Source of the DNA: a bacterium
Lineage (GTDB): Bacteria; Hinthialibacterota; Hinthialibacteria; Hinthialibacterales; Hinthialibacteraceae
Reading direction: 5' to 3'
Assembly (NCBI GenBank): GCA_963663405.2
Contig: CAXXSM010000025.1
Coordinates: 1-64,000 of the forward strand
Length of the DNA stretch: 64,000 nt
The notes below the pieces were generated by a model. It made no database searches. It had not been told where the DNA came from and saw nothing but the letters and a program-made list of their open reading frames with translations. Positions 1-64,000 of the stretch are shown here, piece after piece; within the stretch, counting starts at the first letter, position 1; every line of letters begins with the position of its first letter. Both the position numbers and the translations under genes were made by a program.

Positions 1-436
1 CGATAACGAGCGGTGGCTGGCTGACCGGTTTCTCCGTCCCCAGCCCCCGGATTCAAGAAGCGGCGGCCATTGTGAACCGATGCGTTCCCACCGCTATGAC
101 GGACATCAGCGATGGATTGGCGCGAGACCTTCCCAAACTCTGCGCCGCATCTGGAGCCGGAGCGCGGATCAATCCGGACGCGCTGCCTTGCAGCGGCGCG
201 CTGAAAGCCTATGCGAATGAACGGGGCTTCGGAATACGCATGGAAAGGAGGGGAAGACTACGAACTCTTATTCACTCTTCCACCTTCCGAAGCGGTTGAC
301 CTCTTATATCATTGGGAAGGAGAAGCCGTTCCCATCACGAAAATCGGGGGAAATCACCGATGCGGGAGAGGGAATCGTCCTGGAAGGATGGACTGGAGAG
401 GCGCCGGGCGGTTTCGATCATTTTCAGGCGCGGTGA
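1..436 (+). CDS. thiL: Thiamine-monophosphate kinase, 3' part (5' truncated, apparent frameshifts)
   Basis: Motifs TDISDGLARDL, GGEDYELLFT and terminal GGFDHF (TGA 434-436) spread over different frames. Confidence 0.85.
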
Positions 437-523
437 AGAAAGAGAGGGAAGGAAACCAACGTTCCTTCCCTCGAAAATTCGGGAACTCTTTTTCCGCTCC
501 CAGTTCTCTCAACAAGATCGAGT

Positions 524-717
524 CTATCTCTGCAATTGTTTCTTTTTCTGCCGTTTCACAGCTTTGAGATGTTTTTTGCGTTTACGGACGCTTGGCTTTT
601 CGTAGTAGGCGTTTTTGCGGATGTCTTGAGGAATGCTTTCTTTGATACATTTCCGCTTGAAACGCTTTAGAGCCGTCTGAATATCTTCTTCTCGTCTCGA
701 ACATCAACTGCGACCAA
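524..717 (-). CDS. rpsU: 30S ribosomal protein S21 (one apparent 1-nt deletion; absent from ORF track)
   Basis: Manual translation: MVAVDVRD..EDIQTALKRFKRKCIKESIPQDIRKNAYYEKPSVRKRKKHLKAVKRQKKKQLQR*; TTG start 717, TAG 524-526. Confidence 0.9.
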
Positions 718-922
718 ATGAATCACAACCTTTACTATAGAATGTTAGGCATGAAGCCGTTTCCCAGCGCAACGCCGGGGGAAAAACTACCGAGTATTCA
801 ATTCAAAAATATCTTATTGAGAGAAGAAACATTATATTTTAATCCACCAAAAAAGTCAACTTCCTCATTTTGATTTCTAAACTGGGGGGGAAATGGAAAC
901 ATCCTGCTTATTAATCTCACTC

Positions 923-1460
923 TCAATTCAGTGACCGCGCGGCGTGTTTTTCCATAAAGTATTGGAAAGAGGTATTTCTCTTTTGAGCGTCCTCGATCGA
1001 AAAATCGTTCAAGATTTCAATCATGGTATTGAGCCTGGAATCCGATTGTTTTTCAATAATCCGGTTGAATTGCTCCTTCGTTACATTATCTGTTTTTTCA
1101 TGATGCTTGATTCCGAATATTTGACATTTCTGCGGATTGAGACCAGCGAGATACCAACTCTCGATTTCCTGGATGACGATTATGATTTCATTGAGATCGA
1201 TCGTTCTATATACTTTTTTGATAAAAACTCTTCTTTTCTGAAATACAATTCTTTTGATCCATATCCGCCAAAAAGAGATATTCGTTTCTCAGATCTTTTA
1301 TACTTTTTATTATGTTATTCACAGACTTTTTCTTCATCTGCGCGTAAGGACGAACGAAAACTGCATTGTATTTTTTTTCAAAGAATGGTTTCACTATTTT
1401 TTCTACAAATCGTACGTCGTCATCCCCTTCAACTAAAATAAACAATTGCCGATACTCCAT
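923..1460 (-). CDS. DUF4276/TOPRIM-like partner of AAA ATPase (frameshift ~1215)
   Basis: N-term LFILVEGDDD..FLADMD; after the shift IIIVIQEIESWYLAG...RNTSFQYF; directly downstream of the ATPase. Confidence 0.7.
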
Positions 1461-1461
1461 A

Positions 1462-2713
1462 TTAGACCCCCAACAGATTCTGAATGTAGAGTTCCTCAAT
1501 CCCAATCTCGTTTTTCATAAACGTTTTTACTGTTTCACTATCTCCTGGATTTTCCACAGTAGAATATCCTTCTTTGTTTCTAGACATAAGATAAAGGTCA
1601 TCAATATCAGCATATTTAACGATTTCAGGATTGTGTGTTGTGATTATAATCTGTTTTTTTTTGGATGCATCTTTCATCATGCTGACAATTTTTGAAATTA
1701 AATAGGGGTGGATGTTTTTTTCTGGTTCTTCAAAAACGACTACTGGTTTTTCCTCAAAATATAACGCCGTTAGCAAAGCGATCGCATTAACCGTTCCATC
1801 AGATAAAAGGAAAGCTGGAAGATATTTCTCTGAATACTCTTCTCGTATATTAAAAAGGAGAGATTTATCTATGACTTTTTTTAATACGAGTATCCTGAAT
1901 AAAAGGCAATAGATCTTGAATGAGATTAGTGAATTTTCTTTTTTTATTTCTATCGCTAAGTATATTATTTAGCACAATAGCAAGATTAGCACCATCATTT
2001 TCTAATTCCATTTTTCCTGTAATCGGTACAGCTTTTTGAGAAAGTTTTGGATTGAATTCGTATATAGTCAAATTTTGAATAAGATCTCTCAAAGGAGGTG
2101 GGATGAGGAAAAACGGTAATTCAAAAAGAAGCGTTTGTGCAGGAAGTTTTTCATTTTCTAAAATTGATAAAAATGGGAAAATTTCATTATTGTGTATTTC
2201 AATATCTTTTGGGGTAGTTATATCAATTAGAACATTTCTATCTTTTACAGAAAAGATAATTTCACCTTCACCAATTTTGTCTTTTTCTTTGACTGGCTTT
2301 TTTGTCTCAATATCGTACTTTAAAAAGTCAATAGAAAATGTGAATTTATCTTTTGTTATTTCAAATAATCTTCCTCTCTTGAAAAAAATTTCAAAATCAA
2401 AAAAGATATTGTGATAGACAATAGAAATCCCTTTCTTCGCAGTATTAGAAAAAATTAAAGTATCAAATTCAGATTCAAGAGAAAAACTCTTATCTTTTCC
2501 AATTTGAGAATTCAGAAGGTATTCGGCTCCACCTTGCATAGAAATCGCATTATCTAATCCGTGATTTACAATATCTTTTAAAAATCGTAATAAATCTACA
2601 AAGTTGGATTTACCCGATGCGTTGGCTCCAATTAATACATTGAATTCTTTTAGGTTGATTTCAAATTTGCTAAAACTTTTGAAATTGGATACTCTCAATC
2701 TTTTTAACTTCAT
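1462..2713 (-). CDS. AAA_21/AAA_15-type ABC-family ATPase (frameshift in A-run ~1880)
   Basis: NFKSF, Walker A GANASGKSN, signature LSDGT, Walker B FEEPEKNIHP, ITTHNP. Confidence 0.85.
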
Positions 2714-2931
2714 GATTCTATACCTGATTATTTTTGTGGATCATTAATTTGTAGATAGCATAGTTGTATTTATTTATCAAGGTTCAGTTTTTAAATATAT
2801 TTGCATAACATAAATTCAAGCATACTCTTAAAACATTTACCCATCGAGAGAGACTAGGATTGTAGAATCCACTGGAATCCGTTACGATGGAGTCTCGAAA
2901 GTATTCTAAGAGATGGTGGGTTGAAAGAGCG

Positions 2932-4807
2932 ATGAATGGTTCCGTAACTGGTTTAAATCAGGCCGATTATGTTGTGATCGGCGGATTTTTTCTCGTGATG
3001 CTTTTTATTGGGTTGTACTACGCCCGGCGGATGCGGACGCTGCAGGATTATTTCAGCGGGGGGCGGGAGGTTCCCTGGTGGCTGTCGGGCACCTCGTTCT
3101 ATATGAGTTCCTTCAGCGCGTTTACGTTCGTCGCGTATTCCGAACTGGCGTATAAATATGGGTGGGTGTCGGTGACGATCTTTTGGGTGACGATTCCATC
3201 TTCCCTAATCGGAGCCTATTTTTTCGCCGCACGCTGGCGGCGGGCGGCTTCGACCAGCCCGTTGGAGTATATCGAGGAACGGTACGGCTTCGGGATGCGG
3301 CAGTGTCTGGCTTGGCTGGGCATTCCGGTGAAGGTGATCGATGATGGATTGAAACTGTTCGCTATTGGAACTCTTGTTTCAAGTGGACTGGGCTTTCCAT
3401 TGACACAGGCCATCATCCTGTCAGGATCGATCATCCTGGCCTATACGTTCCTCGGCGGTTTATGGGCCGTGCTCGTGACCGATTTCGTGCAGTTCATCGT
3501 TATGCTAGTGGTCGTGGCCGTCCTGCTGCCACTGGCGTTTCAAGCGGCTGGGGGGTGGGATCATTTTGTCCAGAACGCGCCGGAAGGCTTTTTCGCTTAT
3601 ACATCGGAGACGTATGACTGGACCTATCTTCTCGCTTTCTTGATTATCATCGCCTTGAATTTCAGCACCTCATGGTCGTTGGTCCAGCGGTACTATTCCG
3701 TGCGGCGCGACCGGGGACGCCCGGAAGGTCGGCTATATGGTGGCGGCGTTAAACGTCATCGGCCCGCCTCTCTTTTTCCTCCCAGCGATGCTGGCGCGGC
3801 TCTATCTGCCGGAAGTGGAAAATACAAAGGAAGTCTATGCGCTTTTGTGCGTCGCGCTGCTTCCCGTGGGGATGATGGGGATGTTGATTGCGGCGATGTT
3901 TTCCGCGACGATGTCGATGCTCTCCAGCGATTACAATTCCGTCGCGGCGGTGCTCACCAATGATGTATATAAACGCTTACTCGCGCCTAGGGCTTCGGAG
4001 CGGAACCTTGTCTTTACCGGACGGCTAATCACACTCATCATTGGCTTACTCTCGCTGGGAATCGCGTTGATTGTTATGGGAAATCAAGGCGAAGGTGATC
4101 TCTTTCAATTAATGGTCAAACTCTTCGGCGTATTCCTGCCCCCGATCGCCATCCCCATGCTATTGGGATTGATTACGAGTCGTGTCTCCAACGCAGGGGG
4201 ATTGGCGGGCCTGCTGCTGGGCATTGTGATGGGTCTCTGCGCGTATACGCAGGCGATTACCTTATTAAGCCTTCTCTCATTGCTGTTGGGCATATTCGCG
4301 GTGACGGGAACGCAATCTCTTTCGAAACAGGTGTCGAACAAGGCGCTCTTTGGGAGCGAACTGCTCTGCTTTTCGATTTCTGTACTATTCGGCGTGTGCG
4401 CGTATGTTTTCGCGAACATGGATGACCTCTCGATCCTGCGGGAGACGCAGGCGATTACAACATTGACCGTTTCATTTACGATAGTGGGGATTCTCGCCGG
4501 TTCGATTCTCTGTCCCGATTCAAAACAGCGGCGGGAAGAAGCGCGCGCTTTCGTCCAACGCCTCGGCGCGGCGGAGACTGAACAGGACCGGGCAAAGCCA
4601 ACCGTTCAAACCCAAGTGTCTCCTCTCCCGGTGATCGGTCAATCGATCGCTTTCTTGGGATTGCTGCTGACCGCCGTTATTTTATTCATGGAGACGGCGG
4701 GGGATAAAACAATGAGCCTAACGGTAGGTTCGGGGATGACTGTCATCGGCGCTGTGGTTTGGAGAATGAATTCACGAAATCCGAAGGAGGAACGAAATAA
4801 TGAATGA
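2932..4807 (+). CDS. Sodium:solute symporter (SSS) family transporter (frameshift ~3715)
   Basis: DYFSGGREVPWW, YTFLGGLWAVLVTDFVQF, VQRYY, AMFSATMS; many TM helices across ORFs 2887..3963 and 3737..4807. Confidence 0.9.
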
Positions 4808-5843
4808 AGAAAATAAGACAATTGGCGTTGGGGTGCTCGGATCTGGATTCATGGGCCGCACCTATTCAGAAACGATCGTGAAATGTGTAAAAGGCGCGCG
4901 TCTCGTGGCGGTGGCCTGTGGAAACCGAGCGAATGATCTCGCCTCCGATTACGGTATGGACCTTCATAACTCAGTGGATGAATTGATTGCCCGTGACGAT
5001 ATTGACGCGGTGTTCGTCTCCACCCCACACGCCCAGCATTACGAACAGTCCCTCGCCGCCGCCAAGGCGGGTAAGCATCTCTTAATCGAAAAACCGATGG
5101 CTTGCACGGTAGACGAATGCGATCAAATCCTGGAAGCGCTCAAGGCGAATCATTTGAAATGCACGATCGCGTTCACGCAACGGTTCCGTGTTTGCAACGC
5201 CAAAGCGAAAGAACTATTGGATTCAGGGCAGCTGGGGAAGGTTCTACACATCCGCTCGTACCAGATGGTGCCCGGCGGGATGCCCAATCTGCCGAAATGG
5301 CAAATGAAGAAAGAGAATATGGGAGTTCTGTTTGGGCATGGGATTCATAATTTCGATAACATCCGCTGGATCACAGGCCAGGAAATCGAGAGCGTCTACG
5401 CCAAGTGCCGCAGTTTGGACGCGGAGTACGAGACCGAAGGGACATCCGATGTGATCCTGACCTTGGCCGATGGCTCGACCGCGTATCTGTTCTGTTCGTT
5501 CCAAACACGCCCGCCTGGATTCCCGCGTTCGCAATTCGCTTACCGAGTAACGTGTGAAAAAGGATTGCTGGATGTGGACGCGTATGGGGAAGCGCGCGCA
5601 TCCATTGATGGGGGACCGTGGGAGACTATCGCCACTCAGCCTCCTATTGATTGGCAGGGGAAAGGCTTCCTTGATCCCGTCCGGCTTGAATCCTACGGCC
5701 TTCACCTGCAGGATTTCATCGACAGCATACGCGAAAACCGGGAGCCGCAAGCAACCGGATGGGATGGCCGCCAAGCGCTGGCGGCGGCGCTGGCCTGTTA
5801 TGAATCCAACGAAACCGGGAAGGAAATTCAGCTCCAGTCATGA
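4800..5843 (+). CDS. Gfo/Idh/MocA family oxidoreductase
   Basis: GVLGSGFMG Rossmann motif, AGKHLLIEKPMA, HGIHNFD. Confidence 0.9.
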   Translation: MNEENKTIGVGVLGSGFMGRTYSETIVKCVKGARLVAVACGNRANDLASDYGMDLHNSVDELIARDDIDAVFVSTPHAQHYEQSLAAAKAGKHLLIEKPMACTVDECDQILEALKANHLKCTIAFTQRFRVCNAKAKELLDSGQLGKVLHIRSYQMVPGGMPNLPKWQMKKENMGVLFGHGIHNFDNIRWITGQEIESVYAKCRSLDAEYETEGTSDVILTLADGSTAYLFCSFQTRPPGFPRSQFAYRVTCEKGLLDVDAYGEARASIDGGPWETIATQPPIDWQGKGFLDPVRLESYGLHLQDFIDSIRENREPQATGWDGRQALAAALACYESNETGKEIQLQS

Positions 5844-7156
5844 AAATCGACCGCTCGAACACACTCTATCAACGCGCCCAAAAGGTGATTCCGGGAGGGA
5901 TCAGCAGCAACGTCCGCGCCAATTGGGCGCCCATCCCCCTGTTTTACGAACGGGGGGAAGGCTCGCGGGTTTGGGACGCCGACGGCAATGAATTGATTGA
6001 TTACGTCTTAGGCCGGGGGCCTCTTCTGTTAGGGCATTCCCCCAAACCGGTTATCGAGGCGATGAAAGCGCAATTGGAACGGGGCCTTCTCTTCGCGGGA
6101 CAGACGGAACTGGAAATTCTCGCTGCGGAAAAGATCCACGAGCTGGTTCCCTGCACGGAAGGAATCCGGTTTGGATCGTCCGGCTCGGAATCGGTACACG
6201 CGGCGCTGCGCCTGGCGCGAGCCGCGACGGGACGGAGCAAAATTCTCCGGTTCGAGGGGCACTATCATGGCTGGTTCGACAATATCGCATGGAATTACGC
6301 GCCTTCGTTAGACCAGGCGGGGCCTCGTGAATCCCCAGTTCTGATTCCATCGACACTGGGTCAACAACCCGAAGACAGCGCGAATCTGTTGATTCTTCCT
6401 TGGAATGATCTGGAACTCGTGGAAACACTCTTCGCCGAACGGGGGGAAGAAATCGCCGGGATCATCACCGAGCCGATCATGTGCAACTATGGAGCGATAG
6501 AACCGGTTCCAGGATTTCTAGAAGGCCTTCGAAAACTTTGTGATGAGTATGGCTCGATTCTGATATTTGATGAAGTGATTACTGGATTCCGGACCGCTCT
6601 CGGCGGGGCGCAGGAGTATTACGGAGTGACGCCGGACTTGGCCACGTTCGCGAAAGCGATGGCCGCCGGTGTTTGTGTCAGCGCGCTGGCGGGGAAGATG
6701 AAATATATGGAACTGTACGGCTCGCTGAAGGCCGTCCACGCCGGAACCTACAACGCCTACGCCCCTGCGATGGCGGGCACAGTGGCCGCGTTAAACGCCC
6801 TTAACGAAAATGATGGAGCCTTATTAAAAAAGATCCATCATACAGGACGGACATTAATGGAAGGGTTGCGCGCGTTGGCTGAGAAAACTGAATTACCTCT
6901 CACAGCACGTGGAGTTCCACCCGCCTTCCATATCTCGTTCCTTCCTGAAGGTTCCGAAGAGGTCGTCGATTACCGAACCGCCCTGCAAACGGACGTTGCG
7001 CTGACGCGCCGGTTCTGGCTGGCGCTGCAGGAACGGGGTGTGCGCGTGACACCGGAAGGACTCTGGTTCATCTCCGCCGCTCACACCCAAGAAGATGTCG
7101 ATCAAACCCTGGCCGCCGCAGGAGACGCGCTGGCCGTATTAGAAAGAAAGGAGTGA
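5840..7156 (+). CDS. Class III PLP aminotransferase (GSA-aminomutase-like)
   Basis: GSRVWDADGNELIDY, FEGHYHG, LIFDEVITGFR, PDLATFAKA. Confidence 0.85.
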   Translation: MKIDRSNTLYQRAQKVIPGGISSNVRANWAPIPLFYERGEGSRVWDADGNELIDYVLGRGPLLLGHSPKPVIEAMKAQLERGLLFAGQTELEILAAEKIHELVPCTEGIRFGSSGSESVHAALRLARAATGRSKILRFEGHYHGWFDNIAWNYAPSLDQAGPRESPVLIPSTLGQQPEDSANLLILPWNDLELVETLFAERGEEIAGIITEPIMCNYGAIEPVPGFLEGLRKLCDEYGSILIFDEVITGFRTALGGAQEYYGVTPDLATFAKAMAAGVCVSALAGKMKYMELYGSLKAVHAGTYNAYAPAMAGTVAALNALNENDGALLKKIHHTGRTLMEGLRALAEKTELPLTARGVPPAFHISFLPEGSEEVVDYRTALQTDVALTRRFWLALQERGVRVTPEGLWFISAAHTQEDVDQTLAAAGDALAVLERKE

Positions 7157-7163
7157 CCGTTCC

Positions 7164-9836
7164 ATGAACCGATTCGCTTGTTTTTTTTCACTTGGTTTAA
7201 TCATTGTCACATTTTCTTTGCTCTCAGAAGGAAACGGCGCGGAAAAAAGCGGGAAACAGCAGCTGTTTGAACGCGTGTTTGGAGACGCCGCTATTCTCGA
7301 TCCCGCCATCCATGAACAGGTTAGAGAAGGGAAACCGGGAGAACGGCATTATATCGATAAAGATGGAGATGGCCGTCCAGAGGAAGTCTGGTTTATTGAC
7401 ACCGCCCTGCGTCATCCCGAATCATACCGCCCCCTTTTAGTGCGTGTCATCGATGAAGATGGAGACCTGCGCGAAGGGGATGAACCGGATATCGACAGCG
7501 ATCTATACATCGCCGATTGGAAAGCGGACGGTTCAGTCGATTCCGCCGTCGATTACACAGACTGCGATGGGGACAACGATCTCGATGAGATGGGCATTTA
7601 TTTCTCCGGTGGAACCAGCGGATATTTCGGCGAAGAAGTCCTCCGAGTCTGGTGGTCCCGCGATGTTGGCGACGATAATCTTCTATGGCGGGATGTCGGC
7701 TTCAATTACAATCAAACGCTCTGTCAATATCACTGCCATTTCGGGGGAGATGAAGAACTAGTCGCGTTCGCGCTTCCCCTTCATGGAGATGAGTGGGTAC
7801 CTTTTTTTGAAAATCCATTTCTCTTCTACGATCACGATCATGATGGTGTGAGTGAAGAGGTGCTTCGAATATCCGGCGTGGGGCGGTATGTGGAATGTAT
7901 CCGTCACAGTTTCGATGCGGACAATGACGCCACATGGGACGCGCCCCGCGATTATGATGTCTCCCTGACCGCCTGGGCTCCAGGAGCAAGTTGGACGGAG
8001 AAAGGAAAGAGTGAAGGAAAACAGCGCGGTGAATCAGACACGCTCTTTGATGAATGTTTCGCCGAACGAATCACGCTGCGCGGCATTCCAACCGGACCGT
8101 TTCTGCGTCATCAATTCGCGCCCCGGTTTGCGCTTCCCCTTGTTTGGGAACGCATGATTCTGACTTGGGATGAGATTGATTGGAACGTTGACGGGCAGCG
8201 GTATGCGGACACGGACGAGCGCTGGGAAGGTATAATCGCCGATGGAAACGAAGATTTCCCCCAAGTCGGCGGCCCCAGCTGCGGCCCCTTAAATAAGCGT
8301 AACGAACTCGTGTTGAAACCAACCGGCCCGGCGCGGTTTTATTATCATCCCACCGATCAACGCATTCACCTCTACGGCGCGGATCGCGCGTGGATCAAAG
8401 TGGACGCCAATCTCGATCGCGAGGTGGACGCTGTATATAAATTCCTCGATCATAATGAGGATGGCGTCATTGATACCTGGATTCTCGATGTGGACGCGGA
8501 TGGTGTAATGGACGATGTCTGGCACTATACAATAGAACCGTCAAACGAAGATGATCCAACCTCTTCCCGCTTAGTGAATACGCCCGGTTCAATCGGGGAA
8601 GCGTTAGCGTCAATCGGCGGAAAAGAAATCGGCTGGAACTGGCCGGAAATCAACGCCGTTATGGAACCGGTCTTGCAGGAAGTCCCCAAAAAACTCTTCG
8701 CGCTCAACCAGCGATTAACGGAAGCGCTGATCTCATTCGGCGATACGAAAGCCACACATCCATTTACTCTGGCCCGTGATTGGGATTTGGCGTTTCCAAG
8801 TGTGGATGAAGCCTTTATGCGGAAACTGCTCACGAGTGATGAGACGCTTCGTTTTTATTTGGATCTTTTAAAAGACCGCCTGATTATCAAATTAAAAAAG
8901 CGGTTCCAAGAGAAAGAATTTTGGACTACGTTCACAAAATCGCGTTCAACCGGCGATCTGGATGGAATGAGAATGCGGTTGGAAGAACAGTTCAAATTGA
9001 CACATCCAATCGATGACTTCGACGGTTGGAAGGCGGATATACAAAAAGGGCCGGTTCCCCCCAAGACGGCCTGGGCGCAGGATTGGGTACCGCCGAATAT
9101 TGGGTGGGAATCGGAAAAAATCGCGTACCGCGTCTACTGGGGACAATTTGATTTCTTTGGAAAGAAAGGCGATCGCCTATTGTATCCCACCATTGGATCG
9201 ATGAGTTACCATGACGAAACCGAGTGGGGAATCGACGCGCTTCTGGTCGGCGATTCGCCCGGTTGTGGGGGAGTGACGCTGTATATCAACGGAAAGGCGT
9301 ATCCTGTAAGGAATCCAGCGGGCAAGGGTAATTTAATCTTCGAGAAGCGCCTGCTCTCTCAGGAAGACGAACAAGTTACCATCGAGTTAACTGCGAAGGG
9401 CGTAGGGCCTGAGCCGGATCCCTATACCGTCCGTTTCGTCTGCGCCGCGCTGACGGGCCGCGCCGATACGCCGATTTCAATCCAAGTGGATGGCGGCGAT
9501 CCAGAAGACGATCTCGCGTTAGGGATTGGTTTCACCAAACTTCCGCAGGAAGAATTGATGCTGGACACAAACGCAGGCGTGTTGTCCGTATGGGGATCGC
9601 AGACGCCGGTGATTGGAACGATCGGTATGGGAGTTGTATTTCCATCGGAACGTTTTCTCCATATGGAGACCTTACCGGATGAGAACCAAGCCGTTATCAG
9701 CATCGAGAGAGGAAAACCACTCGTCTATCATATTCAATGCGATTGGCTGCGTGGACGACGTTTCGATCGCAGCCCCTCCGCTTCGGATTGGCTCAATGAA
9801 CTGCGGGCGCTCGCCGCGCGGATGAACCTCAAATGA
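7164..9836 (+). CDS. Large secreted protein with DxDxDG Ca-binding loops and C-terminal DUF4861-like domain
   Basis: Signal peptide; DKDGDG, DEDGD, DCDGDND, DADGV; WESEKIAYRVYWGQFDFFGK and WGIDALLVGDSPGCGG resemble DUF4861. Confidence 0.6.
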   Translation: MNRFACFFSLGLIIVTFSLLSEGNGAEKSGKQQLFERVFGDAAILDPAIHEQVREGKPGERHYIDKDGDGRPEEVWFIDTALRHPESYRPLLVRVIDEDGDLREGDEPDIDSDLYIADWKADGSVDSAVDYTDCDGDNDLDEMGIYFSGGTSGYFGEEVLRVWWSRDVGDDNLLWRDVGFNYNQTLCQYHCHFGGDEELVAFALPLHGDEWVPFFENPFLFYDHDHDGVSEEVLRISGVGRYVECIRHSFDADNDATWDAPRDYDVSLTAWAPGASWTEKGKSEGKQRGESDTLFDECFAERITLRGIPTGPFLRHQFAPRFALPLVWERMILTWDEIDWNVDGQRYADTDERWEGIIADGNEDFPQVGGPSCGPLNKRNELVLKPTGPARFYYHPTDQRIHLYGADRAWIKVDANLDREVDAVYKFLDHNEDGVIDTWILDVDADGVMDDVWHYTIEPSNEDDPTSSRLVNTPGSIGEALASIGGKEIGWNWPEINAVMEPVLQEVPKKLFALNQRLTEALISFGDTKATHPFTLARDWDLAFPSVDEAFMRKLLTSDETLRFYLDLLKDRLIIKLKKRFQEKEFWTTFTKSRSTGDLDGMRMRLEEQFKLTHPIDDFDGWKADIQKGPVPPKTAWAQDWVPPNIGWESEKIAYRVYWGQFDFFGKKGDRLLYPTIGSMSYHDETEWGIDALLVGDSPGCGGVTLYINGKAYPVRNPAGKGNLIFEKRLLSQEDEQVTIELTAKGVGPEPDPYTVRFVCAALTGRADTPISIQVDGGDPEDDLALGIGFTKLPQEELMLDTNAGVLSVWGSQTPVIGTIGMGVVFPSERFLHMETLPDENQAVISIERGKPLVYHIQCDWLRGRRFDRSPSASDWLNELRALAARMNLK

Positions 9837-12004
9837 AATATATATCCTATCTAATCGCAGGCGGTATCCTATTTCTAATGGCGCTCGCTTTGCCTTTATC
9901 TACATCAGCTTGGGAAGGTTTTGATTGGGAGACTTGGAAGGAAATCACCAAAACCCAAAAACCGGCTATTCAAACGCCCCAATCCGGCTTGGCGGAGCTT
10001 CTGCCATTGATGAAAACAGAGGGAATCGATTCCGCTCCGATTGATTCCATTCAAACTTGGGAAGCGAAACGGGACCGGATTTTAGATACCCTTCGAACAC
10101 TATTAGGAGAACCATCAAATCTAGAAATCCCAGCGCCGGAAGCGAAAATTCTTGATATCATGGATGAGGGAACCTATATCCGCAAACGGCTTCGTATCCG
10201 TTCCGAATCGGATGACTGGATTCCCGCGTATCTGTTGCTTCCCAAGGATTTACCACCGGTTCCATCACCCGCGATGATCACGCTTCACCAAACAGTGGCG
10301 CAGGGGAAAGATGAAACCTGCGGAATTTCCGGCGATCCAGAACTCGCCTTTGCGCGCGAATTGGCGGAACGAGGCTATATCTGCATCACGCCGGACGTGA
10401 TCGGTTTCGGCGAACGCACTCCGGAAGGAGCGCCGCCCTACCACGGCGCGCATGATTTTTTCCGCAAGCATCCCAACTGGTCGTTTTTCGGGAAGATGGT
10501 GTGGGACGCGCAACGGATTGTCGATTATCTCGAAACGCTGCCGGAAGTGGATTCACGCCGGATCGGCTGCATCGGTCATTCACATGGCGCGTATGGAACC
10601 ATCATGTGTTCGATTTTTGAACCTCGCATTTCGGCGATGATCGCCAGCTGCGGATTCACTACGTTGCGCAAAGATCCATCACCGAACCGTTGGAGCCATC
10701 TAACGGCGCTCATGCCCCGGCTTGGTTTCTTTGTGAATGATATCAAAGAGGCCCCAATTGATTGGCATGAGATCGCCGCCTGCGCCGCGCCGCGTCCTTA
10801 TTTCAATTGGGCCACAAAAAATGACCGCATCTTTCCAGAGACGGATAACCTGGCTAGTGTCTTTCAGGAAATCAAAACGATCTATGCCCTATACGGAATG
10901 TCAGATCGGCTAAGCGCTCATCTCGCGCTCGGCGCGCATTCTTTCCCCGCTTCCGCAAGGAATCAGGCCTATCAATGGCTGGATCAGCAAATCCCACCAC
11001 GGCCTGATTTAAACCGATATAAAACGATGCCACCATCATCCAAGAAAGCGTGGGAGACGTATCGCGAAGAGATTAAGAATTTATTACTCTATGACATCGG
11101 CCCGGTGGATCCACCTGATTTGAAAATTGAGTATGAAGTCATCGCAAGCGTAGAAAAAGAGAATTATATCGAAAAGAAGATCAGCTATCTTATTTCGCCG
11201 GAGGAATCGATTACAGCATATCTTCTTCTCCCGGATAAGTCACTGACAGGACGCCCGCGGTCCATTCCTGGAATAGTCGTTTTTCACCAAACAACGGAAA
11301 ATGGGAAAGAGGAGCCCGTAGGTCACGCGGGGCGATCTAGTATGCATTTCGGGAAGGAATTGACGCAGCGTGGATACATCGTTCTGGCGCCGGATTCGAT
11401 CTGCGCGGGGGAACGAATTACCGCGTCCGGCGCATATGACACCCGTGATTTTTACAAACGGTTTCCAACGCTATCCGCGCTGGGAAAAATGATCCAAGAC
11501 GGCCGCCGGGCGGTTTCGATCCTGCAAGCGGTTCCTGAAGTGGATCCAAGCCGGATCGGAACAATCGGTCATTCGTTGGGGGCGGAAGAATCGTTATTCG
11601 TGGCCGCGTTTGATGCGCGTGTCAAAGCCGCCGCCGCCAGTTGTGGATGGGCGCCGTTTCAAGCGGAGAAGAATCCCGGACGCTGGGCGCGGGATCATTG
11701 GTTCTCTTATATTCCGCGCCTGCGGATTGATCTTCGGGCGGGAAGATCGCCCGCGTGGGATTTTGATGACGTAATTCGACGAATCGCGCCAAGAGGCTAT
11801 TTCAACTACCAAACCCGTGAAGACAAAATTTTCCCTGAAGGCGCCGCCGCGCATCCCATGACAGAGTCGGCGCGCCCGGTTTGGACGCTCTACGATGCAG
11901 GCGCCAATCTGCGCAGCGTTTTGGAATCGGGCGGTCACGATATTCCCCCCTCTGCGCGGGAGGATGTGTATGGTTGGTTTGAAAGTATACTAAAATCAAG
12001 ATGA
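9833..12004 (+). CDS. Secreted tandem alpha/beta hydrolase (two dienelactone-hydrolase-like domains)
   Basis: Two nucleophile elbows (IGHSHGA, IGHSLGA), each preceded by PEVD.SRIG; signal peptide. Confidence 0.85.
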   Translation: MKYISYLIAGGILFLMALALPLSTSAWEGFDWETWKEITKTQKPAIQTPQSGLAELLPLMKTEGIDSAPIDSIQTWEAKRDRILDTLRTLLGEPSNLEIPAPEAKILDIMDEGTYIRKRLRIRSESDDWIPAYLLLPKDLPPVPSPAMITLHQTVAQGKDETCGISGDPELAFARELAERGYICITPDVIGFGERTPEGAPPYHGAHDFFRKHPNWSFFGKMVWDAQRIVDYLETLPEVDSRRIGCIGHSHGAYGTIMCSIFEPRISAMIASCGFTTLRKDPSPNRWSHLTALMPRLGFFVNDIKEAPIDWHEIAACAAPRPYFNWATKNDRIFPETDNLASVFQEIKTIYALYGMSDRLSAHLALGAHSFPASARNQAYQWLDQQIPPRPDLNRYKTMPPSSKKAWETYREEIKNLLLYDIGPVDPPDLKIEYEVIASVEKENYIEKKISYLISPEESITAYLLLPDKSLTGRPRSIPGIVVFHQTTENGKEEPVGHAGRSSMHFGKELTQRGYIVLAPDSICAGERITASGAYDTRDFYKRFPTLSALGKMIQDGRRAVSILQAVPEVDPSRIGTIGHSLGAEESLFVAAFDARVKAAAASCGWAPFQAEKNPGRWARDHWFSYIPRLRIDLRAGRSPAWDFDDVIRRIAPRGYFNYQTREDKIFPEGAAAHPMTESARPVWTLYDAGANLRSVLESGGHDIPPSAREDVYGWFESILKSR

Positions 12005-12744
12005 TAACAGACTGTCACGTGCATATTGGAAAAGCGGCGTGGTGTCACATTGACGCGGATATGGATTTATTGATCCGGACCGCCGATGAAGTGGGTGTTG
12101 ACCGCATGATGGTGACTGATTTCACCGCTCTCACCTATGATTATGAAGAGGGCAATGAATCACTGCGGCGCCAGATCGCGCCGCATCCCGATCGAGTCCT
12201 CGGTTATTTCACGATTACGACTGGCCGGTTTGGGGACCACATGGTGGAACTCCTGGACCGGTATGTGACGGAGTATGGATTCCGTGGATTGAAAATTTAT
12301 TCCGTGCCGCCGTTGCAGATCATCGACGATCCCTACATGATCCCTCTTCTCGCGAAAGCCGCGGAATTGAGAATTCCAATCTTAGCGCATTCCACCGCGG
12401 AAGAATGCGAGTCACTCGCGCGTCAGGTTCCCGATGCGATGATCATTAACGCGCATATGGGCTGCTGTCCGCAGGCGAACGGTGACTGGCGCCGGTCCAT
12501 CGCCGCCGCGAAGCGGTTTCCAAACATTTATCTCGATACCGCCAGTTCGTGTTTTGACAATGGGATGATCGAGTTCGCGATCGAAGAAGCCGGCGTGGAA
12601 AAGATTCTCTATGGCTCCGACACGCCTTTGCTCGATCCAGCGCTGCAAATCGCTAAAATCACCGAATCGGATATTTCCCGCGAGGAAAAAGAACTGATTC
12701 TGCATGGCAATATTGACCGGCTTTTGAAATGGCGGGAAACGTGA
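12001..12744 (+). CDS. Amidohydrolase_2 family metallohydrolase
   Basis: DCHVH, INAHMG, ILYGSDTP. Confidence 0.85.
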   Translation: MITDCHVHIGKAAWCHIDADMDLLIRTADEVGVDRMMVTDFTALTYDYEEGNESLRRQIAPHPDRVLGYFTITTGRFGDHMVELLDRYVTEYGFRGLKIYSVPPLQIIDDPYMIPLLAKAAELRIPILAHSTAEECESLARQVPDAMIINAHMGCCPQANGDWRRSIAAAKRFPNIYLDTASSCFDNGMIEFAIEEAGVEKILYGSDTPLLDPALQIAKITESDISREEKELILHGNIDRLLKWRET

Positions 12745-13499
12745 TGATTATTGATCTCAATGGTTATTATGGAAAATGGCCGTATTGGCCCCTGCGTCAA
12801 TCCAGCGTTGAAGCGATGCTGGAGAAAATGGACCGTTATGGGATCAGCCGGGTGTTTCTCTGTTCGTTGCGAAGTATTTTCACCGATCCACAAACCGGAA
12901 ACACGGAAATCAAAGAGATTGTCAAACGATATCCACACCGCTTCTCCCCGGCGTTTACATACTCCCCTTTTACGCCGGGCAGGAAACGTTACGTGGAGGA
13001 CTGTGAAGAAGCAGGCGCTTGCCTCATTAAATTCTTCCCCCGTCAGCATACCTACGTTTCGTTTGAAGAACCGTTCATTGAAGAGATCTTAGGATTTTGT
13101 GGAGAGAAGAAGATTCCCGCGTTGATCCCCTATCGAATCATGATGAATTGGGGCCTTCCAATGTGTAATATCCAAAATATAGGCCGGTTTGCGAAAAGTT
13201 TTCCTGAGACTCCATTCATCGTCGGTTCAGTGAACTATCTGCTCGAATTGCAATCCACATTAGATGTGATGCGGCGGCGGAAAAACGTCTTTGTGGAAAC
13301 ATCAGGTATGATGGCGTTCCGCGAGATCGAATACATGGTTCGCAAAGTGGGCGCGGAGCGGATTTTGCATGGCAGCGCGATACCTCTACAGAATCCAGCC
13401 ATCGGCCCTTTGAAGATCCACAATGCAAAGATATCCGACGCGGACAAAGAGCGCATCTTATTCCGCAACGCGCAGGAACTCTTCAATCTCTCATCATGA
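12741..13499 (+). CDS. Amidohydrolase_2-like protein lacking canonical metal ligands
   Basis: DLNGYYG replaces DxHxH; ILHGSAIP replaces GSD.P; overall TIM-barrel pattern retained. Confidence 0.75.
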   Translation: MMIIDLNGYYGKWPYWPLRQSSVEAMLEKMDRYGISRVFLCSLRSIFTDPQTGNTEIKEIVKRYPHRFSPAFTYSPFTPGRKRYVEDCEEAGACLIKFFPRQHTYVSFEEPFIEEILGFCGEKKIPALIPYRIMMNWGLPMCNIQNIGRFAKSFPETPFIVGSVNYLLELQSTLDVMRRRKNVFVETSGMMAFREIEYMVRKVGAERILHGSAIPLQNPAIGPLKIHNAKISDADKERILFRNAQELFNLSS

Positions 13500-14266
13500 A
13501 TGGCTCTCTTGAAGGACAGCGTATCGTCATTACACGCGATTCCAGCGCGATCGAATCCACTGCGGAAACGATTCGCCGCCGGGGGGGAATTCCCATCGCC
13601 TGTCCAATGATTCTCATTCATCCGCCTAAGGATACGCAGGCGTTAGACGAAGCGATCCGAAGATTATCCCAATTCGATTGGATCTTTTTCACCAGCGCCA
13701 ACAGTGTGAGATATTTGTGGAAACGGCTGATCGAGCTGGATTGCGCGCCTATAATTCCAGAACTAGTTCAATGCGCTGTCATTGGTCCAGCGACGCGGTG
13801 TGAATTGGAGGCGCATGGCATACAACCCGCGTTTGCGGCGGAACGATTTACCGGCGCGTCTTTCTTTGAAGAGTTCGCGAGACGTTTCGCTATAAACGAT
13901 CGGAAAATCTTTCTTCCGCTATCAAATATCGCTCATCGCACTCTTCCCGATCTTTTAAATAAACACGGAGCCAATGTTACCGAGGCGGTCACCTATTGCA
14001 ATGATCCGGCGCGGCAAATCCCGGATGATGTATTGCGGCAAATAAAGGAAAAGGAAATCGATTGGGTACTCTTTACCAGTTCATCAACCGCCTGCAATTT
14101 CTGTAATCTATTTGCAAAAACACCCCAGTTGAAAACTCACTTCCGGGCTGCGTCGATCGGCCCTTCAACCAGCGCAACATTGCGGGAACATGGAATTGAA
14201 CCTGCGGTTGAAGCGGAAACGCATACGATTGATGGACTGCTGGACGCGATCGCCGCTCATTCATGA
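13496..14266 (+). CDS. hemD: Uroporphyrinogen-III synthase
   Basis: IVITR, DWIFFTSANSV, AVIGPAT, FTSSST, SIGPSTSATL. Confidence 0.9.
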   Translation: MNGSLEGQRIVITRDSSAIESTAETIRRRGGIPIACPMILIHPPKDTQALDEAIRRLSQFDWIFFTSANSVRYLWKRLIELDCAPIIPELVQCAVIGPATRCELEAHGIQPAFAAERFTGASFFEEFARRFAINDRKIFLPLSNIAHRTLPDLLNKHGANVTEAVTYCNDPARQIPDDVLRQIKEKEIDWVLFTSSSTACNFCNLFAKTPQLKTHFRAASIGPSTSATLREHGIEPAVEAETHTIDGLLDAIAAHS

Positions 14267-16216
14267 ATTTTCCAATCGGACACACTCACAGGCGGGGGGC
14301 CTAAGAGTTGTTCCGCGTATCGCAGAACGATAGGCGTGCGTTGGGGGATGAAATCTTTCGCCAATTGCGCCGCTCGATCCCAATCTTCGAGAGACTTGTC
14401 ATTCGCCCAGCGTTCCGCTTCGGCTGGTATTGCTGGGCGAACTTGGTCGAGCTGTTCCTGCAGCCGCATGAGAACATGATCATCGCTTAACGTATGTTGC
14501 AGATTCCATTGGAGCCGCCGCCAAAAATAATCCTTGTACGTTTGTGTTTCGATCAATTTACGAAACAGGAGTCCAATAGTGTCATTGACAGCGTTGTCAA
14601 ATGTATTTTGATCGACACGATACCCCTGAATGCCCGAACCGAAACTGTATTCCACATCCCAGAGAAAATACTTCCATTTTCCCAATTCGTGCCGTTCGCA
14701 GGCGACGTACCAATTATGATGGGGCCAATCATAATTCTGCAGCCAGACGTTGAGGATGATGTAGTCTGTATAATTTTCCAGATCGACAAGCGTTTGCAGT
14801 TCCTCGTAATCCGCTGGATTATGCAAATTCATTCGTTGCAGCTGGACCGTTAGTTCCGTCCATGCCTGGATACTGCCGTTTTTCACTTCTCCATCTGAGA
14901 TCACATCCCAGGAATCGAATCCGAAATGCTCCTGGAGAAATTCTTCTTCCACACGGTCTGTTGGATTGTACAAGCCCCAGTATTCTCCATTCAGATAGAG
15001 TTCAGTGAAGAGACCGTAACAGGCCAAGTTACCCATATCCAAATGGAGATTGCGGGCGGTTTGATCGCTGACATAAATCGCTGTGTCCCGCTGCATTTCC
15101 CGGTCGTAGGTCCATGTGTCGTTGAATCCGCCACGTATAACGATCTGGTTGTACTGTTTGGCCGGGCTGGTTGGAAAGAGCGGGTACTCTAATTTTTTCG
15201 CGCCGTACTCAGAGCGAAAATAGAGCCGGAACGATTTCCGGGGGGAACGGCTGCGGGACGCGCCGCCGTGCATGCGCAGGCCGGTGTTTTCCACAAATCC
15301 CCGCTCGCCGTCCATCCTAAAAAACTCAACACTAACGGGCCGCTCCCATTCGATCCCGCGCTGTTCGGGATTCGCGTAAATCCCCGTCCGGCGATCCCAC
15401 AGATTGTCCGGATCGGTTACGAGGGAAAGAATGGGAAGGGCCATCCCTTCCCGAATAATGTATGTATTCGTAACGATATCGCTGGGGAAATAACCATCCT
15501 GGAACACCCGCGCCCCGCACAGGCGCGCTGTCTTCTATGGGAATGGGAGTTTGATAGCGTTCACTGTTTTGATCTGGTGGAGAACCATCAAGCGTGTAAT
15601 AGATTTCCGCGCTGGGCGCAGATGTATTCAACGCGAGTGTAAAACTATCTCGATAGATTCCCGCTGGGGTGGAGAAAACAGGAGGCGGCGTAAATCCAGC
15701 TGTTCCTTCTGTTGTGTTTGCGCGTCCTGGCGTGGACTCGAGAAAGTAGACCCATGAAGCGGAGCCATCCGGTTTGCGGCCGTAAGAAATATCCCGTATC
15801 TGTTCTAAAAATATAAGTTGATCCACAAGCGAGCCATCCGGCGCATGGAGGACGATCGTTTCTCCTTCCCGGCGCAGCCGGAAATTCGCGTGATAGTTAT
15901 CCGGATCGAGCAGATCATAGCCTGTCGCCCAAATGAGGAGAAATCCCTCCGCTGGAAGAACGATCCCTGGCAGACGCCATTTACTTGGAGCCAGCGGATC
16001 ATCCGTTAAAGTATATCCGTCAAGGAGTGTTGGTTCAGCGCCTGTGTTATATAGTTCAATCCACTCCAATGAAACGCCGGATTCGTCCTCTTGCGACGAT
16101 GCGGCGAGAATCTCATTGATAACGATAGCCGCCCGTCCGGATGATGAAATCAAAAACGATAGGCTTAATAAAAAGAAACTCCATAACCTCCAACGCCAAA
16201 CGCTTTCCCTGCGCAC
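14257..16216 (-). CDS. Secreted CotH-kinase protein with lamin-tail and Fn3-associated domains (frameshift ~15515)
   Basis: IVINEILA..WIELYN (LTD), IYYTLDGSPP, RMHGGASR..KSFRLYF, NGEYWGLY, DWPHHN, WDVEYSFG. Confidence 0.85.
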
Positions 16217-16398
16217 ACAAACCTCCTGACGATCGTGATAGAAAGACGAAACGGTAACTCTAACTTATATCACCGATTGGAATAATGATAAAGGCGCTAT
16301 GTTTAGCCAAGAGTAGGATTATTGCACCATGATCCGTGCTTTAATTGATAGTCAAAATGTGGGGGCGCGCACTTAGTGACGCCTTGATTGAAGAATTG

Positions 16399-16427
16399 TA
16401 AAAGGGCAGACGCAATGTCTGCCCCTT
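16399..16427 (-). terminator. Intrinsic terminator after leuA
   Basis: Minus strand GGGCAGAC-ATTGC-GTCTGCCC followed by TTTT. Confidence 0.6.
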
Positions 16428-16482
16428 CATCAATAATATGATTAATGAACGCTTACTGTAAGACGATTTTATTTACGCTCGA

Positions 16483-18024
16483 TCAAACTCCACGCGCTTT
16501 TTCGGACGCTTCTTTGGATATAAAACCATTCACCGCATTGATAAAAGCGATGACACTGGCTTTGAGCACGTCCGTATGAGCGCCCCGGCCGACCGCGCGG
16601 CGTCCATCTTTTTCGAGAATCACATTCGCGGAACCTTGCGCGTCCGTCCCGACTGTCACCGCGTTGACGTGATAATCTACCAGCGTCGCCTCTTCCATGC
16701 CGGTCAGTTTTTTGATGATCGAGAAAGCCGCGTCCAAAGCGCCGTCCCCGGTTCCACTCTCTTCAAGTGTATCGCCATTGGAATGAATACGGACTTTCGC
16801 GGTGGGGCGGTTGTCTTCATCGTACGAAATTTTCAGTTCCCCGAATTTGTACTTTCCATAATCCTCCGCGCGGGCCTGTTCGTCAACGATAACGATAATG
16901 TCTTCATCGAAGACCGTCTTTTTAAGATCCGCCAAGTCTTTAAACGCGGCGAACGCTTTTTCCAATTCCTCGCCTTCCATCTGAAAACCCAGTTCCTGGA
17001 GGCGGGTGACAAACGCATGCCGGCCGGAATGTTTACCCAAAACCATCGAATCTCCGGCCCAGCCGACAGATTTCGGAGACATGATTTCATACGTCGTCCG
17101 CTCTTTCAAAACACCGTCTTGATGGATACCCGCTTCGTGCGCGAACGCGTTCGCGCCGACAATGGCTTTGTTCGGCTGTACGCTGATACCGGTAAACCGC
17201 GTCAACATGCGGCTGGTGGGGTAGATCTGCTCCGTACGAATATCCGTATGATAGGGGAAGAAATCCTTGCGCACGGCGACATTCATAACGAATTCTTCCA
17301 GTGACGCGTTCCCCGCGCGTTCGCCAATCCCATTGATGGTGCACTCGACTTGACGAGCGCCGTTCCGGACCGCCGCGAGGGAGTTGGGAACCGCCAAACC
17401 GAGATCGTTATGACAGTGGACACTAACGATGGTGTCTTGAATGTTCGGCACTTTCTCGAAGATGCAAGCGATCAGGTCTCCATATTCCCACGGATTGGAA
17501 TACCCTACCGTATCGGGGATATTGACGGTTGACGCGCCTGCGTCAATGGCGGCTTCGACCACTTCGCAGATATATTCTTTTTCGGTCCGGGCGGCGTCTT
17601 CGGTGGAGAATTCCACGTTCGCTGTGTATTGACGCGCGCGTTTTACCGCTTTGACCGCTATATCCCGCACTTCTTTCCGGGTTTTCTTCAGTTTCTTTTC
17701 GACGTGGACCGGACTGGTGGCGATGAAAGTATGGATGCGGGCCCGGTCACCGGCATGTTTCACCGCTTCCCAACAACGGTCGATATCCCGTTCCATCGCG
17801 CGGGCCAGGCCACAGATTTGGGGGCCTTTGATTTCTTTGGCGACCGCTTCGACGGCTTCAAAATCCCCGATGGATGAAATTGGAAAACCGGCTTCGATGA
17901 CATTGACTCCCAAGCGTTCCAGTTGATGGGCGAACTCGAGTTTTTCTTTCAAGTTCATACTGAAACCAGGGGATTGTTCGCCGTCTCGCAAGGTGGTATC
18001 GAAAATGATGATTTTATCGCTCAT
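16483..18024 (-). CDS. leuA: 2-isopropylmalate synthase
   Basis: IFDTTLRDGEQSPG, HCHNDLG, GIGERAGN, HEAGIHQDG, C-terminal regulatory domain; likely start MSDK at 18024. Confidence 0.97.
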   Translation of the reverse strand: MSDKIIIFDTTLRDGEQSPGFSMNLKEKLEFAHQLERLGVNVIEAGFPISSIGDFEAVEAVAKEIKGPQICGLARAMERDIDRCWEAVKHAGDRARIHTFIATSPVHVEKKLKKTRKEVRDIAVKAVKRARQYTANVEFSTEDAARTEKEYICEVVEAAIDAGASTVNIPDTVGYSNPWEYGDLIACIFEKVPNIQDTIVSVHCHNDLGLAVPNSLAAVRNGARQVECTINGIGERAGNASLEEFVMNVAVRKDFFPYHTDIRTEQIYPTSRMLTRFTGISVQPNKAIVGANAFAHEAGIHQDGVLKERTTYEIMSPKSVGWAGDSMVLGKHSGRHAFVTRLQELGFQMEGEELEKAFAAFKDLADLKKTVFDEDIIVIVDEQARAEDYGKYKFGELKISYDEDNRPTAKVRIHSNGDTLEESGTGDGALDAAFSIIKKLTGMEEATLVDYHVNAVTVGTDAQGSANVILEKDGRRAVGRGAHTDVLKASVIAFINAVNGFISKEASEKARGV

Positions 18025-18276
18025 AATGATCCTCTTTTCGTTTTGTTGACGCGGCGGTGATTTGCGCCGTCCGCGTGTTGTTCTCTCTCCAACGCATGTT
18101 CGATTGTAACTCCGTAAGGTCGCTAAGGTCGCTTTCTTCATTCATTTCTAACACAAATCACCACCTCCTTTACGAAAAGAAAATTATTTGAAATGAGTTA
18201 CAGAGACTTTCTCCTTTGTATATCATTTCGCAACTCATTTTCATTAACTCGGCGCAATCTAAAAACAGGGGGATCA

Positions 18277-18548
18277 ATAAAAAAACCCCGTCCCTATTCA
18301 GGGACGAGGTTTGTTGTTTGCCTCGTGGTACCACCCTGTTTCAGCGGTTAAGAAACCGCCCTTCATTGACGCGGGATCACGGCCGCGACCCGTCCTTAAC
18401 TAGTAACCAAGATAACATATTAACACTATCCGGCGTTCGCGAAGGCGACTCCGAGGCGAGTTCAGCGTCTTGGGGAACCGGTTCACACCACCCACCGGCT
18501 CTCTCAATCCCCGCTGTCCGCTTACTACTCCTCTTCACAGTCTTTTTT
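18277..18548 (-). ncRNA. T-box riboswitch (Leu, CUC specifier) with terminator, upstream of leuA
   Basis: Minus strand: Stem I with AGTA, GAGAGAG and GGTGTGAA motifs, specifier GAA-CTC-G; T-box AACAGGGTGGTACCACG; antiterminator partner CGTCCCTG; terminator CCTCGTCCCT-GAAT-AGGGACGGGG-TTTTTTT. Confidence 0.92.
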
Positions 18549-18569
18549 AACATATCTATGAAGCAAAAG

Positions 18570-18597
18570 AGTATAGTTGATTCAGCGCAAGAGTCAA
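18570..18597 (-). promoter_or_regulatory. sigma70-like promoter for T-box/leuA transcript
   Basis: TTGACT-16 nt-TATACT just upstream of Stem I. Confidence 0.55.
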
Positions 18598-18691
18598 TAC
18601 TCTTTTTGATTATTTTTCTGTAAGGAGAATGTTAAGAGGTTAAATGTGATGAAAAACGCTGTATTCTGAAGCAACCCAAGAAGAAAAGTTA

Positions 18692-18764
<73 letters not shown>

Positions 18765-18999
18765 ACTGAGACACATATTTTGATTTCGTGAGCGAATTCT
18801 GTCAAGTCTCCGGATACACTTCGAAGAAATTCAGCGATTATTTTCTTGATTCCATTTTATTAATTTTAACAGAATCATCTTTAGAAAAGGCTTCCCCGTT
18901 ATGAATTCCAAACGATAATAAATGATTACGAGATTATCAATTAAATAATACGAATCTCGTTTTAACGACCGCTTGTTGTGAATGGAGTGGAATTAATCA

Positions 19000-19485
19000 A
19001 TGACCACAGCCGAATGGCTTCTCTATACAATCCTTGGCGGACTGGGCGTATTGTACGCTGTCTATTCTCATCAGTTCAAATTCTGCTTGGCGGATTATCT
19101 CCCGGAATTTTTGGGAAAACGGAAAGTACTGTTTATTATTGGTTTCGCGATCGTGCTGGTTGGATTGGCCCTAGAAAGAATCATTGGCGCGTATCATGGA
19201 ATCATTACGCTGATCGGAGGATGGGTAATGTTACTCGGCGCCGCGCGCTGGTTTAACCAGCGGATTGTGCGAACGTGTTTCTCTCCGGATGAACTGCGGA
19301 TTATCCGGACTACAATCCACGCTGGGGCCGCGCTGATTCTACTCAGTACGGGTTTCTTCTATCTTCCTTCCACATTCTCTCCCGCGACGTTTCTCATGGG
19401 CGCCGCCATTACGGTTTTAGCCGGGCGGTTATGGTGGAATCTCGACATAGAGCGGGATATGATCAGCAAATTTGACCGCTTGTAG
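19000..19485 (+). CDS. Hypothetical multi-pass membrane protein
   Basis: 161 aa, about five hydrophobic segments. Confidence 0.7.
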   Translation: MTTAEWLLYTILGGLGVLYAVYSHQFKFCLADYLPEFLGKRKVLFIIGFAIVLVGLALERIIGAYHGIITLIGGWVMLLGAARWFNQRIVRTCFSPDELRIIRTTIHAGAALILLSTGFFYLPSTFSPATFLMGAAITVLAGRLWWNLDIERDMISKFDRL

Positions 19486-20179
19486 AAGTTCTCACGTTCT
19501 GCTCATACTCCCGGATGCGAGCGATCAACGCCAAGACTTTATCCGGATCCTTTTTTCCTTTGCATAACTCCACGCCGGAGGCGACATCTAATCCATACGG
19601 TTGAACGGTGATGAAGGCCTGGACCGCATTATCTGGATTCAATCCACCGGCGAGAAGAATGGGCAATAGCGCTTGGTTTCGCACTTCACACGCGAGATCC
19701 CAATCAACCGTTTTCCCCGTTCCCCCCAACATCCGCTTCCCTTGAACAATCGCGCTGGCGTCGAAGATGATTCGATCGGCGCCGGCGTTTTTGTATTCCA
19801 TGATATGTTGGATCAAAGATTCGGCGCTAACCATACCGGCGCTCTCTCCCACCGGTATGTGAAGCGCTTTCCAGACTTCGCATGTGATTTGTTGTTTGAT
19901 CTCTTCCACAGCGCGTGGCGATTCATGGCCATGCAGCTGCAATGCGGCTGCGGGAAGCGCTTCGGCGATACGAAGGTTATCAGCGACAGATTTATCAAGA
20001 GTAACGGCGGCGATGGGTAAGGGCGGATTCACGCAAATATCGAGCGCGTGATCCAATGTGTTTGAACGCGGCGATTGTTCGATCTCAACCAAGACGCCGC
20101 CATAGTCAGCGCCCGTTTTTGCGATGAATTCCATATCTTCGCGATTGGTTAAACCACAGATTTTTATTTTACAAGCCAT
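19463..20179 (-). CDS. trpF: Phosphoribosylanthranilate isomerase
   Basis: KIKICGLT, QLHGHE, GGTGKTVDW, LAGGLNPDN, DVASGVE. Confidence 0.95.
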   Translation of the reverse strand: MACKIKICGLTNREDMEFIAKTGADYGGVLVEIEQSPRSNTLDHALDICVNPPLPIAAVTLDKSVADNLRIAEALPAAALQLHGHESPRAVEEIKQQITCEVWKALHIPVGESAGMVSAESLIQHIMEYKNAGADRIIFDASAIVQGKRMLGGTGKTVDWDLACEVRNQALLPILLAGGLNPDNAVQAFITVQPYGLDVASGVELCKGKKDPDKVLALIARIREYEQNVRTSTSGQIC

Positions 20180-20301
20180 TGCGAATCATCCTTTCTATTA
20201 TGAGAGGGGACAGGGAAAACAGCGAAAACCATCATCCAGCCGCCTCCCGGCCTTCGCGTATCGCGCCGCTTCGGACTACAATCAAAGTGAAGGAATTGGA
20301 C

Positions 20302-21429
20302 ATGAAATTTGTGAAACTCATCAATCTCATTCAGGCGTATATCGATTTACTGCTCGCGCGGGAAAAACCTAAAGCGTTCCCCCTTGAACTCTCCCTAGGG
20401 ACAACCTCGTACTGCAATCTCAAGTGTATCATGTGTCCGCGAGAAGACAATGAAGAGAATATCATGCCCTGCGACGGCCATCTGGGAATCGATTATTATA
20501 AACAGATGCAAGCGTATTTAAAGCGGGCGAAGGGGGTCAGCCTCTACGGGTTGGGTGAACCGATGATTGATAAGGATTATTTCAATCAAGTTCGCTACGT
20601 CAATTCATTCGGCGCGGATGTCAGTCTCTCCTCGAATGGCACATTGATGGATGAAAAACGCTGCCGTGAAGCGATTGAATCCGGGATCAAAGCCATCGGG
20701 ATTTCCCTCGACGCCTCGACGGAAGAGACATTTTCCGTTGTGCGTCCACCGGGGAAATTTCATGAAGTAATCGATAATATCAAGCGCTTGACACGCATGA
20801 AAAAGGAGATGGGAAGCGCGACACCGATCTTAAATCTATCGTTTGGGATTATGCGGCAGAACCTGAACGACCTACCCGCCTTTCCCGATTTAGCAAAGGA
20901 ACTGGGATGTGAAGAATTGGTCATTCATCCCGTTATTTACCAATCCAAGGCGGCGAAAGATAAATTATCCGTCGACCGGGAAGCCCTCTTGGAAGCTGTA
21001 GAAATCGCCCGGAAGAAGGCGGAAGAACATGGCGCCTCGTTCAGTTTTTGGGACCTGGATCCGATGATCTATCTTCACGCCCTGGAATACGCCAAAGAAA
21101 ATCAAAGCCCTGGCGCCATCCCGGAGACGAACAAAAAAAGTGGGAAACCATCCCATTTTTGTTTCTTTTTATGGCGCAACGCCATGATCCAAGGAGAAGG
21201 AGAGCTCTTTCCCTGTTGTTATATTACCAACATCCGGCTTGGTAATGTGGATGAGGGCAATTTGAACGCGTTGCGGGGACATCCTCAATTAGCCGCGTTG
21301 CGCCGGCGGATCTTCAACGGCGCGCCGCCGTCTCCCTGCGCCCATTGTCCACAGCTGTATCCTTACCATCGATGGAATATAATAAAAAGTGGTTTGCAGG
21401 AAATGAAAAACCTATTATTCCAGAAATAA
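20302..21429 (+). CDS. Radical SAM/SPASM-domain protein
   Basis: CNLKCIMC, GLGEP, C-terminal CFFLW..PCC..CAHC. Confidence 0.9.
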   Translation: MKFVKLINLIQAYIDLLLAREKPKAFPLELSLGTTSYCNLKCIMCPREDNEENIMPCDGHLGIDYYKQMQAYLKRAKGVSLYGLGEPMIDKDYFNQVRYVNSFGADVSLSSNGTLMDEKRCREAIESGIKAIGISLDASTEETFSVVRPPGKFHEVIDNIKRLTRMKKEMGSATPILNLSFGIMRQNLNDLPAFPDLAKELGCEELVIHPVIYQSKAAKDKLSVDREALLEAVEIARKKAEEHGASFSFWDLDPMIYLHALEYAKENQSPGAIPETNKKSGKPSHFCFFLWRNAMIQGEGELFPCCYITNIRLGNVDEGNLNALRGHPQLAALRRRIFNGAPPSPCAHCPQLYPYHRWNIIKSGLQEMKNLLFQK

Positions 21430-21469
21430 CAAAGTGTAAGAACTTCCAGATGGCTTTATCGGACAAGTT

Positions 21470-23074
21470 ATGGCATCCGTAAAAACTGATGTACCCGCAT
21501 TGAATACCCTTCATCTCGAATGCGGCGCGAAAGAATCCGCGCTCTACTATTTCACCTATCCCGGTATGGATAACCTGGTTTTATTCGCTTATACCAGTTC
21601 GAGTGGAAAAATGGGGCGTGATTGGCGCCATCATTGCGCGGATGTGGAATTCATTCAACAAATCCAAAACAACCCAACACCTTTTGCGTTCGAGGGAGAG
21701 CCAATCGTTCGCGTTCCCAAATCCACGATCGCTTTTCCAATCATTTCCGGGAAAAATCCCATTGGTGTGCTCATCTTTTCTTTTGATGACGCGGCGCCTT
21801 CCCTCGAATCCTTCCAGGATTTCACGCAATCTCACGAAGGTCCTCTATTTGACGCTTGGATCGATTTTTTAGTGGCCGAGCAGTCTCGTCCTCTATCCGT
21901 GCTGTTCAACATCGCTGGCAGCATCTCCTCCTCCCTGGATCTCGACCGGGTGCTCCTCAACGTCGTCGAACAGGCGACGCGCCTTTTCCGCGCGAAAATC
22001 AGTTCTCTCATGCTGGTGAATAAAAAAACTCGTGAACTGGAGATGATCACCGCTTACGGATGCAGTCTTGAATACTTGGAAAAGCCCAACGTCCCACTGG
22101 ATGGTTCGTCGCTAGGAACGGTGGTCAAAGACAACACCGTCTTTCAGATCCAGAATATCTTCGAAGAGCCATTATACCTGCATAAGGAATTCGCCTTACG
22201 GGAAGGGGTCTGCTCATTGTTGGCGGCGCCGATCTCGTTTCAGCGGCAGGTGCTGGGCGTGTTGAATATTTATTTTACTATCCCCCGCCGCTTTCAAAGT
22301 TCTGAAGTAGAATTACTACAGACCTTCGCCAATCACGCCGCCGTCGCCATTAGCAATGTCCGCGTTCACGAGCAGATCCTAGCCATGGAAGAACAACTCC
22401 AAGTTTCGGACAAACTCTCTTCCCTGGGCGAATTGGCCGCCGGCCTCGCGCATGAGATTCGCAATCCATTAGCCGTTATTAATATGCTTGTTCATTCTTG
22501 GAAAACAGCCCCTCCGGCGTCGGAGGATTTTGCGCATGACGTAGACGTTGTCGCGCAGAAGATCGAAGGATTGAACGGCCTTGTGTCCGATCTGCTCAAT
22601 TTGGCGAAATCCCGCGCCTTCGATCCAAAACCGGTGAATTTCGATGATTTAATCGACCGGCTTTTCCGTTTGCTGCGCCATCGTATCCATCATCAGCGCA
22701 TCACCGTTGAGAAAAGAATCCACGTCACGAATCCAGTCGTAACCGTCGATCGCGAACGCATAGAGCAAGCGATCGTAAACCTGCTGTTAAACGCCCTTGA
22801 CGTAACGCCCGAAAATGGAACCATCACAATCACCTTAAGCGAACGGCAAGGCCAATTCGCGATCGATATCGCCGATTCCGGGCCAGGAATCCCTGAACAC
22901 CAAACCGCTGATCTCTTCAAAGCCTTCTTTACCACCAAACAAAAAGGCACGGGTCTAGGTCTCCCCATGACCCGCCGCATCGTTGAAGAACACAAAGGAA
23001 CCATCACCCTCAGCCGCAACGGCGGCGCCGGCGCCACCTTCACCATCCTCCTCCCCAAGCTGATTGAAGAATGA
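21470..23074 (+). CDS. GAF-domain sensor histidine kinase
   Basis: GAF region; AHEIRNPL H-box, NLLLNA, DSGPGI, GTGLGL. Confidence 0.92.
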   Translation: MASVKTDVPALNTLHLECGAKESALYYFTYPGMDNLVLFAYTSSSGKMGRDWRHHCADVEFIQQIQNNPTPFAFEGEPIVRVPKSTIAFPIISGKNPIGVLIFSFDDAAPSLESFQDFTQSHEGPLFDAWIDFLVAEQSRPLSVLFNIAGSISSSLDLDRVLLNVVEQATRLFRAKISSLMLVNKKTRELEMITAYGCSLEYLEKPNVPLDGSSLGTVVKDNTVFQIQNIFEEPLYLHKEFALREGVCSLLAAPISFQRQVLGVLNIYFTIPRRFQSSEVELLQTFANHAAVAISNVRVHEQILAMEEQLQVSDKLSSLGELAAGLAHEIRNPLAVINMLVHSWKTAPPASEDFAHDVDVVAQKIEGLNGLVSDLLNLAKSRAFDPKPVNFDDLIDRLFRLLRHRIHHQRITVEKRIHVTNPVVTVDRERIEQAIVNLLLNALDVTPENGTITITLSERQGQFAIDIADSGPGIPEHQTADLFKAFFTTKQKGTGLGLPMTRRIVEEHKGTITLSRNGGAGATFTILLPKLIEE

Positions 23075-24502
23075 CAGTAAAAATTGAATACAATCCATAC
23101 CATGATTTGTTTATTCAAAAAACTTGACGCTGTGTATCTTTATGTGAGAGAATTGGGGAAAGTCACTAAATCAATCCAATTTTTTTGGAGGATGATAAAC
23201 AATGAGAAATATAGGATCAATATTCGGATTCGTGGTCGTTCTATTACTCACATTCAGTCTCGCCGGGTATGCGCAGGATTTTCCCCCTCGCACACAGTAC
23301 GTCCATTATTTAGGGGATATCGAAGGAGTGGAGCCACCAATAATCGATGGCATCCTTGATGACGCCGCATGGCTTCACACAGCCCAAGGAAGTGGACCGG
23401 GGCAGAATTTCAATCACCAAAATATGATTATCAAAATATTCCCGGAAATCGCTTCCGATGATCCCACACAACCAGGTGTTCTGGATGGGGAAGTTCCAAT
23501 CGATGATACGGATTTATTATACATGGTCTGGATGACCTATGACGACACCTATCTGTATGTCGCCGTAACAACCCAAGATTGGGATTTATTAACCGCTGTT
23601 GAAGCCGGATCGGAAGATGGAGAAACGTGGAACGATGATTCGGTTGAACTCTTCTTTGATGGCAATCACAACGCGGTTGAAGGGGATGTAAACGATCACC
23701 CCGAAGAATACGAGACCGGTGGCCAATTCGTATTGACGGCCAACGGCGCCCGCCGTGACGCTGAAGCGGGTGATCCAACATTCGGAGAGGGAGACGACGC
23801 AGATTGGTACGCTACCGTTTGGGATACGGATAACTTCGATGGTATGAATTATGAATTCCGGATAAAGTTATCGAAAATCGGCAATCCGCAAAAAGGCGAT
23901 ACGATCGGTTTTAATATCGCCGTCAACGATTCAGACACGACCTCTGGCGTGCGGGATTCTCAATTGCTTTGGGTTGGCGCGCCGCATCAAGAAAGCACCT
24001 ATGGCGATTTGATTTTCGGCCGCCGCGAAATCACCATTCCATTGGTTACGGATCCCGTCGTTATCGATGGTGCGCTGGATGAGACAGCTTGGTCAAAAGC
24101 CATTCGTGATTATATGAATATCCACACATGCACATTCAATACCGGCATGTTATTTACCAGCCTTGAGGATATGTCGACTGAAATCCTCTTGTTCCACGAT
24201 ACGGATTATTTGTATATCGCATATGATGTAACAGATGATATTGTCAGGGCGGACACAGGAGAACCGAATTCCGCCGGCGCGAGCATTTGGAACGATGACG
24301 CGGCGGAAATAATGATTGATGGTGATATCAGCAGAACCGAAGGAGCTAATATTGGATGGGGCGCAAGTATGAAGATAATGATTACACCCAACAACTCCAT
24401 CAATACAGCCGATGTATTCTTCTATGGTGAATCAGAAGAAGATGACTGGTTCGGGAAAGCCACGGAAACAGACAAGGGATATATTCTAGAAGTGAAAATA
24501 TT

Positions 24503-25693
24503 GGTGATGTCCCCAAATTATTGACATATTGATGGGAACCATAACAATTCAGCGAGTGACCATGGATGATCGGTCAATTCAGCAGCCATCGCTGGCGTTT
24601 TAGGAGTAAATGATCGATCGCTCTGCCGACTCAAAGTCTCATGGGGCCGGATGAAATTGTAACAAGCGACCACCAATGAAAATTTGGCTTTTAACCAGCG
24701 TATGGATTTGGCGAATGTCGTCGATTGCCGTCTCAAATGGGCGTCCCATAATCGCCAATTCAAGTTCGATCGTTCAACGAAAGATGTATTTACTGTGTTA
24801 CTTGGTGTACTTTCCAACCGATTGGCAATCCGGCTCTCCGAGCCAAAAACCACTTTGGTTTCAACGTTCACTATACACCCATTTTTTCGGGTCTTATGAA
24901 CGGTTGCGTAATCCAAATCTTCATGGACAATTTTCTCCGGATTTTTGGGGCGGCCTCGCTGCCCCGTCGGTTCCGGCTGAATCAGCGTGTGAAACATCTC
25001 TTCGAGTCCATTCTCGTAATGGGGGAGTTCATCCGACACAAATAAGGGTTTCTCGTTCATTCGTGAAATCAAGTCTTTTAAAAAACTGTGTGCGTCTTCC
25101 AGCGTCCGATCTCCAATGAGAAACGTGATGATTAATCGGGTTGTGCTATCAATGGCCGTCCAGATCCATGTCCGCCCATACTCCTTTTCCAATTCTTCTT
25201 CGCTAACACTTTTCTTTTTTTTACAAAGGTCCAGAGTTCGTCCAGTTGGACCTCGGTCATCTGGAGGGAATGGAGTAAATTGGATAAAACCAAAGCACAG
25301 TGTTCACCGGCGCGAAGGATGACTCGGTTCACTGTGTCTTTATCAAGATTCAGTAATCGAGCGGTTCCGCGAACGCTGACTCCTTCCGCCGCATGGTGAA
25401 TAATCTGTTGAATCGTTTCACCGGGGAGATGAAGTCCAAAAAAAGCCGTACACTTGGTTTCCGCGAAGCGATGGCCGCAAGTCCGACAATAGAGAAGAGT
25501 CCTTGTTTTGTCTTTCCCATACATTCCACGCGTCCCGATGTTATTTTGATTTCTCAATCCGTAATCTTTACAATCCTTGTTTGGGCAAAACACATTCGTC
25601 AAGGCTGTCATAACTCACCTCCAAGAAAGTTTTCTTCTTGAAGGTAATATTATACTCACTATAATTTATTGTCAACTATGAAGGGACATTACC
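24503..25693 (-). mobile_element. IS1-family insertion sequence (1191 bp), 8-bp TSD AAAATATT
   Basis: Terminal IRs GGTGATGTCCC..TTGACA and GGTAATGTCCC..TTGACA; TSD at 24495-24502 and 25694-25701. Confidence 0.95.
24518..25611 (-). CDS. IS1-family transposase, InsA/InsB joined by -1 frameshift
   Basis: Zn ribbon CPNKDC..CRTC, HTH, DELWTFVKK, WIWTAID, SDE, VERSN; slippery A8G at 25214-25222. Confidence 0.9.
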
Positions 25694-25974
25694 AAAATAT
25701 TAAAGGAAGCGTTTATGCCTGATCCAACCGCTAAGGAAATCGGTTTCTCTCTCGCTATCGACGATGATGACAACGATGACGGAGGGGAAGGTGTGGCGGA
25801 CCGGGATGCTCAAATGCGTTGGAACGGAACGCCAAACCGTGAGAACACCTACGGCGTCTTAATCTTTGGAGAAGAACCGACCGCCGTTTCCAGTTGGGAA
25901 CTATTCTAAAATGAAACAGTATAAAACTGTAATCTAAGTTTTGAAACTATGAATAATCTTAATAGTATCCCTCT

Positions 25975-26586
25975 TTAATACGATACAGCGACATCATTTC
26001 CCGTGAAATTCTGTCCTAAAATGCCTTTATCAGCGACAACAATATCCCCTACACTGATTAAACCATTACTCGGTTCATACGCCATCCAATATGCGAGCCG
26101 CTGAGGATTTACAATGTACCACCGGTCCGGCGCTGGGCTCCGCGTCACGAAACTGGCGTTCGCATCAATACCAGTGGTCCCGCTAGCGCGCATCTGATCG
26201 ATGTTCCGGTAGTGATACGTGCCCACTTTAACGGATTCCCACGCCGCGCCGCTGTATTCATTCGTTTCGGGAACGAAGGGATCGTAAAACGCTCCGCCAT
26301 TGATATACGAAACCGGCGTCGTCAAGTATTTCCAGACTTGCAGGGCGTCGCTCTGTCCACCTACGACCCCGATCTGCGTCGGATCGGGAATCACGGAATT
26401 ATTGTCAACGCGATACATCCCAATCGCGGAGCCGATCGAACGAAGATCGGCCAGCGCCCGCGCCACTTTGGCCCGTACCTGCGCGTTCAGAAAATTCGGC
26501 ACGGCGATCGCCGCCAGAATACCTATTATCGCCACAACTATAAGCAACTCGATCAATGTAAATCCTTTATTATTTTTGTGGTTCAT
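25975..26586 (-). CDS. Prepilin-type N-terminal cleavage/methylation (GspG-like) protein
   Basis: KG|FTLIELLIVVAIIGILAAIAVPNFLNAQVRAK. Confidence 0.9.
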   Translation of the reverse strand: MNHKNNKGFTLIELLIVVAIIGILAAIAVPNFLNAQVRAKVARALADLRSIGSAIGMYRVDNNSVIPDPTQIGVVGGQSDALQVWKYLTTPVSYINGGAFYDPFVPETNEYSGAAWESVKVGTYHYRNIDQMRASGTTGIDANASFVTRSPAPDRWYIVNPQRLAYWMAYEPSNGLISVGDIVVADKGILGQNFTGNDVAVSY

Positions 26587-26923
26587 AAGTAGTACTCCTT
26601 CAACATGGTTTCTCTTTTACTGGCGGTTATGGCGCGTAAGTTCTTATTGCAGTTTAAAAACCTATATTCCTTACTTCATTCTATGCTTCATGATAACCAG
26701 TAAATGAATCAATTGAAGGAATTATGATCCTGCTTTTTAAAAATTGAGAATATTCCAAATCAACTCATTCCACATAATGGTTAATAATCTATAACGCCCA
26801 TCTGGGCGTCTATAATAAAAAATTCTCATTGCGTAGACAAACAAACCGCCTCGGACGACAACATCAATAGAACCGTACGGTGAGCGCTCAAACAATACCG
26901 GTAAATGTAAGAATGAGGTGATT

Positions 26924-27457
26924 ATGGCAAACACGATCGATGAACGAGATTACGATCTCTTGATTGAACCGGTCAAACAACAAATGATCCGTTCGATATG
27001 GAGAATCGTACGCGACGCCGGAGACGCGGAGGAAGTTCTACAGGAATCATTCGAGGTGATTTGGAAACAGATCAAGAAAATCAAGCGGCATCCAAATCCC
27101 CATCCTTTAATTCTTCGAATCTGTATCTGTGTCAGTTACGACTTTCTTAGAAAAAAGATACGAAATCAGAAACGAATCGAACGGATGGATTTCAAAGAAA
27201 TTCCTGTTGAATCACCTCACACCGCGAGTGGCGATCTGCTCTCAAAAGAAATCAAACAAGAGATCGATTCAGCAATCATCCAATTGCCCAGAAGGCAGGC
27301 TGAAGCCGTCCTGATGCGTTTCATTCAGGATCAACCCTACAACGCCATCGCGCAGTCGATGGGATGCAGCGAAACAACGGTTCGCACGCATATCGAGCGT
27401 GGACGAGTTAAACTCAAACAACTTCTCGCTCACCTGGAACCGGAAACAACCAGTTAG
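26924..27457 (+). CDS. ECF sigma-70 factor
   Basis: DAEEVLQESF..W, LPRRQAEAVLMR, TVRTHIERGR. Confidence 0.9.
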   Translation: MANTIDERDYDLLIEPVKQQMIRSIWRIVRDAGDAEEVLQESFEVIWKQIKKIKRHPNPHPLILRICICVSYDFLRKKIRNQKRIERMDFKEIPVESPHTASGDLLSKEIKQEIDSAIIQLPRRQAEAVLMRFIQDQPYNAIAQSMGCSETTVRTHIERGRVKLKQLLAHLEPETTS

Positions 27458-27467
27458 GAGAAAAAAA

Positions 27468-29084
27468 ATGAATAAAGAAATTAATAAAAATGGACTCAAC
27501 CATATCTTCAATTCATCGGATATTCTGCCCAAAGAAGTCGAATCCCGCTTGGAAAGCCAATTCGTGGATTTTCGCAAACGGTTCGCCAAAGCGGAAGAAT
27601 CTCCATCTTATTCATTCGGGCTGTTCCAGTTTAGAAACGCTTGGATCTGGTCGAGCGCGTCAGCGCTGGGAGTCACGTTTATAATCCTCGCGCTCACAGT
27701 CTTCAATTCTAATCACAACGATGTCTTCGCCAAAACCATTGAAGCGCTTAAATCCGTTCAAACCGTCCATGTCGAAGGATGGACATACTTTAAATGCATG
27801 ATTGAAAGTGATGGAATTCCAATATCGAAACCGGAAGAAACGAAATGGCATTTTGAACGCTGGGAATGGATCGAACCAGACGGTCAGATCAAATCGTATC
27901 GCGAAGGCGGTCCCTATATTGTCTTTGAAACAAGCGAACGAAAATACATGTACAACAAAGAAACAGAAAAACTGAACGTCAGCGAATATACAAATGCAAG
28001 AATGATCGACGAAGCTCCTTCCATGGCGTTCCGCCTTTTTAATGACTTAACACCGGAAAAAATGCGGATCGATTTGGGATCACATGAGATCGAAGGGATC
28101 CAATGCTATGGCAGGCGGATGGAGATGACTCACCTTGGAATTACGCTATACCAAGATTATTGGTTCGGAGTGGAAAGCGCGTTGCCTCATGTGATCTCTT
28201 GCACATTTAAAAGAGATGATCATGTTCAAGAGGTATCACGTATGTATATCAAGTATGACGAACCGGTTCCGGAAAGCATCCTAACCTATCAGCCGCCTCA
28301 ATCCGAAGTGACAGAGAATTCGCCGAAACTCGATCCAAAACAAGACTCTTGGGAAAATCATCTCCAAAATTTGGCCCAATATTACCAGACAAATCCTTTA
28401 CCCGAATTCATGGAACTCATTCCTCGATCCTTTTCTCGTGGTTTTAGTTCCTATGGCTATCCTGCGACAATGCCAGGGATTATTGGATACCAAGTCATAC
28501 CGATCAAATACGAATTCCACATATTTCTGGAAGATTGGAAACCCGGCCAAGTCCGTTTGGCCGACAGCGCCCGGTCGTTTCTACCCAACCATGATTTGAT
28601 TTACAAAGTACTGCCGGAAGATCAGGGTCAAATCATGCCGGAGTATCAAATTCTCTTCGTTTTAGACAAACTGGGATTGAAAGTTCGGGAAATCGAAGAA
28701 TCGCGCCAAGTATGGACCGCCAAACACGACGGTCGTGAAATGAAATTCTGGCAGGATATTCAACCCCCTATTTCAGATACAGGTGAAAAAATTGAAATAT
28801 CCGGCACAGGGCCAACTTACCTCAAACAGCTCTTCGAGAGTCTAATTAAAGTAAGGGATAATACGGGGAATAGTAACTTGACCGCGGATCACCTCTTTAT
28901 CATCGACGAAACCGGTTTGGCCGAAGCGTCAGATAAGCAGGATCCACTTCCGGTTAGTAACATCAGTCCTGATTGGCATGGTGTAAAAGATGAAACCATC
29001 CAACAATGGTTCTACGATGAATTTGGAATCACTTTCATCAATGAAGAACGAACCGTAACCATTTACGAAATTTACATGGATTGA
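27468..29084 (+). CDS. Putative single-pass anti-sigma factor with large periplasmic domain
   Basis: Directly follows the ECF sigma; short N-terminus, one TM helix, then large soluble region. Confidence 0.6.
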   Translation: MNKEINKNGLNHIFNSSDILPKEVESRLESQFVDFRKRFAKAEESPSYSFGLFQFRNAWIWSSASALGVTFIILALTVFNSNHNDVFAKTIEALKSVQTVHVEGWTYFKCMIESDGIPISKPEETKWHFERWEWIEPDGQIKSYREGGPYIVFETSERKYMYNKETEKLNVSEYTNARMIDEAPSMAFRLFNDLTPEKMRIDLGSHEIEGIQCYGRRMEMTHLGITLYQDYWFGVESALPHVISCTFKRDDHVQEVSRMYIKYDEPVPESILTYQPPQSEVTENSPKLDPKQDSWENHLQNLAQYYQTNPLPEFMELIPRSFSRGFSSYGYPATMPGIIGYQVIPIKYEFHIFLEDWKPGQVRLADSARSFLPNHDLIYKVLPEDQGQIMPEYQILFVLDKLGLKVREIEESRQVWTAKHDGREMKFWQDIQPPISDTGEKIEISGTGPTYLKQLFESLIKVRDNTGNSNLTADHLFIIDETGLAEASDKQDPLPVSNISPDWHGVKDETIQQWFYDEFGITFINEERTVTIYEIYMD

Positions 29085-29228
29085 AATAACAATCGCAAAT
29101 CCCACCCAGTACACCCACAGATAGAATAAATCTCCCCAAACTTTTTCTAAGAACCGAACGGTCAAATGAGCCGTAATCCTTGCGTCACACCCTATGGTTT
29201 TTATAATCTTTCCAATCCCGTTTAACGG

Positions 29229-29933
29229 ATGAACTCGATTGACAAGGATAACCTCATGCTTTTATCGGTCGTCATGCCGGTGTACAACGAAGAAGACACC
29301 ATCCAGGAAATTATTAACAAAGTCTTAGAGGAAAAGACGAACAAAGAACTCATCATCGTCGATGACGGCTCGAAAGACCGTTCCCGTGAACTCCTCCGCG
29401 CCATTAACGATGAACGGGTAAAAGTGTTCTTCCATACTCACAATCAAGGCAAAGCCGGCGCGATTCGGACCGCGTTGCAGCATATTTCCGGCGATGTCGT
29501 CATCATTCAAGACGCGGACCTGGAATACAATCCCCAAGAATACGAACGCCTGATCCGTCCCATCGATATGAACAAAGCCGACGTGGTCTATGGCTCCCGT
29601 TTTAGCGGACCGGAACAGCGGGTGCTTTATTTTTGGCACTTTGTGGGCAACAAGTTTCTGACTCTCGTCTCCAATATGCTGACAAACCTGAACTTGTCGG
29701 ATATGGAGACATGCTATAAAGCCTTCCGGACCGATATCATAAAACAAATTGAAATTGAATCCGGCCGTTTTGGCATTGAACCGGAACTGACCGCCAAAGT
29801 GGCTAAATTGGGCTGCCGCGTCTATGAAGTTCCCATCTCCTATTATGGGCGCGATTATTCGGAAGGAAAAAAAATAACCTGGAAGGATGGATTTGAAGCC
29901 ATCTGGTACATCTTGAAATTCAATTTGTTCTAA
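29229..29933 (+). CDS. GT2 glycosyltransferase (polyprenol-phosphate glycosyltransferase-like)
   Basis: SVVMPVYNE, VDDGSKD, QDADLEY, DMETCYK. Confidence 0.92.
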   Translation: MNSIDKDNLMLLSVVMPVYNEEDTIQEIINKVLEEKTNKELIIVDDGSKDRSRELLRAINDERVKVFFHTHNQGKAGAIRTALQHISGDVVIIQDADLEYNPQEYERLIRPIDMNKADVVYGSRFSGPEQRVLYFWHFVGNKFLTLVSNMLTNLNLSDMETCYKAFRTDIIKQIEIESGRFGIEPELTAKVAKLGCRVYEVPISYYGRDYSEGKKITWKDGFEAIWYILKFNLF

Positions 29934-29937
29934 TCCA

Positions 29938-31533
29938 ATGTCCAAACGTTTTCTCACACTCGTTCTCGCTGCGCTGGCCTTCCGCCTGGTGTATGTTTTT
30001 CTATTAACTCCCCTCATCGGTGAATGGATTCCCGGCGTGTATCCCCTTTTCGATGGGGACGGTTATCAGAAATCCGCCGAAACACTTCATAACGGCGATT
30101 ATCTCTTCGACCCAAGTAAAATCCGCCGTATGCCCCTCTATCCCGCTTACATCGCCTTTTTCACCAATTGGACCTATGGTTCTTCCCTGCTAAGCGAAAA
30201 CGATATTTTAGATTGGAATCAATTCTGTGCGAATCTCCAAACGGATCAGAGAGATCAAGATTTTTATCTCAGCCGCTGGATTTGGAAAACCATCCCCAGC
30301 GAAGCCCGGCGGGCTATTGAAAAAGCCGCTGCTGGAAACGCTCTCGATTCTAAAGAAAAAAAGGCCCTCCTTAGTTCTCTAAACGAATTCATCCAAGATC
30401 CGGCGTTTTACCAGGGACGGCTCTTCAATGAGATTTCCCTTTCCAACGAGGCGAAATCCATCTTGCGGCGGGATACAAATGAACTCTCGAACCAGGAATT
30501 CCAACGCCGCAACCGGCTTCTCCTCGAAGCCGCCTATCCCCAAATCGCGCACAGCGGAGCGCTTGTTCCATTAACCCTTATCCGGCTTTGGCACGTCTTG
30601 CTGGATACTATTGTTCTATGTTGTGTCTATATTTTTGTCCGTAAGATGTTCGATGAACCATCCGCCCTGATCGCGGGATCATTATACAGCGTTTATCCTC
30701 TCGCCATTTACCGTCTCCCTATGGTGAATATTGAAATCATCCAATCGGCGGCGCTGGCGATCTCGATCGTAGGAGTCAACCAGTTTCTCGAATCCCCCCG
30801 CGTTCGATCCGCTCTTTTTGTTTCATTGTTGGTGGCGGTTCTTTTGTTTATCAATCCCGCGTCACAATTCCTTTTCGCGTTCTTTGTTTTTACGTTGTTC
30901 TTCTTGATTCCCAGAAAACAAATCCTCCCAATCGCAACGGCGATTGTGCTGCCTGCTTTGCTTATTTCTCTTGCCTGGGGCGTCCGTAATTATTCCCTTA
31001 CAGGCAATTTCTTTCTCTTCGACACACGCGGCGGAAAAGAGATGTGGGTAGGCAACAACCAACAATGCCAGGGCCGCGAAGAAGGCCCCGATCGGCGATG
31101 GATAGAAGAACTGGGCCGGATTCGGGAAGAAGTCGATAAACAAGGCGGCACCCCCCAGGACATGAACCGGGTTCTCTTCCGCAAAGGCGTACAGCAGATT
31201 TTCGACAATCCTGCGGGAGCAATGCTTCTCTTCGCGAAAAAATTCGTCCGCTTCTGGTATGTTCCCGCTTCGGAACAGATGCTGGTCGTCACCTATCCCC
31301 TCCAAACTCTATATTTAATTCCCGCTCTGCTGGGTATAATTCTCACGGGCGCGCGGGGACGAGGGATCTGGATTCCGCTGATCGTCATTGCGTATTCCTG
31401 CGCGCTCTACACGGTCTCCTACGCCTGCATCCGCTACTGTCACCCCATTATGCCCTGGGTGTGCGCGTTGGCCGGTGTGGGGATCTATCGGATTTGGAAC
31501 AATGGAGCGCGGGCGTCCCCGCCCGTGATTTAA
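29938..31533 (+). CDS. GT-C (ArnT/PMT-like) membrane glycosyltransferase
   Basis: FDGDGY, RMPLYP, WGVRNY, IRYCHP; many TM helices; follows GT2. Confidence 0.75.
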   Translation: MSKRFLTLVLAALAFRLVYVFLLTPLIGEWIPGVYPLFDGDGYQKSAETLHNGDYLFDPSKIRRMPLYPAYIAFFTNWTYGSSLLSENDILDWNQFCANLQTDQRDQDFYLSRWIWKTIPSEARRAIEKAAAGNALDSKEKKALLSSLNEFIQDPAFYQGRLFNEISLSNEAKSILRRDTNELSNQEFQRRNRLLLEAAYPQIAHSGALVPLTLIRLWHVLLDTIVLCCVYIFVRKMFDEPSALIAGSLYSVYPLAIYRLPMVNIEIIQSAALAISIVGVNQFLESPRVRSALFVSLLVAVLLFINPASQFLFAFFVFTLFFLIPRKQILPIATAIVLPALLISLAWGVRNYSLTGNFFLFDTRGGKEMWVGNNQQCQGREEGPDRRWIEELGRIREEVDKQGGTPQDMNRVLFRKGVQQIFDNPAGAMLLFAKKFVRFWYVPASEQMLVVTYPLQTLYLIPALLGIILTGARGRGIWIPLIVIAYSCALYTVSYACIRYCHPIMPWVCALAGVGIYRIWNNGARASPPVI

Positions 31534-31571
31534 ATTGATCGTATCTAGGATCGATGGAAAGGAGTGGAGTC

Positions 31572-31856
31572 ATGAGCGCAAACAAACGAATTCACGCCTT
31601 TGTCAATGGACACGTGCAGGGAGTCGGTTTCCGATATTTCACCCAGCGCGAAGCCTCCCGGTTGGATCTCACAGGTGAAGTGCGCAATCTTCCCGATGGC
31701 CGCGTAGAGGTTGTGGCGGAGGGAGAAGAACCTGTTCTGATGGAATTTTTATCGATCCTCAAACGCGGCCCCTCCGCGTTTTCCCACGTCACATCCGTCG
31801 ATGCGGATTGGTCCTCAGCCCGTGGAGACTACAAGGATTTTGATGTTACATTTTGA
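31572..31856 (+). CDS. acyP: Acylphosphatase
   Basis: [26 protein letters not shown]. Confidence 0.95.
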
Positions 31857-32742
31857 AGTTTGATTGAGAATGATAGGCTTTTGATAGAAGCGGGAACATT
31901 ACAAAGGCTAAATGATAATTCTGTATCACGATGTGAAGCCCACGTAATATAAAACAGGCCGGCCCGTCAATATCTCTTAACTCCATGCGATGATTCGCAC
32001 AGGTTTTCCTCCCTCCTTTCCCTTCAATCCACTAAACAGATACGATTTTTTCCACATTGATAGCTGAATTGATCCAAAAAGCTCTAATCGAATGATTAAT
32101 GTAAACTTATGTATGATAAATAAAGAATAATTTCGTTCTATTTTGAAAAATATTGATTCTAATAAAATTATGTTGTTCAAATATATTTATAATGCTTAAT
32201 ATATCATTTCTATCTGTTTGATATTGATTAAAATTCCATATTTTTTCATTTTTATTATTGACAGATATCCAATATTGTGCTATTAATGGTTGCAGGATTA
32301 ATTGGAGTCTTTTTTTTGTGTTACTCATCATGTAACATGGAATGAAAACAATTGATCGACTTCACGCTTGAATCTCCTTCTTGGATTTCTCCATCCATAC
32401 GGTAAAGCCGATTTTTATAGTAATCCTCTCAGTTCGGTTCTTTGAGCAATCTATAAGGCGTATTTATACAAGAAAAATTTACTAAGTATCTAGTATTTAT
32501 TGACTTATCATGGATCGGATCTGGCGGGATCGCGATGATCTGCAATACGCCGCTCCAATTAGGCGCGGTGGAAAATGGATCGCAATCGAGCCCTTAAATT
32601 GGCCGCGCGTCCCAAATTTCATCGTTGTAAAGTGGCGAAATATCTTCTCACTATATTTGCTTTTTTCGCTTTCACCATTCCTGCTTTGGGATAGGAAAAA
32701 CTCATTGTAGAAATTGCTGACTTTATCACAAATCGTGATACT

Positions 32743-34794
32743 GTGGAATGGGTTAACTTGGAGGAAAACACGATTGCTTTGGAAGGATTGGATACCGACC
32801 GCGAAACCGTCAATCTGCGAGAAACGTGGATCAATTCCGGCAACTCCGATGTGGGGGAAATTAACGTGGAAGCCTTAACCCTGCGCGCCAAACCGACCAC
32901 CGCCGATCGCGAATACGGTATCCTGGGCCGCAAGATCATGAATCTTCCCGCCAAACGGTACATTCAATTTCAAGGCGGTCTGCAGGCGCTCGCCGGACGA
33001 GATAAAGGGGCGAACCTGTCGCTGGACGTAGAAACCCGCGACACGGATGGACAATGGGTGGAAGCCCGTTCGTTTCCCGCCAAGCGCATATTGGTCGACG
33101 GCGAGGATCAGGGATCGCGTTACCTCGTGCTCAACCTAAGCGAATGGGCGGGGCAGGAAGTGCGCCTTTCGCTCGCTCTGCGCGTCAAGCCCTCCTATTC
33201 CAATATCGCCGGACGCGAGGAATGGACTCCCTCCGAAATCTCCGCCCAATGGTTCATGGCGCGGATTGTCAGCAGTCCGTTTCGCGTGATCGTGGGTGAA
33301 CCGGAAAAAATATCGCTGTCGGATTCCACACCCGCGCGCGGGAATTCTCTGCAATCAATCTCTCCCGCTAATCCACTGCCGGATTCCTTAATTAAAGCGT
33401 CCACCATCGTCTCGACAACGAGTAGTAAAGAGGCCGTGTTATTCGGCGGCGCCACGCAAGAGGGCTATGTAATGAATCCCTCCGATACCGAAATTGCTAC
33501 TACCATTCTCCCCGAAGAGGGTGATTATCCTAGCCGTGCCATCTGCTATTTTACTAGTAGCGTAGCCGCTACATACCAACCTCATGGCGCTTCACATGGC
33601 GTACATTCACCAGAAAGTGATTTTGGCGCCAGTTCACGATTGATCGACTTTGCCAGCAACACATCAAAAAACATGTACAACGCCACCGTTTCCGAGATTC
33701 GCAATGCCATGATTAAATATGCCACCGGTGCGTCGTGGGCGGTTTTACAACCCAGTGGGATTGCCTCGCGCGATTTTGACGATCATTATGTGGGCATCAC
33801 ATCGATTGTTACTGACACACTTGGCGCGCCCACTTATAAACCCGTTATTCATGCCTTCTTTTATGCGGAAGATCACTTTAAGAATGATCAGGGGACTAGT
33901 AACGATCATAATTATGTAATTATCAATGAAAAGGAAAAATCATCAACCTACGGTCGTATCGCTTACGCTCGTTCCATAGTCGACACTCATGATTATGGCC
34001 GTCAATTTTCAAAAATATACCATGATAATAGCGTGTATCCCATCATCACCGATGCCGCCGCCGCGGATGAAAGTGTTATCTCGGTTTCCATGTCTCAAGG
34101 ATCCAATGGTGTTGGTGGCGCATCAGTATACCCCATTGGCGACTATTACTACATGATCTATCACACACAAGTCATTACACGAAATGCTGCAGGTGAATTT
34201 CTTGTCCATCCTGTGACTGGTTTATATCAAAAAGTACCAATTTTATGCGCGGCACGCGCGCTAAAAAGTGCTGTCAATAATCCCTATTACGCGACTCAGC
34301 CCAATCCATGGTTAAAGTTTAAGGAAGTTGCGTCACCTCCAACCGACGACGATAATTTCGACGAACTAGGCGTTGGCGGCGAATATAGCGGATTGTGGAA
34401 CGTTGAGGTAGATGAAAATAATCATCGTACCGCTAAACGAATCAATGCAAACAACTGGCGTACCTATCCCAAAGTTAGTTACAACGAATATATAAACAGT
34501 GTCTACCCCGACCATCAAGGGATACTTATATGTAATGGTGGATTTTCTAAGGACTTTGCTGGTATTTGGATTCACACCAGTTCAAACCTTCTCGACTGGG
34601 ATGGTGGGCTTTTAGTTTGCTTTAAAGATGATGAATTAGAACAAGGCGGAGATGAAGATTGGGTCTACCCCACTCTTGTGGGTAGTACTGGTTACGATGG
34701 GTATACAACACAAACGAATAAGTTGTATATGTTTCATAATCGTGGGGGAGGTAACGGCGATCTCTATCGCTTCACGTTGACGTTTTCGGACTAA
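32743..34794 (+). CDS. Large hypothetical, probably secreted, with C-terminal beta-propeller-like domain
   Basis: 683 aa ORF; signal-peptide-like segment upstream in another frame (~32630-32695); IAYARS, YYYMIY, TSSNLLDW, YPTLV patterns. Confidence 0.6.
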   Translation: MEWVNLEENTIALEGLDTDRETVNLRETWINSGNSDVGEINVEALTLRAKPTTADREYGILGRKIMNLPAKRYIQFQGGLQALAGRDKGANLSLDVETRDTDGQWVEARSFPAKRILVDGEDQGSRYLVLNLSEWAGQEVRLSLALRVKPSYSNIAGREEWTPSEISAQWFMARIVSSPFRVIVGEPEKISLSDSTPARGNSLQSISPANPLPDSLIKASTIVSTTSSKEAVLFGGATQEGYVMNPSDTEIATTILPEEGDYPSRAICYFTSSVAATYQPHGASHGVHSPESDFGASSRLIDFASNTSKNMYNATVSEIRNAMIKYATGASWAVLQPSGIASRDFDDHYVGITSIVTDTLGAPTYKPVIHAFFYAEDHFKNDQGTSNDHNYVIINEKEKSSTYGRIAYARSIVDTHDYGRQFSKIYHDNSVYPIITDAAAADESVISVSMSQGSNGVGGASVYPIGDYYYMIYHTQVITRNAAGEFLVHPVTGLYQKVPILCAARALKSAVNNPYYATQPNPWLKFKEVASPPTDDDNFDELGVGGEYSGLWNVEVDENNHRTAKRINANNWRTYPKVSYNEYINSVYPDHQGILICNGGFSKDFAGIWIHTSSNLLDWDGGLLVCFKDDELEQGGDEDWVYPTLVGSTGYDGYTTQTNKLYMFHNRGGGNGDLYRFTLTFSD

Positions 34795-34809
34795 ACGACG
34801 GCAAATCCA

Positions 34810-34837
34810 CCCAGGGCACGAATATGCGCCCTGGGTT
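34810..34837. repeat. Intergenic hairpin
   Basis: ACCCAGGGC-N10-GCCCTGGGT. Confidence 0.5.
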
Positions 34838-34858
34838 GTTGTCAGTAAGGAAAAAATT

Positions 34859-35878
34859 ATGTTTAAATCCATAAGCATTGCCTCAATCTTCTTTGCATTT
34901 CTTTCTATTGATATCCATGCGCAAATTGTTAAACAACCGGTTATGGTTCAATCCCTTCCCTCCTTTGAATTTCCCAAAATGCCTGGATATGCTGACGACC
35001 AACTTGAATATGCAATATATTTCCTCGTACCAAATCCAGATCACAATTTACAGATAATTTATTATAACGTAGCAAGTGAACCATGTTATCCATTCCCTGG
35101 ATACTATAGGATTCTTCATACAAATTTAACGACGTGGGACATTATTCATGCGAAGATTTTGGATACGGAATTAATCAATGGAAATCTGTTTCCTGTTAGT
35201 AATCTCATACACGACGCTAGTTCTGTTACGATCAACGGAAAGCAAATAATATTAGAAGACAGTTATTTACCATTTATCGTTGTCAATGAAGGAGGGTATG
35301 GATTCTCTCTCCAATCCGTCGAATTATCTCCTTCACAAAAATATGTCGGAGGGATAATTATGTATTGTGATGATTATTTGTATGGTACAATATTGTCATT
35401 ATGGGATGCAAATACAGGTGATACAATCTATAGAGAATATCCAACGGAACCGTTTCTTTACCGGAGTGATTTCAATTGGATTTATAATCGCAAAATTGAA
35501 CCTAAACTGATTGATTTACATTTTACACTAGATGAAAATTATCTAATAACACGAGAGTTTTGGGGGGATAATTACCGGAATATCAGCATACCAAGAGCAA
35601 AAATGCTTGATTTAAAGAAATGGGAGTTTATAACTGTTGACCGGGACGTCGCCTTCAGTTCCGACATGCGTTACATGGTAACTGAACGCAATGGACTGCC
35701 TTCGCTGGTGGATCTCGAATCCAATACCATCATTCACCAATATCAAGTCGAATACCCCATGACCGCCTGCTGCTTCTCCCCTGATGATAGCCAAGTCTAT
35801 ATCACCACTATCATAAACGAACTCCACATCTTCGATAGCGGCCTGCAATCAACAGCGCCGTGCTGGGAGGTGTATTGA
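34859..35878 (+). CDS. Secreted WD40-like protein, paralogue 1
   Basis: Signal peptide; SLWDANTG, AFSSDMRY, CFSPDDSQ; ends STAPCWEVY. Confidence 0.75.
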   Translation: MFKSISIASIFFAFLSIDIHAQIVKQPVMVQSLPSFEFPKMPGYADDQLEYAIYFLVPNPDHNLQIIYYNVASEPCYPFPGYYRILHTNLTTWDIIHAKILDTELINGNLFPVSNLIHDASSVTINGKQIILEDSYLPFIVVNEGGYGFSLQSVELSPSQKYVGGIIMYCDDYLYGTILSLWDANTGDTIYREYPTEPFLYRSDFNWIYNRKIEPKLIDLHFTLDENYLITREFWGDNYRNISIPRAKMLDLKKWEFITVDRDVAFSSDMRYMVTERNGLPSLVDLESNTIIHQYQVEYPMTACCFSPDDSQVYITTIINELHIFDSGLQSTAPCWEVY

Positions 35879-35941
35879 ATGAATGCACTATTCATACAGA
35901 TCACAGAATAGCGCCCTTGGTGGATTGTAAAGGACTGCATT

Positions 35942-36955
35942 ATGTTAAAAAACATAGACTATACCATCTACTTATTGCTAATGCTCTCAATTGATACTCA
36001 TGCGCAAACCATTAAGCAACCAACATTGGTTCAAACTCTTCCCATACCGGAATACCTAGAATTTGATCCTAATAACCAATGCTTTGGTATTTACTTTCTT
36101 AAAGTTCAGAATGAGAATAGTATAGAATTAACAAGTATTATTTCTGAAATCCGAAGATATCTTCCAATGCCATCTAATCATATCAGTTTTGTAGCTTATA
36201 TTGAGGAAACTTGGGATATGAATCAACAAGAGTATTCAAAAATTGCCTATCGTGGCGGACGTATACCTATAAGCAGCATCGTTCATGACGCAAGTTCTGT
36301 TACACTCAACGGAAAGCAAATAATATTAGAAGACAGTTATTTAGCATATATTGTTGTCAATGAAGGAGGGTATGGATTCTCTATCCTATCCGCCGAATTA
36401 TCTCCTTCACAAAAATATGCCGGAGGGATAATTCTGTATTATGATGATTATACGCATGGTACAATAATGTCATTATGGGATGCAAAAACTGGTAATGTAA
36501 TCTATCGCGAGTATCCAGCCGATCCGTTTCTTTATGAGAGCGATTTTGATTGGATTTATAATAGTAAATTCGAGCCTGAAGTAATCGATTTACACTTCAC
36601 TCCAGATGAAAATTATTTGATAACACGAGAATTTTGGGATTTTCACCGTGGCGGTAGTACGCCAGTAGCAAGAGCAAGAATGCTTGATTTAAGGAAATGG
36701 GAATTTATAACTGTTGACCGCGACGTAGCCTTCATTTCCGACATGCGTTATATGGTGACCGAGCGCGATGGATTGCCTTCGCTGGTGGAACTCGAATCTG
36801 ATACTATCATTCATCAATACCAAATCGATTGCGCTATGACCGCCTGCTGCTTCTCCCCTGACGACACACAAGTCTATATCACCACTATCATAAACAAACT
36901 CCACATCTTCGATAGCGGCCTGCAATCAACAGCGCCGTGCTGGGAGGTGTATTGA
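35942..36955 (+). CDS. Secreted WD40-like protein, paralogue 2
   Basis: Same architecture; 3' end nearly identical in DNA to paralogue 1. Confidence 0.75.
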   Translation: MLKNIDYTIYLLLMLSIDTHAQTIKQPTLVQTLPIPEYLEFDPNNQCFGIYFLKVQNENSIELTSIISEIRRYLPMPSNHISFVAYIEETWDMNQQEYSKIAYRGGRIPISSIVHDASSVTLNGKQIILEDSYLAYIVVNEGGYGFSILSAELSPSQKYAGGIILYYDDYTHGTIMSLWDAKTGNVIYREYPADPFLYESDFDWIYNSKFEPEVIDLHFTPDENYLITREFWDFHRGGSTPVARARMLDLRKWEFITVDRDVAFISDMRYMVTERDGLPSLVELESDTIIHQYQIDCAMTACCFSPDDTQVYITTIINKLHIFDSGLQSTAPCWEVY

Positions 36956-36999
36956 ACGAACGTACATTCCATTCATAGAGCGAATATTAGGAGTTTCTC

Positions 37000-38055
37000 A
37001 TGCAAAAACTTTTTTTGATTCCAATTATATTTACGATCATTTTTTCGATCGATATTTCTGCACAAAATATAATACAGCCAATTGAGGTTCAAAGCCTTCC
37101 TACTCCGGAATTTCCTTTTCACCAACCAGATGATAAAACAGCAGTTTACTTCTTAAATAACAATGATGAACACAATGTAGTGCAAATCTCATTCTATGTC
37201 ACGATGTCTACGACAGACGGAACTATGCCATATACAATCGATTTTGTCTATAGGAATTTAACTCGTTGGAATTTTGCTGAACAAAAAGTGCTATCTTCCG
37301 AAACGGATAGACTATTTTTATTGATGGGTGAATCAAAAGAAGATACAAATATTGAAGAAATTTTAAGAGTCAGTAATGTGGAGCATAACGCAGATTCTAT
37401 ATTCATTGATGATGAGAAAATACTATTAGAGAATTCGTATGCGTATGCGCAATCACAAGGTGGCGAATATGATGAATATGGCTTTTATCTTAAAGATACG
37501 TTCTTATCTCCATCAAAAATAATTCTGGGAGGACTGATTGGCTACTACGATACCCAAATAGATGGAACAATTCTTGGTTTGTGGAATCCTCACGATGGTA
37601 AGGCAATATATCGAGAAATTCCTGTGGAGCCATTTCCATTCCTGGGTTCCTCGGAGATTTATAACATGAGAGTTTGTCCGCGAACCATTGAATTGGATTT
37701 TTCTATCGATGAGCGTTTCTTTTTCATACGTGAATTTCACGGTTGGTATGATGAAATACCTATCCCGAGTGTTAAATTATTGGATTGTGATACGTCTCAA
37801 CTCTGGGACGCCGACAAGGACGTCGCTTTCAGTTCCGACATGCGCTACCTGGTGACCGAACGCGATGGACTGCCTTCGCTGGTGGATATCGAATCCAATA
37901 CTATCATTCACCAATATCAAGTCGAATACCCCATGACCGCCTGCTGCTTCTCCCCTGACGAAAGTCAGGTCTATATCACTACTATCATAAACGAACTCCA
38001 CATCTTCGACACAGGAATTGAATCAAACGCAACAAATTGGGAGCGGATTAAATAA
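37000..38055 (+). CDS. Secreted WD40-like protein, paralogue 3
   Basis: Same architecture; DVAFSSDMRY..ELHIFD block nearly identical to paralogue 1. Confidence 0.75.
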   Translation: MQKLFLIPIIFTIIFSIDISAQNIIQPIEVQSLPTPEFPFHQPDDKTAVYFLNNNDEHNVVQISFYVTMSTTDGTMPYTIDFVYRNLTRWNFAEQKVLSSETDRLFLLMGESKEDTNIEEILRVSNVEHNADSIFIDDEKILLENSYAYAQSQGGEYDEYGFYLKDTFLSPSKIILGGLIGYYDTQIDGTILGLWNPHDGKAIYREIPVEPFPFLGSSEIYNMRVCPRTIELDFSIDERFFFIREFHGWYDEIPIPSVKLLDCDTSQLWDADKDVAFSSDMRYLVTERDGLPSLVDIESNTIIHQYQVEYPMTACCFSPDESQVYITTIINELHIFDTGIESNATNWERIK

Positions 38056-38075
38056 GGCGTCACATACAGACAAGC

Positions 38076-38110
38076 AGGGTGGGCTACGCTTCGCTTTTAG
38101 CCCACCCTAC
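38076..38110 (-). repeat. GTAG-type REP palindrome between convergent genes
   Basis: Minus strand GTAGGGTGGGCTA-AAAGCGAAGCG-TAGCCCACCCT. Confidence 0.7.
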
Positions 38111-38165
38111 TACATTTCTACTAAAAAGCTCAATCAATGATCGCTCAAAGAATAGAGCGGAATAA

Positions 38166-39197
38166 TCAATAAAGATCCCAACCTTCAACCGCTGTTGGTT
38201 CCGGAACAAGCGCGTGATCGAACAACTGGGTCGCGAGACCATCCGCGTCCCCAAAGTTTTCCAATCCAACGATGGGCAATTCCTGAGGAACCGGCAATTC
38301 ATCCAACTGAGTTGAATCATAAATAAAGATGATGCTTTTACTGCCGCTCGGTCCATTGTGATTGGTCGCGATAAACCGTTCGGAACCGTCTTCAATCAAC
38401 GTAAAGTTCCATACGCCTCCCAAACCATCCAAGGAGAAATCAAACGTGCCGAGAACCGTTCCTTCCATGCTGATTCGGTCCACCGTCCCGGTTCCTGGAA
38501 TCGCGAGCAATTCATTGGAATCTTCTAAATAAGCGAGAGAACGATAGGCTTTTTCCGTGGGGATGGAATCGACCGCCGCGCCGCCTTCCTCCGTATAAAT
38601 GTTAATTCGATTATCCACTTCGCTAGGGATTAAAATACGCCCGTCAGGAAGCGTTAGGGCTTTTCCACTACCCCCATTGCCGTTACTCTGCAGTGTTTCC
38701 GTCACGTCAAATAATGTGGTTTCCACGATATCACTACCGGAAAAACGAAACCGGAAACTATGAGAGGGAGGCGGAGGCTCGTTGCTCATGACGAATACTT
38801 CATTCGGAGCGTAACTGCTGACCCAGGTGCCTTTAGTGATCTCCACCGGCAATACAAAGAAATCCTGTGCGCCATCGGTTAGAATCCGCAATATCTCTCC
38901 CCGGCCTTGAGGTTGCGCTACCTGCTCAGTGGCTGACAACGGCACGCTCGTAATCCCCACGTAACAGGTCCCATTCGGATCGAACGCGACGCCTAAAGGC
39001 CGGCGGCGGCTTGTGTCACCTAAATCCCACCGTACGACTTGGACAACCGCCGCTTCAGTCTCACCCAGAGACACTTCTATCAGCATGTCATCACTGGCGT
39101 CAACGAGGACTAGATTTCCGGGTGTGAACGGATCCGCAGAGACGAATTGAACACTTAAAACGATGAAAAAGATTGTAAGACATGATACGAATCGCAT
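38166..39197 (-). CDS. Secreted beta-propeller-like hypothetical protein
   Basis: Signal peptide; RPLGVAFDPNG, LPDGRILI; ends VPEPTAVEGWDLY. Confidence 0.7.
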   Translation of the reverse strand: MRFVSCLTIFFIVLSVQFVSADPFTPGNLVLVDASDDMLIEVSLGETEAAVVQVVRWDLGDTSRRRPLGVAFDPNGTCYVGITSVPLSATEQVAQPQGRGEILRILTDGAQDFFVLPVEITKGTWVSSYAPNEVFVMSNEPPPPSHSFRFRFSGSDIVETTLFDVTETLQSNGNGGSGKALTLPDGRILIPSEVDNRINIYTEEGGAAVDSIPTEKAYRSLAYLEDSNELLAIPGTGTVDRISMEGTVLGTFDFSLDGLGGVWNFTLIEDGSERFIATNHNGPSGSKSIIFIYDSTQLDELPVPQELPIVGLENFGDADGLATQLFDHALVPEPTAVEGWDLY

Positions 39198-39487
39198 ACT
39201 TCATTGACTCCCTTACTCATTTTTTAGCCGTTACATCATATATAACGCTTTACTAATATTCTAATAATTATTTAATAAAGAATAAAGTGCCTTATAAAAT
39301 CTCAATTAAGGTTTCGGTATAGGGATAAAAAAGCGAAACGTCATTGAGCCGCCACACGCATTCGCAGGGAAGAAATTAAAACGGGCGCCATATCGAACGG
39401 CTCCCGTTGATGTTATTACATAGTAGTATTGTTTGCGATTATCAGAGTTAGTAAATCGCTCAGACTTTTGCTTTCCTCATCCTATAT

Positions 39488-39895
39488 TTACGCGCCCAAG
39501 ACTTTCGCCACTGTTTCAATCAACAATTCTGAACTGACAGGTTTGACGAGATAGGCTTCCGGTTCCCTGATGATTTTGATTTTCTTGAAGAGATCTTTGT
39601 GGCTGTACATCTGATTTGTCGCCTTATCAACTCCGGTAATGACAACAATTGGAATATCCTTGTATTCCTCTGATTTACGCAGTTCTCCTAACAGGCTGAC
39701 CCCGGTCCGGTTAGGCATGATTAAATCCAACGTGATCAAGTCCGGCTGTTTCGTATGAATCGACGCCATCGCCGTTTCCGCATCGGGCGCGACTGTCACT
39801 TCATATCCCGCGTCTTCCAGCGCCAGTTTGAAAAAATCATATACATCACTTTCGTCTTCTATCACTAATATTGATTTGCCGCTCTGATCAGACAT
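39488..39895 (-). CDS. Single-domain response regulator
   Basis: ILVIEDE, PDLITLDLIMP, LVKP. Confidence 0.92.
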   Translation of the reverse strand: MSDQSGKSILVIEDESDVYDFFKLALEDAGYEVTVAPDAETAMASIHTKQPDLITLDLIMPNRTGVSLLGELRKSEEYKDIPIVVITGVDKATNQMYSHKDLFKKIKIIREPEAYLVKPVSSELLIETVAKVLGA

Positions 39896-39932
39896 GATTG
39901 TCGCTCGCTTTCTTTATCCAATTGTTTTTCGC

Positions 39933-40445
39933 TCAATCCGATTGCAGCAGGCGTTTTATTTTTTCTAACGTTTCTCCATCAGCGGAGTCGATCATTTTTT
40001 TAAGATCGTCTTTGGAAGGAACGCTTGGTTCTCCGGCCGGGGTTTCCAAAGGCTCCATGTGTAGAATCCGCCGCACGGCGTTGATGTATTCCTTCGGTTT
40101 TACCGGTTTCTCCAAATAGACGCCCGGCCCGGACATCGTCAGTTCTTCCAGGTCGGCGCGGCCAAGATCGTCACGAGCATGACCGGTGACCACAAGAACC
40201 GGGATATGCGCCCATTCTCGTTTTTTCTTCATTTCACGCACGAATTTGACTCCCGATCCTTTCGGCATCACAACATCCAGGGAGATTAAATCCGGCGTCA
40301 CATTCTCCAGTTTCTCCAGCGCTTCCACTCCGCTGGACGCCGTCTCGACGCGAAAGCCTCCATCTTCCAGAGCCATGGAGAGAAACTGCACCACTTCTTC
40401 TTCATCATCCACTACAAGCACGGTTTTCTGTTCATTTTCTATCAC
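39933..40445 (-). CDS. Response regulator (receiver plus short tail)
   Basis: VLVVDDE, PDLISLDVVMP, LEKP. Confidence 0.92.
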   Translation of the reverse strand: MIENEQKTVLVVDDEEEVVQFLSMALEDGGFRVETASSGVEALEKLENVTPDLISLDVVMPKGSGVKFVREMKKKREWAHIPVLVVTGHARDDLGRADLEELTMSGPGVYLEKPVKPKEYINAVRRILHMEPLETPAGEPSVPSKDDLKKMIDSADGETLEKIKRLLQSD

Positions 40446-42250
40446 AATTCACCTCCATCATTTTTACTAAGCGCTGGAAGCCGGTTCCGTGGGAATTCCA
40501 GATGAAACACGGTTCCCCGGCTCGGTTCAGAATCGAGCGAAATCTTCCCTCCGTGTTCCTGAATAATTTTCCGGGTCGTCAAAAGGCCCAATCCCGTTCC
40601 CCCTCCACCTTTGGTGGTGAAGAAAGTTGTGAACACACGGCGTTTGACTTCGTACTCCATCCCCATACCGTCATCCTTCACATCAATGCGGATCACACCC
40701 TCCGAGTCCCGTGTCTGAATTGAGACGGAACGTTCCGGTTTCTCGCTCATCACACAGGCGTCGATGGCGTTCGAGAGCAAATTCGTCAAGCATGTATGAA
40801 TGCCGCTGGGATCGAACGGAGCCGGCTGCATACCGGGATCCAGATCACAACGTAATTGCACATTATGCTTCTCCGCCACATCCTGGTACAGAGTCACCAC
40901 TTCCTCCGCTAAATCATTCACATTCAGCAGTTGGGTTTCGGGCAACCGCCCTTTTGAAAAACTGAGAAAGTCCTTTACGAGTCTCGTGATTTTATTGAAA
41001 TTCTTTTCCAACACAGGCCAGCCCTGCTGAACCCGTTCTTTATTGCCTCTCTCGACGCCGGACCGGACGGCGTACATCCCCCCCTCCAGCGCTTGAAGAA
41101 CATTCTTCACACTATGCGCCAATCCGGCGACGGTTTCTCCTACCGCGCCCAACCGTTCCGCTTCGAGTTTCTCCGCCTCCAGTTTCTTCCGGTTCCGTAA
41201 ATCCTGAAGAAACACCGCGCAGCCATAGGGGCGGTCCCCACTCTTAAAGGTTACACCACTGAGGCGCACAGGGATCTTCTCTCCTGTGCTGGAGATCACT
41301 ATCGTTTCGTCAAAATAGCAATCCTCCCGTTTCCCTTCAAGGATCTCCTGGAACGCTTCCGGAAACATACTAGATTTAATCGCTCCCGAAAATGCTTCTC
41401 CGGCCGAACAGCCCAAGATTCGTTCCGCCGTGGGATTGAAGATGGACAGGCGCCGATTTTCATCAAACGCCATGATGCCATTGATGGAATGACTGATGAT
41501 ACTTTCCTCCAGCGCGCTGGCCTTCTTCAGTTGACGCTCCAATCGCCGGAGATCGGTAATATCCATCGACATTTCAATCACATGGGTGATTTCTTTATCA
41601 CTCTGGGTCAATGGAGCGGCGGTCACAATATACCGCGTTCGTTCTCCGTCTTTCGAGAGTCCCACATGCTCAGCCGTATGAACGTGACCATCCCGAAACG
41701 CCAAAAGCGCGGGGCAATGATGACATCGGCGGTCGCGCTGTTTATAGACTTCATAACAGAACCGGCCTTCTCCATTGCCGAACGTCTCCTTCTGCTTCTC
41801 GTTCGCCAGCACGACCCGAAGATTCCGGTCGAGTATCTGGACATAACACGGCGCGCGGTCAAACAGAACACGTCCGGCATGATGCAACTCACTCGATTCG
41901 GTCACGTCCGTTGAATATTCAACGACATGCGAGATCGAGCCATCTTCATCCTTGATCGCATGTGTGTTGACTATGTAATAACAGAATTTTCCTTCCCTGT
42001 CGACACCTACTTCTTCTTTTGTCCGTGGTTTCCCGTCCTGGAACGTTGCCATCGCAGGACAGGAGGCGCATGGTTCGTCGCATCGTTTGTACGTTTGATA
42101 ACATAAACGATCCTTCCACGGGCCAAACTTATTGGAAAAACTTTGATTCGCTTCCACAATGTTAAAATTGCGGTCAATGACCGCAATTGTAACAGGCGCG
42201 TGGTGGAACGCATTGGTATGAAACCAGCGATTCTGTTCAGTTAAATTCAT
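40442..42250 (-). CDS. Multi-PAS sensor histidine kinase
   Basis: Three PAS-like domains, two with CY..Y...C..CP motifs; AHSVKN H-box; GGTGLGL. Confidence 0.92.
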   Translation of the reverse strand: MNLTEQNRWFHTNAFHHAPVTIAVIDRNFNIVEANQSFSNKFGPWKDRLCYQTYKRCDEPCASCPAMATFQDGKPRTKEEVGVDREGKFCYYIVNTHAIKDEDGSISHVVEYSTDVTESSELHHAGRVLFDRAPCYVQILDRNLRVVLANEKQKETFGNGEGRFCYEVYKQRDRRCHHCPALLAFRDGHVHTAEHVGLSKDGERTRYIVTAAPLTQSDKEITHVIEMSMDITDLRRLERQLKKASALEESIISHSINGIMAFDENRRLSIFNPTAERILGCSAGEAFSGAIKSSMFPEAFQEILEGKREDCYFDETIVISSTGEKIPVRLSGVTFKSGDRPYGCAVFLQDLRNRKKLEAEKLEAERLGAVGETVAGLAHSVKNVLQALEGGMYAVRSGVERGNKERVQQGWPVLEKNFNKITRLVKDFLSFSKGRLPETQLLNVNDLAEEVVTLYQDVAEKHNVQLRCDLDPGMQPAPFDPSGIHTCLTNLLSNAIDACVMSEKPERSVSIQTRDSEGVIRIDVKDDGMGMEYEVKRRVFTTFFTTKGGGGTGLGLLTTRKIIQEHGGKISLDSEPSRGTVFHLEFPRNRLPALSKNDGGEL

Positions 42251-42255
42251 TATCC

Positions 42256-44113
42256 CTACTTCACAGGTGTTTTGTCGATTCGCTCCGCATCCAATTCAAT
42301 TATTGAATCGGACGGCGGATTCGTATGACATGTTTTGCACTGATCCAAATCCGGTTTGTTCATCATCTGTTTTTGTTCCGTATGGCAAGTGATACACAAT
42401 CCGTGCATGGCTTCGTAATAGCCGCGCGCCATGTAATTCAACGGTTTGGACGAATTGAAATTTTTAAACAATTCCAGATGACATTCCGCGCACGCTTTCG
42501 CCGTTTGCTTCGACTTCGACTGATTCGCGGGATGGCATTGAACGCAGGAAGAATTCCCATTTAACTTCTCGACATGGAAATCGTGATCGAAAATGGAACG
42601 GGATTGATACATATCGGAATGGCACGACGCGCAATCACTCGGACCGTCTTTGGGCAGGCTGGTGTGATGACACTTAACACAGCCTTTCTTCTCTCCAAAG
42701 AGTCCATTTAAAAGATATTCGTGCTTTTTGTGATCGAATAAAACAAATTCACCGGCGCGGTTGCCATCAATTCTCAACAGATCCCAACCCAAGGCTTCTT
42801 TCACGGGAACGTCTTTAGCGCGGTATCCGGAAATCGCCGTTTCCGGCAAAAACGCGGCCGCGGCGCCGATCACAAGCACAGAGATTATCGAGAACACACT
42901 GGCGTTCTTCCAAAAATTATCCCCAAGCCAAACGACGGATGTGGGATCAAACACCGGCGCTCCATATTTACGTTCTTCTTCGCTGGGAGCTTCGTGTGGT
43001 TCGTCAATAAACAGTTTGAAATTCTCCGCGCAGAAGATATAAACCAGCGCCATGCCGCTCACCAGCGCTACACTGATCATGATCTCCATCCACGAGGGGA
43101 AATACGCCACTCCCGGCGATTTCTGTATTGCGATAAGGCCAACATCGAACCGGTTCAACACAATCCCAAACACAACCATAATGGAACAGGCCAGAAGCAC
43201 ATCCAACCGCTCCCGCAGCGAACGAAAAGAAAGCAGAATCGCGGGATCAAAGCGCTGACCAGGATCTCAAATGTGAATTGCAGGCTCTGCCAGGAATTAC
43301 TAAACAGGTATCCCAACTGTCCCCGCACGGTGAGATCAATCATGCGGATCGCGAGATAGACAAACAACACCACTGATGCAGCTTTTCCCAGACCGCCAAG
43401 TAGTTCTTTCTTCGCTTTATGACCGAACAGCCAACTGGAGACGAAAGATTCTAATGTGACCATCATCAACCCCAATCCAATCGCTGTTACAAAGAACAAT
43501 AGCGGAAGAATCGGCGTATACCAGAGCGGATGCAGCCGGTGGGGCATAATGAGAAACAGAGAACCCAACGACGATTGATGCAACGTCGAAAGCACGATGC
43601 CCGCAATCACCAATGGAATCGTGAACCATTTGAGCAGCCGGTGGATCGTTTGAAAGAGCGGATGCTGAAACCATTTATGCTCAAGTACAACAGGAGCGAA
43701 CTCCAGCGCCAGCACGGTCAAGTACAGCATGACGCACCAGGCGACTTCAAACAGAACGGAATGATGCTGCCACAAGATCATGGCGTGCCAGATCCGCCAC
43801 GGCAGCCCCAAGTCGAATAATAATCCGACAGCGACCGCGATATAGCCCAAAAACGCGGTCAACACGGCGGGCCGTAAAATCGGACGGTATTTTTCCAGAT
43901 GAAAAATATACACCGTTCCGGCGATCAACAAAGCCCCCCGCCGCCAGGGCCACACCCCCCATCACATCGAAGACAATCCACAAGCCCCATGGAATGTCGT
44001 CGCTTAAGTTCGTCGTCGCGCCCAATCCCATCGAAAAAACGGGAGATCGCCAGGACGACGCCTATCGAAACCAATGCCCACAGTATAGATTTAACCGTAT
44101 TCAGCTTATTCAT
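42256..44113 (-). CDS. NrfD/HmcC (HybB-like) membrane subunit fused to C-terminal six-heme cytochrome c3-like domain (frameshifts)
   Basis: TNLSDDIPWGLWI, DLGLPWRIWH, SVLFEVAWC, LSTLHQSSLG; CxxCH x6 (CVKCH, CASCH, CVQCH, CAECH, CITCH, CKTCH). Confidence 0.85.
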
Positions 44114-44885
44114 GCTCAGTCCCTTGCGATTCGTTATCGTCTGTTTTCCCGAGTTTCATCCGCCGTTCAATAATCCAATAAGTAGCGGTCATCACACCCG
44201 CCATACCGAGGGCCACGGCGGGCACTTTGCTCAGCGCGGCCCAGGTTAATTCGGGCAGCGGTTGTTCACCCAGATCCGGCTTCCACGCCATAAATTCCAG
44301 CGGCACATCAGAGAGGTACATCACGGACGTTCCCCCGACTTCTGTCTCTCCAAACACTTTGTCAATATACCGGTCAGGATTCTCTTTGATGCGCCGCTTC
44401 GCCTCCGCGAGCAGCTCGTCCCGTTCCCCAAAGACGGTCGCTTCATATTGACAGGCGCCGGTACAGGCGGGCGTCCCCCCCTCTTTGACTTGCTCATAAC
44501 ACATCGTGCATTTTCTAATGTAAGGAATGGGGGAACTCCATTCGTACCGTGGAATCCCGAACGGACACGCCATCATACAATACCGGCATCCGATACATTT
44601 TTCCGCATCGTATACGACCGGCCCTTCCGGCGTTGTATGAAGGGCGCCGACAATGCACGCCGACGCGCAGGCCGGTTCCAAACAATGCCGGCACTGCTTG
44701 CGGACAAACCGCTCTTTTCCTTCGCGTTCAATATGCAGTACGCTGGTAAACCGCTTGCCCGATAAGCCGTCACGCGTACGGTATTCCCGCTGCGGCTGTT
44801 TCGGCAAATCGTTCCGTTCTCCGCACGCTTTTACACATTCGCCGCAGCCGACGCATCGAGTGGTATCAGTTAATATGCCTTTCAT
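44106..44885 (-). CDS. HmcB/HybA-like 4Fe-4S ferredoxin subunit with C-terminal TM helix
   Basis: CVGCGECVKAC, CRHCLEPACASAC, CIGCRYCMMACP, KCTMC. Confidence 0.9.
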   Translation of the reverse strand: MKGILTDTTRCVGCGECVKACGERNDLPKQPQREYRTRDGLSGKRFTSVLHIEREGKERFVRKQCRHCLEPACASACIVGALHTTPEGPVVYDAEKCIGCRYCMMACPFGIPRYEWSSPIPYIRKCTMCYEQVKEGGTPACTGACQYEATVFGERDELLAEAKRRIKENPDRYIDKVFGETEVGGTSVMYLSDVPLEFMAWKPDLGEQPLPELTWAALSKVPAVALGMAGVMTATYWIIERRMKLGKTDDNESQGTEHE

Positions 44886-45584
44886 ATCGGTTTCTCCTCA
44901 CCATGAACCTGAATCTCCACGTCGCGTCCCGCGTTGGGCGGGAATTTCCAGGCCAATTCCGACGTGATCCGGATAAACGGATACAACGCGCAATGCGCGA
45001 GCTTGGTAAATGGAGCCAAGAGCATGACAATGTTGCCCGCCATTACATGAATGAATAGAGTGGTTTCATAGGGCACGGGATTGTATGGCCGGGACGCGAT
45101 ATACCCCGTTCCGAAAATAATCAACAGCGCTACAAGCAGAAAATAATCCATGAATCCGCTCACCTGCCGTGTCGCGCGTGTGAAGATCCGCAGGCCCAGC
45201 AGAATCACGCCCGCGATAAGGGCCATCACTGTCAGAAGGTCCGCGAGCAGTTTCGGAATCGCCGGCCATCCAAAGCCAATACCCTCCCTCCAAAGGTTGA
45301 TGTGATCGAAAAGGAAGATCGGGACCAGTATCAGACCTATGTGCAAAAACGAATGATGAATAACTGGTCAAAGGCAGATTCCGGTGTAAACGGTGAACGG
45401 GAACAAGCCAGGAAAGAACGTTGAGAATCATTTTCCCATACTGGTTGTCACGGTCCCGCGCCCGGTAGATCATTTGCCCGATTCCCCAAATTGCGAACAC
45501 GATATGCCGCAGCAATCCAAGGACCATCACAATAAAACAAAACCGGAAGAGCGGTCCGCGCGCAATCGTTAATAAATCCTCCAT
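44882..45584 (-). CDS. HmcE/TmcC/DsrM (NarI-like) membrane cytochrome b (frameshift ~45345)
   Basis: ARGPLF, FHIGLILVPIFLFDHINLW, IHVMAGN, PFTKLAH. Confidence 0.85.
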
Positions 45585-45624
45585 ATCAAAACTCCTTTAT
45601 CATCCGGCACAATACAGATTTGTC

Positions 45625-47082
45625 TTATTTATCCGCCGCGTCTTTATTGGCTTCTTCTTTTCCCTCCCCGGCGCCGTCTTCTTGTTTTGGAAAACGGATC
45701 GCGCGGAGAATAAGATCATGCAAACCGATCACTTGAGCGGGAACATCATAAAACTCGACAACTTCTTTCAGCTGTTTCTTGCAATTGGCGCAGGGAGAGA
45801 TCACATAATCCGCCCCCGTCGCGCGGATCTGTTCCGCTTTGAGTTTACCCGCCACTTTCATCCGGTAATCATGCACTTCGTCCACGGACACAGTGCCCCC
45901 GCCTCCGCCGCAGCAATAATTCTCGCGGCCATGCGGCGTCATTTCGACGAAATTCTTGATAAATGATTTGATGATCTTTCTCGGTTGATCGACAATCCAA
46001 CCTGAGCGGGCGATATTGCAGGGATCGTGATAAGTCACCGTTTCCGTGATGGCATCGGGATCGAGTTCGATCTTTCCCTCTTCGATCGCTTTTAAGGTAT
46101 ATTCTTGAATGCTGATCACGGGGAGTTCTTCGCCTTCATTGAAGGTCGGAACAAACGCTTTCGCTGAGCGGGACGCGTGACCGCACTCACCGATCAAGAT
46201 TTTCTTACCCCGCAGCCGCCGCGTTTCCTCGATCTCTTTCGAGACAATACGGCCCAGCATCGCGTCGCTGTAGAAGAGACCGTAATTGATCCCATCAAAA
46301 TACTTCGTGCCGATGGTCCAATTATCCTGGTCCCCGGCGGCGTAGAGCACCGCCCGCGTTTCCCATTAAGGTATCCGGCTCCAAGAGATAATCACTGACC
46401 GCCGGGAAGAAGACATATTCGCAATCTTCTTGATCGATTGGAAATTTAATCTTTTGTCCCGTCAGTTCTTCGAGTTCTTCCTCCAGAAACTCACAGGTGT
46501 CGATCATCGCGGGCGCCGGAATGGCGGAGGTGTTCGCGGTCTTCCCCTCCAATTGTTCGCGGACACTTACGAGAAGCGCCTTCGGTACGATTCCCATTTC
46601 ACTCAAAATGAATCGTGACAGACGCATGATCAATCCATGATCCACACCCATAGGACACTCAAGAATACAGCGGCGGCATCCCGTGCAGTTGTAAAAGGTA
46701 TCCAACATTCTGTCGATGGTTTCCTCTTGCAAACCAGGATCGCCCAACATCCGGCCGCGCAGCCATCCACCCAGGGTAAAATGACGGCGATATACATTCA
46801 GCAAAAGGCTTGACCGGGCACACGGCCACATCGTTGGGATCACCGGTGGCCTGATAGAGTTGACACGTCCCGGCGCAACGGGCGCACTTAGTCGTAGCGC
46901 GGGAATAAATATCCTAGCAGCGGCCGGTAATTGCTATGACGCAGGATCGCCGCGAAAATGTCTAAAAATTTCTTAACTCGGCCTTCTTCAAGCGGTTTTT
47001 CCACATAATACGGATAGGTTTTCTTCTTGGTCTCCGCCGCCGGCTGTTTTTCTTGCTCGATTTGTTCAACTGCAGCCGTCAT
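45625..47082 (-). CDS. HmcF/TmcB/DsrK-like Fe-S (CCG-domain) oxidoreductase (several frameshifts)
   Basis: CARCAGTC, CTGCRRCILECPMG, GECGH, TYHDPCN, CCGGGGG, PCANC. Confidence 0.85.
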
Positions 47083-47169
47083 GGATCACTCCTCCTTCAA
47101 TAGTAAAAAAGCGCGCAGGCTTTCGGATTGTGTTTTCATTTACGTTTCTCCGGCCTAAAAAATGGGCCG

Positions 47170-48150
47170 TTATCCTTTCTTCAAACAATGATTCAACCGC
47201 CAAGAATAGCGCCCCTCGCACGCCGTTTCTTCTGGAAACAGGTTTTTACACGCGAGTGTGTCTTTTCCCATAATTGTGATCACCGGCGCGCGGCTGGATC
47301 GGTCCAAGGTTTGATTGAACTGAAAACAAGGCCCGACGGTGATGACAATGTCACAATTGGCGTCATTCAGAATCCGGACCATGTTATTGGCGTCACAAGC
47401 TGGTTCATCCACGGTAATGGACAGTTGCTCTTTCCGCCGCCCAAACTGACAACAGATCGGAAACAGCTGAATCGGCGGTTCGAATTGTTCTAAAATCCAC
47501 TCCATATCATCAAAAACAGCCGTACAAAATACGATACCCGCCCGTTGGCTCCGCAGCGTATGAATATACTCGGTCGCATCTTCCAGCCGGGAGATCGGCG
47601 CACCGCTCAAACTGGTCAGATAATAGGAATGATTGTGATCTCGATTGGATACAAATTCATGACGGGGAGTGTCTGTAAACGTGACACAGCCCTGGCTCAT
47701 ACAGCAAGTTCGCTCGTTGCATTCCACACAGTTAATCAAGCAGGAGGAATACGGTGAAACCTGAGGCGCTAAAAATGGGAACGGAGATTCTGTTTTCTCC
47801 ATTCCCGGATCCAACTTTGATGTCTCATACCCAAACCAAGGCTCGAGCCGGTCCTCCACCAATGCGGTGATGATCTCCTCGACCGTCCCCGTGACGTTGC
47901 AGATCACTTGAAATCCTTCTTCTTCCAAGCGCCGCTGGTCTTTCCGTTCAATGCCGCCGCAGACGATCATTCGCACTCCTTGCTGAAGAAGAATTTCGAT
48001 GACACTGGCACCGTTCAATTGATCCCGCGCGATCGTCCGCGTTTCCGCCACACCATCCTCTCCCAATCGGACAACAAAAAACGCGCTCGAATAATTGAAG
48101 AGCGGAGCGACACGATTTCGTAATATGGGAAAAGCGGCTGTAATGTTCAT
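47170..48150 (-). CDS. NifX/NifB-like domain fused to Cys-rich DUF1847-like domain
   Basis: RVAPLFN, IVCGGI; C-terminal CVECNERTC, SRLED, GIVFC, CCQFG, ACD, KD. Confidence 0.65.
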   Translation of the reverse strand: MNITAAFPILRNRVAPLFNYSSAFFVVRLGEDGVAETRTIARDQLNGASVIEILLQQGVRMIVCGGIERKDQRRLEEEGFQVICNVTGTVEEIITALVEDRLEPWFGYETSKLDPGMEKTESPFPFLAPQVSPYSSCLINCVECNERTCCMSQGCVTFTDTPRHEFVSNRDHNHSYYLTSLSGAPISRLEDATEYIHTLRSQRAGIVFCTAVFDDMEWILEQFEPPIQLFPICCQFGRRKEQLSITVDEPACDANNMVRILNDANCDIVITVGPCFQFNQTLDRSSRAPVITIMGKDTLACKNLFPEETACEGRYSWRLNHCLKKG

Positions 48151-48174
48151 GACTTTTATCCAGCTTTATACTAG

Positions 48175-48188
48175 GCAATAACCGTGCC
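48175..48188 (-). promoter_or_regulatory. sigma54 (-24/-12) promoter for the Hmc-like operon
   Basis: GGCACGGTTATTGC = GG-N10-GC, about 25 nt upstream of the 48150 start; divergent EBP gene adjacent. Confidence 0.8.
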
Positions 48189-48437
48189 CTATTGTTTAGA
48201 CAGATTGTAAAAGCGAGTGAATGGAAAAGAATAATGGTATCGCAGATAGGAAAAAGAGAGATAAGCGGCCATACCAGCGCTGATGTTAAATCTATTGTAT
48301 CCCTTTGATTGCAAAGCGTTTATTCCATCAATCCTCTCAAATAATCCGGGAAAATGAGTGATTTGCTGTATAATAATCAATAGATGGGAAACCAATCCTA
48401 AAAAAACAGATTGACTTCGTTGAAAATCCGGCTTTAA

Positions 48438-48484
48438 TGTTTCATAAAAGCAACACGTTGCAACGTTGTTTCATAAATGAAACA
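48438..48484. promoter_or_regulatory. Tandem palindromic UAS (putative EBP binding sites)
   Basis: TGTTTCATAAAAGCAACA (48438-48455) and TGTTTCATAAATGAAACA (48467-48484). Confidence 0.7.
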
Positions 48485-48501
48485 TTTTAAAGAGCCGAAT
48501 C

Positions 48502-49851
48502 ATGAAACCCAGCCTCGAAACCCTTCCCGATCCTCAACTGTTTGAATTGATCTTCGATAGCGTCGCTGAAGGGATCTTCACGACAGACATCAATTGCCGG
48601 ATCACTTCCTTCAACCGGGCGGCGGAAAAGATTTCCGGATTCAGCCGCGCCCAAGCCATTGGGCAGTATTGCTTTGACATCTTCCGCACCGATTTATGTC
48701 ACCGGCAGTGTGCGTTGCGGAATACGTTGAGTCAGCGAATTCCCATTTCCAACATCCGGGTCAACATCCTCACGCGGGACGGCGTAAAAAAACCCATCAG
48801 CGTCAGTACATCCATTCTTCATAACAAAGCAGGACGGGTCAATGGAGCGGTGGAAATCTTCCGTGATCTCTCCAGCCTCGAAGAACTGCGCAAACAAGCG
48901 GTAGGGAGTAAAACCTTTGAGAATATCGTCAGCCGCAATCCTGAAATGCACGAGATTTTCGAACTGATCCCCGATGTGGCGCAGTCAGAATGCAGCGTCC
49001 TCGTTCAAGGACCCAGCGGATCCGGGAAGGAACTCATCACCCGCTCGCTGCACCAACTCAGCCCGCGAAGAGATAAACCGTACATCCGTGTCAATTGCGC
49101 CGCCCTGCCGGCCAATCTGCTGGAATCCGAGCTCTTCGGCTACGTCAAAGGCGCGTTCACCGACGCCCGCCGCGACAAACCCGGCCGTTTTGTCCTCGCC
49201 GATGGGGGAACCGTGCTTTTGGATGAAATTGCGGATATGCCCCTGCCCCTGCAGGCGAAACTTCTGCGTGTCCTCCAAGAAGGCGAAGTTCAGCCGCTGG
49301 GTTCTACCCGCACACTCTCTGTGGATGTGCGCGTGATCTCTTCCACCAACCGTCCACTGAAACAGATGGTGGAACAAGGGCAGTTTCGGGAAGATCTCTA
49401 TTACCGTTTGAACGTGATCGCGATCGACCTTCCCCCCCTCAGCCGCCGCCGTGAGGATATCCCGATTCTCATCGATTACTTCATCCAACAGCTGCGCTAC
49501 AAAACCGGAAAACCGATCCAGAACGTGGATGATGAGGTTATAGATCACTTGATGAATTATGATTTTCCCGGCAACGTGCGGGAACTTGAAAACCTGATTG
49601 AACACACTTTCGTTCTCTGCAAAAGCGAGACCATTGAACTTCAACACCTGCCCCGGTATTTATTCGAATCACCTCCCCCACGAGAAAAGCCACAAACCAA
49701 ACCGGTCACGTCCCTCGGCCAGGCGGAAAAACAAGTCATTGAAGACAGTCTGCGCGAACACAACGGGAACAAGCAAAAAACAGCGGAAGCCCTGGGAATC
49801 CACCGCTCCACCCTATGGCGAAAAATATGCGCGTATGGGATTGATGGGTGA
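48502..49851 (+). CDS. PAS-domain sigma54-dependent enhancer-binding protein
   Basis: GPSGSGKE, ESELFGYVKGAFTDA, FREDLYYRLNV, PGNVRELEN, Fis HTH. Confidence 0.95.
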   Translation: MKPSLETLPDPQLFELIFDSVAEGIFTTDINCRITSFNRAAEKISGFSRAQAIGQYCFDIFRTDLCHRQCALRNTLSQRIPISNIRVNILTRDGVKKPISVSTSILHNKAGRVNGAVEIFRDLSSLEELRKQAVGSKTFENIVSRNPEMHEIFELIPDVAQSECSVLVQGPSGSGKELITRSLHQLSPRRDKPYIRVNCAALPANLLESELFGYVKGAFTDARRDKPGRFVLADGGTVLLDEIADMPLPLQAKLLRVLQEGEVQPLGSTRTLSVDVRVISSTNRPLKQMVEQGQFREDLYYRLNVIAIDLPPLSRRREDIPILIDYFIQQLRYKTGKPIQNVDDEVIDHLMNYDFPGNVRELENLIEHTFVLCKSETIELQHLPRYLFESPPPREKPQTKPVTSLGQAEKQVIEDSLREHNGNKQKTAEALGIHRSTLWRKICAYGIDG

Positions 49852-49868
49852 GTGATTAGAAAAGAGAT

Positions 49869-50174
49869 TTATACTTCAGTCTCTTTGATTCTTTCTGGAA
49901 CGTCCATTCGGTCGTAAAGCACGCGAATGATGACGATCCCTTTTTCTTCTTTTCGATACATGATGAGATAGCGGCCTTCGTGATAGCAATAAAGCCCTTC
50001 TGAGATGCTGTTACGTCTCAGGCCGAGATCGGGATTTTTACTCAGCGCCTCAATTCGCTTTTTTAGTTGTCGAAGGTATTTGCTTGCCTGCCGGATACCC
50101 CAAGTTTCGTAAGTATACTTCCAAATATCGTCTAAGTCGGTATCGCTTGCTTTAAGGAGTCTATATCGAGACAT
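49869..50174 (-). CDS. parE: ParE/RelE family toxin
   Basis: YRLLKASDTDLDDIWKYTYETWG..QA..Y, IIRVLYDRMD. Confidence 0.88.
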   Translation of the reverse strand: MSRYRLLKASDTDLDDIWKYTYETWGIRQASKYLRQLKKRIEALSKNPDLGLRRNSISEGLYCYHEGRYLIMYRKEEKGIVIIRVLYDRMDVPERIKETEV

Positions 50175-50437
50175 TATAAGCAGGTTTCTTTTACAGCGGA
50201 TTCGTTGTCTGCGATAATATCATCGATTGTCCGGGCGCTATACTCCCCACGGGCTAACTGTTCATCTCCAATGCGAACGGCCTCGCGAAGCCGGTCGAGT
50301 TTGATTTCATGGAGTTGATCGCCTCTTTCCATAAGCCTAAGCGCTTCGCGAATCACCTCGCTTGCATTGTTGTATAATCCGCTTTCGACCTTCTCTTTGA
50401 CAAACGACTCAAGTCGATCAGTTAGGGATACATGCAT
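50174..50437 (-). CDS. parD: ParD family antitoxin (RHH)
   Basis: MHVSLT..VESGLYNNASEVIREALRL. Confidence 0.9.
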   Translation of the reverse strand: MHVSLTDRLESFVKEKVESGLYNNASEVIREALRLMERGDQLHEIKLDRLREAVRIGDEQLARGEYSARTIDDIIADNESAVKETCL

Positions 50438-50618
50438 AGCCGAAATACCTCCGATACGTTTCCCTAATTATATCTTCTCATACAATCATTGACAATCTTT
50501 GTATAAGCGCATCAGAACTTGGGTCATTTTAAGTCATCTTGAATCGTCGTTATGCTCACCGATGTCTTCTTAGCAAACTGGCTTTGTTTTAAGATAAATT
50601 CCGCAATTTATGTCGTTT

Positions 50619-51644
50619 TCATTTCCCTTTAGGCATTTTGTTTAGCCGCATCATCCAGTTTTCACCGACCCAATAGCCTTCGAATGGTGGTTGTTTTGGT
50701 GTTTGATTCGGCACGCCTTCAAGGGTGACCATACTGAGATCATAAATTTGGGCGATGTTCTTTGCTTTGAGCGATTCGTTTGTAATCGCCAAGTGGATGG
50801 GCAGCCGCCATTGAATCACCTGGCCAAAGATATTCCGTTCCGCGACTTTCCACGGCCCTTGGACAGAGACCGCGAGGATATCCACTTTTTTCTTTTTATT
50901 TTTTCCCCACCGGTCGTCATTTTTGAAAAAGTCCAACGCCGCCTTGGTCAATTCATCCGTTTTACCTGGCCCAGGGAAATCATTGACGGATGGTTTCCAC
51001 GTTCTCGCATCGATATCTTTCTCGATCTGTTCCGCTAATTCCGCGATCTGTTGATCCATATTCGCGAGCATCTGGTTGATTTCTTTGTTATTGGGATCGA
51101 ATTTCTGTCCTGCGGTGAGGAGCGCTTTGGTGTCCTGCATCCGTTTCACGCGGATTTGTTCGGCCATGGAATCGAGGTAGGAAAGCATATTCTTGCTTTT
51201 CCGGGCGATATCTTCAGCGGTCGCCTTGCGGCTCTTGATAATGTTATTGGCGCCTTCGTAAAGCCGTTCAAACCGGTTGCCAACATTTTGATCGGTTTCG
51301 ACTCCCAGGCCGCGCAGTTTGTTATTGATATCCATTGGTTTGACGCCGTATTTTTCCGCGAATAACGCAAGGATCGGCTGTACCTCCGGTATCGCTTCTT
51401 TTTCGACATCTTCCAAGGTTTTCAAGGCCGCTTCTGCTTCATCCGCCTTCATCCCATAAAAAATGCTATTGCCATGAATTAAATCGAATTTATTACCATG
51501 TTTCTTGTACGTCTCCAGCAATTTTTCCGCGTCTGCCTGCGCCTGATTGTCGGCGGCAAACGACATTTCTGGCAGGGCGAAAAATCCAATTACAATTATG
51601 CTGACAGTGACGAAACTCCCTAATTTAAGTATCTTTTCTTGCAT
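50619..51644 (-). CDS. Secreted helical hypothetical protein
   Basis: Signal peptide ending SFA; AGGAG RBS. Confidence 0.7.
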   Translation of the reverse strand: MQEKILKLGSFVTVSIIVIGFFALPEMSFAADNQAQADAEKLLETYKKHGNKFDLIHGNSIFYGMKADEAEAALKTLEDVEKEAIPEVQPILALFAEKYGVKPMDINNKLRGLGVETDQNVGNRFERLYEGANNIIKSRKATAEDIARKSKNMLSYLDSMAEQIRVKRMQDTKALLTAGQKFDPNNKEINQMLANMDQQIAELAEQIEKDIDARTWKPSVNDFPGPGKTDELTKAALDFFKNDDRWGKNKKKKVDILAVSVQGPWKVAERNIFGQVIQWRLPIHLAITNESLKAKNIAQIYDLSMVTLEGVPNQTPKQPPFEGYWVGENWMMRLNKMPKGK

Positions 51645-51976
51645 TTTTTCCTCCTTGATTGTTTAAATGTATGTTACATGGATTTCGTAATACCCATCCA
51701 CGAAATAATAATATTGTAAAAATATTTTATCCCTCATTCGAATCATACATCAGATTTTATTTTTATTCAATTCAATATTCAGATCGAATAAAAACGTAAT
51801 ATTATTTCCGTTCCTAATTTATATTTGTCATTAGGCTTCGATCTTTATATATTAAGTATGGTGGATTCTTTATATGTAAATGAGTCAAGAAAACTTTCTC
51901 ACTCGCAATCCCTATCGCGACTCATTTTCATTTGTAGGTTGTGATCTCAATCACGCTGGTTATATAGGAGTTATTA

Positions 51977-52294
51977 ATGGATTTTCTTATCAATCTGTTT
52001 ATCGAGGGTTCTGGTTTCGTCATGAGTTACGCCGTCGTTCTCTTCATCGCCGGCATGATTCTTGATCTATTTGAAGGAAAACATGGCCGGGGTGTGGTTG
52101 GCTGCGCGTTTTCGGCGGTTATCTCTTCCATCGGTATTTTGGCCGTTGATCTATTGTTTTATTATTTGATTGGGAATGATTACATCGGTTGGATATGTAA
52201 ATTCGCTGTGATCTGGATCTGTTTCAACCTAAGAAACTTTATGGAATTCCTGGTTTTTCTCCTATCGATGTTTATTGTCTATTCAATTACTTAA
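51977..52294 (+). CDS. Small membrane hypothetical protein
   Basis: AGGAG RBS; three to four hydrophobic segments. Confidence 0.6.
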   Translation: MDFLINLFIEGSGFVMSYAVVLFIAGMILDLFEGKHGRGVVGCAFSAVISSIGILAVDLLFYYLIGNDYIGWICKFAVIWICFNLRNFMEFLVFLLSMFIVYSIT

Positions 52295-52694
52295 CAATAA
52301 TTCCTCATCCAACGTAAAGACATGGTTAAACAAAACTATCTCTTGCCGTATTCTTCAAGTTTTATCACAGAGTCTCACCCATTGACTGAAATTATATTGA
52401 TTAGATATTTATCATATCAATACATTTATGTAAAATTAATTTACTAATATATCACTATAATTACAACCACTATTATAGATTTTTATAGGAAGGGCATAAA
52501 ATAAGATATTCTAATAAGTCTTTTAAAATGAGAAGGTTAATAGATAAGAAATAGTTAAAACAAGAAGTAATGCGCCTGAGATGACTTTGCGCGTATTGCC
52601 AAAACACAGTGAAATCGCGTATAATATTTAGGAATAAATAAATGACTAAAAAATTGCTCCGGGGAGATGACTCTCCTCCAAACACACAAATAAA

Positions 52695-53609
52695 ATGGCC
52701 GCCGGGAAAGCGAAAAAACAAAGTGATAACAGCTCCCCTAAAGCAAAAACGGCTGTAAAAAAGGGCGCGAATAAACAATCCACAAAGAGTTCCAACTCGA
52801 GGGATAATGCGAAAATGCGCTCAAAATCGACGGTTTCCAAGACGAAAACAGCACAAAAGAAAGAAAAATCCAAATCGAAAAGTCCTTCCATGAAAAAAGC
52901 GGCTGTAAAAACGAAAACAACGGTGCCCTCCCGCGCAAAACCTAAAACAGCCGGTCAATCAAAAACAACAAGCGCAAAATCTAAGAAAAAGTCTACCTCA
53001 ATCAAAAAGATAGCCCCTAAGATCAACGCGAACTCTTCTACTGAAAAAAAGAAGGTTCGATCCAGCTCACGCAACAAGAAAACCAAGCCAAATCTGGAAT
53101 TTCCCAAAACGAAATGGGGAACGGATGGCACGATCAGTTTCGAAGCGACAGAGCATCTTCCACAACCCGCTCTCACAAGCATCGCGGGTGGTTTTGTCTT
53201 TCATGATGGGAAAGTCGTTATGGCCAATATTCCCGGACGGGGATGGGAAATTATCGGTGGACGGATTGACGTAGGAGAAACACCGGAAGAAACCTTCTGC
53301 CGGGAAACATACAATCAAGTGGGTGTGATCCTCTCCCATGTCAAAATGATCGGTGTGGTCAAAATCGAACATACGGGTCCCGAACCACCGAATTGTCCAT
53401 ACCCTTTTCCTATCGGTTATGGGATTCAGTTTATCGGTATCGTCGATGAACTTTTACCCTTTACCGGAGGCGCGGATTCACTTGGCCGCTCATTGATTAC
53501 ACCGGAAGGCCTTAAAGAACATTATTATGAATGGAACGACTATTTTGAGGCCGTTTTTAAATACGCGTATTCGGTCTATACGAAATGGCGTAAGAAATTG
53601 AAAGTATAA
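52695..53609 (+). CDS. Nudix-fold protein with long Lys/Ser-rich N-terminal extension
   Basis: GRGWEIIGGRIDVGETPEETFCRETYNQVG; first ~135 aa low complexity. Confidence 0.8.
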   Translation: MAAGKAKKQSDNSSPKAKTAVKKGANKQSTKSSNSRDNAKMRSKSTVSKTKTAQKKEKSKSKSPSMKKAAVKTKTTVPSRAKPKTAGQSKTTSAKSKKKSTSIKKIAPKINANSSTEKKKVRSSSRNKKTKPNLEFPKTKWGTDGTISFEATEHLPQPALTSIAGGFVFHDGKVVMANIPGRGWEIIGGRIDVGETPEETFCRETYNQVGVILSHVKMIGVVKIEHTGPEPPNCPYPFPIGYGIQFIGIVDELLPFTGGADSLGRSLITPEGLKEHYYEWNDYFEAVFKYAYSVYTKWRKKLKV

Positions 53610-53796
53610 TCTTCGCTTGCCCACCAGCGTCGTCAATCCATAGGGTGAAATGACGCTCTCTCTAAAAAAAATAAAACCATCTTTCATTACAACGTAAAAT
53701 GAATTAAAATACCTGTAACTTCCGGTAGGAACTCGTTTCCTGGTGTCTGTATGTATAGTCATCCGGATTATAAACCAATTGATTGAAGAAACCGCG

Positions 53797-54360
53797 ATGG
53801 GGATTCTTTCACAAGAAGAAATAGACGCGTTGCTCAACGCGAGTATTGGCGGAGATTCAGAAGAACCGGAGGAACCGGAGTCTTTTATCCCTGAACCTTC
53901 CACTTCGAAGCCTGAGCCAGAACCGGTTGTCCATGACGCGCCCCCTGCGTTCTCCACGAATTTTTCCCAACCTGAAGTAAGTGAGACGCCTCCTCCTATC
54001 AGAAAATCCGTTCTACGCCGTTCTCCGAAGGTCGATGGAAGCATTCAAGTTCAACCCGCTGTTTTCCCTCATTTCGATTCGATGGATGAACCGGATGATA
54101 CGACGAACCTGGAAGTGATTTTGAATCTCAATTTGGAAATCCGCGTTGAATTGGGTAAAACAATAAAAAGCGTACAGGATGTATTAGCGTATGGATCCGG
54201 CTCAGTGATCGAACTGCAAAAACTGAATGGAGAACCAGTTGATCTTCATGTGAATAACAAGAATTTCGCACGGGGGGAGATGATCGTGATCGGTGAAAAT
54301 TTCGGTGTTCGAGTGACGGATATCTTGTCTATCCAAGAAATTATCGAAGCCTTGCGCTAA
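53797..54360 (+). CDS. fliN: Flagellar switch FliN/FliY-type protein
   Basis: LSQEEIDALL N-terminus; SpoA domain RVELGKT..GSVIEL..GEPVD..ENFGVRVT. Confidence 0.85.
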   Translation: MGILSQEEIDALLNASIGGDSEEPEEPESFIPEPSTSKPEPEPVVHDAPPAFSTNFSQPEVSETPPPIRKSVLRRSPKVDGSIQVQPAVFPHFDSMDEPDDTTNLEVILNLNLEIRVELGKTIKSVQDVLAYGSGSVIELQKLNGEPVDLHVNNKNFARGEMIVIGENFGVRVTDILSIQEIIEALR

Positions 54361-54493
54361 AATCACTCCCTCACAGTAAAATAATGACATCTCCCTTATC
54401 AAATGAATCGGAATACAATATCGATAAGAGACGAAACAGGAAGGCGTTCTAGACCACTGTTTCTATTCATTACATATACAAAAGGAGTCTATC

Positions 54494-55075
54494 GTGGGAG
54501 CGAAAAAGATTTTACTACTGGCCGGTGATTTTGTGGAAGATTACGAGATCATGGTTCCGTTTCAGGCGTTGTTAATGGTAGGGCATACCGTCCACGCCGT
54601 TTGTCCGGATAAAAAAAGCGGCGATCAAATCCGGACCGCGATCCATGATTTTGAAGGCGATCAAACTTACTCGGAAAAGCCCGGTCATAATTTCACCCTA
54701 AACGCCACCTTCGCAATGGTCAATCCAGAAGAATACGACGCCCTATTGATTCCAGGCGGCCGGGCGCCGGAATACCTTCGTTTAAATGATTCGGTCATCC
54801 AAATCGTTAAACATTTTGCGGAAGCGAGAAAACCTATCGCCGCGATCTGTCATGGGCCTCAGCTCCTCGTTGCGGCGGGAATTCTATCCGGCAAAAGCTG
54901 TTCCTGTTATCCTGCCGTGGCACCGGACATCACCGCTTCGGGAGGCAGTTACACGGAGATTCCGTTGGATCAAGCGCACGTGGATGGTAACTTAGTCACC
55001 GCTCCCGCCTGGCCCGCCCATCCCGATTGGCTGGCGAAATTCTTGAAGATCCTGGGCACAACGATCGAACCATAA
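54494..55075 (+). CDS. DJ-1/PfpI family protein
   Basis: [25 protein letters not shown]. Confidence 0.93.
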
Positions 55076-55193
55076 AACACCCGCTGAAGACAACTAAAGT
55101 CATTCACTTTATCCTCATCTCTGTTACAATCGAAATTCTGACTCGTTTCTTGAGAACATACCCATTATTAATCATCTTATTTGGAGGATATAC

Positions 55194-56270
55194 ATGAGTA
55201 AAACATTAGTTCGTTCCCGCGCGCCGGTTCGCATCGACTTCGCCGGTGGTTGGACCGATGTTGCAGAATTCTGTCAGAACACACCGGGATATGTTGTTAA
55301 TGCGGGGATAAATATTTATTCGTTTGTCACAATTACGGAAGATTCGATCCTGGATAATAAGGGCATTCTACCATTACGGGAACGAAGATCCGATCCCAAA
55401 AAGGGGATTACACTCTACTCCAGCGATTTCGATTCCTATGCGCAGGCGGAAACATTCCGGGAATTTGAATACGATGGAAACATCGATCTCGTCAAAGCCG
55501 CAGTGCGTCGGCGGGGGGTGGAAAAAGGATTTACACTGATCACTCAATCCATCGCGCCTCCCGGCAGTGGACTGGGCACATCCGCATCAATGGGAGTCGC
55601 CCTTCTCGCCGCTTTAAACCGGTACACGGGACGGCACAGCCTCGCGTACGAACTGGCGGAGGAAGCAAGCTCCATTGAACGGGAAGAATTGAATATCCTG
55701 GGTGGCAAACAGGATCACTATGCGGGCGCTCTTGGTGGAATATCGTTTATGGAATTCCGCGGAGAAGAAGTACGCTCTTCCAGCCTGGATGTTTCCCGCG
55801 CGGTTGTTCTGGAATTAGAGAAAAACCTGGTTCTCTGTTACACCGGAAAATCGCGTCTTTCAGGCGAAGTGCATGCGCGAGTACAGGAACGGTTTAAAAA
55901 CAACGATCCCAACACCGTCGGCGCGATCGAAGAGATGAAAGAAATCGCCGCGTCGATGAAAGACGCTCTCCTCGATGAAAACGTAGACGCTTTTGGCAAA
56001 CTGCTGAACCGCAATTGGAAATGCCAGAAAAGCCTTCATCCATCCGTCACGAACGATCAAATTGAATCCATCTTCCAAACCGCCTTGGACAACGGCGCGA
56101 TTGGCGGGAAAGCGTGCGGCGCCGGGGGCGGCGGCTGTATTCTTTTCTATTGCCGGCCAGAGCGCGAACATCAAGTGCGCCGGGCGATTCAGAACGAAGG
56201 CGCAGATATCATTGACTTTAACATCGATTTCTTTGGCGCGGAGAGCTGGACCGTGCAGGAGCATGATTGA
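55194..56270 (+). CDS. GHMP kinase (HddA/sugar-kinase-like)
   Basis: APVRIDFAGGWTD, PPGSGLGTS, GGKQD, GAGGGG. Confidence 0.88.
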   Translation: MSKTLVRSRAPVRIDFAGGWTDVAEFCQNTPGYVVNAGINIYSFVTITEDSILDNKGILPLRERRSDPKKGITLYSSDFDSYAQAETFREFEYDGNIDLVKAAVRRRGVEKGFTLITQSIAPPGSGLGTSASMGVALLAALNRYTGRHSLAYELAEEASSIEREELNILGGKQDHYAGALGGISFMEFRGEEVRSSSLDVSRAVVLELEKNLVLCYTGKSRLSGEVHARVQERFKNNDPNTVGAIEEMKEIAASMKDALLDENVDAFGKLLNRNWKCQKSLHPSVTNDQIESIFQTALDNGAIGGKACGAGGGGCILFYCRPEREHQVRRAIQNEGADIIDFNIDFFGAESWTVQEHD

Positions 56271-56274
56271 CGGA

Positions 56275-57012
56275 CTACTTCGCATTCCTGCGTGGTTTTA
56301 TAGTATAGAGGATAAACTGGAGATTCCCGATCAGATACCGCTTCCATAACCGGCGTGGTTCTAAATAGAGACGGTGCAGCCATTCCAATCCTATCCGGCG
56401 CATCCATACCGGCGCTCGCCGGTTTTTTCCTGAATAAAAATCAAACAAACCTCCCACGCCCATCGCTGCTTTCACATTACACGATTCGAGATGTTTGGCG
56501 ATCCATAATTCTTGACGCGGAACGCCCATCGCGATAAGCAGCAGATCCGTTTTGGATTCGCGGATGCGCTCTAGGATCTGTGTGGTTTCCTCTGGTTGAA
56601 AAAAACCATGCTGTGTTCCACAGAAGGTCAATCCAGGATATTTCATTTCCATTTGCTGTTTCATTTCATCCGCGATTCCTGGTTCACCGCCGAGGAGAAA
56701 GATTCTTTTGCCTGTTCGTTGCAACGCTTCGCAAAGACGGGGAAACAGATCGGTTCCATTGACGTTATCCACGAGAGGCGTTCCCTGCCAACTCGCCGCC
56801 AACCGCACGCCGATTCCATCACCGAATACATACGTTGCGTTCCGCAGCGCATCACGGTAGGCCGTATTTTCCCGCGCAATGTTAACGCAGTGCGCGTTCA
56901 AGAAAAAGATCGCTGAAGGTGTTTCCCCCTCTAGACATTCGAGCGCGATATCAACCGCCTGTTCCAATGTCACATTGCATAGAGGAATCTTAAATAGTGT
57001 GACTGTGTTCAT
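56275..57012 (-). CDS. WecB/TagA/CpsF glycosyltransferase
   Basis: DGIGV, NGTDL, MGVPRQE, GVGGLFDF, RAPVWM..GLEW. Confidence 0.93.
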   Translation of the reverse strand: MNTVTLFKIPLCNVTLEQAVDIALECLEGETPSAIFFLNAHCVNIARENTAYRDALRNATYVFGDGIGVRLAASWQGTPLVDNVNGTDLFPRLCEALQRTGKRIFLLGGEPGIADEMKQQMEMKYPGLTFCGTQHGFFQPEETTQILERIRESKTDLLLIAMGVPRQELWIAKHLESCNVKAAMGVGGLFDFYSGKNRRAPVWMRRIGLEWLHRLYLEPRRLWKRYLIGNLQFILYTIKPRRNAK

Positions 57013-58211
57013 GATGATGGGTGAAGATTCCTTAACGTATTGAACAGGATAGAGACCGCGGCGCCTGGCTGATGCGGTTCAACCGCCTTCACGCATTGTT
57101 CCCCTGCATAGCGTATTGGATTTCGTAAGACTTCACAGGTTGTATCCGCGATGGACGCAGGGGAATAGTCCGTCACAATCTCACCGGTTTCGCCGGGTAT
57201 AATCATTGAAGCTACCTCACCCGTGTCTGTTGAGACAACCGGCAGCCCACAGGCCAGCGCTTCTAAAATAATGATAGGCATTCCTTCAAAACGCGAAGTG
57301 AGAAGCAGCAAGCGGCTGATCCGCATGAGATCAGCCAAATCATTAGGGGGCTGTTTCCCCAAATAATGTACATAGTGATCGATTGCCAGCCGTTGAATTC
57401 GCTCTTTCATCTGGGGCCACAATCCTCCTTCCCCAACGAGAAGAAGCCGCGCGTCTGGTTCCTGTTTCACGATCAATGCGAACGACTCAAGCGCGAGCAA
57501 AGGATCTTTCTGCTTTTCAAAACGTCCGGCGAAGAGGATACATTTTAATTTTGGATCGAGGCGCCATCGCTCGTTGAAGTCATGAAGAATATTCGATCGT
57601 GTTTCTAAAGACACGGGAAAGAACACTTCTGGATTGTACCAGGTCGGCAGAAAAGAGATGGTGTCTTTTTTGGATGGATATTGGTGTTTGAGAAATTCGC
57701 TTCCCTCCCGGTTGACGACGTAAATCTGATGGGCTTTCGTGACAGCTCGCGCTTCCACCCAGCGGTACACCCAAGGAATGTGACGCCACCGCACCTCCGA
57801 ATACTGTCCGGTCATCTCCCGTGGATCTCCATGAATGAATAGCGCGTTGGCGAGTGAATCCGGCGGCCCAACGGCCAACGGTTCTACGCGGTGGTAGAGA
57901 ACGACTGCGTCTGTAAGAGAAAGCCTCCGCCTTTGCAACGCGATTGAAAAACGAAGGAACAGCGGAATTCGTCTCCGCCGATTAGGATCGTCTTCTTCCA
58001 TGATAGGGAAGAACGAAACGGTTTTCCCTTCAAATGATAGATCATGCCATTCTCCGGATGGACGGGAACTTGAATCTTCCGTAACGCCAATGACTGAGAG
58101 GCGGTCTTCGGCGGGCGCGTATTGAAGTGTGGACCGGATCAAGGTTTCGATCCCGCCGATTTTAGTTCCCCACGGATCAAACGGGTGAACGGTTGCGATA
58201 TGATAGGTCAT
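57009..58211 (-). CDS. GT4 glycosyltransferase
   Basis: FAGRFEKQKD, SRFEGMPIIILEALACGLPVV. Confidence 0.92.
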   Translation of the reverse strand: MTYHIATVHPFDPWGTKIGGIETLIRSTLQYAPAEDRLSVIGVTEDSSSRPSGEWHDLSFEGKTVSFFPIMEEDDPNRRRRIPLFLRFSIALQRRRLSLTDAVVLYHRVEPLAVGPPDSLANALFIHGDPREMTGQYSEVRWRHIPWVYRWVEARAVTKAHQIYVVNREGSEFLKHQYPSKKDTISFLPTWYNPEVFFPVSLETRSNILHDFNERWRLDPKLKCILFAGRFEKQKDPLLALESFALIVKQEPDARLLLVGEGGLWPQMKERIQRLAIDHYVHYLGKQPPNDLADLMRISRLLLLTSRFEGMPIIILEALACGLPVVSTDTGEVASMIIPGETGEIVTDYSPASIADTTCEVLRNPIRYAGEQCVKAVEPHQPGAAVSILFNTLRNLHPSS

Positions 58212-59477
58212 GAAGGAGCCTCAACCGGCGGCGGTTCTCGTTGATCTTTATAACATGCGGCGGCGGCGAAGACCGCCCATAGGCAATACTGATAGGCGGT
58301 TGCGGTGATTAGATTGTCATTGAAACTCCCCGCGATCCAAGACGCGTAGATCGCTAAAGTCACTAGAATAAAATGACGCGCTGTTGGATCACCCATGCGC
58401 CGGAACGCTTTCCATAAAATGACGCCTACTCCAACAACCAACGCTAAAAATAGTGGCAGCCCCACGGCTCCCGTCTCCGTCAAGTACCGGACGTAATCAT
58501 TATGTGGATCGGAACCAACTCCCCGTGGATTCAGCATGGGATTCACGCGCGGACAGCTGGCAAGCCCATGACCAAACCAAGGGCTTTCAAGCCATGTTCG
58601 ATATAAAAACCGCCAGTTCAACAATCGCCATGTTAAGGAAGAGGTCTCCCGGCCTGTGCGCTCGATCTCATCCAACCGGTCGACGCTGGCTACTTCGAGA
58701 ATGCGCTGACGGCCTGTGGAGGTTGATAAGAAACCGATGATAAAGAGCAATAATGCCGCGAATACGATACGGCGGATGGTCTTGTTCTCTCCAATGGCGC
58801 AGATCAGAACAAGAATACCGAACATCCCGGCGCCGGTGAAACTGTATGTCGCTAACAAAAGAATAAACAAAGCGATCAGCGGCAAATGTCCAGGACGCCT
58901 TCCGATCCGTCCAACGCCACTGCCAATAAGCCAATCCGATCAGCAGGACGATATAAAACGAAAACGGATTCGGATGTACAAAGGTTCCCATGATCCGGTG
59001 GGCATCTTTGATCATAGCGCCTTGGTGAAAGGCGATCTGGTATACGCCCACGATCGCAGGGACGATCGCGGAGATCAATATATAATTGAGAATCGTCTTC
59101 ACCTGTCCCCGGTCAGCAAGTGATGAGAGAATGATGACGATCGGGAGATACGAAAAAAGCCGGATCCATTCCCGCGCCCCGGCGATGCGTTCTGTCCCAT
59201 GCTGGATCACGGGAAGAAACGCCCAGGGAGCCAGCAGGAAAATCCATGCGCCAAGCAGCAGTGTAAGTGGGGCCAACAACGCGCGCTTCCGTGTCTCGTT
59301 ATCAACGGCCGCAATCCAAATCGCTCCACCTGCGATCAAGAATAAACTCAACAGCGAGGCGGGATTGAATTTCAACGCGCCCAAACCCGCCATGTTTGTC
59401 AATAAATCCAGCGAAGGGCGAATGGCCAGCAAAATGAGGATCGTTTTTTCGATTGTCCGGCAAAGGCTGGTTTTCAT
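58208..59477 (-). CDS. O-antigen ligase/Wzy-like membrane protein (frameshift ~58885)
   Basis: RIMGTFVHPN, TYS, SLTWR..W, PWFGHG, PHNDYVRYLTETG. Confidence 0.85.
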
Positions 59478-60626
59478 AGCAGTTCCCTCAAGATCGCTTC
59501 CGCTTTCTCGACAGTGATCTCTCGTGGATTGCCGGACATGCTGTTTCCCATTGACATTTTCGCTAGAAGCGGGATTTCTTCGGTTTGAATCGGAAGCGTC
59601 TTCAGATCGGATGGTATGTTAAATTCCCGTGTCAACGCTTCTACTTCATATATCACCCGGTTGGCTAGTTCTTCCAGTGTAAGTTCGTCTCCGGGCGTCA
59701 GGAACTTTCCAATCCGCGCTAGTTTCTCTAGAGACACGTCCCGGTTGTATTGCATCGCATAGGGCAGAAGAATCGCGCAGGCTTTCCCATGTGGGATATC
59801 GTAGAGCGCGCCGAGTCCGGCGGCGAATCCATGCGCCATACCTAAGCCCGCGTTAGCTAGACATACACCACTCAAAGCGCTGGCGAGCGACATCTCTTCA
59901 CGCCGTTCCAGATCGGAGCTGTTTGTATAAACGCCACGGATCGAGCGGAGCGCCATCTCAATCCCACACAGCGCAAGCGCATCCGTAAGAGGGGCGCTTT
60001 TGCGGGAGAGGTAGGATTCTATCAATTGGGTTATGGCGTCCATCCCGCTGAAGGCAGTTTGCTGGGGGGGAAGGGAAACTGTCAATTCGGCGTCGAGAAT
60101 CGCGGCGGATGGATAGAGATAGGGGCTGCGGAAACTTTTTTTTGAACCGCCCTTCTGTCGATCGAATCACGGCGTTGCGAGTCATTTCCGCGCCCGTTCC
60201 CGCCGTAGTGGGGATCGCAATATGAGGAAGCGCTGGTTTTGTGACGGGCCTGCCGCTCCCCACACCCTCCAAGTAATCTTCAATCCCCACACCGTTCGTT
60301 ACTAAGCCCGCCACGGCTTTCGCGAGATCGATCACCGATCCCCCGCCAAGAGAGACCACTGCGGAGCAACCCGCTTGCAGAGCTACTTCCGCCGCTTGAT
60401 CTGTCATGGAGACGGTTGGCTCGCCCGGTGGTTTGATATAAGGAACAGGATCTTTCTGATGGGATTGGAGAACTTTGCAAAGCCGTTCCAAAATTCCACT
60501 CGTTTCCGCCGACCTCCCAGCAACGACGAAAACCTTTTTACCCGCGCCCTCCAAAAGCCCGCCGGCTTCCGCGATCTTCCCCCGGCCCACAATCAACCGC
60601 GTTGGCGAATAATATTGAAAATCCAT
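59474..60626 (-). CDS. Iron-containing alcohol dehydrogenase (frameshift in A-run ~60140)
   Basis: GGGSVIDLAK, PTTAGTGAE, GMDAITQ, GMAHG, PHG. Confidence 0.9.
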
Positions 60627-61085
60627 CGGTCATTGATCCTCTGCATGAATTCATTCTTCCATTCTATTCTCTATGAATCGGAGGGAATAGAAAAGATGGA
60701 AGCGCCAGGAATCTGAATTTATGATTTGATTAGGATTCTCTTTCGCTTTAAAATAACTTGGGTTCTATACAAAAATATTTGGGCCTTTCTTTTTTGAATC
60801 TAGATTTTTGCGCCTCATTCCTTTAAATTACAACAGACTCGGAGTTACGCGGATTTCACAGGATATTATCCTTGGTTATCATACTTTTTCAGTGGAATCC
60901 GTGATGCAAAAAGGTCAGAACATATTTTGTAAACCCTGTGTCTCATGACGGTTCCGGTCAACGAGGAGAGCCGATTTCGGCATTATTCATTTTTTATTCC
61001 CTCGAACCGGAAGCGGATTCTCCCAGCGAAGCGCGCGCAGGGGAATCGCCTTCTTCATTCACCTAGGAAAGGAGGTGAAACCAAA

Positions 61086-61694
61086 ATGAAGAGACACAGT
61101 GGGTTTACATTAATCGAACTGCTTATAGTCGCCGCGATTATAGGAATTCTGACAGCGGTTGCTTTACCGAATTTCTTAAACGCGCAAATCCGGGCGAAAA
61201 CCACCTGCGCTGAAACGGAAATCAAGAACATCAGGGCGGCGTTGGAATCGTTTTTCATTGATCATGGCTCTTATCCACCGATGGATACCGACCGCCGCAG
61301 AAGCCGAATGCATATTGGATGCGAAAGGTCTTTCTGTGGCTGCGCGATCATCAATAAGGCGTACCTTATGACTGATGTGCGGGGAGAACGAATCTATTTA
61401 ACAACGCCAGTTGCGTATATATCATCGCTGCCAAATGATCCCTTCCGGCCTGATTGTGGATATGGTTACGGCTCGAATGGTCAGAGTTACTACATTCTGA
61501 CCAGTTGGGGACCGGATATGCAGGATGGCGCCGGAGAGGAACTGAACGAGCGCGAATACACCGGCGCCAGTTTCGGAGACCATGAAGAGGCCATTGTTCG
61601 AACGCCGTCGTTTACACTTACTTTTTCACAAGCGTTATACAATCCCTCAAATGGAACCAGTAGCGCAGGTGACATCATTCGAGCCGGTCCATAA
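61086..61694 (+). CDS. Prepilin-type N-terminal cleavage/methylation (GspG-like) protein
   Basis: SG|FTLIELLIVAAIIGILTAVALPNFLNAQIRAK; AAGGAGG RBS. Confidence 0.9.
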   Translation: MKRHSGFTLIELLIVAAIIGILTAVALPNFLNAQIRAKTTCAETEIKNIRAALESFFIDHGSYPPMDTDRRRSRMHIGCERSFCGCAIINKAYLMTDVRGERIYLTTPVAYISSLPNDPFRPDCGYGYGSNGQSYYILTSWGPDMQDGAGEELNEREYTGASFGDHEEAIVRTPSFTLTFSQALYNPSNGTSSAGDIIRAGP

Positions 61695-61939
61695 GACGGA
61701 GTAACCAGATGAATTGAAAAAGGATTACCGTGATGGGGGAGATTTCTTCCCCCATCTTTCATTCTCTCTTCCGTAAGTCTCCGCATACGATCTTTCCGCT
61801 CTCCGATCATTTTAATCCGCCATCGGCATTGAGCGAATATTCTCTCTTCGTTAAGATATCGTTACCCTATTATTCTATGGTAATTTAAGAAACGGATGGG
61901 ACGGCTGTCCGTTTGACTATACCAGGATGGAGAAAACCA

Positions 61940-63054
61940 ATGGCTTCCAAAGATGAACTCAAACCAATGATAGAGCGCCCCATCTACCTGGCGCCGAACA
62001 CGTATCTGCATTTTTACAACGGCGGAAAACTGCGCGCCAAATTTATGGGAGAACCGGATCCCCAAGACGATTTCCGGTCTGAAGAATGGATCTTCTCAAC
62101 CAACCGGGCGGTCACGCCGGGACGGGACAATCCAGTCGATAAAGGGCAAAGCCGGGTTGAATTACCCAGCGGGGAAATTATTTTACTTCAAGATATTCTT
62201 AAAAGTTTTCCGGAAGAGACACTCGGCGCAAAACACTTTGAGAAATACGGACCTTACCTCGGTGTCTTATTTAAAATCTTTGACGTAGGCGACAATGCGC
62301 ATATTCCCGTTCACTGGCACCCCTCCCCGGCGTTTTCATCCAAATACCTGAATTCCCCCTTTGGAAAGAATGAAGCCTGGATCGTGATTGACACTCGTCC
62401 AGGCGCCAAAGCATGGGTAGGTTTTAAGGAAGACATCGACAAAGAAGATTTCAAAAAATGGATGTACGCGCAGGATGTCGAAGAGATGCGCAAACACATG
62501 CATGTGATCGAACCGAAACCGCGCGATGTGATCTATCTCAATGATGGCTGGGTTCACTCTCTCGGCGCGGGACTCTGTATTCTCGAACCCCAGGAACCGA
62601 CCGATTGGAATATCCTCGCGGAATGGAAGAATATCCCTATGAAAAAGAAGACGCCGCCTGCGGGCTGGATTGGGACACCGGACTGGAAGCCGCCCGCTTT
62701 GAAAAAATGCCGGAAGATTATCTAAATAATTTTGTCAAACGCACTCCTAAAGTGATTCGCGAACAGAACGGCAGTGTAGAAGAGCAGTTGGTTCCCGATG
62801 AAGCGAAAAAATACTTCTGGGTGACACGGCTGATCGTTGGTTCTGAGTTGGATATGCCGGAAGGTCAGGGATTCCACTGCCTCGCGCCACTGCAGGGAGA
62901 AGGTATCATTCGCGGCCCGTTCGGCGATGTAGAAATTCGCAAAAGCCGGTCGGTCTTTATGCCCACCAGCCTGCCGGGATACAAGATTATCAATACAAGC
63001 GCGAGTGGTGAAAAACTTGAAATCATCACTTGCTATCCACCGGAATTGGCGTAA
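61940..63054 (+). CDS. Type I phosphomannose-isomerase-like cupin (frameshift ~62630)
   Basis: EEWI, LFKIFD, PVHWHP, GKNEAW, GWVHSLG, EPQEPTD. Confidence 0.75.
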
Positions 63055-63120
63055 ACGTTTCACGAACACTTAACCAACGGCACTGATAAACAATCTACGC
63101 ATAGGAAGGATGGAACGATT

Positions 63121-64000
63121 ATGGTGAAGAAACTCTCTATTGGCTCGTGGGCGTATGCGTTCGGACCGTATGAATCCAACCCGATTCCTTTTGATAAAGT
63201 CGTCCGTCAATTAGGGGCGTATGGATTTGATGGAGTCGAGATCGGCGCGTTCCGGCCTCATATTCATCCTGAAGATTATCCCATGAAAGCCGACCGGGAT
63301 AAAATCAAGAATCTGATCCGCGCCAACGGCCTCGAAGTGTCAGGCCTCGCCGCTGATTTCTGGGGCTCGCCCGGTCCGGCGACGGATGAAGCGCAGGTAA
63401 ACGATCTTTACTTCAATCTCTTTAAGAAAAACATTCAACTTTGTCTCGATCTGGGCTCCCCTGTCATCCGGGTGGATACCGTCAGCCCGCCCGAAGGCGT
63501 TCCCGGCGTAGACCGGCAGGCCGCCTGGGACAGAATCGTAAAACTCTGGCGCCAGTGCGCGGGGATCGCGGAAGACAATGGAATCCGGATGTGCTGGGAA
63601 TTCGAACCGGGCTTTATCTTTAATAAACCAAGTGAAGTGGTTCAACTCGTGAAAGAGGTCGATCATCCAAACTTCTCCACGATGTTTGACACTTGCCACG
63701 CCTATATGTGCGCGGTCGTGGGGTCACGTCAACATGGGTCTCAAGAAATCCTTCCCGGCGGCGTCGCCGAGTTTGCTAAGATGCTGAAAGGTCACATCGG
63801 TCACGTGCACCTGATCGATTCCGACGGCACGCTTCACAACGATGAAACCAGCACCCACCGCCCCTTTGGTGAAGGCAAAATCGATTTCGATGAAGTAATC
63901 CCCACCCTGATTGATGACGGTGAATTCACCGGGGACTGGTTCACGATCGATCTCTGTTTCTGGCCCGAAGCGTGGGATGTCACTCGTAACGCGCAGAAGT
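63121..64000 (+). CDS. Sugar-phosphate isomerase/epimerase (xylose-isomerase-like TIM barrel), runs off window
   Basis: Manual translation MVKKLSIGSWAYAFGPY..GFDGVEIG..WEFEPGF..FDTCHA..HVHLIDSDG..H..FGEGKIDF. Confidence 0.85.
   Translation, partial: MVKKLSIGSWAYAFGPYESNPIPFDKVVRQLGAYGFDGVEIGAFRPHIHPEDYPMKADRDKIKNLIRANGLEVSGLAADFWGSPGPATDEAQVNDLYFNLFKKNIQLCLDLGSPVIRVDTVSPPEGVPGVDRQAAWDRIVKLWRQCAGIAEDNGIRMCWEFEPGFIFNKPSEVVQLVKEVDHPNFSTMFDTCHAYMCAVVGSRQHGSQEILPGGVAEFAKMLKGHIGHVHLIDSDGTLHNDETSTHRPFGEGKIDFDEVIPTLIDDGEFTGDWFTIDLCFWPEAWDVTRNAQK

Follow-up and report, generated by a model that had tools for sequence, protein, structure and literature searches.

We found that 195 of the 6,774 genes called in the 82% complete genome of this uncultured Hinthialibacterota (OLB16) bacterium end in [TVS]-[PSA]-[VI]-x-[DN]-W-x-[LIV]-[YFH] with 0-3 residues before the stop, and this Trp tail very probably acts as a sorting signal at the C-terminus of exported proteins. 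The tail recurs in 34/35 genomes of the phylum. There is good support for the proposal, made by a sequence-only reading of the 64,000-nucleotide stretch analysed here (the window), that it represents a signal for sorting or anchoring which is undescribed and shared across the lineage.

The sharing of the tail by unrelated proteins, first noted in a few window genes, extends across the genome. The 195 proteins form 87 unrelated BLAST groups, 58 of them singletons, and only the size of the two largest groups (41 and 26 members) speaks for reading the tail as the structural terminus of a single family or a few. Trp is fourth from the end in 283/6,774 called genes against ~111 expected, and a simple end pattern matched 164 real ends, whereas 50 pseudo-end sets gave 1.5 matches on average and at most 7. 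The tail profile accepted 195 ends and gave equally high scores at only 48 of 33,658 internal Trp sites, counts that are partly circular because the profile was trained on these same tails. In a secreted beta-propeller of the window, the tail lies outside the predicted fold, with a pLDDT of 44 in the last block, a low model confidence that also argues against a structural element. The structural-end or chance reading, which we consider close to negligible, is refuted by the counts. Trp at position -4 alone is insufficient, as the sequence-only reading had cautioned: the amidohydrolase ending in LLKWRET scores below -20.

The tails are 9-12 residues long, with 3-6 residues after the Trp. Among the 169 with Val or Ile at -3 from the Trp, position -5 is Thr, Val or Ser in 95%, position -4 is Pro, Ser or Ala in 66% and position -1 is Asp or Asn in 53%, and these columns are flat at 3,638 internal control sites. 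The head is Thr or Ser in 14/16 tails from the two most distant families that carry the tail, with Ala, Ser or Gly as the next residue in 11/16. The enrichment of the tail among secreted proteins, suggested as a check, was confirmed: among soluble proteins, a signal-peptide-like start, called by a hydrophobicity heuristic rather than by SignalP, was present in 139/183 (76%) tail proteins versus 1,520/4,680 (32%) others (p 6e-32). No helix past residue 45 was predicted in 192/195 tail proteins. Export of the cargo by Tat (0/195) or as lipoproteins (1/195) was rejected. Cargo types include CotH, CBM9, LamG, beta-helix, LRR, cohesin, esterase and sulfatase.

Within the window, all six C-termini reported as sharing the tail were found in place, five of them scoring 12-21 bits. 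The CotH tail (10 residues plus stop; 14257..14289, minus strand; profile score 18.4) closes the 3' frame of a gene for a CotH kinase (PF08757; 14257..15507, minus strand), a frame that lacks its own signal peptide. This gene is broken in the assembly into two overlapping frames, with a frameshift near 15510-15570, and its 5' frame (15332..16216, minus strand) holds a signal-like start, a lamin-tail (LTD) domain and a chitobiase-C domain. The secreted double-CBM9 gene (5' part at 23202..24524, plus strand) is split by an IS1-like element of ~1.2 kb (about 24497..25696, minus strand), which has three other full copies in the genome at 99.7-99.9% identity; its tail (25880-25909, score 21.3) therefore stands on a separate 3' remainder (25694..25909, plus strand). 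The attribution of an N-terminal signal peptide to all six proteins accordingly needs qualification for these two genes. Two secreted WD40-like proteins (34859..35878 and 35942..36955, plus strand) carry identical tails (35849-35878 and 36926-36955, each scoring 12.1), a third (37000..38055, plus strand) ends in a degenerate one (38023-38055, score -1.7), and the secreted beta-propeller (38166..39197, minus strand) has its tail at 38166-38195 (score 19.7). Seven paralogs of the third WD40-like protein among the matches listed score 8.5-14.4, and the propeller tail is kept in 26/30 homologs, the remaining 4 of which look like partial sequences. Since the first two WD40-like proteins are paralogs with identical tails, the window offers four independent strong cases, not six.

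The earlier question of an existing family was taken to Pfam and NCBIfam, where no model covers the tail: 56 tails searched at E up to 10 yielded one chance match in each collection. None of the 56 matched the T9SS CTD models or Pfam dockerin, nor does the tail contain an EF-hand pair; TIGR04183 had no match in this genome, with a silent control. The final 26 residues of the propeller, searched against the ESM Atlas, gave no usable match, and no description of the tail was found in the literature covered, with subscription journals and supplements outside it. Exosortase (PF09721) was detected in 8/35 genomes and in 0/27 of families f1-f4 (positive control 1/14), sortase (PF04203) gave no match in this 82% complete genome (positive control 3/14), and rhombosortase (TIGR03902) gave a single match here, at 41 bits versus the 84-bit cut-off. 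A remnant PEP-CTERM origin, suggested by a VPEP directly before the tail in the propeller family, was also considered and rejected: no PEP-CTERM-bearing homolog was seen among the 11 further matches, of 150 listed, whose ends were read, TIGR02595 had no match (control silent), and f1-f4 lack detectable exosortase.

Of 101 LTD+CotH homologs, 73 have the Trp tail at the end and 3 a T9SS CTD, which in the homolog P0286 follows the same last helix and a similarly spaced linker. As judged from these sequences, the Trp tail occupies the T9SS CTD position in one CotH family. In the search for a co-occurring peptidase, proposed earlier, the PorU model NF033707 matches in 35/35 genomes of the phylum, with best E-values from 3e-28 to 4e-74. 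Most genomes have a ~1,820 aa and a ~1,260 aa paralog, and the catalytic His and Cys are intact in all 59 copies fetched (20/20 and 39/39). PorU (6za2) was the sole C25 match of both paralogs in a PDB search. Alignments often begin at model position 5-160, and 0/35 genomes reach the 420-bit cut-off (best 249); the model also gave matches below this cut-off in 2/14 control genomes. The peptidases end in CARDB and have no CTD of their own (4/4 scanned), and C25+CARDB proteins are widespread. Their genes lie among housekeeping genes, neither in tail-gene clusters nor beside porV. In a quick tree, built from 34 of the 37 rows found, with three short fragments left out, the two peptidase clades follow the species families and both fall outside the clade of PorU-PorV-linked peptidases. 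The peptidases are also present in the tail-free genome G001, which has a single tail match.

The first five residues of the tail resemble a PorU cleavage site, in which Gly/Ser/Ala and then Val/Leu/Ile follow the cut, often with Thr before it (PMC4560394, PMC11969387), although this likeness was judged from column frequencies and by eye. The 17 P. gingivalis sites tabulated in PMC4560394 include neither Pro after the cut, as supposed for 22% of tails, nor Val before it, as supposed for 27%, and PorU cleavage is called sequence-independent in the abstract of PMC4804311. Complex prediction of both catalytic regions with a 32-residue tail scored 0.00 with controls that were not folded, and weighs neither for nor against. 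Thr-x-Val also occurs as a generic pattern in beta-strands and PDZ ligands.

Tentatively, the likeliest single mechanism would be cut-and-attach by these PorU-like C25 peptidases acting in the absence of the other type IX components. The CTD swap on CotH, the likeness of the tail head, the presence of the peptidases in 35/35 genomes and the absence of other sorting enzymes (exosortase in f1-f4, sortase in this genome) support it. It is weakened by G001, with both peptidases yet no tail excess; by the lack of any copy at cut-off and the position of the clades outside the PorU-PorV-linked one; by the wide occurrence of C25+CARDB proteins and the location of the genes away from tail-gene clusters; by the weakness of PorV-like barrels (NF033709 matches weakly in 29/35 genomes, none above cut-off, and in 0/6 tail-bearing f2/f3 genomes); and by the Pro and Val residues unseen in P. 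gingivalis sites and the generic nature of Thr-x-Val. Since SprA was not found (TIGR04189 0/1, PF14349 0/35 genomes; control also 0/14) and T2SS secretins are universal, we propose that cargo is exported by Sec, passes through the T2SS, and is then cleaved and attached to the surface. By the heuristic, cargo carries a Sec-type signal peptide and neither membrane helix nor lipobox. The tail would hang free beyond a short linker, its invariant Trp, the next Leu/Ile/Val and the last Tyr/Phe/His forming a recognition cap in place of the 70-80 residue T9SS CTD. [quoted passage not shown] The complete scheme, in which Hinthialibacterota perform PorU-type transpeptidation without the type IX translocon, on a signal made of a cleavage site and a four-residue Trp cap, with T2SS export and ~3% of genes as cargo, is plausible yet somewhat doubtful.

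A T2SS-like machine had been put forward as the reader on account of nearby GspG-like genes. A possible but less probable explanation is that the tail stays uncleaved and serves as a linear export signal for a type IV filament, with recognition by a T2SS pseudopilus tip, a platform subunit of the inner membrane or the expanded family of pilin-like proteins. A GspD-type secretin model matches in 35/35 genomes, 30 above cut-off, and this genome has three T2SS-like operons, with GspG, K, M and D genes present, and 137 pilin-like genes. The adjacency part of the claim stood: 27/195 tail genes adjoin a pilin gene versus 13.3 expected from other secreted genes (p ~2e-4), and 20 of these 27 pairs are co-directional. 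One pilin-like gene (25975..26586, minus strand), from a large paralogous family with an SNG..S.GD motif, lies convergent with the CBM9 tail and is a candidate partner only. The confinement of high-scoring motif sites to the last 8 residues (196 sites, versus 0 at 9-20 from the stop), the resemblance of the tail core [VI]-x-[DN]-W to GspG pseudopilin ends, over four positions only, and the docking of the CofJ terminal peptide on the minor pilin CofB (PMC6048534) all suit such a reader. However, 168/195 tail genes have no adjacent pilin, the conserved tail head is left unexplained, and the number of pilins does not follow that of tails from genome to genome (pilin motifs/tail matches 110/10 in G002, 3/30 in G033 and 24/1 in G001, with a pilin pattern that may miss variants). 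Strand complementation of pilins by a GspG-like end is unlikely because the pilin-like proteins already have a hydrophobic strand of their own following the GD motif, the model ending in its own strands; a Foldseek search also gave no match at E 0.001. On sequence grounds, the PorU-like peptidase pair would be at least as good a candidate reader as the T2SS-like machine.

The tail might instead be a docking peptide, a minimal dockerin substitute binding non-covalently to a surface scaffold, an S-layer or an outer-membrane barrel, which we regard as unlikely. Several secreted proteins of G001 end in EF-hand, dockerin-like tails, often with Trp near the end, ~15/101 CotH homologs have no tail and a dockerin-like pair at the start (read by eye), the tail-less propeller homolog P0032 has a hydrophobic N-terminal stretch and TPR-like repeats, and this genome encodes cohesin-dockerin proteins, all of which fit such docking. 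On the other side, the 591 genes flanking tail genes showed enrichment of small local paralog sets only and no conserved receptor family, the tail itself lacks EF-hands (the EF-hand pattern occurs in 22 other genes of this genome, none tail-bearing) and f2 and f3 yielded no PorV-like barrels. A tag for retention in the periplasm, for a chaperone or for turnover, such as a PDZ-protease ligand with no role in surface display, would agree with the requirement for a nearly free C-terminus and with the resemblance of Thr/Ser-x-Val and Val-x-Val to PDZ ligand classes. We judge it improbable, as homologous cargo carries T9SS CTDs or dockerins, both surface-display modules, and cargo types such as CotH, CBM9 and LamG suit the cell surface.

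A nine-residue soluble tag on ~3% of genes across a whole phylum would be a new type of signal, and would predict which proteins of these polymer-degrading bacteria go to the surface. The two named candidate enzymes can be assayed on synthetic peptides without culture. If the peptidases cut the tail, PorU-type anchoring would exist independently of the type IX translocon, a point relevant to the origin of T9SS, and enzymatic protein ligation would gain a tag of very small size.

The Trp tail fits no catalogued sorting signal, as proposed from the window; to our knowledge, a membrane helix is part of every catalogued short C-terminal sorting signal, and the T9SS CTD, which is TM-free, folds into a domain. 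Under the criteria for tripartite signals (bioRxiv 2023.06.07.544157), the tail is like LPXTG, PEP-CTERM, GlyGly-CTERM and MYXO-CTERM in being C-terminal, present many times per genome and carried by unrelated signal-peptide proteins, but has neither their membrane helix nor their basic cluster. With the T9SS type A CTD (TIGR04183, PF18962) it shares the combination of a Sec signal peptide with a TM-free C-terminal signal on unrelated cargo, including a common CotH cargo family, whereas that CTD is a folded domain of 70-80 residues, far longer than the nine-residue tail; shorter, three-strand T9SS CTDs exist (PMC11969387). CofJ of the CofJ/CofB pair (ETEC CFA/III, type IVb pilus) is likewise a secreted protein with a short and flexible peptide at one end, although there the peptide is N-terminal rather than C-terminal, with one substrate per system and read-out by a type IVb pilus. 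Dockerin type I (PF00404), unlike the nine-residue peptide, is a folded calcium-binding EF-hand pair, and it serves as an alternative terminal module on cargo of the families that carry the tail, as well as in tail-free G001.

The nine-residue Trp-containing tail was examined throughout the genome under study (8.44 Mb, 170 contigs, 82% complete; window G000:C25:1-64000), in which 6,774 genes were called with a self-trained coding model, their starts often uncertain. Trp lies at position -4 from the end in 283 of these genes and at -5 in 146, against ~111 expected. The end pattern matched 164 genes, versus 1.5 for pseudo-ends, and an iterated profile accepted 195, with the consensus [TVS]-[PSA]-[VI]-x-[DN]-W-x-[LIV]-[YFH] and Trp at -4 in 150, -5 in 39, -6 in 4 and -7 in 2. 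The profile accepts only 48 out of 33,658 internal Trp sites, and at the stricter score of 6 it accepts none of those 9-20 residues from the end. Two related secreted proteins (G000:C145:9052 and C57:22415) carry a tail-like motif (scores 15.1 and 6.0) that is not terminal but lies ~47 residues in from the N-terminus. BLAST sorts the 195 proteins into 87 groups, of which 58 have a single member; about half of the 44 scanned with Pfam have no family, the remainder comprising CBM9, CotH+LTD, LamG, beta-helix, LRR, WD40, esterase, sulfatase, phosphatase and cohesin-dockerin proteins.

Among tail proteins of at least 150 residues, 139 of 183 have a signal-like start by a hydrophobicity heuristic, versus 1,520 of 4,680 others (P = 6e-32), bearing out the genome-wide enrichment on secreted proteins that the sequence-only reading had anticipated. 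A further helix is missing in 192 of the 195; a lipobox occurs in one and a Tat motif in none. The amidohydrolase ending in LLKWRET, cited in that reading to show that Trp at -4 alone is not specific, falls far below the profile threshold, and among 56 tails none is covered by a Pfam or NCBIfam model. Because of these three results, the objections which that reading had raised against itself fall away.

The tail is also found across the phylum. A strict DNA pattern for tail plus stop gave 7-78 matches in 34 of 35 genomes, each exceeding its own reversed-pattern control (0-9), with the narrowest margin in G030 (7 versus 3); a few matches end in TGG instead of a stop and are false. The exception, G001, had one match versus two in the control, and no tail was present in the 400 kb of it examined. 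Dockerin-like EF-hand C-terminal tails, often with Trp near the end, occur on secreted proteins in G001 (loci L050, L056, L057 and L063) and in family f6 (L096, L098); G001 seems to use such ends in place of the Trp tail. Relatives of the window propeller gene are held by SURF_12 and Ca. Hinthialibacter antarcticus, complex-polymer degraders assigned to phylum OLB16 / Ca. Hinthialibacterota (PMC9324843); a C-terminal signal is not brought up in the passages and word counts of that paper.

The six C-terminal ends in the window are as originally described, but the picture of six tailed secreted genes stands only in part. A frameshift near 15510-15570 breaks the CotH gene, whose signal-like start lies in the upstream frame; since a paralog on contig C124 shows a split at a comparable point, these breaks may be assembly errors. 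The CBM9 gene is interrupted by a 1.2-kb IS1-like element with two overlapping frames (24497-25696), which has two partial and three more full copies in the genome and, the full copies being 99.7-99.9% identical, was recently mobile. WD40-like 1 and 2 have one common tail, and that of WD40-like 3 is degenerate. Nearby, at 26918-29084, an ECF-sigma-like gene (by eye) precedes the gene for a 538-residue membrane-anchored protein, probably its anti-sigma factor, for which Pfam gave no match. A 683-residue protein (32743-34794) matches neither Pfam nor NCBIfam; its family has three members in the genome, each at most two genes away from a tail gene.

Homologs suggest what the tail does. The structure model of the propeller (mean pLDDT 88.5) is confident to the last strand, and its last block is the tail (pLDDT 44), kept in 26 of 30 homologs and in six others of greater distance; it is missing from a version that has a hydrophobic stretch at the N-terminus together with TPR-like repeats. 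For a tailed LTD+CotH protein, 101 homologs were compared: 73 are tailed by score, three have a T9SS CTD and 25 have neither; by eye, the last include five tail variants, ~15 that start with a dockerin-like pair and one that ends in another domain. In homolog P0286 the T9SS CTD comes after that same last helix and a linker of similar spacing. Replacement by known display modules, and the reverse, typically marks a sorting signal (PMC1569441; bioRxiv 2023.06.07.544157). The tail is a real, phylum-wide, TM-free C-terminal tag, and probably a sorting signal, of which no description was found in the libraries and literature searched. PorV-like barrel genes lie directly behind genes for Pro/Thr-linker proteins ending in a ~300-residue repeat domain (L084:10085-14262 on G000:C125; G000:C35:12966-16918), the C125 protein also having cohesin and dockerin domains. 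In CotH homolog P0252 a domain resembling this repeat domain appears to take the tail's place, so that a third type of C-terminal module, served by a barrel of its own, is possible.

Candidate readers were sought among known machineries. None of the 27 genomes in families f1-f4 has an exosortase, and sortase was absent from G000 (82% complete); a rhomboid match fell below the rhombosortase cut-off, SprA models were silent, as were their controls, and PorV-like barrels matched weakly in 29 of 35 genomes. T2SS secretins are present in all 35. An export signal read by a filament, for which PMC6048534 offers a precedent, is a less likely alternative: G000 has 137 pilin-like genes, 106 with the SNG..S.GD motif, and 27 tail genes adjoin one versus 13.3 expected (~twofold), 20 of these pairs being co-directional; pilin-like and tail numbers do not track each other across genomes. 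Pilin-like paralogs are ~40% identical overall within the genome, and orthologs of the one at 25975-26586 in other genomes reach 89% identity in the head domain; every paralog group may thus bind a conserved ligand of its own. The two true GspG pseudopilins (G000:C29:10306-10725 and C118:121921-122391) end in D-I-x-N-W plus 4-5 residues, matching the tail core, perhaps by chance.

We tentatively place ahead of filament reading, and of the slightly less probable non-covalent docking peptide, a route in which PorU-like peptidases would cut the tail and attach the cargo; it can also operate together with filament-read export. The PorU model matches in 35/35 genomes, mostly two long proteins, with none over the cut-off. 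Both paralogs combine C25 and CARDB domains, PorU is their sole C25 match in the PDB, and catalytic His and Cys are kept in 59/59 copies fetched. According to passages of PMC4560394, PorU cuts before a small residue followed by Val/Leu/Ile, and attachment is through an amide at the new C-terminus; those of PMC11969387 agree on the site and report shortened three-strand CTDs. Counting before Trp, the tail head has Thr (51%), Val (27%) or Ser (17%) at -5, Pro, Ser or Ala (22% each) at -4, Val/Ile at -3 and Asp/Asn (53%) at -1, a register that, by eye, fits the PorU site. Unlike the tail head, however, the sites in Table 2 of PMC4560394 lack Pro/Val at the corresponding positions, and a passage of PMC4804311 calls PorU cleavage sequence-independent. 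Also against the PorU-like route, both enzymes are kept in G001, where the tail is absent, and C25+CARDB proteins are common.

Scanning metagenomes with the long paralog gave 34 loci (family names by eye), six of them close relatives; the others include peptidases encoded immediately upstream of porV-like genes and those with a short LPL-type tail at their own end. In L166-L178, the latter are followed by a gene for a small membrane-anchored protein, which looks like another short-tail system. In L174, L176 and L181-L185, a C25 peptidase whose end is CTD-like sits immediately upstream of a large porV-like gene on contigs that, by eye, are not Bacteroidota-looking. A quick tree shows both Hinthialibacterota clades tracking species families but lying outside the PorU-linked clade. 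The tail would work like a T9SS CTD or a PEP-CTERM signal but qualifies as neither.
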